From NCBI GenBank assembly GCA_950097015.1, contig CATNEN010000039.1, positions 2,046,001 to 2,110,000 on the forward strand: DNA of 64,000 bases. The letters run 5' to 3'. Source of the stretch: Macrostomum hystrix (taxonomy: Eukaryota; Animalia; Platyhelminthes). Shown here in pieces: positions 1 to 64,000 of this stretch; the first letter of the stretch is position 1, and each line of letters opens with the position of its first letter. The notes beneath the pieces are model-generated. The model ran no database searches. It was given only the letters and a program-made list of their open reading frames with translations, and had not been told where the DNA came from. The position numbers were made by a program, and so were the translations under genes.

Positions 1-1025
1 CGTGTTTCATCTCACCCGTGTCTCATCTCTCCCGTGTCTCATCTCTCCCGTGTCTCATCTCTCCCGTGTCTCATCTCTCCCGTGTCTCATCTCTCCCGTG
101 TCTCATCTCTCCCGTGTCTCATCTCTCCCGTGTCTCATCTCTCCCGCGTCTCATCTCTCCCGTGTCTCATCTCTCTCATCTCTCTCGTCTCATCTCTCCA
201 GTGTCTGATCTCTTCCGTGTCTCATCTCTCCAGTGTCTCATCTCTCCCATGTCTCATCTCTCCCATGTCGCATCTCTCCCATGTCTCATCTCTCCCATGT
301 CTCATCTCTCCCGTATCATCTCTCCCGCGTCTCATCTCTCTCTCATCTCTCCCATGTCTCATCTCTCCCGTGTCTCATCTCTCCAGTGTCTCATCTCTCC
401 CATGTCTCATCTCTCCCATGTCTCATCTCTCCCATGTCTCATCTCTCCCATGTCTCATCTCTCCCATGTCTCATCTCTCCAGTGTCTCATCTCTCCCATG
501 TCTCATCTCTCCCATGACTCATCTCTCCAATGTCTCATCTCTCCCGTGTCTCATCTCTCCCGTGTCTCATCTCTCCCGCGTCTCATCTCTCCCGTGTCTC
601 ATCTCTCTCATCTCTCTCGTCTCATCTCTCCAGTGTCTGATCTCTTCCGTGTCTCATCTCTCCAGTGTCTCATCTCTCCCATGTCTCATCTCTCCCATGT
701 CTCATCTCTCCCATGTCTCATCTCTCCCATGTCTCATCTCTCCCGTGTCTCATCTCTCCCGCGTCTCATCTCTCTCTCATCTCTCCCATGTCTCATCTCT
801 CCCATGTCTCATCTCTCCAGTGTCTCATCTCTCCCATGTCTCATCTCTCCCATGTCTCATCTCTCCCATGTCTCATCTCTCCAGTGTCTCATCTCTCCCA
901 TGTCTCATCTCTCCCGTGTCATCTCTCCCGCGTCTCATCTCTCTCTCATCTCTCTCATCTCATCTCTCCAGTGTCTCATCTCTCCCGCGTCTCATCTCTC
1001 CCGCGTCTCATCTCTCCCGTGTCTG
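1..1025. repeat. 16-bp minisatellite (GTGTCTCATCTCTCCC and variants), ~60 units, probably intronic to the HS3ST gene
   Basis: Direct tandem repetition. Overlapping ORFs in all three + frames show a 16-aa period (SHLSRVSSLPCLISPV), as expected of a non-coding 16-bp unit. Confidence 0.95.
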
Positions 1026-1899
1026 ATTGTCAGATTTCAAGATCTAGGGAATCTAGGAATCTGGGAATCTTGTGATCTTGGAAATCTAAGGGATCTTGAA
1101 ATCTAGGGATTTGGGGAAATTTTAATTCAATTAGCTTGAAGCGCATGAGTAGAGGATGAGTAAAACAGCCGTTCAGCCGTATAAAAAGTGGCATGGCTCA
1201 CAAAAGGCAGATAAACTTAAACAGCTCAAGAGCTTCATGTCATCGTGAGCAAATTAGTCGCATCCTTTGAAGTGGGGCTTTTTGGATTATTTCGCGGACT
1301 GCCTTCCAGTCCAGTTGCTCGCACATTGATGAGGGTCTCTCTGATCAATCCCACCTAGCAACAATTCTTGACACGCAAGCTGGCTGAGAATCGCGCAAAG
1401 TCAAAGCTTGTTTGTTGCCATGCAGGAGGGACGGGACATGGTGGGAGATTGGGACCCCAGTCCAATTCAAGCGGAATTTGATTGAAGACGCGCGAATCTG
1501 GTTGGGGCCGGTGTTCCAACTCTGAGGCAGCTCTGAGATAATTTTCTTTTTTTGCAAAGCAAAAATTAGATTCGATACTTTATCTCTCTTTCTTAGAACT
1601 AAAAAGATGAAACAGATTAAAAAAAGTAATCAAATCCCATTGTTAACCGATACGAAATGGAATTTCAATCACAGAGCTTCGAATCCCAAAATGGCATGGC
1701 TGAAGTCTGTCTGAATGCAATTCTAGCTAGGAACAGTTAATAAGAGTATCTTGTGTCTTGTTCCAAAGCTCACGTAAAATAGAAAAATAACCTTCAGAAT
1801 TTAGTTAGGTCATGTGAGGAACAGAAAAAGCACAAAGCTAGAAACCAGAAACAATTTTTTTAAACCCAAACCAAAAAACTAAAAATCAAACCAGAAACT

Positions 1900-2170
1900 A
1901 GAAAACCCGAAACTCTAAACCCGAAACTCTAAACCCGAAACTCTAAACCCGAAACTCTAAACCCGAAACTCTAAACCGAAACTCTAAACCCGAAACTCTA
2001 AATCCGAAACCCTAAACCTGATTCTAGAAAACCCAAAACTAGAAAACCCGAAACTCTAAACCGAAACTCTAAACCGAAACTCTAAACCCGAAACTCTAAA
2101 CCCGAAACTCTAAATCCGAAACCCTAAACCTGAAACTAGAAAACCCAAAACTCTAAACCCGAAACTAGAA
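1900..2170. repeat. 14-bp minisatellite (CCCGAAACTCTAAA)n
   Basis: About 18 tandem units with occasional CCCTAAA and CTAGAAAA variants, ending ~50 bp before the splice acceptor at 2217-2218. Confidence 0.9.
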
Positions 2171-2218
2171 AAGTCGAATCTTGAAAGCTTGACAATGAAA
2201 CCCGGATCTCCTCGCCAG

Positions 2219-2975
2219 GAATCGGATGCCGCCCAGCCTGCCAGGCCAGCTGACGATGGAGAAGACTCCGGGCTACTTCATCTCGGAGTCAGCGCCGAGC
2301 CGAGTGTGGGCCATGAACTCCAGCACCCGGCTGGTGCTGGTGGTGCGCGAGCCGGTGTCCCGGATGCTCTCGGACTACGCCCAGGCGCTGGCCAACTCGG
2401 GCTCCAGCTTCGGTCGGCGGACTCGCGGCCGTCGTGGAGGTCGAAATCGAAATCGTCGCGGAAAGCGTCGAAACCACGGCAACAGGCAGCGTCAAAGATT
2501 GCCGCAAGCGGCCGTCAAACCGATCGAGAGCCTGGCGTTCAGGGCTCGGCCGGGCAGCAACTTGTCATCGCCAGCAGAGCTGGAGGTCGCCTCCAACTGG
2601 ACGGCCATTCGAATCGGCGAATACGCCCGCCACCTGGCCAACTGGCTGGCCGTGTTTCCCCGGCGCCAGATTCTGGTCTTGTCCGGCGAGCGCCTCGTCG
2701 CGGACCCCGGCGCGGTGCTGGAGGAGCTGCAGCGCTTCCTCGGCCTGGAAGTCGTCATCACCAGGCGACACTTTTACTACGACAGGCGCAAGGGCTTCCA
2801 CTGCCAGAAGAAGGCCGGCCGGGGCGGCAAGCCGCGCTGTTTGGCGGGCGACAAGGGCCGGCGGCATCCCCAGCTGGCCCCGGATCTGTTGCGCCGGCTG
2901 AGAGCCTTCTACGCGCCGAAGAATCGACAGTTCTACGCAATGGCGGGCGTGGATTTCGGCTGGCCGGAGCTTTGA
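2219..2975 (+). CDS. HS3ST: Heparan sulfate glucosamine 3-O-sulfotransferase (HS3ST family), last coding exon; upstream exon(s) lie outside the window
   Basis: Motifs MP..(L)TMEKTPGYF, 3'-PAPS-binding LVVREPVSRMLSDY, GEYARHLANWLAVFPRRQILVLSGE, KGFHC...CL...KGRRHP and terminal FY.P.N..FY...G..FGW. Acceptor CAG at 2216-2218 is phase 2, which fits the WYR intron typical of this family. The 5'-PSB motif is absent, so the gene is partial. Confidence 0.92.
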
Positions 2976-3074
2976 AGCCCCGGGAGCGAATCTCGGAATT
3001 ACATTGCACCAGGCTGAGCACAATGCCCCTATTAGCTTTAAGCCCTCTAAGGCTGAGCGCCGCTAACTTTATTG

Positions 3075-3190
3075 ATAGAATAGAATTAGAATAGAAAAGA
3101 AAAGAATAGAGTAGAATAGAATAGAATCGGCTGCGATTCGAACTCCTGACCTTTCGGTTGGGAGGCCGAAGCTCTATCCAATAGCATCAA
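3075..3190 (-). mobile_element. Short tRNA-derived SINE-like fragment with (CTATT)n tail
   Basis: Minus strand reads ...TTGGATAGAGC TTCGGCCTCCCAACCGAA AGGTCAGGA GTTCGAATC..., i.e. A-box-like and B-box motifs, followed by the microsatellite at 3075-3126. No proper acceptor stem is visible. Confidence 0.5.
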
Positions 3191-4424
3191 ACAGCCTGTA
3201 GATCAGAGAAGAACAGGTTGTGCTGTCCTCTTCGTGAACATCGATTATAAATCTTGTTGGCATCCTTTTTTAAATTGGCAGGCATTGTGCTTCGGTTATT
3301 CAAATTCCTGACATTTAGTCTGGGGTGGTTGAACAGTATAAAGAGCCAAATTTTGAAATGGCCCCCGTGGTCTTGTGTGGTGTTTCTACTGTTTAGTTCC
3401 CTGCTGCAGCCGCATAATCTTTCATAATCCCAGTTGTTATAAGCGCGAGAGTCTGTCCCAGACTGCTGACAGAGTTATTGAAATCTCACGCAGTAATCTT
3501 GCCTGCTACATTCAGTGACTACCTCAGCCCGAGTCCTGTGAACATTATTTTGCCTCTCATTTGGGACACAGGCGCCCAGGTGCAGCCTCTGTGATTGCTG
3601 TTGTTACACCTATCTATGATGTGTCTATTTGCCCAGCTGTTCTGCAACATTCAATTTCTAATTTGTTACCCGACCAAAAGTGACTTGTGAGTTCGGCGCA
3701 AGTTTTAGTGCGACGATGGGAATTAATTGGGACGTCTCTGGCGGTCCAACGGGGGGATAAATATCCCAGGGGAAATCTTCCACTTGAAAGTTAAATTTTA
3801 TTTTTGGGCGTATTAGAAACTTTCCTTTCGCTGTCAAGTCAGGTCAGGTCGTCTCAGTCTGAGCACATCTTGCAGACTAGCAGTTCGCTTGGATGCTCTT
3901 CATCAGAACACTAAATATCGAAGCCCTTAGCAACTAAAAAGCACTCAGAAACTGACTGGGACAGGTCGCTGGAAGGCCCTCCAGCGACTTTACGTCACAA
4001 GAGCTTTCTCAATAGCTGGTTAATCCAGTAAGATTTTTTTTTGACTCTCCATCGTCTCGTGGGGGGCGGAAAATCTCCAGCAGGAGAATCAATAACCCCT
4101 GACCCATCGAGGACCCGGGTCTGGCGAGCTTGACCTCGCCAACCCACCCGACCCTGCCATTGCGGTCAACTCAGCGATCCCGTTGGAGACCAACTCTTCA
4201 AAGCCCCGAAATTTCTCACACAGCCTTCCTCAAGCTCGAGCTGTGATCCTCGTGTTGGGGAGAAATTGTGAGTAATTGAAATTTATTCCCCAGTGGATCG
4301 CCAGTCTGACAGCCAGCCTCCATAAATTGTGTGAGAAGGGAAATTAACGAGTCTCTGGACTTTCACGAAAATATGAATCACACGTCTTCACCTTCTCATA
4401 AGTCTCATTCCTTTACATGCCATT

Positions 4425-5150
4425 CTTACCTACCTCATCTCCTATCTCATCTCCTATCTCATCTCCTCTCTCATCTCCTGTCTCATCTCCTACCTCATCT
4501 CCTCTCTCATCTCCTATCTCAACTCCTCTCTCATCTCCTGTCTCATCTCCTGTCTCATCTACTCTCTCATCTCCTATCTCATCTCCTCTCTCATCTCCTG
4601 TCTCATCTCCTCTCTCATCTCCTGTCTCATCTCCTGTCTCATCTCCTGTCTCATCTCCGGTCTCATATCCTATCTCATCTCCTGTCTCATCTCCTACCTC
4701 ATCTTCTATCTCAACTCCTATCTCATATCCTGTCTCATCTCCTGTCTCATCTCCTGTCTCATATCCTCTCTCATCTCCTATCTCATCTCTTATCTTATCA
4801 CTTATCTCATATCCTATCTTATATTCTATCTTATCTGCTGTCTCATCTCCTATCTCATCTCTTATCTTATTTCCTATCTTATCTCCTATCGTATGCCCTA
4901 TCTCCTATCTCATCTCTTATCTTATTTCCTATCTTATCTCCTATCGTATGCCCTATCTCTTGTACATCTCCTATCTTATTTCCTGTCTCATCTCCTGTCT
5001 CATCTCTTATCTTATTTCCTATCTTATCTCCTATCGTATGCCCTATTTCCTGTCTCATCTCCTATCTCATCTCTTATCTTATTTCCTATCTTATCTCCTA
5101 TCGTATGCCCTATATCCTGTCTCATCTCCTGTCCCATTTTCTGTCTCATA
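4425..5150. repeat. 12-bp minisatellite (TCATCTCCTGTC) grading into a degenerate higher-order repeat
   Basis: Direct tandem repetition; low-complexity SHLL/SSPV pseudo-ORFs. Confidence 0.92.
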
Positions 5151-5604
5151 AAACAACCGATCTCATTCCATAGTGAATTCTAGGCTTTTTCAAACCTTTA
5201 TGCTGGATCTAAAACGTCAAGCAAGTCTCAAGCGAATAATCATGTTTTTTCAGTTACTTATTTTCTGCACTTCATCAAAACAAAAAGTAATGTTCTAAAA
5301 GCGCACCGATTTGAATGTTCTTATTTTATTTTTAGCCATGCACAAGCAACCAGAAAAGCTGTCGAACATATCTCGATGTACATATTGTGAATTGTCCTTT
5401 TCAATGCCTAAATTGCCTGCATATTTCTTAGAAAAATCCACCCCTATTAAAGCAGTATTTTTTGTTGAAAATTGCTTCATTTAACATATAATACCAACAC
5501 AGAGTAAAAATTAATTCAGAAAGCAGTTTACGATTCGTGTTGTACTATGCTGAATCATTGACTCCACTTCTGTATCAGTTTTACAGTGTATTACCTGAAT
5601 GTCA

Positions 5605-6062
5605 GGCTGTATATTGTTAAATTCAGGTGGGATATTGTTACATTCAGGTGGGATATTGTTACATTCAGGTGGGATATTGTTACATTCAGGTGGGATATTG
5701 TTACATTCAGGTGGGATATTGTTACATTCAGGTCGGATATTGTTACATTCAGGTGGGATATTGTTATATTCAGGTGGGATATTGTTATATTCAGGTGGGA
5801 TATTGTTATATTCAGGTGGGATATTGTTAAATTCAGGTGGGATATTGTTAAATTCAGGTGGGATATTGTTACATTCAGGTCGGATATTGTTACATTCAGG
5901 TCGGATATTGTTACATTCAGGTCGGATATTGTTACATTCAGGTGGGATATTGTTACATTCAGGTGGGGTATTGTTAAATTCAGGTGGGATATTGTTACAT
6001 TCAGGTGGGATATTGTTACATTCAGGTGGGGTATTGGTACATTCAGGTGAGATATTGGTGCA
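5605..6062. repeat. 21-bp minisatellite (GGGATATTGTTACATTCAGGT), ~21 units
   Basis: Direct tandem repetition; 7-aa periodic ORFs on both strands. Confidence 0.95.
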
Positions 6063-7794
6063 TTCTATTGAGAAAATTTCAATAAAAGCAGAAAAGTAGA
6101 CAATTATTCCACAGAACAATCTAGATACACAATGCCAAAGTTGTTGAGTATCCATCCAGTGCTGATAAAAATATTTTATTGTAGCTCTGACTAGAGCTGA
6201 GCAGCGAAACACGAAATGCCTGGCATGGGGGCAACAATGGCCTGCCAACCACCCCACCCTGATGCATATCAGGTGTCGAGTCGAGCAGAGCGTCAAAGCG
6301 ACAACCCCAAAGCCTCACCTGAGCTCTTAGTTGAGTAACAACCGCTAGTAGACTTTCAGCAATGCTAGCAAATCGTGAGCACACACGCACACACGCCCAA
6401 ACACAGATCTGCAAGTTGTCATGTGTAAGCACTTCTCAGGCTAAATTAGCTTGCCTACGAAATGCGTTTGGTGGTCAGTCAAGCGGAAAACACACACAGA
6501 AGCAGACAGGCAGACAGTAAAGCCAGGCTGCAAATTGTGAAAGGAGACATTGCAACGGGCTGGCTTGGCTAAGAAGATGGCTGAGCAGTCATTTTGCACA
6601 TTTGACTTGCAGTCCGCTCAGGCGTGCAAATCAATCCCGCATTCAGCCAAGTGATACAAATTTGTAACTCTTTCACATTGCCCAGCTGAGGCCAGTTGAG
6701 TCGTGAAATCATGTCGTGTTGCTCACGTTTTTAACATCATTTTTCTCATCTCATTTGTTATTAGATATATCATGACAAAGTTATATAACTAACTATTAGA
6801 TTGATTAATATCTCATATATTACATTATAGTATATTAAACATACGTAGGACTACCAAGCCATTTTGCCACCCAAGGGGGGATTCCGCTAGAAATTTTCTT
6901 GGCAGCGCCCGAATGCTAACAGCGTTTGGAGGTGCCAGACTAGGCGATGGCGTCCTGCGGTTGAGCTGCGCCTAATAGTTAGGCTTGATCAGTGAAATTG
7001 GAGAAATTCGCGTCAGTGTGTCCATAGTGGCCTATTTTCACCTGTTGTAGCCTTTGAAAGTCCAACAGTCTGTCTGGATAAATAAAAATTTTGGTGACCA
7101 CCAAAGAAGGAGATGATGCAGGCACATTCGGGTGACATGCCGACAAATTTTTGAAGGCCTGGCAAGGCCGCACTGAGGCGCAGTGCTAATTCGTGTATAA
7201 GGGGTGTACGAAACACACTAGCGCTTATGGGAAAAATCTGACCTTCGGCCAGAACCATTGAATATCTCGACGGTCTGAAAAGCTTCTTCTTCCCACTTCT
7301 CCACAACTTCCCTCCTCCCCTTAACCTTCCTCATCCTTCTACCGTTCCTCCCCAGGAGTTCACAAGGCCGCCCTAATTCACTGCTCTTTTTCCCATCCAA
7401 CCAAGTAATCCCATTGTCTCTTAATCAGTTGAATCCCCACTGGGGGATGGGAAGGACTGGAAAAGGGTGTAATAATTGCCGGGGCCGACAATGGCATGTA
7501 GATATAAAAATATACATGTATAAAGGCGGCACAGACGACACAATCTGACAAAGACCACCCAAAGGCTTCAAAAGGCACGGAGAGTCTTTGTTTTCGGATA
7601 AAAAGCGCATGTATTTATAGTACTGAAACACTTGATAAATGCATATTTGTTTTTAGACGGCTTGGTTGCTTTTTATCTGAATTTAAAAGGCTTTAACAGG
7701 ATTGATCAGCCAATTCTAAATGGCTTTTTTTCTGCGGGCGGGCAAACCCCGACCCGAGGGCCTGACACGGCCCGGTAAGGTCCAAAATATCACT

Positions 7795-8840
7795 CCTGTC
7801 CCATCTCTCCCGTGTCTCATCTCTCCCGTGTCTTATCTCTCTCGTGTCTTATCTCTCTCGTGTCTTATCTCTCTCGTGTCTATCTCTCACCTGTCTCATC
7901 TCTCACCTGTCTCATCTCTCACCTGTCTCATATCTCACCTGTCTCATCTCTCACCTGTCTCATCTCTCACCTGTCTCATCTCTCACCTGTCTCATCTCTC
8001 ACCTGTCTCATCTCTCACCTGTCTCATCTCTCCCATGTCTCATCTCTCACCTGTCTCATCTCTCACCTGTCTCATCTCTCACCTGTCTCATCTCTCCCGT
8101 GTCTTATCTCTCTCGTGTCTTATCTCTCTCGTGTCTATCTCTCACCTGTCTCATCTCTCACCTGTCTCATCTCTCACCTGTCTCATATCTCACCTGTCTC
8201 ATCTCTCACCTGTCTCATCTCTCACCTGTCTCATCTCTCACCTGTCTCATCTCTCACCTGTCTCATCTCTCACCTGTCTCATCTCTCCCATGTCTCATCT
8301 CTCACCTGTCTCATCTCTCACCTGTCTCATCTCTCCCGTGTCTTATCTCTCTCGTGTCTATCTCTCACCTGTCTCATCTCTCACCTGTCTCATATCTCAC
8401 CTGTCTCATCTCTCACCTGTCTCATCTCTCACCTGTCTCATCTCTCACCTGTCTCATCTCTCACCTGTCTATCTCTCACCTGTCTCATCTCTCACCTGTC
8501 TTATCTCTCACCTGTCTCATCTCTCACCTGTCTCATCTCTCACCTGTCTCATCTCTCACCTGTCTCATCTCTCCCATGTCTCATCTCTCACCTGTCTCAT
8601 CTCTCACCTGTCTCATCTCTCCCATGTCTCATCTCTCACCTGTCTCATCTCTCACCTGTCTCATCTCTCCCATGTCTCATCTCTCACCTGTCTCATCTCT
8701 CACCTGTCTCATCTCTCCCATGTCTCATCTCTCACCTGTCTCATCTCTCACCTGTCTCATCTCTCCCATGTCTCATCTTTCTCGTGTCACATCTCTACCG
8801 GGTCTCGTCTCTCCTAGGTCTCATCTCTCCAGTGCCTCAT
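7795..8840. repeat. 16-bp minisatellite (CTGTCTCATCTCTCAC), related to the array at 1-1025
   Basis: Direct tandem repetition, ~60 units, interspersed with ...CTCTCCCATGT units identical to those at 1-1025. Confidence 0.95.
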
Positions 8841-9719
8841 CTCTTTCTGTTTTATCATACTAGCAGCTTCTCAGACAATATAAGTTGCGCCTAGCCTAGT
8901 TGAACCAGTTTTACAGTCCATGGCGCGACCGCAGCTATTTCAAGGTTCATCTAAAGGCCGTACAGCTGTTCAGTCCATGGACTGATGCTGATTTCTAGCC
9001 TCAGTTTGCACAATAAAGTGAAGAAAGCATTGCTCCATCTGCGGCAATTTGAGCAGTTAAAAATCAGTTGCAACTGTCTCACAATCCCATTGCCATCCGC
9101 TGAGTCATGCCTAAGCTATAACGCGCTGGTTAAAGTAGCACAATGGGCTGAACCAGCAGTTTATCGGGCCAGTTGGCTACAATTAATTTGCCCTGTGAAT
9201 TGGACAAGCCAACTGACTGCAGTCGGATTGCTGTCGGAGTGTCGGGGAGGTGTCGCCGCAGCCTCTTCTCATTGACACAATGCCAGCGCTTTTTTTCTGA
9301 CGTTCCGCGCGCGCGCAAAAAAAATTTCCCGCTGCACCTGTGTTCTCAGCCTCCATTATCCTCCAACCCCACATTGCCTCCCATCCCTCAGTGAGCAGTC
9401 TGGGTGGCTGCAGTCACAGCTCCAGTTTGTGAATGAGCTAGAGAGTCAACGGGACTCCCACCTGGGCAGTGCAAGCATTTCTACCTGACAACCGTGTGTG
9501 CCTCAGCTATACCCGCCTGTCTGCCTCGCCTCCGTTCTCTTTATGTCACACTTTGTTTTAGAAATCAAAGCGCAGATGTTTGACTTTTCGAGGTATATCA
9601 GACGACACATGATATCTACTATTTACATCGTTTTTTTTTAAAATGGGACTTACAGCAAGTAGCAATCTTCTAGACTGTCACTGTCATCGATTCGTTCCAT
9701 CCTATTCAATCATTCCTCC

Positions 9720-10360
9720 ACATTCTTTCCCTTCCCTCCACCCTCTTCCCTCCACCCTCTTCCCTCTACCCTCTTCCCTCCACCCTCTTCCATCTACCCT
9801 CTTCCGACCACCCTCTTCCCTACACCCTTTTCCCTCCAACTTCTCCTCTCTACCGTCTTCCCTCCACCCTCTTCCCTCCACCCTCTTCCCTCTACCCTCT
9901 TCCCTCTTCCCTCTTCCCTCGACCCTCTTCCCTCCACCCTCTTCCCTCTACCCTCTTCCCACCACCCTCTTCCTTCCACCCTCTTACCTCCAACCATTTC
10001 CCTCTACCCTCTTCCCTCCACACTCTTCCCTACACCCTTTTCCCTCCAACTTCTCCTCTCTACCCTCTTCCCTCCAACTTCTCCTCTCTACCCTCTTCCC
10101 TCCAACTTCTCCTCTCTACCCTCTTCCCTCCACCCTCTTCCCTCCACCCTCTTCCCTCCAACCTCTTCCCTCTACCCTCTTCCCTCTACCCTCTTCCCTC
10201 TACCCTCTTCCCTCCACCCTCTTCCCTCCACCCTCTTCCCTCCACACTCTTCCCTTTACCCTCTTCCCTCTACCCTCTTCCCTCTACCCTCTTCCCTCCA
10301 CCCTCTTCCCTCCACCCTCTTCCTTCCACCCTCTTCCAACCACCCTCTTCCCTCCACCCA
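9720..10360. repeat. Polypyrimidine minisatellite (CCCTCTTCCCTCCA/TA, ~14 bp)
   Basis: Near-pure C/T tract with a ~14-bp period. Confidence 0.9.
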
Positions 10361-10789
10361 TACAAGAATGAGTGCCTGTTCGCTATAAAATGTTCCTAGC
10401 ATTACTTTCTAGTCTGCTGTCTTGTTATTTTTTTCTAACTGAAAAAGCAATCGGTCTTCTCGCCGGCTCATTCGTGTCTGATGCAGGAGGAATGAGGCGA
10501 TGGGATTGCTGCAAATTAGCTGAGGGTGGGGGGCGCTGGCGCATTGGCCGACAACGGTAGCCGTGCGCAATGAAAATTTGATGAGCCGCCTAGCCTGTCT
10601 CACAAGCCACCACTCAGTAGTGCAATGGCGTGAGGCTTTCTTTTAGGCTGTATCTGAGCACTTTCACATAGCCAGTTGAAAGTCTAAAATGATCAAGTAA
10701 ATAAGTCTGCCAATGTTTTCTACCATTGACTCTCAGTCTTGTGTGTCCGTCTGTCTGTCCTTTCTTGCAACTGACTGAATTTAATTGTC

Positions 10790-11710
10790 TCTCTTCCATA
10801 TCTACATCTTATCCCTTATCCTCCTCCATCTCACTTCCCTCTCCATCACTTCCCTCTCCATCCCTTCCACTTCCTCTCTTCTTCCCCTCTCCCTCCCCCT
10901 TCCTCTCTCCTTTCCCTCCCCCTCGTCTCTCCTTCCTCTCTGCTTCCTCTCTCCTTCTGCTCCCCTTCCCCTCTCCTTCCCCTCTCCTTCCCCTCTCCTT
11001 CCTCTCTCCTTCCCCTCTCCTTCCTCTCTCCTTCCTCTCTCCTTCCCCTCTCCTTCCTCTCTCCTTCCTCTCTCCTTCCTCTCTCCTTCCCCTCTAATTC
11101 CTCTCTCCTTCCCCTCTCCTTCCTCTCTCCTTCCTCTCTCCTTCCTCTCTCCTTCCCCTCTAATTCCTCTCTCCTTCCCCTCTCCTTCCTCTCTCCTTCC
11201 TCTCTCCTTCTGCTCCCCTTCCCCTCTCCTTCACCTCTCCTTCCCCTCTCCTTCCTCTCTCCTTCCACTCCCCTTCCTCTCTCCTTTCCCTCCCCCTCGT
11301 CTCTCCTTCCTCTCTGCTTCCTCTCTCCTTCTGCTCCCCTTCCCCTCTCCTTCCTCTCTCCTTCCTCTCTCCTTCCCCTCTAATTCCTCTCTCCTTCATC
11401 TCTCCTTCCTTTCTCCTTCCCCTCTAATTCCTCTCTCCTTCCCCTCTAATTCCTCTCTCCTTCCCCTCTCCTTCCTCTCTCCTTCCTCTCTCCTTCCTCT
11501 CTCCTTCCTCTCTCCTTCCTCTCTCCTTCCTCTCTCCTTCCTCTCCCCTTCCCCTCTAATTCCTCTCTCCTTCCTCTCTCCTTCTGCTCCCCTTCCCCTC
11601 TCCTTCACCTCTCCTTCCCCTCTCCTTCCTCTCCCCTCCCTCTCTCCTGCTGTCTCTTTCTCCCCTCTCCTTCCCTCCCATCCCTCTCACCCCTTCTCTT
11701 CCTCCTCGCC
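10790..11710. repeat. Polypyrimidine low-complexity repeat (CCTCTCTCCTT, ~11 bp) with internal duplications
   Basis: Near-pure C/T tract. The segment near 10895-11000 recurs near 11270-11370. Confidence 0.9.
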
Positions 11711-13121
11711 TCATGTTTTGAGATTCTCCAAAACACTTTGTCTCCTCAGTCACGCGTGCAATTGTGTCGAGTCTTCCTACCCAACAAAAAGGCTGCCTCA
11801 TCAGCGTGCATTAGTTTATTCTCACCTCCATCATCAGGTCACTCACTGCCTAGCCCAGCAATTTAATGAACAAATCGATTTAGCTTTGTAAAGTTTCAAC
11901 AATCGATCAATATATTCTCACTAAAGCGCCGCTGGCGTGTTCTGAAGTGAGTCCCATCTGTTTTGGCTGCAGAATTGAGCCACAGGCCATTAGCGCTGAG
12001 CGGGATCTACACACAATAGCGACTCAACAGCCAACCTATGATGTTTAGTTTTTTAATTGCAGAATCTCAAGGTCGAACAAAGCAACTCTCTCATTGTTTA
12101 GAGATTCATTTGCGCAGTAAAGTACAAATTCTACATCGGAGGTAGCCGAGAGAGAGGAAACCTGGAGGAATTCGATATCCCTGTCAGCTAAATCCTTTTT
12201 TTCGCTTCTCAAATCGAAGAAGTCAAAGTAGCGTCTTCTGTGCTCATCTTGAGATAATCTTGAATCAGAGCAATGCTCCAGCTGCAGACGTTTCTGGCGC
12301 TGAAATCAGCAGGTCGGCTCTTCTAGAAGCAGAACAAGATTGAGATTGCTCTCCTGTTCTCAGCTCTACTCTCGGCCGGCAATTAAAAGCCGTCACAGAA
12401 GCCCGACTGAAAATAGTCACAGAGAGCGGAGAAGCTGCAAAATTCGAGATGAGAAAAGGTGAGCCGCCGGTGGCGCCTCGATTGCGTGACGCCTCTTTGA
12501 CTGAAAGAAGAAAAATTGATAGCCTATCCTGCCTTCAAATTTTCAGTTTCTTCACAAGCCTCCGACTTTTTAATGAAGTCGGGACCAGTTTTTCACGCTG
12601 AGACAAGATTTCAGTGTAGCACACGGCACCACACGAAATTGATCACGTGTTCCGGCTCGGATGGACCTTCTGGCTGCATTCCGTGTACTTTAACATTAAG
12701 ACCAGGTATTTCAAATACTCACTGCCTTCTTCACAATAGCTCCCGAACCGAATTACAGTTTTTTGTGAGCGTCCTTCTGCACGCCGATGCTCCGAACGCT
12801 GATGAAGGGGAACATGGTGACTGGGATGCTGAGAACAAAAGTCCCTGGGATTGATCGACATAGTTTGTGGAGCCGACATGGTTACATGTCGAGCCTACTG
12901 TTAAAGAATATGATTTTTAATAGAAATAGCCAGTGAGTTAATCTCTTTTTGTAGTACATTGGTCGAGTGTGTTATTGAACTTTTACATGTAAATACCCTC
13001 AGGAAACTACTTATAATAAACAGCGAGTAGTCCGCAGTGAAACTCAGGTCACCGCATGAGCTCTACGAGATTTGTCTATCTCAATTAGGCCCAATGACAC
13101 CAGCGGCACAGATCTGCGTTA

Positions 13122-13207
13122 ATGTGAGCATGTGCTGGATGGCTATGTCATGCGAGCATGTGCTGAATGGCTATATTATGCGAGCATGTGCTGAATGGCT
13201 ATATCAG
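13122..13207. repeat. 27-bp tandem repeat (ATGCGAGCATGTGCTGAATGGCTATAT) x3, left flank of the retrotransposon
   Basis: Three adjacent copies; degenerate copies recur at ~16415-16492. Confidence 0.8.
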
Positions 13208-13209
13208 TC

Positions 13210-16200
13210 TTAGATTGTTTGCAGTCTTAACTTATTTGCACTTCGGTGCAGATAAGTGCCGCGACCTCCTCGTGGTCAAGACGGTGAGTCGCGCTTCACT
13301 GCTGCGGCGGCCAATAGCGGCAGGACAAAGCGGGGGCAGCGAAGCGCACACCGGCGAGTTGAGCGCCGACGCGAGCGAAACCGGCGAGGCCGGCAACGTG
13401 GCGCCGCGCGCCGAACTGCTCTCATGCGAGTCCATCTGGGTCTTCCGGGCGGCGCCGGAGACCATGAGGCTCACCACTACCGAGACCCAGCTGTACCACA
13501 GGACACACTCCGAGTCGGGACGCTGAACTGCCGCACTCTCAAGGCCGCCTGGCGGAGAGGGTTGCTGGCGAAGCTAGCGCTCGACCTCAGCTGTGATGTC
13601 ATCGCACTTCAGGAGGTGTCTATCAGAGCCGAGCCTGGTCTCCACTGTGAGGACCTGGGCTACGGTTGGACACTCTGGTACACATCAGCGGATCAACGAG
13701 GCCGTGGAGGAGTTGGAGCACTGATCGGCCCGTGACTGCAATAGTGCTATCGCTGCTTTTCCTTGTCCCCCCCGGATGCATCGGGTTTACGTCTGGCTTC
13801 GCGGCCGGTACGCTCGTCTGTTCTGCGTGTACGCGCCACCTGCCACCCACCCAGATGAGTCTCAGGACTTCTTCGAGCATCTCTCTGCGCGCGTGGAAGA
13901 GATGCGCAGCGCGACACGGTGGTCGTATTCGGAGACCTAAATGCAGTTCCGCGTAGGTCCGAGCGGTCGCTGTTTGTGACGCCCCGCGAGAACGGCGACA
14001 CCCAGGCGATGGAGGACTTCCTGGAGAGGCAGGATAAGGTGTCGGCCAACACCCGCTTCCGCAAGCCACCAAGCAGGCTCGCGACTTTTGTGGGCTGCAA
14101 ACGGAGGCGGCGGAACGCGCGCGGCCGGTTCGCTACACGGAGGCTAGCACTAATCGACCACGTGCTTCTGCGCTTCCGTGAGCGCCCACGCGCTGTCAAC
14201 TGCCGCACCATCATGCCGCTGGCTCTGCGATCCGATCATCGGCTTCTCATCTGCGACCTCGAGCTACGCGATCCGCTCTACCGTCCGCCAAAGCGGCCAC
14301 CGCGGCGCTACTACCGCGCTCTCAAAGACGCCGGAACGCACTGCCACTTTGCTAGCGCCTTCATCACTGCGCTCGGCGGCAAGCGTGGAGGTGCCGAGTA
14401 CGAGGATGTGAGCGCCGCAGTACGAGCCACCGCGAAACAAGCGGTCCCGTTGATGCGACCGGCCCTGCGTGGGGAGCCGGTCTGGCAGGACGATCCCGCG
14501 ATTCAGCAAGCGAGGGAAGATCTGGAAAAGCTCCGTCTGAGCAGGCGACCTACTCGCGAGGCGGAGGAGGCTCTGGCGACTGTCTATCTGCAGCGGCAGC
14601 AGGCCGCAGTTGGTGAAGTTGTCCAGGCCGTCTCTATCGCTGGGCCCGACGCCAGAGGGCGCGGTGGCCTGGTCCGCCATTAATGCTCTGACAGGGCTGA
14701 AGCGGCGCATCCAACTGAATCTGGCAGGCGATGCTGCGGATGGGCGCAGGAACGAGCTACGCGAGTTCTTTGCCGCCAAAGTCAACACGCCACCAGCCCC
14801 GCTGACAAGCATTCTGACGCTGCCGCCAGAGACGCCGTTGCCGTCAGAGGACAGTTTTAAGGTTGCACCAGTTGCCATGGCTGAAGTCGTGATGCTCGCC
14901 CAGAATACACCGGGCGGCAAGGCGCTGTGTCCGGACGAGGTACCCATCGAGGCGATGCGAATCCTCTGTGTGGCCAGTGAGGTCGCCCGTGTGATGAACC
15001 GCGTGCTCTCCGGTGAGGTGGCACCCACCGAGTGGACCATGGCGCACATCATCGCCATTCCAAAGAAGCCGGGCACTACACGGCTAGACAAGCACCGAGG
15101 CATCTGCCTGCAATCCTGTGCTGCGAAGTTGTTCAACCGGATGCTGCTATCGCGGTTGCAACCCGTGCTGGATCCCTACCTGCGTCCTGAGCAGAACGGG
15201 TTTCGGCTCCACCGTGGCGCAGTGACACAGATCCTAGATCTTCGCCGAATCATCGAGGAGGCGCGCACACGCCAGTTGGACCTGATTGCTGTTTTCATTG
15301 ACTTCATGAAGGCATTCGACTCGGTTGCGAGGGCTGCGCTCCCACATACGTGCTCCGCGCGTACCATGTGCCAGAACAGCTGATCTCCGCCATCATGGCA
15401 TTGTACTGTGCTACGAGAGCAGCTGTGATGACGCCGGACGGCCTGTCGGACTCCTTCGAGACATCCTCCGGGGTGCTCCATGGGACACTCTAGCGCCGTT
15501 CCTGTTCGTCCTGGTGCTTGACTGGGTGCTACGAAGTACTCTTTCTACCGACGAATACGGCTTCCTACTGCGGCGACGTGTGGGTCGACGTCAATCGGAG
15601 AAACGGCTCAGCGTGCTTGGCTACGCCGATGACCTCGCCCTGCTGTCCTCGACCGTAGAGGGCGCCCAGCGCCAGTTGGACTAGCTGGTTAGTACTGCAG
15701 CGAGTTTCGGCCTGTTGGTCAACACGAAGAAGACGTTGTGCTCTGCGTGCCGGGCGACATCGAGGCCACAATTTTCTGCCGAGGCGCTGACGGGCAGGTA
15801 ACAGAGCTTACGCGCTGTCAGCAGTTCGTCTACCTCGGCGGTCTGGTACCTGACGTCCGCGAAGATCTGCGGCGTCGCCGCCGGTATGCTTGGGCTGCCT
15901 TTCGTTCTGTGAGGGCGGTCCTGCTGTCCGAGGCCCTACCTGATCACCAGAGGGTGGCGCTGTTCCAGGCGGTGGTCGAGACCGTCCTGTTGTACAACGC
16001 CGAGGCCTGGACGCTGACGGATTCGCTCGAAAGCAAGTCAACGGGGCGCACGCTGGCCTGCTGCCCGCCGCCTTTAAGATCAGCGACGAGCGGATCACTA
16101 ACGCGGCACTCTATCGCCACGCCGGCCTGGCCCGTCCAAGTGAACTGCTGCGACTTCGACGACTCCAGCTGGCAGGCCACACCATCTGCGCCGAGTCCTA

Positions 16201-16410
16201 CTGCCCGCAGCCGGTGCAGGAGGTGCTGCTGCTAACGCTGCAGGCACCCTACCGGCGCGGCCAGGCCCGAACTCGGCGTTTCGTCGACTGCCTGCTGGCC
16301 GATGCTGGCGCCGGACACTGCCGGCGGTGCGGCCTTTGTTCGCGCCCAGGCTCTGAAGCGTGCACTGTAACGCTGCTTTTTCCACCTGACAGCGTATTTT
16401 GTTGGTGTTG
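13210..16410 (+). mobile_element. Decayed non-LTR retrotransposon (APE endonuclease + reverse transcriptase, RTE-like single-ORF organisation)
   Basis: APE motifs VGTLNCRTL, DVIALQEV, GDLNA, IDHVL, SDHRLL. RT motifs IIAIPKK, RGICL, EQNGFR, FIDFMKAFDSV, (G)DTLAPFLF, GYADDL, FVYLGG, VLLYNAEAWTLT. The frame is broken by stops (e.g. 13733, 15682) and several frameshifts. Ends are approximate. Confidence 0.93.
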
Positions 16411-17290
16411 TTATTTGAGCATGAACTGGATGGCTATATCATGTGAGAATGTGCTGAATGGTTAGCATGGTTAGAATGCGAGCATGTGCTGTAGAATTCA
16501 TCGCACCTACATCGCCAAAGACACCAATGTCATCAAAGGCGAACTTTTGAAAGAAAAACTTTTTTTCACAAAACTTTTGAAAACACACAAATTTCTACTT
16601 CCACTGAGTCCTTTGACGTCATCGAGCACAGAATGGGGGCTTTGAGAAGTTTGCCTCTGGTAGCAGATGTTAAAGAATCTCCCGACAAAAGCGAAAAAGT
16701 TTTCTACATTTTCCGCAAATTTTGCAAACCTCAGCAGTTTTGCTTGAGTCTGAGATTAGGCGATGGCGCCATCTGGTTGGATTATAAGATTTGCTTCGAA
16801 ACTTCACACCGCCTCCGCGAAGATAATCTGCTTGTGGAACGCACGCGAGGGCTACTCTCTGACTCTTTAATATCCGATACTTTCGCCCTAAATTCGTTGT
16901 TTTTCAATTTTTTTAAACAAAAAACTTTAATCCGATTTAACTGAAAGTCGTGGAAATGCTATAGTCAGCAGATTTTTGTCTTCCAGTCTTGCTGTAATCC
17001 TACTTGAAAAGTTTTCAATTAATCCCAAGCTGGTCCTTGAGGCAGCATCTGGCGCCACCACCCGGCCCCCCTCTCCAGTGTGTATTTAGGGCGCTGCGAT
17101 CCCGGCCCAATTCTCCAAGCCTGACTCGACTTGAGCGAGTTATTCGGCGATTTCTGATTCTGCTTCAAAGCATTGTTTGCAGTTTTCAAATTCTCAGCTT
17201 TAGCGATTCTCAAAGAACTACCAGAACACCTTGAGCTCCTTGAAGCTGTGCATCTTCATGGCTAGGAGCTACCGCGTTCCATCCGGGACG

Positions 17291-20200
17291 ATGCAACTCG
17301 CGCAGCAGCTGCTGCTGCCTCTGTTGCTGCTGTCGTCCGCTGCCTCGGCGGCGCTGACACTCGGCGACAACGTGCTAGCTGGCAGCGGCGGCGTCGACGC
17401 CGGCACCATGCTGGTGGACCAGATGCAGATCGGAGAGACCTCCGATCCAATCAGCATTCGGCAGGCGTGAGTCTCTAAAGTAGCTCCGATTACTTGAGCC
17501 TTAGCCAGTCACTTGAGCCGTAGCCAGTCACTTGAGCCGTAGCCCAGTCACTTGAGCCGTAGCCCAGTCACTTGAGCCTTAGCCAGTTACTTGAGCCTTA
17601 GCCAGTTACTTGAGCCGAAGCCCAGTTACTTGAGCCGAAGCCCAGTTACTTGAGCCTTAGCCAGTTACTTGAGCCTTAGCCATTTACTTGAGCCTTAGCC
17701 AGTCACTTGAGCCGTAGCCCAGTCACTTGAGCCGTAGCCCAGTCACTTGAGCCGTAGCCCAGTCACTTGAGCCGTAGCCCAGTCACTTGAGCCGTAGCCC
17801 AGTCACTTGAGCCGTAGCCCAGTCACTTGAGCCGTAGCCCAGTCACTTGATTGCTTAGCCAATAATGCTCATCTTCTCCTGTTAGGTCGAACTCGCCCAA
17901 CCAGTGCGACTACGACTACATGGAGAATAATGAGACCTCGGCCAGCTGTGGCGACCTCACGCCCAGTTTGTCCGGCTTCAACATCGTGGCGGACTCGGTG
18001 CCTATCATGCCGGACTGCGCCAACCAAGTTGCCTCCATCCAGGTCCAGCGGACCTCCTGCTTGCGAAAGTACATTATGGACTATTCGAATCGTAAACCAA
18101 CTCCAAAGTGCAAATACTGCAGGTAATTAATTATGAAACTGGAATTATGAAAATTATCAAACGTGCATTAAGCTGAATAAAAATCTCAAGTTAGATTTGG
18201 TTACGGAGCCAACCTGAGGAAGGGAAACAGAGAAGTCGAGCTATTAGTCACATGACAACGAGACAAGTGATCCAGGTCATTTACTTGATTCGACTCTCTC
18301 TTCATTTCACCACAGGAAACAAAAGACCACTCGGCGCGGCTGCTGCCCCGGCTACCGTGGCGCTAACTGCCAGGAGGTTGTCTGCTTTGCCAAAGACGGC
18401 GGCTGCCAGAACGGAGGCCAGTGCGTCAAGCCTGATCAGTGCCAATGCAAGAGTGGCTACCTGGGCGCCATGTGCGATGAGGACACGGCGGGTGAGAATG
18501 AGAACGATGATTTTCGTATCTAACTATTGCACGAGCGTTTGCTCCTCACGCCAAGGTCCTTAAGTTCGATTCCGCGACAATGCCACATTTATTTGGGGCG
18601 CAGCCGCGGAGAGAAGGCTTGGGGGCCTGTCGTGCAATTTGCGCCCTTGAGGGCCAACCTCCAAAGCACAGTGAAGTGTAAACTACCTGACGATGAGAAA
18701 GTCAGGGCAGATGTACACACCTGTGTGAGCGTGTGCCTGCGTAAAGTATCTGTGTGCGTGCGTGCTCAGGATTCATCGGAGTGGGCAGAATTGCCTGTTC
18801 GCTGGCTCGCGGGTCTAATGTCACCAAATGACGTGCCATTGCCCGCAGCCCTCCTGCAATTAATATTATTATTTCTATTATTATCGCATGACTAACATAT
18901 TCTCCACGAGCTGATCGCTTTCCTGCTTTCTAGAGCTGCAAAAGGACACTCGCATGCGGTACTGCTTCTCTGACACTGGCTGCAAGGTCAAGAACACCAA
19001 GTTCGGCCGCAACACCGCGCCATTTTCCGACTGCTGCGCAGCAGGTGGCAACTCCTTCGGCTATTCGGGAGTCTGCACTGCGTGCACCAGCACCGCTGGC
19101 AGTGAGTATTCGAAACTTTAGTCTGTCGGATTTTAACTCAGTTCACTTGAACTCACTCAGTAGATCGAATTGCCATTGTTCTTTGCCAACTATCCCAACC
19201 TTCAGTAAGAAGCCTCGGCTCACCCACCGGTCACTCCGAGATCGTGCCATTCGACTCCTGCTCCAGCTACGGTCCGAACTCGATCTCAACCTTCGACGGT
19301 CTCACCTACGAGTTCGAGGGTCGCTGCACTTACCTGTTGGCTGGCAGCATCAACCCCAGCAGGCGCTGGTTTGTCAAGGTCACGTTGATCAACTGCGACA
19401 GGTTCAGTTCATGCCAGAAAGTGAGTGTCAAATTACCCTTGAATATTTCAAAACAGATCGGACCTAAGTTGCAACTGCCTCCGCCTTCAGGAGCTCCGTT
19501 TTCGCTTGGACGACCTGCATGAGTTTGTCGCGAACGGTCAGAATGTGCAGGTGTTCCAAATCTCTGGCCTGGACTCCAGCCAGCTACTGAAGGTCAACGA
19601 CAGCTTCCATGATCTCTTCGACGACGCCGTGGACTACAAAGGGGTCAGGTTCATTCACCGCGGCGGCTCCATCATCATGACCAGTCGCAGCCTCGGCGTC
19701 CGCCTACGCTGGAACTCGGCTGGCTCCGTCGAGTTGTCTCTAGACCGACCGGTGCATAGCAACCAAGACTTGCAGGTGAGAAGCGTTTGAGGATTATTCG
19801 TTATTCGTTGAACAGTTGCTTTGATGCTGTAACCTCTGCTGTAACCTAACCTGTGATGTATCAGACTAGGATCGACACTTGCCAAAAGTTGCAGAATCTA
19901 ACAACTAGAATATTTCCCACAGGGTCTGTGTGGCAACTACGATGGCGATAAGAGCAACGAGTTCGGCGACTTTGCCAACCCGTCGGCCTTCGGAAATTCT
20001 TGGAAGGCGCAGAATTGCCCAGACGCGGCCAACGTACCAGTGCATTGCCAGGATGCGAAGACCACGGCCAGCGCTGAGATGGAGTGTCGCCAGATTGACT
20101 CCATCTTCTTCCCGTGCCACGATCGCATTCCACCGCAAGAGTTCTTCCAGCGCTGCGTGCAGGACGTCTGCCTGGCCATTTTCAAGGGCGAGTCCACCAG

Positions 20201-23200
20201 CGGAGTCATCTGCCGCCACCTGTCTGCCTACGCGGGCTTGTGCTCACTCAGGGGCATCTGCATCGACTGGCGCTCCAGCAACCTTTGCCGTGAGTTATCT
20301 GAAGCTTCTGAATTAGACAAGCAGGTAGATGTGCACCGCTGTGCGGGCGTACTTCAAGGACTACTTACAAGACATGTACTTATATACGTAATTCCTAGTG
20401 GTCCTATGTACGTATAGCGGTGTGAAATAGTGAAACGCAGTGAAATGGCCTGAATCACGCCATCGAGCCCCTGAAAGACATTGTTTCTCAATTTTTTTCT
20501 TTAGTTATGGCTTCTTTTTTTCGCAATTTTTTTGGAATATGTTGTGACGCTGCATTTACTAGCGGAAATGATTGTTTTTGCTGCTGCTGCTAGCGGCCTG
20601 GTATTGAAAGTGTTTGCTAGGTTGATTCATCTACGTGGAAAGAAAAAGTTTTCGATTACTTTAAAGATCGCATTGTTAATTATTGCAGCCACAAACTGCT
20701 CTGAGCCCAACATGTACTGGAAGGAGTGCGCCAGCGAGTGCCCAACCACATGTGCCAACTACGACCAGGTGAAGTCCGAACTCTGCCAGGTGACCACCAG
20801 TCCCAGGTGCGAATGCGAGCCAGACTATGTGCACCACATGGGCAAGTGCATCCGCAAAATCGACTGTCCATGCAAGTACAACGGCAAGGAATTCCCGGCC
20901 GGGGGTACTTTCAACACCCAGTGCGAGAGCTGGTGAGTTTATACAGTAATTGCTGGACAATTTAAGACTACTTTATAAGACGAATATTTATACGAGCGTA
21001 CATACAAAAAGCGATTAGGCAAGCAATCAAGAAATTTAAATTTGAGCGGTTTAAACTCCCATCATTATAGCCAGTGCATCCAAGGCCGATGGAGCTGCTA
21101 CAAGCGAGCCTCCTGTCCTAAGAGCTGCCAAGTCGCGGGCACCAACATCAGGACATTCGATGGAGCCCAGGTTGAGTTCAACGGCCGCACCTGTGAGTAC
21201 GTGCTACTACAGCCGGCATCGAATGTCTCCGACAGCCGGCTGAACGTCACCATCACCCAGCGGGTGCGCACCGAGAATGTCCTTATCACCGATCCGAACC
21301 AGCTTGCCAACCTGCCTAAAAAGGTGCGAATTAATTACGGCGACTACCGAATCGAGCTCGTGTCCACATCGCTCAACTATGGCTCCAGAGCTTCGGTATT
21401 TATCAATGACGAGGACGTTACTAATAACCTGCACTTGGCAAACCTGGACCATCACCTTCTGGTCAAGCAGATCACATCAGTGACCACAATGGTGAAGATT
21501 GGTAACCATATCACCGTGTACTTCGACGGCTTTCGCAATATCGAAATCAAAGCTAACGAGCTGGTGCAGAATAATGTGAGGGCCTCGCGGGATTAATTTT
21601 TTCATAGAATCACGAGATCCTGTTTGCAGTAGAGCTTATACATTGCAAAACAACACTATTTTGTAGGTAAAGGGACTGTGTGGCAACTATGACGGTGTTA
21701 CGGCAAACGATCTGCATCCGAGAAATTCAGACATCTTCGGCTGCGTCACCGAGCTGGCTGAGTCCTACATCACCGGTGTCTGCACTGACTCGCCCATCCC
21801 ACTTCGGCAGGCCGCCTTTGCCGATCAGGTATGTTTCCGATGCCCGGGAGGGAGGGAGCAGGGACCTGGAATTCCGTGTTGCTCACGTACCGGCGGTTTA
21901 TCTCGTTAGCTCGTATAGCTAAATAGATAAACTCGTGACTGTAATCTCTCGATTGGTCCGAATCAGCGCAACACGATCTGTGACTTGTATTGAAAATTCT
22001 CAGAACACTGGCATCTACAACTCGAATTTATCAGGTGTCCGGCTCAGACCAATGCCAGATTGCCCTGCTGACTGGCGAATCCTTTAGGGCGTGCCGCGAG
22101 TCCAACAAGGTTGACCTGAACGGTCATTACCTGCGCAGCTGCCGCAAGGAGGTGGCTTCCGGCGGAGTGCAGGGCCAGCAGTTCCTGTTCTGCACCACAC
22201 TGGTGCAGGCAGCCATCGAGTGCAAGAGCCAGGGCTACGATGTTGACTTCTATCAGGACTCCGTGCTCAACCTGTGTGGTAGGTTGACACGTCGGGTGAC
22301 AGAGACGAGGGAAAATCAATACTAATACCCCACTAATACGTATTTTTTACAGCTCCACCTTGTCGTGTCGGTGGCGGTGTCTTCAGCCTGTGTGCCCGCA
22401 CCTGCCGCTCTACGTGCTCCGACTTGGCGTCCACTGAGATGTGTGAGGAAGGCTGTTTCCCTGGCTGCGACTGCCAATACGAGAGCCAATACCGCGACCA
22501 TCATGGCACCTGTGTGCGCCAGTCCGAATGCACCTGCCGGGACCGCTTCAATCCAGAAAGCATCATTTACAAGGCGGGAGATGTTTTGCAACGCAGCTGC
22601 ACCAACTGTACCTGCAATAACGGTGGCTTCGTCTGCGAGGACGACTCCTGCGAGGATAAGGTGGTTTGCCCGAAGAACCAAGTGTTCATGGATCAAGTAC
22701 CGTCCTGCCAGCGCTGTGAGGACTACAACAACTGTCCGAAGAACACCATGCTGCAGAAGCGATGCGGTTGTCCAGGAAACCAAGTGAAAAAGAGCGACGT
22801 AAGTGAAGTGGCTGAACCTGAGAATTTGTAAAAATCAAGACATGCTCCGTTCTCTCTCTTCTAATAATATTGATAATAATTGATAATAGATATATTGATA
22901 TATTGATAGTATCTGCAGGAGGGGGCTGTGGGCACTGGTACATCATGTGGTGATGGTAGACCCACAGCCTGTGAGGAATTAATTATTTTCGCCAGAAATA
23001 AATTTGGCCCCACTGAGAAATCGAGCTCAGAGAAGCAAACGAGTTAACCGCTTGGCCACTCACCGCCCCCCATTTGCACAATGGGGGGCGGTGAGTGAAA
23101 TGAAAATTGTACAAATTTTCTGTGCGATCGTAAATTCTATTCAAGAAATGGCTGGATTAATAATCTACTAAGCTGTCTCCGCTGACATATTGCATTGCAA

Positions 23201-26200
23201 ATAGCGACATGTCCGGCTTCGAATTTTGAGCTTGGTAGAGTCGATGAGGACTAGCTTTAAGGGCCGGTAATTTATCAATTTCGGTTAGGACAATTGGGGT
23301 AAAATACTCACAAATGTACCTGCGATGTTATTATATATAGTTCCTTCGACATACTTCAGGGTACATGCGTCCCAGCCAATCAATGCCCATGCAAGCTGCT
23401 CCAGAAGGAGTACCCACCAACTCACAAGTTGAAAATGGGCTGCAAAACGTTTGTTTGCGAGAAGCAGAAGTGGAAACAGGTTGGAAAGGATCGCGAATGC
23501 GAAGGTGAGTGTCACAAAATTTACCGTGGAAAGGTCAGCGTTAAGCTACGACACCTGTCCTCGATGCCGGAAAGTCACGCATAATTTTTGTGTCACTTGC
23601 AGCCGTTTGCAAGGCACAAGGCGACCCACACTACCACACCTTTGATAAGAAGAAGTACAACTTCCAAGGCAAGTGCCAGTACACTCTAGTCAGCTTCGAT
23701 GGCGACACCGCCCGGGGTCTGCCAAAGTTTCACATCTCGGCGCAGAATGTGCCCTGCGGCTCTAAGCAGGTCACTTGCACGAAGTTCATACGCATCATTA
23801 TCGGCGACGAAAGATACACGCTGGTCCGCGGTCAGGATAAGGACGAATTCCCGGCTCCATTTGCCAGCTATGGAGTCAAACTAGAGCATCTCACGGTCTA
23901 CACTCAGGTGGTGTCCGACATTCTCGGTCTGCGCATTCTGTGGGACAGGAAGACCCGGGTTCTGATCTACCTGAGATCTGACTACAAGAAGCAAGTCAGC
24001 GGTCTCTGCGGCAACTACGATGGCAACGCTGCAAATGATTTCACTTACAACAACCTACCTATGGCCAGCGTCGACGAGTGGGCGGAGAAGTACCGCACTG
24101 GCGCAGAATCCTGCCCGACGGAGGCCAGCTCTTCGAAGCGAAGCGATGGCTGGCGGGATATTTGCGAACAGGTTTGACTAAGGCCAATGCTCTTTGATAT
24201 AAAATATTTGTCTAGTGTACATTCAGTAGAAAAAATTCATGGCATGCCAACTTGTAGAATTATTGTTATTATACATTGTACTTTCATCGTTTCAAACTTT
24301 TCTACTTTCGCAGAATCCAAGCAGAAAATCATGGTCGGAGCTCACTTGTGGTGTCATCAAAAATCCGAACGGCCCATTTAAAGACTGTCTGCTGGCCCTC
24401 GATGACGAAACGGTGCAGACCTTCTATGAAAACTGCGTCTTCGATGCCTGCGGATGTGACACCGGCGGTGACTGCGAGTGCGTTTGCTCAGCCCTGGCTG
24501 GCTTCGCCGACCACTGCTCTGACGTGGGCGTCCATATCAAGTGGCGAAGCATGGACAGCTGCCGTGAGTGTCGCTTGCTGCTTTGTGTGTGCTATGATTA
24601 AAACCAGAGTCCTAAAATATAGCCAATGAACTGTGCCAACCGCTGCTTTCAGCTCTTATGTGTGACGGAGGCAAGCGCTACATGCCTTGCATGAATCCGT
24701 GCCCCCAGAACTGCCGGAACCTCGGAGACGAGCCGGCACCGCACTGCCAGAACGCGGCATGCACTGAGGGCTGCGGCTGCCCAGAAGGCACCGTGGATCA
24801 GAACGGAGAGTGTGTTCCCATCAGCGTGTGTCCATGCGTACACAATGGTACCGAGTACCAGCATGGCAGGGTATATTTCGACGAGGTCACTTGCAGAGAG
24901 TGTACATGCGGTTCTAACGGCAGGTTTAGTTGCAAAGTGAAGCTGGACGCTTGTAAGGTGAAGCCTAAGTGCGAGGATGAGAGCAACTTCCAGTGCTCAA
25001 ACGGCGCCTGCATTCCTCGCGAGCAGGTTTGCGATCGCAAGTTTGACTGCATTGACCGGAGCGACGAGAAGGACTGCAGTGAGTTACAGGGTGGGCTTGA
25101 AAAATGGGTATAGGACTCGCGGAACACAGCTCGACAAGCGCTTGTCTATTAAGTTAATAGTAGAAATATGCTACCCTCAACATTTTCCTCTCAATTACAG
25201 CGCCAATCAACACCACGTGTTCAGTAGCGTTCTTCCAGTGCCAGCGAGACGGAAACTGCATTCCAGAATCAAAGAGATGCGACGGTGTTTCCCACTGCTC
25301 GGATGGAAGTGACGAGTTTGACTGTCGTGAGTGCCATGAGTGCATCTTTGTAACTCCTCTTTTAAGTAGCTGCATAAAAAACTGAAACATAAAAATAAAC
25401 CGAATGACCATAATTGCAGAGAAATGCACAGACTCTTTGTACTATCTGTGCCCCCTGAGTGGCCAGTGCATTCACAGAAGACAACTATGTGATGGGCGCA
25501 TGGACTGTGGCTTCAACGATAACTCAGACGAGAGTGACTGCAAAGGTTAGAAGAACATGGTTTAGTTTTGGCCATTTTACTCGTAGTATGCTGACTTCTA
25601 GGGGGTCGGTGGCAGAGCGGTTAACGCGTCTGCCTCTCGAACCACGGTCCCAAAGTTCGATTCCACGGCGAGGCCACATTCATTTGGGGCGCAGCCGCGG
25701 AGAGAAGGCTTGGGTGCTTGTCGTGCAATTTACGCCCTTGATGGCCAACCCCCAAGGCACAGTGAAGTGTAAACTACCTGACGATGAGAAAGTCAGGGCA
25801 GATGTACACACCTGTGTGAGCGTATGCCTGCGTACAGTATCTGTGTGCGTGTGTACTTATGTGAGTAACACTTATGTGAGTATTTGCGCAACTTTGGGCA
25901 TTGTAAAGGGTAGCATTGTAAATGCTAATTGTAAAGGGTAAAGCTCTTTTCGAAATAAGCATCAGGAATTTTAGAAAAAAGTTTTAATCAGAAAAAGGTG
26001 TAATAGTTATTGCCAATGTGAGGCGGTCAAAAAGACTAGCCTACTGCATGCATTTTTATGTTTTATTTTACACAAAACCAATTGCAGAGTGCGACCAGGG
26101 TGCTGAGTTCCGCTGCGGCTCCACAATAGATAAGCCCGGCCCGTGCATTCCGCTCAGAAAACGGTGCGACGGTCACGATGACTGCGGAGATGGAAGCGAT

Positions 26201-29200
26201 GAGTATAATTGCAGTGAGTGCTTAAAAATAGTTCTGCTTTGTTATAATTTGTCAGTGCAGGGACGGACTGAAGTTTATGTTTTAACATGCTCCCGGCGAA
26301 TCCCTTCGTGAAATCATTCATTAACTTATAAAAAATGCACAACCAATATAAGCCAAGTCAAGAAGCTTTTTAGGAAAATCACCATCAGATTCCTACATTC
26401 AGATGCACAAAAAGTACACAATAAACTACTATAAATAAAAAGAGAGAAATAATACGCTCGCAGATGGTTAACGACATCAAGTGATGATAGGCGCAGGCAT
26501 AGAGAAGGGAAAACTCAAATGTTATTTCACGAAAATTTATCCCAGCAAAGTTGCCCCTAAGCGATACATTCAACAATTTAAAAATAGGAAATAAACCTGT
26601 TTAACAAATATATTTCAGCCTCTCATGCTTATTCGCGCATTTTCTTAACTTCATTTTAAGAGTGCATCTGTCCTGACGACGACATGTTCCTGTGTGACAC
26701 ATGCAAGTGCATCTCATCAGTAAAGTTTTGTGACAAAAACCTTGATTGCGAGGTAATTAAAAATATTTTATAACACACTTGAAATACTGCATTACCAGCT
26801 ACAGTTTCATAACAAAATCGATTCAGGATGGAACTGATGAACTTTGCGCAAACGCAACAACATCTGCACCTCTAAATGAAACTACGACCCCGCGAAATTA
26901 TGTGTGTGACGAAAGACAAGGAATGGACGACGAGAAACTCATACCGACTGGTCAAATTGTGCTGTCCGGAAGCATTGCCGATACATCAGCGAACAAGGAT
27001 AAAATCCGACCAACGTCTAGTGGTCTTAGTCTGCGAAGTGGCCAAACACTGACCGTAACAATTCTTCTAGCTACAGAGCATCAGACAAATGTCCAGATAA
27101 CAGAGGTATCACTTCCCATCTCTGATGACGAGATAAGTCAGATAGAACAGCTCGATATCTCTCATCACAGGGCAGGCGAGACTGTTTACAAACGAGTGGC
27201 AAACTTTGATAGTGGGTCATCTAAAGGCGTTCCGCGCATTATTGGCCCATCGAAAAATACACCACTGCTGACACAGACGATTCGAGTTCAAGTGACAGTC
27301 GGTAATAAAGCAACGAAAAATGTGAACTTCAAATTAGCGATAAAAGGATGCTTTACTCCAACGACTACAGAGCCACCTACAAGCACTAAAATGCCGACGA
27401 CGCCAGCAACAGAAACTCTTGCACCGAAAACCACCACAAAGCCGCCTACAACTCAGTGTGAACGAATAGATGCCATGCAGCAACCAACCATCTTGTCAAA
27501 TGATGATGTGTCCATTGAAAACGGTGCAGCCAACACGAGAGAAAACAAGAAAAATCTGTCTGGCAAAGGACTGCGAATAGTACTCAATGGAGACAAAAAG
27601 CCCATCCACTTTATTGTCAAAGTAAAGCTAGACAGAGTTTCCCAGAGTGCCGTCGAGATAGATCGACTAACTATACAAGCAGGTAGCGGAGACGTATCCA
27701 AAATCGAATCTGTTACAATTGAATACACAAATAGAGACACTGACACCGTAGGAACAATAGGTCCTATTGAAGACGTAAACAAGTCGACCCTGGCTAATCT
27801 GCTGAAGGACGAAAATACGCCAATCAAGATGTCCACCGTGACTGTGACACTGAACCTGCAAGGAAAGTACAACGGTGACGAGGTCACGCTGACCCTCGAG
27901 GTGCACGGATGCTTCAAGAGCCCGGAGTCTACTAGCACTACTCAAGTTAGCGAACAACCAACGCCGACTGTTCCGACTGAAGAACTGACATCGCCACCAA
28001 AGAGCAGCTCTGAACCGACATCACCAGTTTCTAGCGAAGGAACGTCTACTCAAGTGTCGAGTGAGTCGACGCCACTGAGCTCAGCTCCGTCGCAGAAGCC
28101 GCCATCTGAGTGCTCGGAAATCGACGCCATGCAGTCGTTCACCGTTTTGCCGATTGACGATGTCACCATCACCAGTGGAGCTGAAAACACTGACGAGAAC
28201 AAGAAAAGTCTGCGCGACGAGGGCCTGCGTATCACACTCGAGAGCAAAAAGACACCAGAGGAGTTCTCAGTGCAGGTCAAGCTGGACAGAGTGTCACAGA
28301 AGGACGTCGATATTGACCGAATCTCTGTGCGTGTTTCATCAGACGACGCGTCAAAGGTGAACTCGGTAACCGTTACGTACACAACGCAGTCGAGTGCAAC
28401 TCCAGTGTCGCTTCCAACCATCACTGATGTGAAAAAGTCGACCCTGGCTAATCTGCTGAAGGACGAAAATACGCCAATCAAGATGTCCACCGTGACTGTG
28501 ACACTGAACCTGCAAGGAAAGTACAACGGTGACGAGGTCACGCTGACCCTCGAGGTGCACGGATGCTTCAAGAGCCCGGAGTCTACTAGCACTACTCAAG
28601 TTAGCGAACAACCAACGCCGACTGTTCCGACTGAAGAACTGACATCGCCACCAAAGAGCAGCTCTGAACCGACATCACCAGTTTCTAGCGAAGGAACGTC
28701 TACTCAAGTGTCGAGTGAGTCGACGCCACTGAGCTCAGCTCCGTCGCAGAAGCCGCCATCTGAGTGCTCGGAAATCGACGCCATGCAGTCGTTCACCGTT
28801 TTGCCGATTGACGATGTCACCATCACCAGTGGAGCTGAAAACACTGACGAGAACAAGAAGAGTCTGCGCGACGAGGGCCTGCGTATCACACTCGAGAGCA
28901 AAAAGACACCAGAGGAGTTCTCAGTGCAGGTCAAGCTGGACAGAGTGTCACAGAAGGACGTCGATATTGACCGAATCTCTGTGCGTGTTTCATCAGACGA
29001 CGCGTCAAAGGTGAACTCGGTAACCGTTACGTACACAACGCAGTCGAGTGCAACTCCAGTGTCGCTTCCAACCATCACTGATGTGAAAAAGTCGACCCTG
29101 GCTAATCTGCTGAAGGACGAAAATACGCCAATCAAGATGTCCACCGTGACTGTGACACTGAACCTGCAAGGAAAGTACAACGGTGACGAGGTCACGCTGA

Positions 29201-32200
29201 CCCTCGAGGTGCACGGATGCTTCAAGAGCCCGGAGTCTACTAGCACTACTCAAGTTAGCGAACAACCAACGCCGACTGTTCCGACTGAAGAACTGACATC
29301 GCCACCAAAGAGCAGCTCTGAACCGACATCACCAGTTTCTAGCGAAGGAACGTCTACTCAAGTGTCGAGTGAGTCGACGCCACTGAGCTCAGCTCCGTCG
29401 CAGAAGCCGCCATCTGAATGCTCGGAAATCGACGCCATGCAGTCGTTCACCGTTTTGCCGATTGACGATGTCACCATCACCAGTGGAGCTGAAAACACTG
29501 ACGAGAACAAGAAGAGTCTGCGCGACGAGGGCCTGCGTATCACACTCGAGAGCAAAAAGACACCAGAGGAGTTCTCAGTGCAGGTCAAGCTGGACAGAGT
29601 GTCACAGAAGGACGTCGATATTGACCGAATCTCTGTGCGTGTTTCATCAGACGACGCGTCAAAGGTGAACTCGGTAACCGTTACGTACACAACGCAGTCG
29701 AGTGCAACTCCAGTGTCGCTTCCAACCATCACTGATGTGAAAAAGTCGACCCTGGCTAATCTGCTGAAGGACGAAAATACGCCAATCAAGATGTCCACCG
29801 TGACTGTGACACTGAACCTGCAAGGAAAGTACAACGGTGACGAGGTCACGCTGACCCTCGAGGTGCACGGATGCTTCAAGAGCCCGGAGTCTACTAGCAC
29901 TACTCAAGTTAGCGAACAACCAACGCCGACTGTTCCGACTGAAGAACTGACATCGCCACCAAAGAGCAGCTCTGAACCGACATCACCAGTTTCTAGCGAA
30001 GGAACGTCTACTCAAGTGTCGAGTGAGTCGACGCCACTGAGCTCAGCTCCGTCGCAGAAGCCGCCATCTGAGTGCTCGGAAATCGACGCCATGCAGTCGT
30101 TCACCGTTTTGCCGATTGACGATGTCACCATCACCAGTGGAGCTGAAAACACTGACGAGAACAAGAAAAGTCTGCGCGACGAGGGCCTGCGTATCACACT
30201 CGAGAGCAAAAAGACACCAGAGGAGTTCTCAGTGCAGGTCAAGCTGGACAGAGTGTCACAGAAGGACGTCGATATTGACCGAATCTCTGTGCGTGTTTCA
30301 TCAGACGACGCGTCAAAGGTGAACTCGGTAACCGTTACGTACACAACGCAGTCGAGTGCAACTCCAGTGTCGCTTCCAACCATCACTGATGTGAAAAAGT
30401 CGACCCTGGCTAATCTGCTGAAGGACGAAAATACGCCAATCAAGATGTCCACCGTGACTGTGACACTGAACCTGCAAGGAAAGTACAACGGTGACGAGGT
30501 CACGCTGACCCTCGAGGTGCACGGATGCTTCAAGAGCCCGGAGTCTACTAGCACTACTCAAGTTAGCGAACAACCAACGCCGACTGTTCCGACTGAAGAA
30601 CTGACATCGCCACCAAAGAGCAGCTCTGAACCGACATCACCAGTTTCTAGCGAAGGAACGTCTACTCAAGTGTCGAGTGAGTCGACGCCACTGAGCTCAG
30701 CTCCGTCGCAGAAGCCGCCATCTGAGTGCTCGGAAATCGACGCCATGCAGTCGTTCACCGTTTTGCCGATTGACGATGTCACCATCACCAGTGGAGCTGA
30801 AAACACTGACGAGAACAAGAAAAGTCTGCGCGACGAGGGCCTGCGTATCACACTCGAGAGCAAAAAGACACCAGAGGAGTTCTCAGTGCAGGTCAAGCTG
30901 GACAGAGTGTCACAGAAGGACGTCGATATTGACCGAATCTCTGTGCGTGTTTCATCAGACGACGCGTCAAAGGTGAACTCGGTAACCGTTACGTACACAA
31001 CGCAGTCGAGTGCAACTCCAGTGTCGCTTCCAACCATCACTGATGTGAAAAAGTCGACCCTGGCTAATCTGCTGAAGGACGAAAATACGCCAATCAAGAT
31101 GTCCACCGTGACTGTGACACTGAACCTGCAAGGAAAGTACAACGGTGACGAGGTCACGCTGACCCTCGAGGTGCACGGATGCTTCAAGAGCCCGGAGTCT
31201 ACTAGCACTACTCAAGTTAGCGAACAACCAACGCCGACTGTTCCGACTGAAGAACTGACATCGCCACCAAAGAGCAGCTCTGAACCGACATCACCAGTTT
31301 CTAGCGAAGGAACGTCTACTCAAGTGTCGAGTGAGTCGACGCCACTGAGCTCAGCTCCGTCGCAGAAGCCGCCATCTGAGTGCTCGGAAATCGACGCCAT
31401 GCAGTCGTTCACCGTTTTGCCGATTGACGATGTCACCATCACCAGTGGAGCTGAAAACACTGACGAGAACAAGAAAAGTCTGCGCGACGAGGGCCTGCGT
31501 ATCACACTCGAGAGCAAAAAGACACCAGAGGAGTTCTCAGTGCAGGTCAAGCTGGACAGAGTGTCACAGAAGGACGTCGATATTGACCGAATCTCTGTGC
31601 GTGTTTCATCAGACGACGCGTCAAAGGTGAACTCGGTAACCGTTACGTACACAACGCAGTCGAGTGCAACTCCAGTGTCGCTTCCAACCATCACTGATGT
31701 GAAAAAGTCGACCCTGGCTAATCTGCTGAAGGACGAAAATACGCCAATCAAGATGTCCACCGTGACTGTGACACTGAACCTGCAAGGAAAGTACAACGGT
31801 GACGAGGTCACGCTGACCCTCGAGGTGCACGGATGCTTCAAGAGCCCGGAGTCTACTAGCACTACTCAAGTTAGCGAACAACCAACGCCGACTGTTCCGA
31901 CTGAAGAACTGACATCGCCACCAAAGAGCAGCTCTGAACCGACATCACCAGTTTCTAGCGAAGGAACGTCTACTCAAGTGTCGAGTGAGTCGACGCCACT
32001 GAGCTCAGCTCCGTCGCAGAAGCCGCCATCTGAATGCTCGGAAATCGACGCCATGCAGTCGTTCACCGTTTTGCCGATTGACGATGTCACCATCACCAGT
32101 GGAGCTGAAAACACTGACGAGAACAAGAAGAGTCTGCGCGACGAGGGCCTGCGTATCACACTCGAGAGCAAAAAGACACCAGAGGAGTTCTCAGTGCAGG

Positions 32201-35200
32201 TCAAGCTGGACAGAGTGTCACAGAAGGACGTCGATATTGACCGAATCTCTGTGCGTGTTTCATCAGACGACGCGTCAAAGGTGAACTCGGTAACCGTTAC
32301 GTACACAACGCAGTCGAGTGCAACTCCAGTGTCGCTTCCAACCATCACTGATGTGAAAAAGTCGACCCTGGCTAATCTGCTGAAGGACGAAAATACGCCA
32401 ATCAAGATGTCCACCGTGACTGTGACACTGAACCTGCAAGGAAAGTACAACGGTGACGAGGTCACGCTGACCCTCGAGGTGCACGGATGCTTCAAGAGCC
32501 CGGAGTCTACTAGCACTACTCAAGTTAGCGAACAACCAACGCCGACTGTTCCGACTGAAGAACTGACATCGCCACCAAAGAGCAGCTCTGAACCGACATC
32601 ACCAGTTTCTAGCGAAGGAACGTCTACTCAAGTGTCGAGTGAGTCGACGCCACTGAGCTCAGCTCCGTCGCAGAAGCCGCCATCTGAGTGCTCGGAAATC
32701 GACGCCATGCAGTCGTTCACCGTTTTGCCGATTGACGATGTCACCATCACCAGTGGAGCTGAAAACACTGACGAGAACAAGAAAAGTCTGCGCGACGAGG
32801 GCCTGCGTATCACACTCGAGAGCAAAAAGACACCAGAGGAGTTCTCAGTGCAGGTCAAGCTGGACAGAGTGTCACAGAAGGACGTCGATATTGACCGAAT
32901 CTCTGTGCGTGTTTCATCAGACGACGCGTCAAAGGTGAACTCGGTAACCGTTACGTACACAACGCAGTCGAGTGCAACTCCAGTGTCGCTTCCAACCATC
33001 ACTGATGTGAAAAAGTCGACCCTGGCTAATCTGCTGAAGGACGAAAATACGCCAATCAAGATGTCCACCGTGACTGTGACACTGAACCTGCAAGGAAAGT
33101 ACAACGGTGACGAGGTCACGCTGACCCTCGAGGTGCACGGATGCTTCAAGAGCCCGGAATCTACTAGCACTGTTGGCACTAGCTTTTCGTCGATTCAGAC
33201 GTCGACACCGGAAACTTGTTCGCCAGTGTCTGGAATGACGAATTCTATGATTATAGATTCTTCTTTCATTCATCTCATTAGAGGAGCGCGAGCAAGAACA
33301 CTTGAAGATCTGCGACCTGGTCATTCGGGAGTTGTACTTTCTGATCTCTCTTCGATATTGCGAATCGAGCTGTCGCCTGATCAGCTTCCTCGTACTGTAG
33401 AAAGTGTAGTTGTTGAATTTACATCAGGTAGTGGAAAAATAAAAAATTTGAACTTGATTGCTTATAAAAATGGAAAAGAAAGAAGGATTCCATTTGATTC
33501 GTCGGCTCTTAAGACTAATCAGGATAATCTGCTGAAAGGAATCGGACTCATTTCTGTCCAGTATTTGGAGTTCGAGTTTGAGAGCAGCAGTCCTGGTGCT
33601 TCGGTGACTATCGACATTTTCTCCTGCTTAGAAGAGTTTCCAAGTTCTACGCCGCTTGTTACAAGTGGAATTACGACCACTGTGCCCTGCACAGGAATGG
33701 GCGCTACCATCTGTAAGGATGCTGAAAACAGAACGGTCTGTGGCCACTTCTGCAACGAAATTCGAGAATGTGCTAATTTAAATGACGAACCTTGGTACTG
33801 CGAAGTTTCCTGTAAGTAATATATTCTTTAGTTTTCTATTATCAGTTTATTTTTCCGTCGTCTTTATCTTTTGAACTCGCCTTTTAGTTTCAACGACTCC
33901 GATCTACGGGTCCAGCACCACCGAGTCACCATTACCTAAGACTACAGAGGAACTTTCTCAGGCTTGCGAAGTGTTAGAAGGTATGAGTAGCCCTTTAGTT
34001 AACTTCGGAACTGGCTTGCACATCAGTCCTATCGTAAGTGACGCGGATTTGAAGAATCTTCGACCGACTGAATCTGGAATGGTCATCGACGGCAGCACTA
34101 TTATAACTGTGAATTTCTTGGAAATCCAGCCTCGAGAAGCCATCATTGCTTCCGTCTATTTAAGTACGGTTAGAAAGTTGGATTCGAAGAATGTTAAAAG
34201 TATTTCCGTGGCTGTTCAGCAATCCTCTGCATCGAGCTTAAGTACTGTTGAAGAAATCCATGACGTGGATGAAAACACTAACCTTTTGCGAAGCATTTCT
34301 AAGGCAGGAAGCAGAGTCACACTTTCTAAACTTCAGCTAACCATCGACGTTGCGCGACCGATTAGAGCCCGCTTAAGTGTCTACGGTTGCTTCGAGAATG
34401 CGGTCACTACGCCCTCTACAATTCCCTCCACAAGTGAAGAGGAATGCGAAGAGATGGATGGAATATCAGATGCGAACCAAATTTCTGATGATGACATTCA
34501 GTTCGAAAATATCAGAATGACTCCAGAAAATTTCAAAGGACTGAGGGGTGAAGGAGAAAAGCTTGCCCTGGAAAGTTCCACTTCTGCTATTATTGTTCGC
34601 CTCGATGGTGGAACAAACATCGAAGCGACAATCAGTAAGCTTCAACTAATCGGAAATTCAAAGAACGATTTGTCTAGCATCCGTTGGATCAAAATATTTG
34701 CAAACGAAGATGGAAGCCTACTCGGTGAAGTAAAAGATCCTATTGTTTTCAAATCAGACATGCTGTACGCCATAAAGCCTAGGCAAGAGAAACTAAAAAC
34801 TAAAGTTCTTAGGTTAGAAATATCCACAAATCCAAGCACAGAACCACACATACAGCTAAAGATATGGGGATGCTTTCCGAATCGACCAACTGGAGTTCCA
34901 AGTGAATCAGAAACAGAGAAGCCTAAGACATCACCTATTGTGGGGCCGCAAGAGACCAGCGAGCCCACTACACCGCGTGAAGGCGGACCTGGTCCTCGAT
35001 ATACAACCGTCAAACAATATACTGAGGAGGAAACAGAAGAAGCTAAAACGTCGCCAAGTGAAGGTCTTGAAGAGACCACGGAACCAACAACACCGCGTGA
35101 AGGGGGACCTGGTCCTCGATACACAACCGTCAAACAATATACTGAGGAGGAAACAGAAGAAGCTAAAACGTCGCCAAGTGAAGGTCTTGAAGAGACCACG

Positions 35201-38200
35201 GAACCCACTACACCGCGTGAAGGGGGACCTGGTCCTCGACACACAACCGTCAAACAATATACTGAGGAGGAAACAGAAGAAGCTAAAACGTCGCCAACTG
35301 AAGGTCTTGAAGAGACCACGGAACCCACTACACCGCGTAAAGGCGGACCTGGTCCTCGATACACAACCGTCAAACAATATACTGAGGAGGAAACAGAAGA
35401 AGCTAAAACGTCGCCAAGTGAAGGTCTTGAAGAGACCACGGAACCCACTACACCGCGTGAAGGCGGACCTGGTCCTCGACACACAACCGTCAAACAATAT
35501 ACTGAGGAGGAAACAGAAGAAGCTAAAACGTCGCCAACTGAAGGTCTTGAAGAGACCACGGAACCCACTACACCGCGTAAAGGCGGACCTGGTCCTCGAT
35601 ACACAACCGTCAAACAATATACTGAGGAGGAAACAGAAGAAGCTAAAACGTCACCGAGTGAAGGGTCAGAGGAGTATACTGAACTCACAACTTCGGTCTC
35701 TAGTGGTCGTATGTCGACGACTGTTAAAGAATACGAATGGACAAGCACATCACCTTCAACTGAGGAAAGCACAGGCTCAACAAGCTCCGAGCATGTACTA
35801 CCTAAATCATCGGTCCCGCCAGAACTCTGCAATTTCCTTATGAAACTGACTGACGCCGAGTCTCCTATTCGCGATGAAGACATCCGAGTCAATCCAGCAA
35901 GCGCCGGAAGCGCTCAAGACGTAAAGGGTGAAACTGACGGTGTTACTCTAGCCTTCGATTCAACAACATCGATTGAAATAGATCTAGGACAGAAGCCAGT
36001 ACCCGTTGCCGAAATACGTTTGAATTTTAATACGGAAGCATCAAACTATCCCTTAAAAGTAGTAATCACGACTGACTCTGGAAGTTGGAGAATTTCAAAA
36101 AATAAACTTGACGGCAATATTCTGAAATCGATAAACACACCAAACATAATTCAAACAACAACAAAAATTTTACTTTCAATGCAACTAACCACCGTATCAA
36201 AAGTGTTCCAAAATCACTTTCCAACGCTAAAAGCTTCCGTTGATTTGAAAATATGTTACTCAAAGTCGACAGCAATTTCAACAAGTCCAACACAGCCACC
36301 AACTGGACCTTCAAGCAGTAGTCCAACACAGCCACCAACTGGACCATCAAGCAGTAGTCCAACACAGCCACCAACTGGACCTTCAAGCAGTAGTCCAACA
36401 CAGCCACCAACTGGACCTTCAAGCAGTGGTCCAACACAGCCACCAACTGGACCATCTAGCACAAGTCCAACACAGCTACCAACTGGACCATCAAGCAGTA
36501 GTCCAACACAGCCACCAACTGGACCATCTAGCACAAGTCCACCACAGCCACCAACTGGACCTTCAAGCACAAGTCCAACCCAGCCACCAACTGGACAATC
36601 AACCACAAGTCCAACACAGCCACCAACTGGACCATCAAGCAGTAGTCCAACACAGCCATTAACTGGACCATCAAGCAGTAGTCCAACACAGCCACCAACT
36701 GGACCTTCAAGCACAAGTCCAACACAGCCACCAACTGGACCATCAAGCACAAGTCCAACACAGCCACCAACTGGACCATCTAGCACAAGTCCAACACAGC
36801 CACCAACTGGACCATCTAGCACAAGTCCAACACAGCCACAAACTGGACCTTCAAGCACAAGTCCAACACAGCCACCAACTGGACCATCAAGCACAAGTCC
36901 AACACAGCCACCAACTGGACCATCAAGCAGTAGTCCAACACAGCCACCAACTGGACCTTCAAGCACAAGTCCAACACAGCCACCAACTGGACCATCAAGC
37001 ACAAGTCCAACACAGCCACCAACTGGACCATCTAGCACAGGTCCAACACAGCCACCAACTGGACCATCTAGCACAAGTCCAACACAGCCACCGACTGGAC
37101 CATCAAGCAGTAGTCCAACACAGCCACCAACTGGACCATCAACCACAAGTCCAACACAGCAACCAACTGGACCATCAACCACAAGTCCAACACAGCCACC
37201 AACTGGACCATCAACCACAAGTCCAACACAGCCACCAACTGGACCTTCAAGCACAAGTCCAACACAGCCACCAACTGGACCTTCAAGCAGTAGTCCAACA
37301 CAGCCACCAACTGGACCTTCAAGCAGTAGTCCAACACAGCCACCAACTGGACCTTCAAGCAGTGGTCCAACACAGCCACCAACTGGACCATCTAGCACAA
37401 GTCCAACACAGCTACCAACTGGACCATCAAGCAGTAGTCCAACACAGCCACCAACTGGACCATCTAGCACAAGTCCACCACAGCCACCAACTGGACCTTC
37501 AAGCACAAGTCCAACCCAGCCACCAACTGGACAATCAACCACAAGTCCAACACAGCCACCAACTGGACCATCAAGCAGTAGTCCAACACAGCCATTAACT
37601 GGACCATCAAGCAGTAGTCCAACACAGCCACCAACTGGACCTTCAAGCACAAGTCCAACACAGCCACCAACTGGACCATCAAGCACAAGTCCAACACAGC
37701 CACCAACTGGACCATCTAGCACAAGTCCAACACAGCCACCAACTGGACCATCTAGCACAAGTCCAACACAGCCACCAACTGGACCTTCAAGCACAAGTCC
37801 AACACAGCCACCAACTGGACCATCAAGCACAAGTCCAACACAGCCACCAACTGGACCATCAAGCAGTAGTCCAACACAGCCACCAACTGGACCTTCAAGC
37901 ACAAGTCCAACACAGCCACCAACTGGACCATCAAGCACAAGTCCAACACAGCCACCAACTGGACCATCTAGCACAGGTCCAACACAGCCACCAACTGGAC
38001 CATCTAGCACAGGTCCAACACAGCCACCGACTGGACCATCAAGCAGTAGTCCAACACAGCCACAAACTGGACCATCAAGCAGTAGTCCAACACAGCCACC
38101 AACTGGACCTTCAAGCACAAGTCCAATACAGCCACCAACTGGACCATCAACCACAGGTCCAACACAGCCACCAACTGGACCATCAAGCAGTAGTCCAACA

Positions 38201-41200
38201 CAGCCACCAACTGGACCATCAACCACAAGTCCAACACAGCCACCAACTGGACCATCAACCACAAGTCCAACACAGCCACCAACTGGACCTTCAAGCACAA
38301 GTCCAACACAGCCACCAACTGGACAATCAACCACAAGTCCAACACAGCCACCGACTGGACCATCTAGCAGTAGACCAACACAGCCACCAACTGGACCATC
38401 AAGCACAAGTCCAACACAGCCACCAACTGGACCTTCAAGCACAAGTCCAACACAGCCACCAACTGGACTATCAAGCACAAGTCCAACAAAGCCACCAACT
38501 GGACCTTCAACCACAGGTCCAACACAGCCACCAACTGGACCTTCAAGCACAAGTCCAACACAGCCACCAACTGGACCATCTAGCACAAGTCCAACACAGC
38601 CACCAACTGGACCTTCTAGCACAAGTCCAACACAGCCACCAACTGGACCTTCAACCACAGGTCAAACACAGCCACCAACTGGACCTTCAACCACAGGTCC
38701 AACACAGCCACCAACTGGACCTTCAAGCACAAGTCCACCACAGCCACCAACTGGACCTTCAAGCACAAGTCCAACACAGCCACCAACTGGACCATCAAGC
38801 AGTAGTCCAACACAGCCACCAACTGGACCTTCAAGCACAAGTCCAACACAGCCACCAACTGGACCTTCAAGCAGTAGTCCAACACAGCCACCAACTGGAC
38901 CATCAAGCACAAGTCTAACACAGCCACCAACTGGACCATCTAGCACAAGTCCAACACAGCCACCAACTGGACCTTCAAGCAGTAGTCCAACACAGCCACC
39001 AACTGGACCATCAACCACAAGTCCAACACAGCCACCGACTGGACCATCTAGCAGTAGACCAACACAGCCACCAACTGGACCATCTAGCACAAGTCCAACA
39101 CAGCCACCAACTGGACTATCAAGCACAAGTCCAACACAGCCACCAACTGGACCTTCAACCACAGGTCCAACACAGCCACCAACTGGACCATCTAGCACAA
39201 GTCCAACACAGCCACCAACTGGACCATCAAGCAGTAGTCCAACACAGCCACCAACTGGACCATCAAGCAGTAGTCCAACACAGCCACCAACTGGACCATC
39301 TAGCACAAGTCCAACACAGCCACCAACTGGACCTTCAAGCACAAGTCCAACACAGCCACCAACTGGACCTTCAAGCAGTAGTACAACACAGCCACCAACT
39401 GGACCTTCAAGCAGTAGTCCAACACAGCCACCAACTGGACCTTCAAGCACAAGTCTAACACAGCCACCAACTGGACCATCAACCACAGGTCCAACACAGC
39501 CACCAACTGGACCATCAAGCACAAGTCCAACACAGCCACCAACTGGACCTTCAAGCACAAGTCCAACACAGCCACCAACTGGACCATCAAGCAGTAGTCC
39601 AACACAGCCACCAACTGGACCTTCAAGCAGTAGTCCAACACAGCCACCAACTGGACCTTCAAGCAGTAGTCCAACACAGCCACCAACTGGACCATCAAGC
39701 ACAAGTCCAACACAGCTACCAACTGGACCATCAAGCAGTAGTCCAACACAGCCACCAACTGGACCTTCAAGCACAAGTCCAACACAGCCACCAACTGGAC
39801 CATCTAGCACAAGTCCACCACAGCCACCAACTGGACCTTCAAGCACAAGTCCAACACAGCCACCAACTGGACCTTCAAGCACAAGTCCAACACAGCCACC
39901 AACTGGACCTTCTAGCACAAGTCCAACACAGCCACCGACTGGACCATCTAGCAGTAGACCAACACAGCCACCAACTGGACCATCAAGCACAAGTCCAACA
40001 CAGCCACCAACTGGACCTTCAAGCACAAGTCCAACACAGCCACCAACTGGACCTTCAACCACAGGTCCAACACAGCCACCAACTGGACCTTCAAGCACAA
40101 GTCCAACACAGCCACCAACTGGACCATCTAGCACAAGTCCAACACAGCCACCAACTGGACCTTCAAGCACAAGTCCAACACAGCCACCAACTGGACCTTC
40201 AACCACAGGTCAAACACAGCCACCAACTGGACCATCAACCACAAGTCCAACACAGCCACCAACTGGACCTTCAAGCACAAGTCCAATACAGCCACCAACT
40301 GGACCATCAACCACAGGTCCAACACAGCCACCAACTGGACCTTCAAGCACAAGTCCAACACAGCCACCAACTGGACCTTCAAGCACAAGTCCAACACAGC
40401 CACCAACTGGACCTTCTAGCACAAGTCCAACACAGCCACCAACTGGACCATCTAGCACAAGTCCAACACAGCCACCAACTGGTCCATCTAGCAGTAGACC
40501 AACACAGCCACCAACTGGACCATCAAGCAGTAGTCCAACACAGCCACCAACTGGTCCATCTAGCAGTAGACCAACACAGCCACCAACTGGACCATCAAGC
40601 AGTAGTCCAACACAGCCACCAACTGGACCTTCAAGCAGTAGTCCAACACAGCCACCAACTGGACCATCTAGCACAAGTCCAACTGGAACGCAGCCACCAA
40701 CCACATCCTCTGTCACCGAGCTGACAAGCATAACAGAAAATGTGCTGCCTAAATCAACGCTGCCATCAGAAATCTGCCGTGAAATTATGAAACTGACTGA
40801 CTCTGGGTCTCCGATCCGTGATAAAGACATACGTGTTAATCCAACCAGAGCTGGAAGCGCTCGAGACGTGAAGGGTGAAACGGACGGTGTTACTCTAGCC
40901 TACGATTCAACAACATCAATTATAATTGATCTAGGAAAGGAGCCAGTACCCGTTGCCGATGTACGCCTGCATTTTAATAATATCGCATCAGCTTATCCCC
41001 TGCAAGTTACTTTGATAGTTGATTCAGAAGATTGGCAAATATCCAAAGGAAATCTAAATGAAAACATTTTAAAAGCTACCGATCACTTCACTGGCAAATT
41101 AATGATTAAAAACCTGAAGCTTGTGTTTAAGCTAGATGACATGAATCCGTTGTTTAAAAATTACTTCGCTTTGCTGAAAGTCTCCATAGAATTAAAAATG

Positions 41201-44200
41201 TGCATTAATGCGAAAACCACGCAAGGAACCGGTGGAACTGAAACTTCAAGTACAACAACTGGAACTAGTGTAACAGAATCTTCAAGTACTACAACTGGAA
41301 CCAGTGGAACTGAAACTTCAAGTACCACAGCTGGAACCAGTGGAACTGAAACTTCAAGTACTACAACTGGAACCAGTGGAACTGAAACTTCAAGTACAAC
41401 AACTGGAACCAGTGGAACTGAAACTTCAAGTACAACAACTGGAACCAGTGGAACTGAAACATCAAGTACAACAACAGGAACCAGTGGAACTGAAACTTCA
41501 AGTACAACAACTGGAACCAGTGGAACTGAAACTTCAAGTACAACAACTGGAACCAGTGGAACTGAAACTTCAAGTACAACAACTGGAACCAGTGGAACTG
41601 AAACTTCAAGTACAACAACTGGAACCAGTGGAACTGAAACTTCAAGTACAACAACTGGAACTAGTGTAACAGAATCTTCAAGTACTACAACTGGAACCAG
41701 TGGAACTGAAACTTCAAGTACCACAGCTGGAACCAGTGGAACTGAAACTTCAAGTACTACAACTGGAACCAGTGGAACTGAATCTTCAAGTACTACAACT
41801 GGAACCAGTGGAACTGAAACTTCAAGTACTACACCTGCAACCAGTGGACCATCAGGATCTTCAAGTACTACAACTGGAACCAGTGGACCACCAGGATCTT
41901 CAAGTACTCCACCATCAACCAGTGAAACGGAATCTTCAAGTACTACAACTGGACCCAGTGTAACAGAATCTTCAAGTACAACAACTGGAACCAGTGGACC
42001 ACCAGGATCTTCAAGTACTACACCATCAACCAGTGGAACTGAGTCTTCAAGTACTACACCTGCAACCAGTGGAACTGAGTCTTCAAGTACAACAACTGGA
42101 ACTAGTGTAACAGAATCTTCAAGTACTACACCTGCAACCAGTGGAACTGAGTCTTCAAGTATAACAACTGGAACTAGTGTAACAGAATCTTCAAGTACTA
42201 CACCTGCAACCAGTGGACCACCAGGATCTTCAAGTACTACAACTGGAACCAGTGTAACAGAATCTTCAAGTACCACAGCAGGAACCAGTGAAACAGAATC
42301 TTCGAGTACTACAACTGGAACCAGTGGACCACCAGGATCTTCAAGTACAACAACTGGAACCAGTGTAACAGAATCTTCAAGTACTACACCTGCAACCAGT
42401 GGACCACCAGGATCTTCAAGTACTACAACTGGAACCAGTGTAACAGAATCTTCAAGTACTACACCTGCAACCAGTGGACCACCAGGATCTTCAAGTACTA
42501 CAACTGGAACCAGTGTAACAGAATCTTCAAGTACTACACCTGCAACCAGTGGAACTGAGTCTTCAAGTACAACAACTGGAACTAGTGTAACAGAATCATC
42601 AAGTACTACAACTGGAACCAGTGGAACTGGATCTTTAAGTACAACAACTGGAACCAGTGTAACAGAATCTTCAAGTACTACACCTGCAACCAGTGGACCA
42701 CCAGGATCTTCGAGTACTACAACTGGAACCAGTGGAACTGGGTCTTCAAGTACTACAACTGGAACCAGTGCAACAGAATCTTCAAGTACTACAACTGGAA
42801 CCAGTGTAACAGAATCTTCAAGTACTACAGCAGGAACCAGTGAAACAGAATCTTCGAGTATTACAACTGGAACCAGTGTAACAGAATCTTCAAGTACTAC
42901 ACCTGCAACCAGTGGACCACCAGGATCTTCAAGTACTACAACTGGAACCAGTGCAACAGAATCTTCAAGTACTACACCTGCAACAAGTGGACCACCAGGA
43001 TCTTCAAGTACTCCACCATCAACCAGTGGAACTGAGTCTTTAAGTACTACAACAGAAATCAGCGGAACTGGGTCTTCAAGTACTACACCTGCAACCAGTG
43101 GAACTGAGTCTTCAAGTACAACAACTGGAACTAGTGTAACAGAATCTTCAAGTACTACAACTCGAACCAGTGGAACTGGGTCTTCAAGTACAACAACTGG
43201 AACCAGTGTAACAGAATCTTCAAGTACTACACCTGCAACCAGTGGACCACTAGGATCTTCGAGTACTACAACTGGAACCAGTGGAACTGGGTCTTCAAGT
43301 ACTACAACTGGAACCAGTGTAAAAGAATCTTCAAGTACTACACCTGCAACCAGTGGACCACCAGGATCTTCAAGTACTACAACTGGAACCAGTGTAACAG
43401 AATCTTCAAGTACTACACCTGCAACCAGTGGACCACCAGGATCTTCAAGTACTCCACCATCAACCAGTGGAACTGAGTCTTCAAGTACTACAACTGGAAC
43501 CAGTGTAACAGAATCTTCAAGTACTACAGCAGGAACCAGTGAAACAGAATCTTCGAGTACTACAACTGGAACCAGTGCAACAGAATATTCAAGTACTACA
43601 CCTGCAACCAGTGGACCACCAGGATCTTCAAGTACTACAACTGGAACCAGTGTAACAGAATCTTCAAGTACTACACCTACAACCAGTGGACCACCAGGAT
43701 CTTCAAGTACTACAACTGGAACCAGTGTAACAGAATCTTCAAGTACTACACCTGCAACCAGTGGAACTGAGTCTTCAAGTACAACAACTGGAACTAGTGT
43801 AAAAGAATCTTCAAGTACTACAACTGGAACCAGTGGAACTGAGTCTTCAAGTACAACAACTGGAACCAGTGTAACAGAATCTTCAAGTACTACACCTGCA
43901 ACCAGTGGACCACCAGGATCTTCGAGTACTACAACTGGAACCAGTGGAACTGGGTCTTCAAGTACTACACCTGCAACCAGTGCAACAGAATCTTCAAGTA
44001 CTACAACTGGAACCAGTGAAACTGAATCTTCGAGTACTACAACTGGAACCAGTGTAACAGAATCTTCGAGTACTACAACTGGAACCAGTGTAACAGAATC
44101 TTCAAGTACTACACCTGCAACCAGTGGACCACCAGGATCTTCAAGTACTCCACCATCAACCAGTGGAACTGAGTCCTCAAGTACTACAACAGAAACCAGC

Positions 44201-47200
44201 GGAACTGGGTCTTCAAGTACTCCACCAACAACGAGTGGAACTGGGTCTTCAAGTACAACAACTGGAACTAGTGTAACAGAGTCTTCAAGTACTACACCTG
44301 CAACCAGTGGACCACCAGGATCTTCAAGTACTACACCTGCAACCAGTGGAACTGGGTCTTCAAGTACTACAACTGGAACCAGTGTAACAGAATCTTCAAG
44401 TACTACAGCTGGAACCAGTGAAACAGAATCTTCGAGTACTACAACTGGAACCAGTGTAACAGAATCTTCAAGTACTACACCTGCAACCAGTGGACCACCA
44501 GGATCTTCAAGTACTACAACTGGAACCAGTGTAACAGAATCTTCAAGTACTACACCTGCAACCAGTGGACCACCAGGATCTTCAAGTACAACAACTGGAA
44601 CCAGAGTAACAGAATCTTCAAGTACTACACCTGCAACCAGTGGACCACCAGGATCTTCAAGTACTCCACAATCAACCAGTGGAACTGAGTCTTCAAGTAC
44701 TACAACAGAAACCAGCGGAACTGGGTCTTCAAATACTCCACCAACAACGAGTGGAACTGGGTCTTCAAGTACAACAACTGGAAGTAGTGTAACAGAGTCT
44801 TCAAGTACTACACCTGCAACCAGTGGAACTGGGTCTTCAAGTACTACACCTGCAACCAGTGGAACTGGGTCTTCAAGTACTACAACTGGAACCAGTGTAA
44901 CAGAATCTTCAAGTACTACACCTGCAACCAGTGGACCACCAGGATCTTCAAGTACTACAACTGGAACCAGTGTAACAGAATCTTCAAGTACTACACCTGC
45001 AACCAGTGGACCACCAGGATCTTCAAGTACAACAACTGGAACCAGAGTAACAGAATCTTCAAGTACTACACCTGCAACCAGTGGACCACCAGGATCTTCA
45101 AGTACTCCACAATCAACCAGTGGAACTGAGTCTTCAAGTACTACAACAGAAACCAGCGGAACTGGGTCTTCAAATACTCCACCAACAACGAGTGGAACTG
45201 GGTCTTCAAGTACAACAACTGGAACTAGTGTAACAGAGTCTTCAAGTACTACACCTGCAACCAGAGGAACTGAGTCTTCAAGTACAACAACTGGAAGTAG
45301 TGTAACAGAGTCTTCAAGTACTACACCTGCAACCAGTGGAACTGGGTCTTCAAGTACTACAACTGGAACCAGTGTAACAGAATCTTCAAGTACTACACCT
45401 GCAACCAGTAGACCACCAGGATCTTCAAGTACTACAACTGGAACCAGTGTAACAGAATCTTCAAGTACTACACCTGCAACCAGTGGACCACCAGGAACTT
45501 CAAGTACTACAACTGGAACCAGAGTAACAGAATCTTCAAGTACTACACCTGCAACCAGTGGACCACCAGGATCTTCAAGTACTCCACCATCAACCAGTGG
45601 AACTGAGTCTTCAAGTACTACAACAGAAACCAGCGGAACTGGGTCTTCAAATACTCCACCAACAACGAGTGGAACTGGGTCTTCAAGTACAACAACTGGA
45701 ACTAGTGTAACAGAGTCTTCAAGTACTACACCTGCAACCAGTGGAACTGAGTCTTCAAGTACTACAACAGAAACCAGCGGAACTGGGTCTTCAAGTACTA
45801 CACCTGCAACCAGAGGAACTGAGTCTTCAAGTACAACAACTGGAACTAGTGTAACAGAGTCTTCAAGTACTACACCTGCAACCAGTGGAACTGGGTCTTC
45901 AAGTACTACACCTGCAACCAGTGGAACTGGGTCTTCAAGTACTACAACTGGAACCAGTGTAACAGAATCGTCAAGTACTACACCTGCAACCAGAGGAACT
46001 GAGTCTTCAAGTACAACAACTGGAAGTAGTGTAACAGAGTCTTCAAGTACTACACCTGCAACCAGTGTAACAGAGTCTTCAAGTACTACACCTGCAACCA
46101 GTGGAACTGAGTCTTCAAGTACTACAACAGAAACCAGCGGAACTGGGTCTTCAAGTACTACACCTGCAACCAGAGGAACTGAGTCTTCAAGTACAACAAC
46201 TGGAACTAGTGTAACAGAGTCTTCAAGTACTACACCTGCAACCAGTGGAACTGGGTCTTCAAGTACTACACCTGCAACCAGTGGAACTGGGTCTTCAAGT
46301 ACTACAACTGGAACCAGTGTAACAGAATCGTCAAGTACTACACCTGCAACCAGAGGAACTGAGTCTTCAAGTACAACAACTGGAAGTAGTGTAACAGAGT
46401 CTTCAAGTACTACACCTGCAACCAGTGGAACTGGGTCTTCAAGTACTACACCTGCAACCAGTGGAACTGGGTCTTCAAGTACAACAACTGGAACCAGTGT
46501 AACAGGATCTTCAAGTACTACAACTGGAATCAGTGTAACAGAATCTTCAAGTACTACACCTGCAACCAGTGGACCACCAGGATCTTCAAGTACTACAACT
46601 GGAACCAGAGAAACAGAATCTTCAAGTACTACACCTGCAACCAGTGGACCACCAGGATCTTCAAGTACTCCACCATCAACCAGTGGAACTGAGTCTTCAA
46701 GTACTACAACAGAAACCAGCGGAACTGGGTCTTCAAATACTCCACCAACAACGAGTGGAACTGGGTCTTCAAGTACAACAACTGGAACTAGTGTAACAGA
46801 GTCTTCAAGTACTACACCTGCAACCAGTGGAACTGAGTCTTCAAGTACAACAACTGGAACTAGTGTAACAGAGTCTTCAAGTACTACACCTGCAACCAGT
46901 GGAACTGGGTCTTCAAGTACTACAACTGGAACCAGTGTAACAGAATCTTCAAGTACTACACCTGCAACCAGTGGAACTGGGTCTTCAAGTACTACACCTG
47001 CAACCAGTGGAACTGGGTCTTCAAGTACTACAACTGGAACCAGTGTAACAGAATCTTCAAGTACTACACCTGCAACCAGTGGACCACCAGGATCTTCAAG
47101 TACTACAACTGGAACCAGTGTAACAGAATCTTCAAGTACTACACCTGCAACCAGTGGACCACCAGGATCTTCAAGTACTACAACTGGAACCAGAGTAACA

Positions 47201-50200
47201 GAATCTTCAAGTACTACACCTGCAACCAGTGGACCACCAGGATCTTCAAGTACTCCACCATCAACCAGTGGAACTGAGTCTTCAAGTACTACAACAGAAA
47301 CCAGCGGAACTGGGTCTTCAAATACTCCACCAACAACGAGTGGAACTGGGTCTTCAAGTACAACAACTGGAACTAGTGTAACAGAGTCTTCAAGTACTAC
47401 ACCTGCAACCAGTGGAACTGGGTCTTCAAGTACTACAACTGGAACCAGTGTAACAGAATCTTCAAGTACTACACCTGCAACCAGTGGACCACCAGGATCT
47501 TCAAGTACAACAACTGGAACCAGTGTAACAGAATCTTCAAGTACTACACCTGCAACCAGTGGACCACCAGGATCTTCAAGTACTACAACTGGAACCAGTG
47601 TAACAGAATCTTCAAGTACTACACCTGCAACCAGTGGACCACCAGGATCTTCAAGTACTCCACCATCAACCAGTGGAACTGAGTCTTCAAGTACTACAAC
47701 AGAAACTAGCGGAACTGGGTCTTCAAGTACTCCACCAACAACGAGTGGAACTGGGTCTTCAAGTACAACAACTGGAACTAGTGTAACAGAGTCTTCAAGT
47801 ACTACACCTGCAACCAGTGGAACTGAGTCTTCAAGTACAACAACTGGAACTAGTGTAACAGAGTCTTCAAGTACTACACCTGCAACCAGTGGAACTGGGT
47901 CTTCAAGTACTACACCTGCAACCAGTGGAACTGGGTCTTCAAGTACTACAACTGGAACCAGTGTAACAGAATCTTCAAGTACTACACCTGCAACCAGTGG
48001 ACCACCAGGATCTTCAAGTACTACAACTGGAACCAGTGTAACAGAATCTTCAAGTACTACACCTGCAACCAGTGGACCACCAGGATCTTCAAGTACTACA
48101 ACTGGAACCAGTGTAACAGAATCTTCAAGTACTACACCTGCAACCAGTGGACCACCAGGATCTTCAAGTACTCCACCATCAACCAGTGGAACTGAGTCTT
48201 CAAGTACTACAACAGAAACCAGCGGAACTGGGTCTTCAAGTACTCCACCAACAACGAGTGGAACTGGGTCTTCAAGTACAACAACTGGAACTAGTGTAAC
48301 AGAGTCTTCAAGTACTACACCTGCAACCAGAGGAACTGAGTCTTCAAGTACAACAACTGGAAGTAGTGTAACAGAGTCTTCAAGTACTACACCTGCAACC
48401 AGTGGAACTGGGTCTTCAAGTACTACATCTTCAAGTACTACACCTGCAACCAGTGGACCACCAGGATCTTCAAGTACTACAACTGGAACCAGTGTAACAG
48501 AATCTTCAAGTACTACACCTGCAACCAGTGGACCACCAGGATCTTCAAGTACTACAACTGGAACCAGAGTAACAGAATCTTCAAGTACTACACCTGCAAC
48601 CAGTGGACCACCAGGATCTTCAAGTACTCCACCATCAACCAGTGGAACTGAGTCTTCAAGTACTACAACAGAAACCAGCGGAACTGGGTCTTCAAATACT
48701 CCACCAACAACGAGTGGAACTGGGTCTTCAAGTACAACAACTGGAACTAGTGTAACAGAGTCTTCAAGTACTACACCTGCAACCAGTGGAACTGAGTCTT
48801 CAAGTACAACAACTGGAACTAGTGAAACAGAGTCTTCAAGTACTACACCTGCAACCAGTGGAACTGGGTCTTCAAGTACTACAACTGGAACCAGTGTAAC
48901 AGAATCTTCAAGTACTACACCTGCAACCAGTGGACCACCAGGATCTTCAAGTACAACAACTGGAACCAGTGTAACAGAATCTTCAAGTACTACACCTGCA
49001 ACCAGTGGACCACCAGGATCTTCAAGTACAACAACTGGAACCAGTGTAACAGAATCTTCAAGTACTACACCTGCAACCAGTGGACCACCAGGATCTTCAA
49101 GTACTACAACTGGAACCAGTGTAACAGAATCTTCAAGTACTACACCTGCAATCAGTGGACCACCAGGATCTTCAAGTACTCCACCATCAACCAGTGGAAC
49201 TGAGTCTTCAAGTACTACAACAGAAACTAGCGGAACTGGGTCTTCAAGTACTCCACCAACAACGAGTGGAACTGGGTCTTCAAGTACAACAACTGGAACT
49301 AGTGTAACAGAGTCTTCAAGTACTACAAATGCAACCAGTGGAACTGAGTCTTCAAGTACAACAACTGGAACTAGTGTAACAGAGTCTTCAAGTACTACAC
49401 CTGCAACCAGTGGAACTGGGTCTTCAAGTACTACACCTGCAACCAGTGGAACTGGGTCTTCAAGTACTACAACTGGAACCAGTGTAACAGAATCTTCAAG
49501 TACTACACCTGCAACCAGTGGACCACCAGGATCTTCAAGTACAACAACTGGAACCAGTGTAACAGAATCTTCAAGTACTACACCTGCAACCAGTGGACCA
49601 CCAGGATCTTCAAGTACTACAACTGGAACCAGTGTAACAGAATCTTCAAGTACTACACCTGCAACCAGTGGACCACCAGGATCTTCAAGTACTACAACTG
49701 GAACCAGTGTAACAGAATCTTCAAGTACTACACCTGCAACCAGTGGACCACCAGGATCTTCAAGTACAACAACTGGAACCAGTGGAACTGAGTCTTTAAG
49801 TACTTCAACAGAAACCAGTGAAACAGAATCTTCAAGTACTACACCCTCAAGTTCTTCACCAGGAACCAGCGGAACTGAATCAACAGGCACAACGCCAGTA
49901 TCTTTTAGTACTCAGACACAACCAACAGTTAGTCCGACTGGCGGTGAGACGCAACCACCTCCAGCAGGTATGTTGAAGTTGTGCAATTTTCTTGAGCCCC
50001 CTTTTTTAATAAATTGATGTGGTTTGTCGTAACCTTTTTAGAATACTGCGAAGTTAGTCTTACTACCTTTTCTAAAGCGCTCAACACAACGGTTGCTTCA
50101 CTGAGACGATTTTACGTGGAGTTGGATGGTGTCGATGGCTTGACCAGGCCAGATGAAGAAATTCATGAATACTCTGCGGTCGAGTCTAGCGTCATTGTAC

Positions 50201-53200
50201 GCTTTGACTGTGGAACGTGCACTTGCCAAGATGATGGGTCGTTTGTATTCCAGCGAATTAGTTGCTCTCTTGACTGTAGGCTCACCAGCTGGTCTGAGTG
50301 GAGCTCCTGCTCCGCCACCTGTGGTCCTGGAGCACGAAAGAGAACTCGTGAAATTCTGGCTCCAGCTGGACCTGGCGGCAAAGATTGCCAGCCGAGCGAT
50401 TTTAGTGAATATGAAGCATGTCAGACAGCTGACTGCCCTTGTATAGTCAATCAGTGGAGTGAATGGAGTTCGTGTAGCAAGAGCTGTGATGGAGGCCTGC
50501 GCAGCAGAACAAGAGCAACAAGTGGAAACTGCACAGATGGTTCTGGGATGGAGTCACAGTCATCCAGCTGTGGCTCTGCTCCATGTTCATCGCCATCAAC
50601 TTGCGTAGAACCTAAACAGTTGCAGCCCTGTGCCAATGTAAGCTGCCCTCTCACCTGCGACCATGTGTCTGGCGCCAGTGCCTGCTCTGAAAGTTATGAC
50701 TGCGATAGTAGCGGCAACGGCTGCTTCTGCCCAAGCGGAACTGTGTGGGACCAAGTGAATGACAAATGCGTAAGTCCATCTAATTGTCCATGCAACTTGG
50801 AGGTTGTGAACTGCCTATCTTGCTCCGAGAAGGTATGCGTCGATGGTGTCGGTCAGTGCGTCCCAAGTGCTAACTGCGACTGCCAGTGGGCTGAGTGGCA
50901 ACCGTGGCAGCCTTGCTCCGTTGAGTGCGGTGGCGGCATGCAGACTCGTCAACGAGATTACAGTGTCCAACGCCGTGGGAGCGGAGCGGCGTGCCAGGGT
51001 AACAGCACCCAGTCGCAGCCCTGCAATTCACAGATTTGCCCAATCTGTTTCGACGAGATCGCTTATTGGTACAAGGCCGGTGAGCGCATGCCGTCAGACT
51101 CTATATGCGAGGAGTGCTTCTGCGACTACACCACTGCCGAACGAAAGTGTATTCGCCTGCCAGATTCAGAACTGCCACTGCCAGCGTGGACTAGCTGGAC
51201 GCAGTGGACAGACTGTACTGGAAGTTGCGGCAGCCAGACGCGTGAAAGACAGCGCTTGTGCTACAAGGCCTGCATGAATGACACCCGAACTTGCGCCCCA
51301 GACAGCAGTGGTGAGTTTCGTAGTTTCTAACATGGATTTTTTTATATAAAACTTTGGGAGCCAAAAACAAAAGTAGCAACATGCATATTGCATCGATTCC
51401 AGGAACAACAAATCGTCAGACAGAAACATGTGGCACTACTAACCCAGCGGACTGTAATCCTCCCATAGACTGCAAGGTGTCCACTGAGTGGCAGAATACC
51501 ACTTGCACAGCACAGTGTGACGGTCTAAGTGGAGTAGTCTATGGCCAAATGGAGCAGACACTTACGATACTGGTGCAGCCGCAGTACGGCGGTGAGGCAT
51601 GTCCGCAAACCAAGCGCATCGTTCCATGTAGCCTCAAATGCAACGTCGATTGTGTAGCTAGTAACTGGCAGGCTTGGAGTGCCTGTACAGTTAACTGCGA
51701 TGCAGGTTCTGTCTGCGACACAACCTGTGGCAGCGGACTTCGAACACGAACTCGATCAGTGACGGTTGAGGCTCAAAATGATGGCAAGCCATGTGTCACT
51801 CAGGAAAACGGGCCCTGCATAGTACCATGTGTCAATGAAACTTGCTCGTCTCCACTAGTAAAATCCTATTGCGCCAACCGGTGTGAACTGCGGTGCAGTG
51901 ACCTTGCCAGTACAGAGGTGTGTACAGAAGTAGCCTGCGAAGTTGGCTGCGCGTGCCCTAATAACACCTACATGCAGGACGGCAAATGCGTCAGCAAGAG
52001 CGACTGCTTCTGTGCTTGGAATACCGCACTTCTGGGACCGATGCCTGACACTATTCAAAATGGCCGAGCACCTCCAGGCTATATTGTTTCAAAGGACTGC
52101 AACGAGTGCACATGCAGCAATGGAGCCTGGCAGTGTACTAACAAGGACTGCAAGAAGGACTGCATTTACTCAGATTGGTCCAGCGACGGTGTTTGCGACG
52201 TGCCCTGCGGATCAGGTAAGAAGCTGACGCGGCGAACTATTCTGCAACAGGCCCAATACGGCGGTGTGGAATGCACAGAGCCGCTCGAGAAGTTTGAAGA
52301 CTGCTTTGGAGATGAGGGCAAGTGTTGCGACCCAAATACGCTATACTATGAGTCGAAAACATGCGATCAGACCTGTGCCGGTGTAATCGGCGGTTCTTCG
52401 ACTCCAAGCAACTGCACAGTGGGCTGCCACTGCTCTCCGGGCTTTGTTCGTGATAACAATGGCAACTGCGTGCAAGTGGAGGACTGCTACAAGTGCAAAG
52501 TTAACGGCGTTGAATATCCTAACGGCTATAGCTTCGATGACATGGACGCCTGTATCCACCGAACCTGCCTACAAGGCAACTACACAGAGAAGCTCATAGG
52601 TGTGGATGCAATGCCATCTTGTACTAACTTGGACGGCAGTTTGGACGCCACTGTAATCGAGGCCTACAGGACAGCCAACTACAGCCGGTGCTGCTTTAGC
52701 GTCGCCCTACCCAGTTGCACAAAACTGAACATTTCAATAGATACAATTTTCACACCAGACGGATACGTGTGCGAACTAGAAACGCCACTGGAAGGCTCGC
52801 GTTGTGAAGGAACCTGCCCTAGCAACTGCATAGTTACACCGGATGTCTATAACAGCTATGTGAGTTTTATTTACTGCAGTTTAGTGAAAATTTTCGGGAG
52901 TAAAACTGTTAGGGCATTCAGGTGTTCCAGGAATTTAATTAGTTTGACAAAATCATCCATAATCAGGCACTAGAGCGCAAGCCCAATATTTGTCAACATG
53001 CATGTCCTTGCAGACTGAGGCCGAGGTGAACTACATCATAGAGCAGCACGCGGCTCTCACGGGTCAGGCCGTGTCCACCCTTTGCGGCTGCTGCCACCCA
53101 ACTCGAGAGTCTACGAATGCACCTGTTGAGGTCAGTTGCAAGAATCTGCCTGGCAGGAGCTTTGTGGTCAACGTCCATCATGTCGCTGGCTGCACCTGCG

Positions 53201-53223
53201 ACCCGACCATCGCCGGAACCTGA
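17291..53223 (+). CDS. Giant secreted SCO-spondin/hemolectin/mucin-like glycoprotein, ~10,361 aa, 25 exons: 17291-17466, 17886-18122, 18316-18491, 18934-19101, 19206-19420, 19491-19775, 19923-20289, 20689-20932, 21071-21575, 21667-21828, 22035-22278, 22353-22798, 23360-23504, 23603-24171, 24314-24563, 24653-25078, 25201-25326, 25420-25545, 26088-26213, 26661-26752, 26827-33811, 33888-49967, 50042-51310, 51403-52859, 53014-53223
   Basis: All 24 introns are GT-AG with compatible phases, and exon lengths sum to 31,086 nt. Motifs: signal peptide [21 protein letters not shown]; EMI-like CCPGY; EGF CQNGGQC..PDQCQC..GY.G..C; three VWD (TFDG/TFD...GLCGNYDG) with C8 and TIL; LDLa (C.DGSDE); TSP1 ([10 protein letters not shown]); cystine knot (CEGTCPS...CGCCHP...CTC). 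An alternative in-frame ATG lies at 17258. Confidence 0.9.
17490..17862. repeat. 19-20-bp minisatellite (CAGTCACTTGAGCCGTAGCC) filling intron 1 of the giant gene
   Basis: About 19 tandem units between the donor at 17467 and the acceptor at 17885. Confidence 0.95.
18530..18770 (+). mobile_element. tRNA-derived SINE copy (5'-truncated) in intron 3
   Basis: Closely similar to 25600-25855 (shared TTTGGGGCGCAGCCGCGGAGAGAAGGCTTGGG...CTGACGATGAGAAAGTCAGGGCAGATGTACACACC); B box GTTCGATTCC. Confidence 0.8.
23005..23072 (-). mobile_element. Degenerate tRNA-derived SINE head in intron 12
   Basis: Minus strand reads GGGGGCGGTGAGTGGCCAAGCGGTTAAC...GCTCGATTTC, resembling the head of the SINE at 25600. 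Confidence 0.45.
25600..25855 (+). mobile_element. tRNA-derived SINE in intron 18
   Basis: A box TGGCAGAGCGG, B box GTTCGATTCC, ~170-bp body shared with 18530-18770, TG-rich tail. Confidence 0.82.
27781..33171 (+). repeat. Coding 654-bp (218-aa) tandem repeat, ~8.2 near-identical copies, within exon 21
   Basis: ORF track entries recur at exact 654-bp intervals (28050, 28704, 29358 ... 32628). The protein copies appear identical. Confidence 0.97.
34945..35665 (+). repeat. Coding 120-bp (40-aa) acidic Thr/Glu/Pro repeat x~6 ([40 protein letters not shown])
   Basis: Visible 120-bp period in DNA and translation. Confidence 0.95.
36281..40690 (+). repeat. Coding 36-bp (12-aa) mucin PTS repeat [11 protein letters not shown][T/S], ~122 units
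   Basis: Uninterrupted in-frame tandem array in exon 22. Confidence 0.97.
41230..49850 (+). repeat. Coding 36-bp (12-aa) Ser/Thr-rich repeat (SSTT[TG/PA]TS[GTE/VTE/GPPG/GTG]S), ~239 units
   Basis: Uninterrupted in-frame tandem array in exon 22, built from a small vocabulary of unit variants. Confidence 0.97.
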
Positions 53224-53453
53224 ACGGCTTCGTAGCCGATCATTGAAGAGACTGAAATTGATAGCGAATGAGGGAACTTCCGCGGGATCGGACCCGCCGT
53301 CATCGCAGCTAATAGTCTGTCATTTCGCCCAAAAAAGCTTTTTGACCAGAACCAGATTAATAATTTTATGGTGGTGGTGTGGAAATCTCTGCATCCGCTT
53401 CTGAAAGATGCTATTTTGGCGGTACAAAAATCTTTATTTTAAACTCTCGACAC

Positions 53454-53459
53454 AATAAA
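53454..53459 (+). promoter_or_regulatory. Candidate polyadenylation signal (AATAAA) of the giant gene
   Basis: First AATAAA I found after the stop, ~230 nt downstream of the TGA at 53221-53223. Confidence 0.55.
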
Positions 53460-54109
53460 CTAGATTTCATCTGGCATTCCAAACTGGCTTCGGTGCCGAG
53501 TCGGCTTCCGCTTATTCATTTGTTGCAGGCTTGATTGAGAACTTAGGTTAGAGTGCGGGGCGGGAATCGGGTTGCAGCCCGAACAGTTCGGCACTCACTA
53601 TTGAATACAGTCAACTATAATTAATATGCTAAGCTCCGAACTTTCTTAGTTGTCCCATTGCACGAGTATTACTCATAGCCATAAATTGTTGATTGATGAT
53701 AATTTGTAGCCAATTACAAGAAACAGCATGTAGGATTCTAGGCAAGCACCGTTGCAGATAAAATGCAGCTTTTATAGTGTATTGATCGAAACGGAGAACA
53801 ATGTACAATGCGGCTTTGAGTTGTACATGCAATTTACCATATGCTATTAAAATGCACTGATCAGCACACACCAACACTAGAATAACAGGGCGAGGATTGT
53901 GAGGCCGAAGAAAAGTAATAACAGCATGATAGCAGCAACAATGTATGACTGCCTCTTAGAAATAGAGTTCACACAGATTTTACTAAACAAACTTGCACGG
54001 AAACTTACAAAAGTGAAAGCGAATCGCCATGCAAACTATTCAAATGCCACAGAACTTTTGTGTCCGACTCCAAGCAAAAGTACAAACAGAAAAAATAATT
54101 TTCTGGTTG

Positions 54110-57100
54110 CTAGGCAACAGTTGCTGGGACAGATTTAGCGATTTTGAAAACGGAACGCACAGCCAGTAAAGTGAAGAGGCCCGTCCCGGCCCACACGGCC
54201 AGGCGTAGCGGTCGGCTGTGCCGCAGGCGACTGCGCGGCTCAAGCAGAAACTCGGCGTCGCCAGCCAGCTCTTTGGCCACGTCGCGAGCGCCAGGAAAAG
54301 TGGACATGGCGACCAGGATCTCCTGACCGGAGCTACGGCTACGCAAGTCGGCCAGCCCGTATCTGCGGCAGATAGAAGATATTTGACACTACACTGACAG
54401 ATCACCACTAACCTACTCAGACACAACAAAATACTCACTCAGACACACACCAACCTACTCAGACACACCAAAATACTCACTCAGACACACACCAACCTAC
54501 TCAGACACAACAAAATACTCACTCAGACACACACCAACACCTACACCTGCGCAATCTGCTGGTGTCACCCATTGTCTTTCCATAGAAATATTCGCACCTC
54601 GCAACCAGGTCCCTGACCCAGAGCAGGTCGATCAGGCCTCCGTCGCATCGGCGCAGCACAAGCACGGGCGGCCTACGCGACTCCGGATCTGGCGCGTCCA
54701 GCCTAACGCAGTGCTGCCTGGCCTTGATGAGGTTGACGCGATTCGCCCGGCTCTCCAGGACTCGCCGGTAGGCCGCAAAGCTCGGGCGCCGCACTGCGGA
54801 CAGGAAGCGAAACAGCAGGCAGGGCTTATGGGAAGGACTCTTTGACTCCTGACACACCTGACTCTGCTTGACCCACCAGACTTTCCTTGACCCACCAGAT
54901 TCTCCTTGACCCACCAGAGTCTCCTTGACCCAAAAGTGTGTTTTTGACCCACCAGACTTTCCTTGACCCACCAGACTCTGCTTGACCCACCAGAGTCTCC
55001 TTGACCCACCAGAGTCTCCTTGACCCACCAGTCTCCTTGACCCACCAAATTCTCCTTGACTCACCAGACTCTGCTTGACCCACCAGATTCTGCTTGACCC
55101 ACCAGAGTCTCCTTGACCCACTAGAGTCTCCTTGACCCACCAGGCTCTCCTTGTCACACCAGACTGACTATGATATCAGGGATCTGAAAATGTTTCACTA
55201 AATCAGACAAAACTTCCTTAGACCTTGTTTTCCAACCTCTAATCTGTACTTAATCGTATTCTCACCGAAGTCGACACCAGCGTTCTTATCGGCGTCAACC
55301 GTTGAGCCGGGCCGCAGGCTCAGCAGCAGCATCCGATGCGCCACTCTCAGGAACACTTCGCCAGCCATAAACGCGTCCCATCCAGCCCTGTGTGCCGCTG
55401 CCCAGCCGACGGCGATTGGCCCGGAGCATTGATGGCGAATCTTGGGCGCCGAGCCGGCGGTGCCGTTGCCAGAAGCGTCCTCGGCAGACAGAGCGGCGTG
55501 GGCCTCGGTCAGCGCCCCGACTGGCAGGCTAGACAGGCCGCTGGCGCTGCAGCTTCTCAACTCGTACAGCAGGTGCTTGGTGTCCCAAACTAGCGGCGTC
55601 AGTTGGCGAAAGCTCTGCGCTTTCCAAGCTTCATAGTCGGCCGGCAGGGACCGATAAAAGTACTGGTACATGGCCAGCAGGTCTATGAAGCAGTTGTGCC
55701 CGACAATAGGCTTGCGCAGGTTAGCCAGCGCGCGAAATATTCTGGAGAAGCCGACACAGCGCAGAGCGAAGGCCTCTGTTTCGTCAGCAGCGGCTTTCGC
55801 TGCCTCAGAAGCTGCAGTCTGCGAGACAAGTTAAATAAGTTAAGTCTAATTTGCCAAGCACGTGTTATATACGCTTTCACCATTGAGATTATCACCTTGA
55901 GCTGCCGTACAGTCCAGAGCACGCAGCCGTCGGGCTGCAGAATTTCAGGGTCGGGATCGTCTAGGCACGGCGGCTCGCTAAGTAGCACGAGCTGATAGCC
56001 GTCTGCCACTGTCGTGGCCGACTGGAGTCGAGTTGCCAGGGCGGTCCGAACGCCATGTGAGCTCAGGCAGCCGATGCGGCGGACGGGAACCCGGGCCGCG
56101 CCGGCTGGAACTGCCGACAGGCAGGTGGCGATTCTGAAACAATGCAAGCATTCAAGGGCATGAGGCATGGGCAGAGCGGACTGAGGACTGGGGCAGAGCG
56201 GACTGAGGAATGGGGCAGAGCGGACTGAGGAATGGGGCAGAGCGGACTGAGGAATGGGGCAGAGCGGACTGAGGAATGGGGCAGAGCGGACTGAGGAATG
56301 GGGCAGAGCGGACTGAGGCATGGGCAGAGCGGACTGAGGAATGGGGCAGAGCGGATGTGAGGCATGGGCAGAGCGGACTGAGGACTGGGGCAGAGCGGAC
56401 TGAGGAATGGGGCAGAGCGGACTGAGGAATGGGGCAGAGCGGACTGAGGCATGGGCAGAGCGGACTGAGGAATGGGGCAGAGCGGATGTGAGGCATGGGG
56501 AGAGCGTGGAACTATTAGATGGGGGAGAGCGAATCGACAAAGCGCCTTTAAAAGCCGCATAATTCACAATAATAAAGTAATAATAATTGATTAAACCTGC
56601 CTCAATTGGGTCACATGTGAAGCCGCAGCTAAGGCTGCGTACAGCTGCTCAGTCCATGACAGGGGGACGCAACACCACCCGTATTTTCCCCCAGGTAAAA
56701 ATCATCACCATGCTCACCTCTCCGCTTCGACACCAAGAGCGTCTTCGTCCGCGGCGCCCAGCGTCTCACCTCCGGCACCGTCGGACTTCAAGAGTCGCCG
56801 CAGCTGGGCCTCCTGGTCCTCATTCAGATAGTAGGCTCCGCAATCCACCACGCGGTTCAAATCCAAGCTGTGCCGGCGTAGAAACTCCAGACTGGCGGCT
56901 GTGCAGGTGAACTCCAGACCCAGCGGCTGGTAGGGGGCCGGGTAGAGTGGGAAATTGTACACCCGCGCCTCCCACTCATTGTCGAAGCCGTCGCCGATGG
57001 GCAGGCGGCGAAACGCGGCCAGGCCGAATTCCAGCACGGCGCTCTGGCGCAAGGCGGTGCGGCATTTCGCGTAGCGATCGGCCGGAGCGTCGAAGAAGCT

Positions 57101-57223
57101 GCGGCGCGCCCCAGCCGTCTCGATGCCGGTGTACTCGCCGTCTATGGCCACGAAGTCAGCTGAATAGATCGAGTCTAGGATTTCAGGCAGGACGGATTCG
57201 AAACTCTGTCGAGTCACCTCCAT
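54110..57223 (-). CDS. PNLDC1: CAF1/PARN-family DEDDh 3'-5' ribonuclease with C-terminal transmembrane tail (PNLDC1/Trimmer-like), ~598 aa; exons 57223-56718, 56133-55896, 55818-55266, 54793-54547, 54362-54110
   Basis: Motifs MEVTR.SF, FVAIDGEYTGI (D,E), YNFPLYP, SLEFL....DLN, VGFSRIF...KPIVGHNCFID (D), DTK, AHRAGWDAFMAG (H,D), NRVNL...LDAPDP, a degenerate RRM and the hydrophobic tail LAVWAGTGLFTLLAV followed by basic residues. Intron phases are consistent (1797 nt). PNLDC1 rather than PARN is inferred from the TM tail. Confidence 0.85.
54400..54545. repeat. ~19-20-bp CA-rich minisatellite (CTCAGACACAC...) in intron 4 of the PNLDC1-like gene
   Basis: About 6 tandem units. Confidence 0.8.
54860..55160. 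repeat. 19-bp minisatellite (CCTTGACCCACCAGAGTCT) in intron 3 of the PNLDC1-like gene
   Basis: About 15 tandem units; 19-aa periodic pseudo-ORFs. Confidence 0.92.
56158..56505. repeat. 22-bp minisatellite (GGGCAGAGCGGACTGAGGAATG) in intron 1 of the PNLDC1-like gene
   Basis: About 15 tandem units. Confidence 0.92.
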
Positions 57224-57384
57224 GATGGGAGCTGTGGAATGGCGACCGTTTCAGAAAGCCATTAACTGAAGCACGAGCGCCACTTCAGAGCCTCGGATTC
57301 CACAGCTTAATTAGATAAATACCGAAGGGATTGAAAGGACTGGCAGTTCCCGGCGGACTTTAAGGATGCATATGGTAAGATATT

Positions 57385-58345
57385 GAGGGATTGTAGGATA
57401 ATAGGGGATTGTAGGATAATGGGGGATTGTAGGATAATGGGGGCTTGTAGGAGCGCATTGGGAATTGTAGGATAATGAGGGATTGTAGGATAATGAGAGA
57501 TTGTAGGATAATGAGAGATTGTAGGACAATGAGAGATTGTAGGATAATGAGTGATTGTAGGATGATGGGGGATTGTAGGATCATGATGGGGGATTGTAGG
57601 ATAATGAGGGATTGTAGGATAATGGGGGGATTGTAGGATAATGAGAGATTGTAGGACAATGAGAGATTGTAGGATAATGAGTGATTGTAGGATGATGGGG
57701 GATTGTAGGATAATGAGGGAATGTAGGATCATAATGGGGATTGTAGGATAATGAGGGACTGTAGGATCGTAATGGGGGATTGTAGGATAATGAGGGATTG
57801 TAGGATAATAGGAGATTGTAGGATAATGAGAGATTGTAGGATATTGAGAGATTGTAGGATAATGAGAGATTGCAGGACAATGAGAGATTGTAGGATAATG
57901 AGTGATTGTAGGATGATGGGGGATTGTAGGATCATGATGGGGGATTGTAGGATAATAGGAGATTGTAGGATAATGAGAGATTGTAGGATAATGAGAGATT
58001 GTAGGATAATGAGAGATTGTAGGATAATGAGAGATTGTAGGACAATGAGAGATTGTAGGATAATGAGTGATTGTAGGATGATAGGGGATTGTAGGATCAT
58101 GATGGGGGATTGTAGGATAATGAGGGATTGTAGGATAATGGGGGGATTGTAGGATAATAAGAGATTGTAGGACAATGAGAGATTGTAGGATAATGAGTGA
58201 TTGTAGGATGATGGGGGATTGTAGGAAAATGAGGGAATGTAGGATCATAATGGGGATTGTAGGATAATGAGGGATTGTAGGATAATGAGGGATTGTGGGA
58301 TAATTAGGGATTGTAGGATAGTGAGGGATTTAAGGATTATTGGAG
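57385..58345. repeat. 18-bp minisatellite (GAGATTGTAGGATAATGA), ~50 units, between MRPS35 and PNLDC1-like
   Basis: Direct tandem repetition; 6-aa periodic pseudo-ORFs. Confidence 0.95.
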
Positions 58346-58732
58346 AAAAAACGATCGAGACGGATTTTCGGATAATGGGGATTTAGGATCATGGGAGACT
58401 TTAGGATCTCAGGGACCATAGGATCCTGAGAATTATATGGTCTAACTGATTCGAACATTTAGGCTTGAAACGGCTTGAAAATGACAACCGCTAGTTGAAA
58501 CTAAATAGTAGAATGATTAGAAAAGCAGGACAAAATCGATTTGGAAATGGGCCAGTTTTCTAGTTGGAAAATGCTTTCACGGCAGAGGGGCCAACAAGCT
58601 CCCGTGTTCCAGCTGCGCCAGGCTGTGGCTGTTTATTTATTAAAACTTATTTACTCTTCGACTGCCCGCAATGCAACTGTTCAAGCAGATTTGGGATTAC
58701 TAAGGGATTATTAAATGGGATTATCTGTCAAA

Positions 58733-61700
58733 CTAAGCGGATGTAGGAGAATGCTCCACGGCAGCTTCAGTGACCGGCCTTCTGGGGTTTGGCGTCTTCG
58801 GCGGTGAAGCCTTCTGCAAGGCGGATGAGGGGCGGGAAAACTAATGTGAGTCGCAATGTGCCAAGCCAACTTTCAATAATCCGATCCGATCAGTCTGTTT
58901 AACCAACTATCCGATCAGTCTGTTTAATCAACTATCCGATCAGTCTGTTTAATCAACTATCCGATCAGTCTGTTTAATCAACTATCCGATCAGTCTGTTT
59001 AACCAACTATCCGATCAGCCTGTTTAACCAACTATCCGATCAGTCTGTTTAACCAACTATCCGATCAGTCTGTTTAACCAACTATCCGATCAGCCTGTTT
59101 AATCAACTATCCAATCGGATCAGCCTGTTTAACCAACTATCCGATCAGTCTGTTTAATCAACTATCCGATCAGTCTGTTTAACCAACTATCCGATCAGTC
59201 TGTTTAATCAACTATCCGATCAGTCTGTTTAACCAACTATCCGATCAGTCTGTTTAACCAACTATCCGATCAGTCTGTTTAACCAACTATCCGATCAGTC
59301 TGTTTAATCAACTATCCGATCAGTCTGTTTAACCAACTATCCGATCAGTCTGTTTAACCAACTATCCGATCAGTCTGTTTAACCAACTATGGGATCAGTC
59401 TGTTTAACCAACTATCCGATCAGTCTGTTTAATCAACTATCCGATCAGTCTGTTTAACCAACTATCCGATCAGTCTGTTTAACCAACTATGGGATCAGTC
59501 TGTTTAACCAACTATCCGATCAGTCTGTTTAACCAACTATCCGATCAGTCTGTTTAACCAACTATCCGATCAGTCTGTTTAACCAACTATCCGATCAGTC
59601 TGTTTAATTAACTATCCGATCAGTCTGTTTAACCAACTATCCGATCAGTCTGTTTAACCAACTATGGGATCAGTCTGTTTAACCAACTATCCGATCAGTC
59701 TGTTTAACCAACTATCCGATCAGTCTGTTTAATCAACTATCCGATCAGTCTGTTTAACCAACTATCCGATCAGTCTGTTTAATCAACTATCCGATCAGTC
59801 TGTTTAATCAACTATCCGATCAGTCTGTTTAACCAACTATCCGATCAGTCTGTTTAATCAACTATCTGATCAGTCTGTTTAACCAACTATCCGATCAGTC
59901 TGTTTAACCAACTATCCGATCAGTCTGTTTAACCAACTATCCGATCAGTCTGTTTAACCAACTATCCGATCAGTCTGTTTAACCAACTATCCGATCAGTC
60001 TGTTTAATCAACTATCCGATCAGTCTGTTTAATCAACTATCCGATCAGTCTGTTTAATCAACTATCCGATCAGTCTGTTTAATCAACTATCCGATCAGTC
60101 TGTTTAACCAACTATCCGATCAGTCTGTTTAATCAACTATCCGATCAGTCTGTTTAACCAACTATCCGATCAGTCTGTTTAATCAACAGTTTATTAAGCT
60201 GTCCACCAGTCTATCAGTCGACGAAGCCGCCGAGCTGACCTTTCCCGTGGCCGCCGAGATGCCGCCGCCAGTGCCCAGCAGCAGGTGCTCCACGGCCCTC
60301 CCGTAGTTGCGCCAGCTGTCGTGAGTTTCACCGTCGCCACCCTCCTCCGGCGAGCGATGCAGCCGCTGCAGAGCCGTGCGATAGTCGGACACAGCCGAAG
60401 GTGCTGGCTGGCGTGGCAGCTTGGCCAGCTTCTCCTGGCTGGAACTGCGGGCGAACTCGTAGAGCCGATTATCTGCCCAAGCCTTGTCGGCCTCCCATGC
60501 CTCGAGGCGTAGCGATTGGCTGTAGAGAGCGGACAGTGCGTACATCAGGTAGTCATAGTTTTGACGACGCCACGGGCAGCGATCTGACCACATGCGCAGT
60601 TGCCGGACGCGAGTAGTTGGGTCCGTGTCCACGCTAGCGAAGCTGGAGAAGCTGACTAGCTGAAGCAGCTTGTCTAGGGATCTGGATTGCAGAGCGGAGT
60701 TAATGGCTGGGTGTCCGGAAGGTGATGTAGGGCATCGGTAAAACATTTCTAAGGCATGTGGAGGGAAAAGACAACGGGGGCATTGCAAATAGCCACTGCC
60801 TACTTCACGATGGCTCCCGAACCGAATGACCGATTTTTGTTAAAGTCCACCACATGGATCAACATTTTCCGCCCTTTACGATGAACTTTCAAAACCGTCC
60901 GACGTCAGCATCGTCTAGATATTCAGCGATGATTGACAACTAATATTGCTCAGTATAAAACTCAATATCGAATCCATATTGAACCTCGTATTGAGGTGCT
61001 TTTTGCCACCAGATACCACGACGAGAATCGTTGAATATCTCGACGATGCCGATGTCGTATGATTCTGGAAGTTGTTTCATAGAATGGAGCGAAGAAGCTT
61101 TGCCCGTATTTTGCGTTTTCATTGCCATTGGTTGAATATTTTGGGAGACAGAAAAAAGAAACATAAGGGTCTTTCTACTGCTAAGGGAAATACGCAGGGA
61201 AGCCCCACCTCTCATCCAGCTGGGTCAGCCGGTCCAGGCGGAGGCTAATCTCGACCCTTTGCGCCCGGTCATCCCGAATGTTGTTCCCGGCGCGCACGTA
61301 GTCCGTCGAAACCACGCGTAGCGGTAGTTGCTTAGCAACCAAATCGGCATTTTTCAACGCCTCAGGCCAAGGAGTGCACAGGTGACGCATAGCTGCGCAG
61401 TGAGCAGTCACGTGGGCCGGGGTCAGGTGCAGGAAATTCGGCACCTTAATGAGCTCCGTGTTGCCCCATTTGTTAGGCGAGATGCCGGCATTCTCCGTAG
61501 CATTGTTTGGACGGCCCTGGCGCAACGGCAGCGGCACAACGGCCGGGTGGAAGGTGCGCGCCGCCGGCCAAACGCTGCTCCAGCTGCTCTGCGCCGGGCG
61601 CATTCTGGCGCACCGCGGCAGCAGCGGATGCCGACTGCGGCGCAGGGGCGGCTTCTCCGCCTCCTTCGTGAGGCCGGGCACGACCAGGGTGCGAAAGCCG

Positions 61701-61966
61701 GCGCCGGTTGACGCTGCGGCCGCGGCGACGTCGTTGGCGTCCAGACCGGCAAAGCCGGCCCGACGAGAGCCGCTGCGCCGTCCCTGCAGCGCCGAGCCAC
61801 CGTCGGCCTCCTCACCGATCGTCCAGACGTCTTCGTCGGCCGCGCCGGAGCTGGAGCTCGGGCTGGTGGCATCTGGCGACGAGGCGAACGCGCGACAACT
61901 GCGACTGCCGGGTAGCAACCGCTTGACGACGCTGGCTAGCAACAGCAGCCGATTGGTTGGCGTCAT
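58733..61966 (-). CDS. MRPS35: Mitochondrial 28S ribosomal protein S35; exons 61966-61209, 60681-60240 and a tentative last exon 58813-58733 (alternatively exon 2 reads through to the stop at 60183)
   Basis: N-terminal basic mitochondrial-presequence-like segment. Conserved WSSVWPAARTFHPAVVPLPLRQG, KWGNTELIKVPNFLHLTP.HV..HC.A....CT.WP, DKL..LV, DRCP.RRQNYDY..Y.L..LY..S...EAWE. The phase-2 intron 61208-60682 joins the two blocks. The last exon is less certain. Confidence 0.88.
58880..60190. repeat. 25-bp minisatellite (CCGATCAGTCTGTTTAA[C/T]CAACTAT), ~52 highly homogeneous units
   Basis: Head-to-tail units without spacers; only C/T and occasional CC>GG variants. Confidence 0.97.
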
Positions 61967-62159
61967 GCCTGGAATGTGTGCGATAACCAGTGGAAGCCAA
62001 CACCATCCGATATGTATAAAAAATTAAAACAAATACTAAAAACTATTGCAGATTCAAAAAGCAGCGCCAGAGAGCTGTCACTGACGGTCTTAGCTAAGTC
62101 CTAACAATGCTCAGTCAATGCTCGCTGCTGTAATACTAATATTAGTTAACTCGAATAAT

Positions 62160-62450
62160 ATACTTCATTACACTTGCCACGATCGGGACAGATGTGCAGC
62201 CGACAGCGCAGCCGCAGCTATTGCGCGGTGAATCTGAAGGCTGCTTACGGCAGTTCAGTCCATGGACTGGGAGGACGCCACACCTACCCTCAATTACCCC
62301 TGCTGATGCTGGTACCCATTTAACAACTGGGTGGACTGAATCAATGCATAGTTAAGTGTCTTGCTAAACGATACGGACTGTTTAGTGGAGTAGGAAATCG
62401 AACCCCCGACCTTCGGGTGGTGAGTCCGGGGCTCTAACCACAAGACTACA
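62160..62450 (-). mobile_element. tRNA-derived CORE-type SINE
   Basis: Minus strand: A box TGGTTAGAGC, B box GGTTCGATTTC, then TTAGCAAGACACTTAAC...TCAGTCCACCCAGTTGTTAAATGGGTACC, resembling the CORE domain. Tail fragments (CCGCAGCTA...CAGTCCATG) recur at ~8915-8985 and ~56610-56670. Confidence 0.7.
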
Positions 62451-63367
62451 ACCCCCAACAAGGCTACAACTACTTATAGTACTACTTATAAGAAGAAATC
62501 AATTTAAGCATCCAAGTCTCGGTGTTGCTGACCATTAGCTTGCTCCAGTCGCTAAGGTAACATGTCTTTTCATTTATCATAAGGACATTTTATTGTTAAA
62601 AAACAAAATTTGACATTGAGAACTGGCCAAACACAGAGGCATAGCAAGCAGGTGTGGATTTTAGTCAATTAAAAAACGGGCTAGCATATATATCAAACAG
62701 AAGACCAGAAAAGAAGCTGGCCCGCACTAAAAGTGCAAAGAATTGTTTCAATTGAAACGGTTTCTAAAGAATTTTCATATTCATAATTCCATGAAGCATG
62801 CAGTTAGTATTCAAATGACCAGTCGATAATGAATAAAAAAATGCCGGACTTCAATTACCAGCAATAGACACTGGTTTTAGTCGCCGCATGACACTCGACG
62901 GGTCTTCTATTAGTGCGAAGCGAAGGCAAGTACTCTGGTGACAGAAGCACTCACCATCACTACCAGAGCCAGATAGAATACATAGAGCTAGCAAAACACA
63001 AACCAGGCAGGCAGAGAAGCTCCCAAAATAGCATTCAATCAACTAACAGAGGACTCAAAGCAGAGTGGGCTGAAAACAAAGACATGCGAGATCAGTACAG
63101 GTGGGGCTTGCTACAGATCAAACTCAAACTGTACTGTTGGTCCGAGATATAAACTATTTTTAGTACTTAAGTAGCAAGTGCAGAAGGAGGGACATGTGGG
63201 ATAAATAGGAAGCTAATTAGCATTAAAATGGGCTGGAAGCTAAATCTAATCTTTAAAGAGTAAGTCCAAATTAACCACTACACAAAGCAGGAAAGGCAGA
63301 AAACAAGCCTCAATTTTAGGCAATTGGTTGGTTAAAACAAAACAAATGAAATCTAAAAACCCTAAAG

Positions 63368-63742
63368 TCTAGCCAGGGGATGTGAGGAGTTTGGAAACCT
63401 AGCCTGAGGATCTGGGAAGGTTGGAAACCTAGCCTGAGGATCTGAGGAGGTTGGAAACCTAGCCTGGGGATCTGGGGAGGCTGGCAATCTAGCCTGAGGA
63501 TCTGGGGAGGTTGGAAACCTAGCCTGAGGATCTGGGGAGGTTGGAAACCTAGCCTGAGGATCTGGGGAGGTTGGAAACCTAGCCTGGGGATCTGGGGAGG
63601 CTGGCAATCTAGCCTGAGGATCTGGGGAGGTTGGAAACCTAGCCTGAGGATCTGGGGAGGTCGGAAACCTAGCCTGAGGATCTGGGGAGGTTGGAAACCT
63701 AGCCTGAGGATCTGGGGAGGTTGGAAACCTAGCCTGAGGATT
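63368..63742. repeat. 30-bp minisatellite (GGTTGGAAACCTAGCCTGAGGATCTGGGGA), ~12 units
   Basis: Direct tandem repetition. Confidence 0.95.
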
Positions 63743-63833
63743 GTAAAATGGGAGTATATAATTTCGGTAGGTAAGGAAAGCGGGAGCAGACTATCCAAGG
63801 ATCCAAGGATCATCGTGGACTCCACAGACGTCA

Positions 63834-64000
63834 TTACAATTGCGACTGTGTCTGGAAGGCCAGGCCAAACATGGAGGTGACAAAAGTGGCGAACAGGGAC
63901 CAGAACAGGCCGAAGCTCAGCAGGCCACCGGCGGTCTGCGGCGAGGCCAGAGAGCGCAGCTCGTCAACTTTGCCGGTGAGCTCAGAAACCAGCGGATCGT
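63834..64000 (-). CDS. Probable 3' end of an upstream gene encoding a membrane protein (partial)
   Basis: Open minus frame from the window edge: DPLVSELTGKVDELRSLASPQTAGGLLSFGLFWSLFATFVTSMFGLAFQTQSQL*. Exon-like GC3-rich codons and a hydrophobic C-terminal helix. Confidence 0.5.
   Translation of the reverse strand, partial: DPLVSELTGKVDELRSLASPQTAGGLLSFGLFWSLFATFVTSMFGLAFQTQSQL

What the first reader, a model, noticed from the sequence alone, without database searches (positions are those of the whole stretch)
17291..53223. A complete ~10,400-aa secreted protein fusing SCO-spondin-type ends with a lectin-like tandem array and a giant mucin core: candidate glue or mucus scaffold
Seen: the many short ORFs join through 24 phase-compatible GT-AG introns into one 31,086-nt reading frame. 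Established: EMI-VWD-C8-TIL-LDLa-F5/8C-TSP1-CTCK is the SCO-spondin domain order, and VWD + PTS + CTCK defines gel-forming mucins. Inference: this protein combines both, replacing the single F5/8C with 15 related modules and adding >4,500 aa of PTS repeats, with no C-terminal D4 domain. From memory, to be verified: the Macrostomum adhesive protein ap2 is a giant VWD/C8/TIL/TSP1 protein with central repeats of 200+ aa, and sea-star Sfp1 combines VWD and discoidin domains. This gene may be a relative of those glue proteins or an undescribed gland secretion (mucus, rhabdite, cement). Automated annotation would probably fragment it.
Basis: partly seen in the sequence, partly recalled or inferred. 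Interest (0 to 1): 0.9.

Follow-up and report, generated by a model that had tools for sequence, protein, structure and literature searches.

The report
Giant flatworm mucin, paralogue of glue ap2
This is a real, expressed 25-exon gene of the flatworm Macrostomum hystrix for a secreted protein of about 10,400 residues: a sugar-carrying mucin string with 15 lectin-fold beads, between ends like those of SCO-spondin; it is an acidic, unstudied sister of the known flatworm glue protein ap2, not a new kind of gene.

Summary
On the + strand, 25 exons (17291-53223) join through 24 GT..AG introns, all phase-compatible. One spliced RNA contig with no mismatches confirms 12 introns, including the join between the LDLa exons and the module array. 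The introns at 33.8 and 50.0 kb rest on sequence and on conserved paralogue structure.

Domains found: signal peptide, EGF, 3x VWD-C8-TIL, 5 LDLa, 15 Cys-bracketed modules of about 145 aa, about 5,100 aa of Pro/Thr/Ser repeats, about 8 TSP1, TIL. There is no D4. The modules miss Pfam F5/8C but fold as a discoidin/CBM32 sandwich. EMI and CTCK are seen only as motifs.

The genome matches the M. hystrix assembly (220 Mb, 42 contigs). The M. lignano orthologue exists only as fragmentary "VWFD domain-containing protein" entries.

The gene belongs to a family of at least four giant paralogues here, including the glue gene ap2 on contig 25. ap2 has the same plan but is polycationic (pI about 11); this protein is acidic (pI about 4.5). 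A limpet "mucin-2-like" protein shares the N-terminal half of the plan (VWD x3, LDLa x5, modules with linkers).

The most likely role is a disulfide-polymerised mucus or gel scaffold; the gland is unknown. The scan had already noted this stretch and its paralogues on other contigs.

The parts
17291..17466 (+). Exon 1: start codon and signal peptide ([22 protein letters not shown]...). An in-frame upstream ATG lies at 17258.
   Evidence: The length of the RNA contig upstream of exon 9 fits exons 1-8 plus a 62-nt leader.
17886..19101 (+). Exons 2-4: Cys-rich N-terminal region. It has a CCPGY.G..C motif (EMI-like, not confirmed) followed by one EGF domain.
   Evidence: Pfam finds EGF_2, E 1.6e-5, in exon 3 and no EMI hit. 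Exon borders come from the model only.
19161..20932 (+). Exons 5-8: first VWD-C8-TIL assembly.
   Evidence: Pfam: VWD start E 3.4e-8, C8 E 3.5e-16, TIL E 3.8e-7. The M. lignano orthologue aligns from exon 7 onward.
21071..22798 (+). Exons 9-12: second VWD-C8-TIL assembly.
   Evidence: Pfam: VWD E 6e-12, C8 E 2e-5, TIL E 7e-8. Introns 9-11 are in RNA contig X5.
23360..24831 (+). Exons 13-16 (5' part): third VWD-C8-TIL assembly.
   Evidence: Pfam: VWD E 1.3e-31, C8 E 6e-17, TIL E 2.6e-9. Introns 12-15 are in the RNA contig.
24967..26850 (+). Five LDL-receptor class A domains (end of exon 16, exons 17, 18 and 19, and exon 20 plus the start of exon 21). The fifth is split by intron 20 (26753-26826).
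   Evidence: Pfam Ldl_recept_a, E 3.5e-9 to 7.6e-6, for the first three. The fourth and fifth are read from the translation. Introns 16-20 are in the RNA contig, and intron 20 also in run X2.
26827..33811 (+). Exon 21 (6,985 nt): modules M1-M11 with Pro/Thr/Ser linkers, then a short Cys-rich tail.
28111..33342 (+). Homogenised array of eight 654-nt (218-aa) units: a 152-aa Cys-to-Cys module plus a 66-aa linker. All eight modules are identical as protein. The first seven whole units differ by 0-2 nt.
33888..49967 (+). Exon 22 (16,080 nt): modules M12-M15 at 33965-34390, 34445-34873, 35828-36256 and 40775-41203, plus the mucin core.
34950..35664 (+). Six copies of a 40-aa acidic Thr/Glu/Pro repeat.
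   Evidence: TRF: period 120, 96% matches. Translation.
36281..40683 (+). PTS array 1: about 122 copies of the 12-aa unit [12 protein letters not shown].
   Evidence: TRF: period 36, 122 copies, 92% matches. Composition P 32%, S 25%, T 23%.
41225..49843 (+). PTS array 2: about 235 copies of the 12-aa unit [12 protein letters not shown].
   Evidence: TRF: period 36, 235 copies. Composition T 35%, S 32%.
50042..51310 (+). Exon 23: four TSP1 repeats and a TIL-like Cys-rich stretch.
   Evidence: Pfam: TSP1_spondin E 6e-28, TSP_1 E 1e-25, 4 stretches. Intron 22 is read from sequence.
51403..52859 (+). Exon 24: TSP1 repeats, two TIL domains, and the start of a cystine-knot-like end (CEGTCPS).
   Evidence: Pfam: TSP1_spondin E 2.8e-15, TIL E 2.9e-11. 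Motif. Matches paralogues at 37-41% identity.
53014..53223 (+). Exon 25: end of the cystine-knot-like domain (CGCCHP...C...CTC) and the TGA stop at 53221-53223.
   Evidence: No Pfam or PDB sequence hit.

Best explanation
The locus is one gene of Macrostomum hystrix. It encodes a secreted glycoprotein of about 10,400 residues that forms disulfide-linked polymers.

Shown here:
- The exon structure. Twelve of the 24 introns are confirmed by RNA, including the link between the N-terminal domains and the module array.
- The domain content.
- The predicted discoidin/CBM32-like fold of the 15 Cys-bracketed modules.
- The mucin-type composition: 38% Ser+Thr and 10% Pro overall.
- The acidic charge.
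- Membership of a family of giant paralogues that includes the glue protein ap2.

Inferred from what is established for von Willebrand factor and gel-forming mucins:
- The C-terminal cystine-knot-like end makes tail-to-tail dimers.
- The three N-terminal VWD-C8-TIL assemblies link these dimers head-to-head in the secretory pathway.
- The roughly 5,100 residues of Pro/Thr/Ser repeats are densely O-glycosylated and hold water.
- The discoidin-fold beads interrupt the glycan brush. They play the part that CysD domains play in MUC2 and MUC5AC, giving non-covalent cross-links, possibly by binding Gal/GalNAc-type glycans of neighbouring chains or surfaces.

The central region is anionic (pI 4.3-4.7), whereas ap2 is polycationic (pI about 11) and sits at another locus. 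The most likely role is therefore a mucus or gel scaffold of a gland secretion (gliding, pharyngeal or other mucus) rather than the tail glue. Which gland makes it is not known.
For: Gene structure:
- 25 exons and 24 GT..AG introns, all phase-compatible.
- A spliced 6,233-nt RNA contig with 0 mismatches spans exons 9-21.
- An LDLa domain is split across intron 20. The paralogues on contigs 7 and 1 begin their giant exon with the same DGTDEQ.C.
- Run X5 holds 89% of the sampled words of 49850-53400. About 91% of that stretch is exonic, so this is close to what exon-only coverage would give.

Domains.

Modules:
- 15 copies; the only invariant residues are the first and last Cys.
- AlphaFold model: pLDDT 76.9, pTM 0.77.
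- Foldseek: E 6.6e-6 to APC10/DOC, and about 1e-5 to neuropilin b1, factor VIII C2 and CBM32.
- VIA: Z 11.6 to CBM32, 10.5 to the DDR1 discoidin domain.

Family:
- Only 19 hits among 1.84 billion representatives. They include two M. lignano VWFD proteins and Patella vulgata mucin-2-like, which has VWD x3, LDLa x5 and the same modules with PTS linkers.
- Paralogues in this genome share the VWD and C-terminal exons at 37-56% identity.
- ap2 on contig 25 has 243- and 214-aa units, each a Cys-bracketed module plus linker. The module profiles align at hhalign E 4.2e-5, and the ap2 module has the same top fold match, Z 9.4.

Charge contrast.

Published analogues: ap2 is one mRNA, O-glycosylated and secreted (PMC6410801). 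Limpet pedal mucus contains SCO-spondin-like P-vulgata_3 and P-vulgata_6 (PMC7333891).
Against: - No read evidence for introns 21-24 or for exons 1-8.
- Copy numbers in near-identical arrays of a long-read assembly may be wrong, so the length is approximate.
- EMI and the cystine knot are not detected by any profile. The joined protein was not searched, so domains split by introns stay untested.
I recall that motif from memory only, so N-terminal multimerisation is an analogy.
- The modules do not match Pfam F5_F8_type_C, and nothing shows that they bind sugar.
- There are no data on tissue, glycosylation or phenotype.
- An acidic mucin could still be part of an adhesive or egg-cement system.
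Confidence: 0.7

Rival explanations
1. The protein is a component of an attachment system: a partner of ap1/ap2 in the adhesive organs, or the glue of cement or shell glands. It would not be general mucus. The anionic mucin would pair electrostatically with polycationic ap1/ap2.
For: - It has the same architecture as ap2 and a related C-terminus.
- Discoidin arrays occur in echinoderm adhesives Nectin and Sfp1 (PMC7037938).
- The limpet homologue family is found in adhesive pedal mucus (PMC7333891).
Against: - Double knockdown of ap1 and ap2 removes the adhesive vesicles in M. lignano, and these two are described as the major glue components (PMC8621496, PMC6410801).
- No expression data place this gene in the tail.
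Confidence: 0.22
2. The locus holds two or more genes, for example an N-terminal VWD/LDLa/module gene, a separate mucin and a separate TSP1 gene. The continuous reading frame would then be a coincidence of phase.
For: Introns 21 and 22 have no read support here (one search covered only 21050-27040). Contigs from short reads cannot cross the repeats.
Against: - Both giant exons lack a start and a signal peptide of their own, and open directly at acceptor sites.
- Modules of one family lie on both sides of intron 21.
- Introns 21 and 22 are canonical, 76 and 74 nt long, and both phase 1.
- The only ATG near the start of the TSP1 frame lies inside intron 22.
- Three paralogues and ap2 keep the same order, a giant exon followed by TSP1/TIL exons within a few hundred bases.
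- ap2 was shown to be one mRNA (PMC6410801).
Confidence: 0.05
3. The gene is the flatworm counterpart of SCO-spondin in function as well. It would be a fibre-forming protein of the nervous system or of ciliated ducts, not a gland mucin.
For: The domain order of the ends is that of SCO-spondin, and the limpet relative's best vertebrate match is SCO-spondin (PMC7333891).
Against: - About 5,100 residues of PTS repeats are absent from SCO-spondin.
- There are four or more paralogues, one of which is a proven glue.
- There are only about 8 TSP1 repeats, against the numerous copies in SCO-spondin.
- No Reissner-fibre-like structure is known to me in flatworms (from memory).
Confidence: 0.03

Closest known systems
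Macrostomum adhesion protein 2 (Mlig-ap2 and Mhtx-ap2; Wunderer et al. 2019, PMC6410801; PMC8621496)
   Same: - Same genus, and a paralogue in the same genome (contig 25).
[quoted passage not shown]
- A giant central exon of tandem units of about 214-243 aa, each a Cys-bracketed module of about 150 aa plus a Thr-rich linker.
- TIL/TSP1 exons at the C-terminus, 40% identical over residues 22-220 of exon 24.
- The module has the same best fold match (CBM32, 4a42).
   Different: - Not the orthologue. ap2 epitope peptides are absent, and the M. lignano orthologue is A0A1I8IQU4.
- The central region is acidic (pI 4.3-4.7) instead of polycationic (pI 10-11.5).
- It carries about 4,500 aa of pure 12-aa PTS arrays that the ap2 stretch read here (contig 25) does not show.
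- Sequence similarity between the modules is marginal (hhalign probability 70%).
- There are no functional data.
SCO-spondin (SSPO) of chordates
   Same: The same order: an N-terminal Cys-rich/EGF region, three VWD-C8-TIL assemblies, an LDLa cluster, a discoidin-fold domain, TSP1 repeats mixed with TIL, and a cystine-knot-like end.
   Different: - Fifteen divergent discoidin-fold modules instead of one F5/8C domain.
- A huge PTS core.
- About 8 TSP1 repeats, not about 25.
- EMI not detected.
- Orthology was not tested by a tree.
Gel-forming mucins (MUC2, MUC5AC, MUC5B, MUC6) and insect hemolectin/hemocytin
   Same: Three N-terminal D assemblies, long PTS domains interrupted by small globular Cys-containing domains, and a C-terminal knot-like end. 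Hemolectin also carries discoidin domains (from memory).
   Different: No D4 and no VWC domains. LDLa and TSP1 domains are present. The beads have a discoidin fold, not CysD.
Patella vulgata mucin-2-like XP_055959230.1, and pedal-mucus proteins P-vulgata_3 and P-vulgata_6 (Kang et al. 2020, PMC7333891)
   Same: VWD x3, C8, TIL and LDLa x5, followed by the same Cys-bracketed modules with PTS linkers (profile hit). P-vulgata_3 is SCO-spondin-like and expressed in the pedal sole. P-vulgata_6 has TSP1 x4 and a cystine knot.
   Different: - A different phylum.
- 24-44% identity in the shared domains.
- Extra LDLa domains sit between the limpet modules.
- Identity of XP_055959230.1 with P-vulgata_3 is assumed, not shown.
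Echinoderm adhesive proteins Nectin (six discoidin domains) and Sfp1 (discoidin plus VWD)
   Same: Tandem discoidin-type domains in secreted adhesive or cohesive proteins. Sfp1 also has VWD and C8 (PMC7037938).
   Different: Those are canonical F5/8C domains, with no PTS core and a different overall order. There is no evidence of common descent beyond shared domains.

Membership tests
Gel-forming mucin (VWD x3, PTS, cystine knot) | Three N-terminal VWD-C8-TIL assemblies | tested here: met
   Pfam VWD, C8 and TIL, three times each, in exons 5-16.
Gel-forming mucin (VWD x3, PTS, cystine knot) | Long Pro/Thr/Ser-rich tandem-repeat domain | tested here: met
   Arrays of 1,560 and 2,929 aa with 80% or more P+S+T.
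Gel-forming mucin (VWD x3, PTS, cystine knot) | C-terminal D4 and VWC domains | tested here: not met
   Exons 23-25 give only TSP1 and TIL, with no VWD or VWC.
Gel-forming mucin (VWD x3, PTS, cystine knot) | C-terminal cystine-knot domain | tested here: inconclusive
   No Pfam or PDB sequence hit on the two exon pieces. The motif CEGTCPS ... CGCCHP ... C ... CTC is present, and the paralogue on contig 1 has CAGACPS. The domain is split by intron 24 and the joined sequence was not searched.
SCO-spondin | N-terminal EMI domain | tested here: inconclusive
   No EMI hit even at E up to 10 on exons 2 and 3 taken apart. Only the CCPGY.G..C motif at the start of exon 3 is seen. The domain would be split by intron 2.
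SCO-spondin | LDLa cluster after the third D assembly, with a discoidin (F5/8C) domain next to it | tested here: met
   Five LDLa domains are directly followed by discoidin-fold modules. The discoidin is matched by fold, not by the Pfam profile.
SCO-spondin | Long C-terminal series of TSP1 repeats alternating with TIL (SCOR), about 25 TSP1 | tested here: inconclusive
   The alternation is present, but there are only about 8 TSP1 and 2-3 TIL.
SCO-spondin | Orthology in a VWD-domain tree | not tested
   No reference SSPO, mucin or VWF sequences could be brought in by reference. The one broad search was dominated by FCGBP and zonadhesin, which score high because of their many VWD copies.
Macrostomum ap2 | VWD/C8/TIL and LDLa at the N-terminus, tandem central repeats of more than 200 aa, TIL/TSP1 at the C-terminus | tested here: met
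   Compared with ap2 of this genome.
Macrostomum ap2 | Orthology with Mlig-ap2 (RP-1/RP-2 repeats, antibody epitopes, polycationic repeats) | tested here: not met
   Epitope peptides are absent from all six frames. The ap2 orthologue lies at contig 25, about 7.25-7.30 Mb. pI is 4.3-4.7 here against 10-11.5 for ap2. The M. lignano orthologue is A0A1I8IQU4.
Macrostomum ap2 | Expression in tail adhesive glands; loss of attachment after RNAi | not testable with these tools
   Needs in situ hybridisation and RNAi.
F5/8 type C (discoidin) domain, Pfam PF00754 | Match to the family profile | tested here: not met
   No F5_F8_type_C hit in exon 21 or exon 22, nor in the contig-15 paralogue at E up to 0.1.
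F5/8 type C (discoidin) domain, Pfam PF00754 | Galactose-binding-domain-like beta sandwich of about 150 aa | tested here: met
   Model pLDDT 76.9, pTM 0.77. Foldseek E about 1e-5 to factor VIII C2, neuropilin b1, DDR2 and CBM32. VIA Z 9-11.6 over 120-138 residues.
F5/8 type C (discoidin) domain, Pfam PF00754 | Cys at both ends of the domain (N-to-C disulfide of animal discoidin domains) | tested here: met
   The first and last Cys are the only invariant columns across the 8 distinct modules. The disulfide itself is inferred.
F5/8 type C (discoidin) domain, Pfam PF00754 | Ligand (sugar or lipid) binding by the loop spikes | not testable with these tools
   Needs recombinant modules and glycan arrays.

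The most novel reading that the evidence does not exclude
The flatworm genes (this one, its paralogues and ap2) and the limpet pedal-mucus protein are the spiralian co-orthologues of chordate SCO-spondin. On this reading the Reissner-fibre protein descends from an ancestral bilaterian secreted mucus or glue scaffold. The single F5/8C domain of SCO-spondin would be the remnant, or the seed, of a lectin bead that in spiralians was amplified into arrays. Those arrays would gel the protein by binding its own O-glycans.
Probability: 0.25. Interest if true: 0.7.

Novelty: new variant of a known kind. Interest (0 to 1): 0.45.

Why it matters
This gives the first essentially full-length model of an acidic sister of the flatworm glue protein ap2. 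Together with the paralogues, it shows that ap2 is one member of a family of "discoidin beads on a mucin string" proteins with SCO-spondin-type ends, and that a limpet mucin-2-like protein shares the design.

For bioadhesion research it offers a natural contrast within one genome: the same scaffold in a cationic glue version and an anionic mucus version. That could show which features make a secretion sticky.

For mucin evolution it adds a lineage in which CysD-like spacing is done by a lectin fold, and D4/VWC is replaced by TSP1/TIL.

The repeat array is homogenised within the species: all eight modules are identical as protein, and seven of the eight whole units differ by 0-2 nt. Against M. 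lignano it is only about 59% identical, while the N-terminal domains are about 88% identical. This is a clear case of concerted, fast repeat evolution.

Tried and rejected
Searches that gave nothing useful:
- Pfam hits in exon 21 (PH_Tiam1, p55_CTD, DUF6406 and others) have no single significant stretch and come from summing the eight identical copies. I rejected them.
- A weak DUF3039 hit in exon 25 is below cut-off.
- Pfam at E up to 10 on single exons found no EMI or cystine knot.
- A PDB sequence search of exon 25 found nothing.
- The ESM Atlas search of a module gave scores of 0.77 or less, so no lead.
- The broad protein search with the N-terminal 1,260 residues of the M. lignano orthologue returned mainly FCGBP and zonadhesin, which score high because of their many VWD copies. 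It says nothing about orthology.
- Papers: no hit for the orthologue's identifiers.

Model corrections:
- My first dynamic-programming model contained a false exon (25757-25937, inside a SINE and GT-rich repeat) and three wrong borders. The RNA joints corrected them.

Weak or rejected readings:
- A single ap2 RP-2 module against the module profile is not significant (E 0.011, probability 4%). Only the profile-profile comparison is suggestive.
- The idea that the window gene is ap2 itself was rejected.
- The long antisense ORFs (for example 41161-49890 on the minus strand, 2,909 aa) are by-products of stop-free repeats.

- The spliced protein was never joined or sent to any tool. A whole-protein domain scan, a signal-peptide predictor and a fold of the split EMI and cystine-knot regions were therefore not done.

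Full report
WHAT IS THERE

The + strand between 17.2 and 53.3 kb carries two extremely long open frames: 26761-33816 (2,352 codons) and 33875-50014 (5,380 codons). Chains of short coding ORFs lie before and after them.

Pfam was run on each piece separately, by reference. The pieces give, in order:
- an EGF domain;
- three sets of VWD, C8 and TIL;
- LDL-receptor class A domains;
- nothing credible in the two giant frames;
- TSP1 repeats (four stretches in each of two exons) and two TIL domains.

No VWD or VWC follows the repeats.

THE GENE MODEL

I built a chain of exons with a small coding/splice dynamic programme. I then laid four public runs on 21050-27040, the one read-laying run allowed.

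Run X5 contains a 6,233-nt contig with no mismatch to the window. It skips twelve stretches that all begin GT and end AG. Intronic bins have depth 0, so the run holds spliced RNA. The joints corrected my model in four places:
- exon 16 ends at 25078;
- exon 17 ends at 25326;
- exon 19 starts at 26088;
- the "exon" at 25757-25937 is false.

The contig crosses the 74-nt intron 26753-26826, which splits the fifth LDLa domain (...CDKNLDCE | DGTDELC...). It then continues 770 nt into the module array, up to where the identical repeats begin. This is the junction that ties the SCO-spondin-like N-terminus to the array. Run X2 shows the same joint.

Upstream of exon 9 the contig has 2,032 more bases. 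Modelled exons 1-8 from the ATG at 17291 sum to 1,970, leaving a 62-nt leader. That fits the model but does not prove each border.

The four remaining introns were read from the sequence:
- 33812-33887 (gtaagt...ttttag);
- 49968-50041 (gtatgt...ttttag);
- 51311-51402;
- 52860-53013.

The whole model has 25 exons and 24 GT..AG introns. Every phase matches, and there is no stop inside an exon frame or at a junction codon. It totals 31,188 nt with the stop, or 10,395 aa. I checked phases and junction codons one by one.

Exon 1 encodes a typical signal peptide. An in-frame ATG at 17258 would add 11 residues.

THE CENTRE

Exon 21 holds eleven stretches of 137-152 aa that begin and end with Cys, and exon 22 holds four more. 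They are separated by Pro/Thr/Ser linkers.

Eight of these stretches are identical as protein. They sit in 654-nt units, seven of which differ by 0-2 nt. The others are 11-26% identical to them. The exceptions are M2, which is 65% identical to them, and M14 and M15, which are 56% identical to each other.

Exon 22 further carries:
- six 40-aa acidic repeats;
- about 122 copies of [12 protein letters not shown];
- about 235 copies of [12 protein letters not shown].

These PTS stretches measure 1,560 and 2,929 aa. Overall the protein is 19% Ser, 19% Thr, 10% Pro and 2.9% Cys.

WHAT THE MODULES ARE

Pfam does not recognise them. An AlphaFold model of the common module, built on an alignment of the eight distinct copies, gave pLDDT 76.9 and pTM 0.77. 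It is a beta sandwich.
- Foldseek against the PDB gave 186 matches at E 0.001 or better. The best were APC10/DOC, neuropilin b1, factor V/VIII C2, DDR2 discoidin and CBM32 modules, with E about 1e-5 and TM 0.5-0.6.
- The independent VIA search gave Z 11.6 (CBM32), 10.5 (DDR1 discoidin) and 10.5 (neuropilin) over 120-138 residues.

The only invariant columns are the first and last Cys, which is the position of the N-to-C disulfide of animal discoidin domains. The modules are therefore discoidin / galactose-binding-domain-like by fold. They are not members of Pfam F5_F8_type_C by sequence, and sugar binding is not shown.

WHERE IT COMES FROM AND WHO ITS RELATIVES ARE

A profile of the modules found only 19 proteins at E 0.001 or better among 1.84 billion representatives. 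Those that match a whole module include:
- Macrostomum lignano PAA71036.1 and A0A1I8IQU4 ("VWFD domain-containing protein", 5,222 aa, partial, with an out-of-frame tail);
- M. lignano A0A1I8GJ02 (1,680 aa: VWD, C8, TIL, LDLa, then modules);
- Patella vulgata mucin-2-like XP_055959230.1 (4,007 aa: VWD x3, C8, TIL, LDLa x5, then the same modules with PTS linkers);
- a Seison protein.

A0A1I8IQU4 aligns to the window exon by exon. Identity is about 88% in the N-terminal domains but only 59% across the array. It is therefore the orthologue from another species.

The window's assembly has 220,453,370 bases in 42 contigs. That matches the M. hystrix assembly of Wiberg et al. 2023 (about 220 Mb, 42 contigs; PMC10468722).

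Searches within that genome and reading of the loci show a family:
- **Contig 7, 4.85-4.89 Mb.** This is the orthologue of A0A1I8GJ02, with a 5,426-aa exon.
- **Contig 1, 18.405-18.434 Mb.** It has a 7,027-aa exon.
- **Contig 15.** This is a further mucin with similar modules.
- **Contig 25, about 7.25-7.30 Mb.** It has 19 units of 243 aa and about 30 units of 214 aa. It carries a peptide (VNKVTPRPGSALRP) resembling the Mlig-ap2 epitope VNRETPKEPKKALS. This is the ap2 glue gene.

The contig 7 and contig 1 genes open their giant exon with DGTDEQ.C, the same split LDLa as here. In all four genes the giant exon is followed within a few hundred bases by TSP1/TIL exons that match exon 24 at 37-41% identity.

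RELATION TO ap2

The published descriptions of ap2 fit the plan seen here (PMC6410801, PMC8621496). They report VWD/C8/TIL and LDL domains at the N-terminus, two central repeat motifs of more than 200 aa, and TIL/TSP-1 at the C-terminus; M. hystrix has a third VWD-TIL-C8. The present gene is not ap2, for three reasons:
- The four antibody epitopes are absent.
- ap2 lies elsewhere in the genome.
- The M. lignano orthologue is a different protein.

Each ap2 unit is a Cys-bracketed module of 147-153 aa plus a Thr-rich linker. A single ap2 module does not match the window profile significantly. Profile against profile gives probability 70% and E 4.2e-5 over 81 columns. A model of the RP-2 module (pLDDT 71) has the same best structural match, 4a42 CBM32, at Z 9.4. 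This agrees with earlier notes of this scan (s1-405157, s1-262272), which I used as leads and re-tested.

The chemistry differs sharply. ap2 units have pI 10-11.5 and 15-22% Lys+Arg, whereas the units and giant exons of the window gene have pI 4.3-4.7.

HOW IT MOST LIKELY WORKS

The mechanism is an analogy with VWF and gel-forming mucins. It is established knowledge for those proteins and inferred here.
- The cystine-knot-like end would dimerise the chains. That end is seen only as the motif CEGTCPS ... CGCCHP ... CTC.
- The three D assemblies would multimerise the dimers.
- The PTS arrays would carry dense O-glycans.
- The discoidin-fold beads would space and cross-link the brush.

An anionic, heavily glycosylated polymer of this kind is a mucus or gel scaffold. 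I rate the tail-glue role as less likely, because ap1 and ap2 account for the adhesive vesicles (PMC8621496). A role in another adhesive or cement secretion cannot be excluded.

Limpet pedal mucus contains SCO-spondin-like P-vulgata_3 (vWFD x3, LDLa x5, expressed in the pedal sole) and P-vulgata_6 (TSP1 x4 plus a cystine knot, similar to ap2) (PMC7333891). These are probably pieces of the same kind of protein. Echinoderm adhesives use tandem discoidin domains (PMC7037938).

NOVELTY

The gene is real and nearly complete, but it is one of several like it. Its closest characterised relative, ap2, is known, and the design has been noted by this scan on other contigs. What is new:
- the full structure of this paralogue;
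- its mucin core and acidic charge;
- the conserved limpet counterpart.

I rate it a new variant of a known kind, of moderate interest.

LIMITS

- Only one 6-kb stretch could be laid with reads.
- Repeat copy numbers depend on the assembly.
- EMI and the cystine knot, both split by introns, could not be tested, because joined sequence was not to be searched.
- No tree against SCO-spondin and mucins could be built.
- There is no information on tissue or phenotype.

Noticed in passing
window 25600-25860 (intron 18) and 18520-18790 (intron 3): There are two copies of a high-copy element. Its head looks tRNA-like (GGGGGTCGGTGGCAGAGCGGTTAAC...GTTCGATTCCACGGCGAGGCCA), so it is probably a tRNA-derived SINE. 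The summed contig depth in run X5 is about 3,400 against 12 for the gene. ARAGORN calls no tRNA. A further copy lies in the contig 7 paralogue locus.
   Followed up: partly
window 28111-33342 compared with M. lignano A0A1I8IQU4: The repeat array shows concerted evolution. All eight modules are identical as protein, and seven of the eight whole units differ by 0-2 nt within M. hystrix. The M. lignano orthologue has its own set of identical 219-aa units. Between the species the array is only about 59% identical, while the N-terminal domains are about 88% identical.
   Followed up: partly
G000 contig 25, about 7,251,600-7,288,750 (loci L019-L023): The ap2 orthologue's repeat region is broken into three overlapping open frames (7,537, 1,513 and 3,372 aa). 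The breaks fall at the same spot of the RP-2 unit (...EKLPEKKE / PESRNCQRRRR...). This looks like single-base length differences in an A/G-rich run, which could be assembly errors or real frameshifts.
   Followed up: no
G000 contig 7:4,849,800-4,886,500 (-), contig 1:18,405,500-18,434,300 (+), contig 15:1,570,000-1,593,600 (-): There are three more giant mucin-type genes with Cys-bracketed modules and Thr-rich strings. The contig 7 and contig 1 genes share the VWD/LDLa start, the split-LDLa intron and the TSP1/TIL end with the window gene. The contig 15 modules look closer to canonical discoidin (C.W.DGM...).
   Followed up: partly
window 2226-2975 (+): An ORF resembles a carbohydrate sulfotransferase (...VVREPVSRMLSDYAQ...), 14 kb upstream of the mucin gene. 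It was identified by eye only, with no profile search.
   Followed up: no
window 13256-16235 (+): A non-LTR retrotransposon (endonuclease and reverse-transcriptase-like ORFs) lies just upstream of the gene's first exon. It marks the 5' boundary of the locus.
   Followed up: no
window 1-1100, 4330-5170, 5510-6300, 7720-8900, 9640-11900, 57300-58250: There are long C/T-rich or short-period simple repeats with strong strand skew (GC skew down to -0.68). They produce spurious ORFs in several frames.
   Followed up: no
window 56714-57223 (-) and 61181-61966 (-): Downstream genes lie on the opposite strand. One begins like a CAF1/PARN-type ribonuclease (MEVTRQSFESVLPEILDS...FVAIDGEYTGI). This was judged by eye only.
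   Followed up: no
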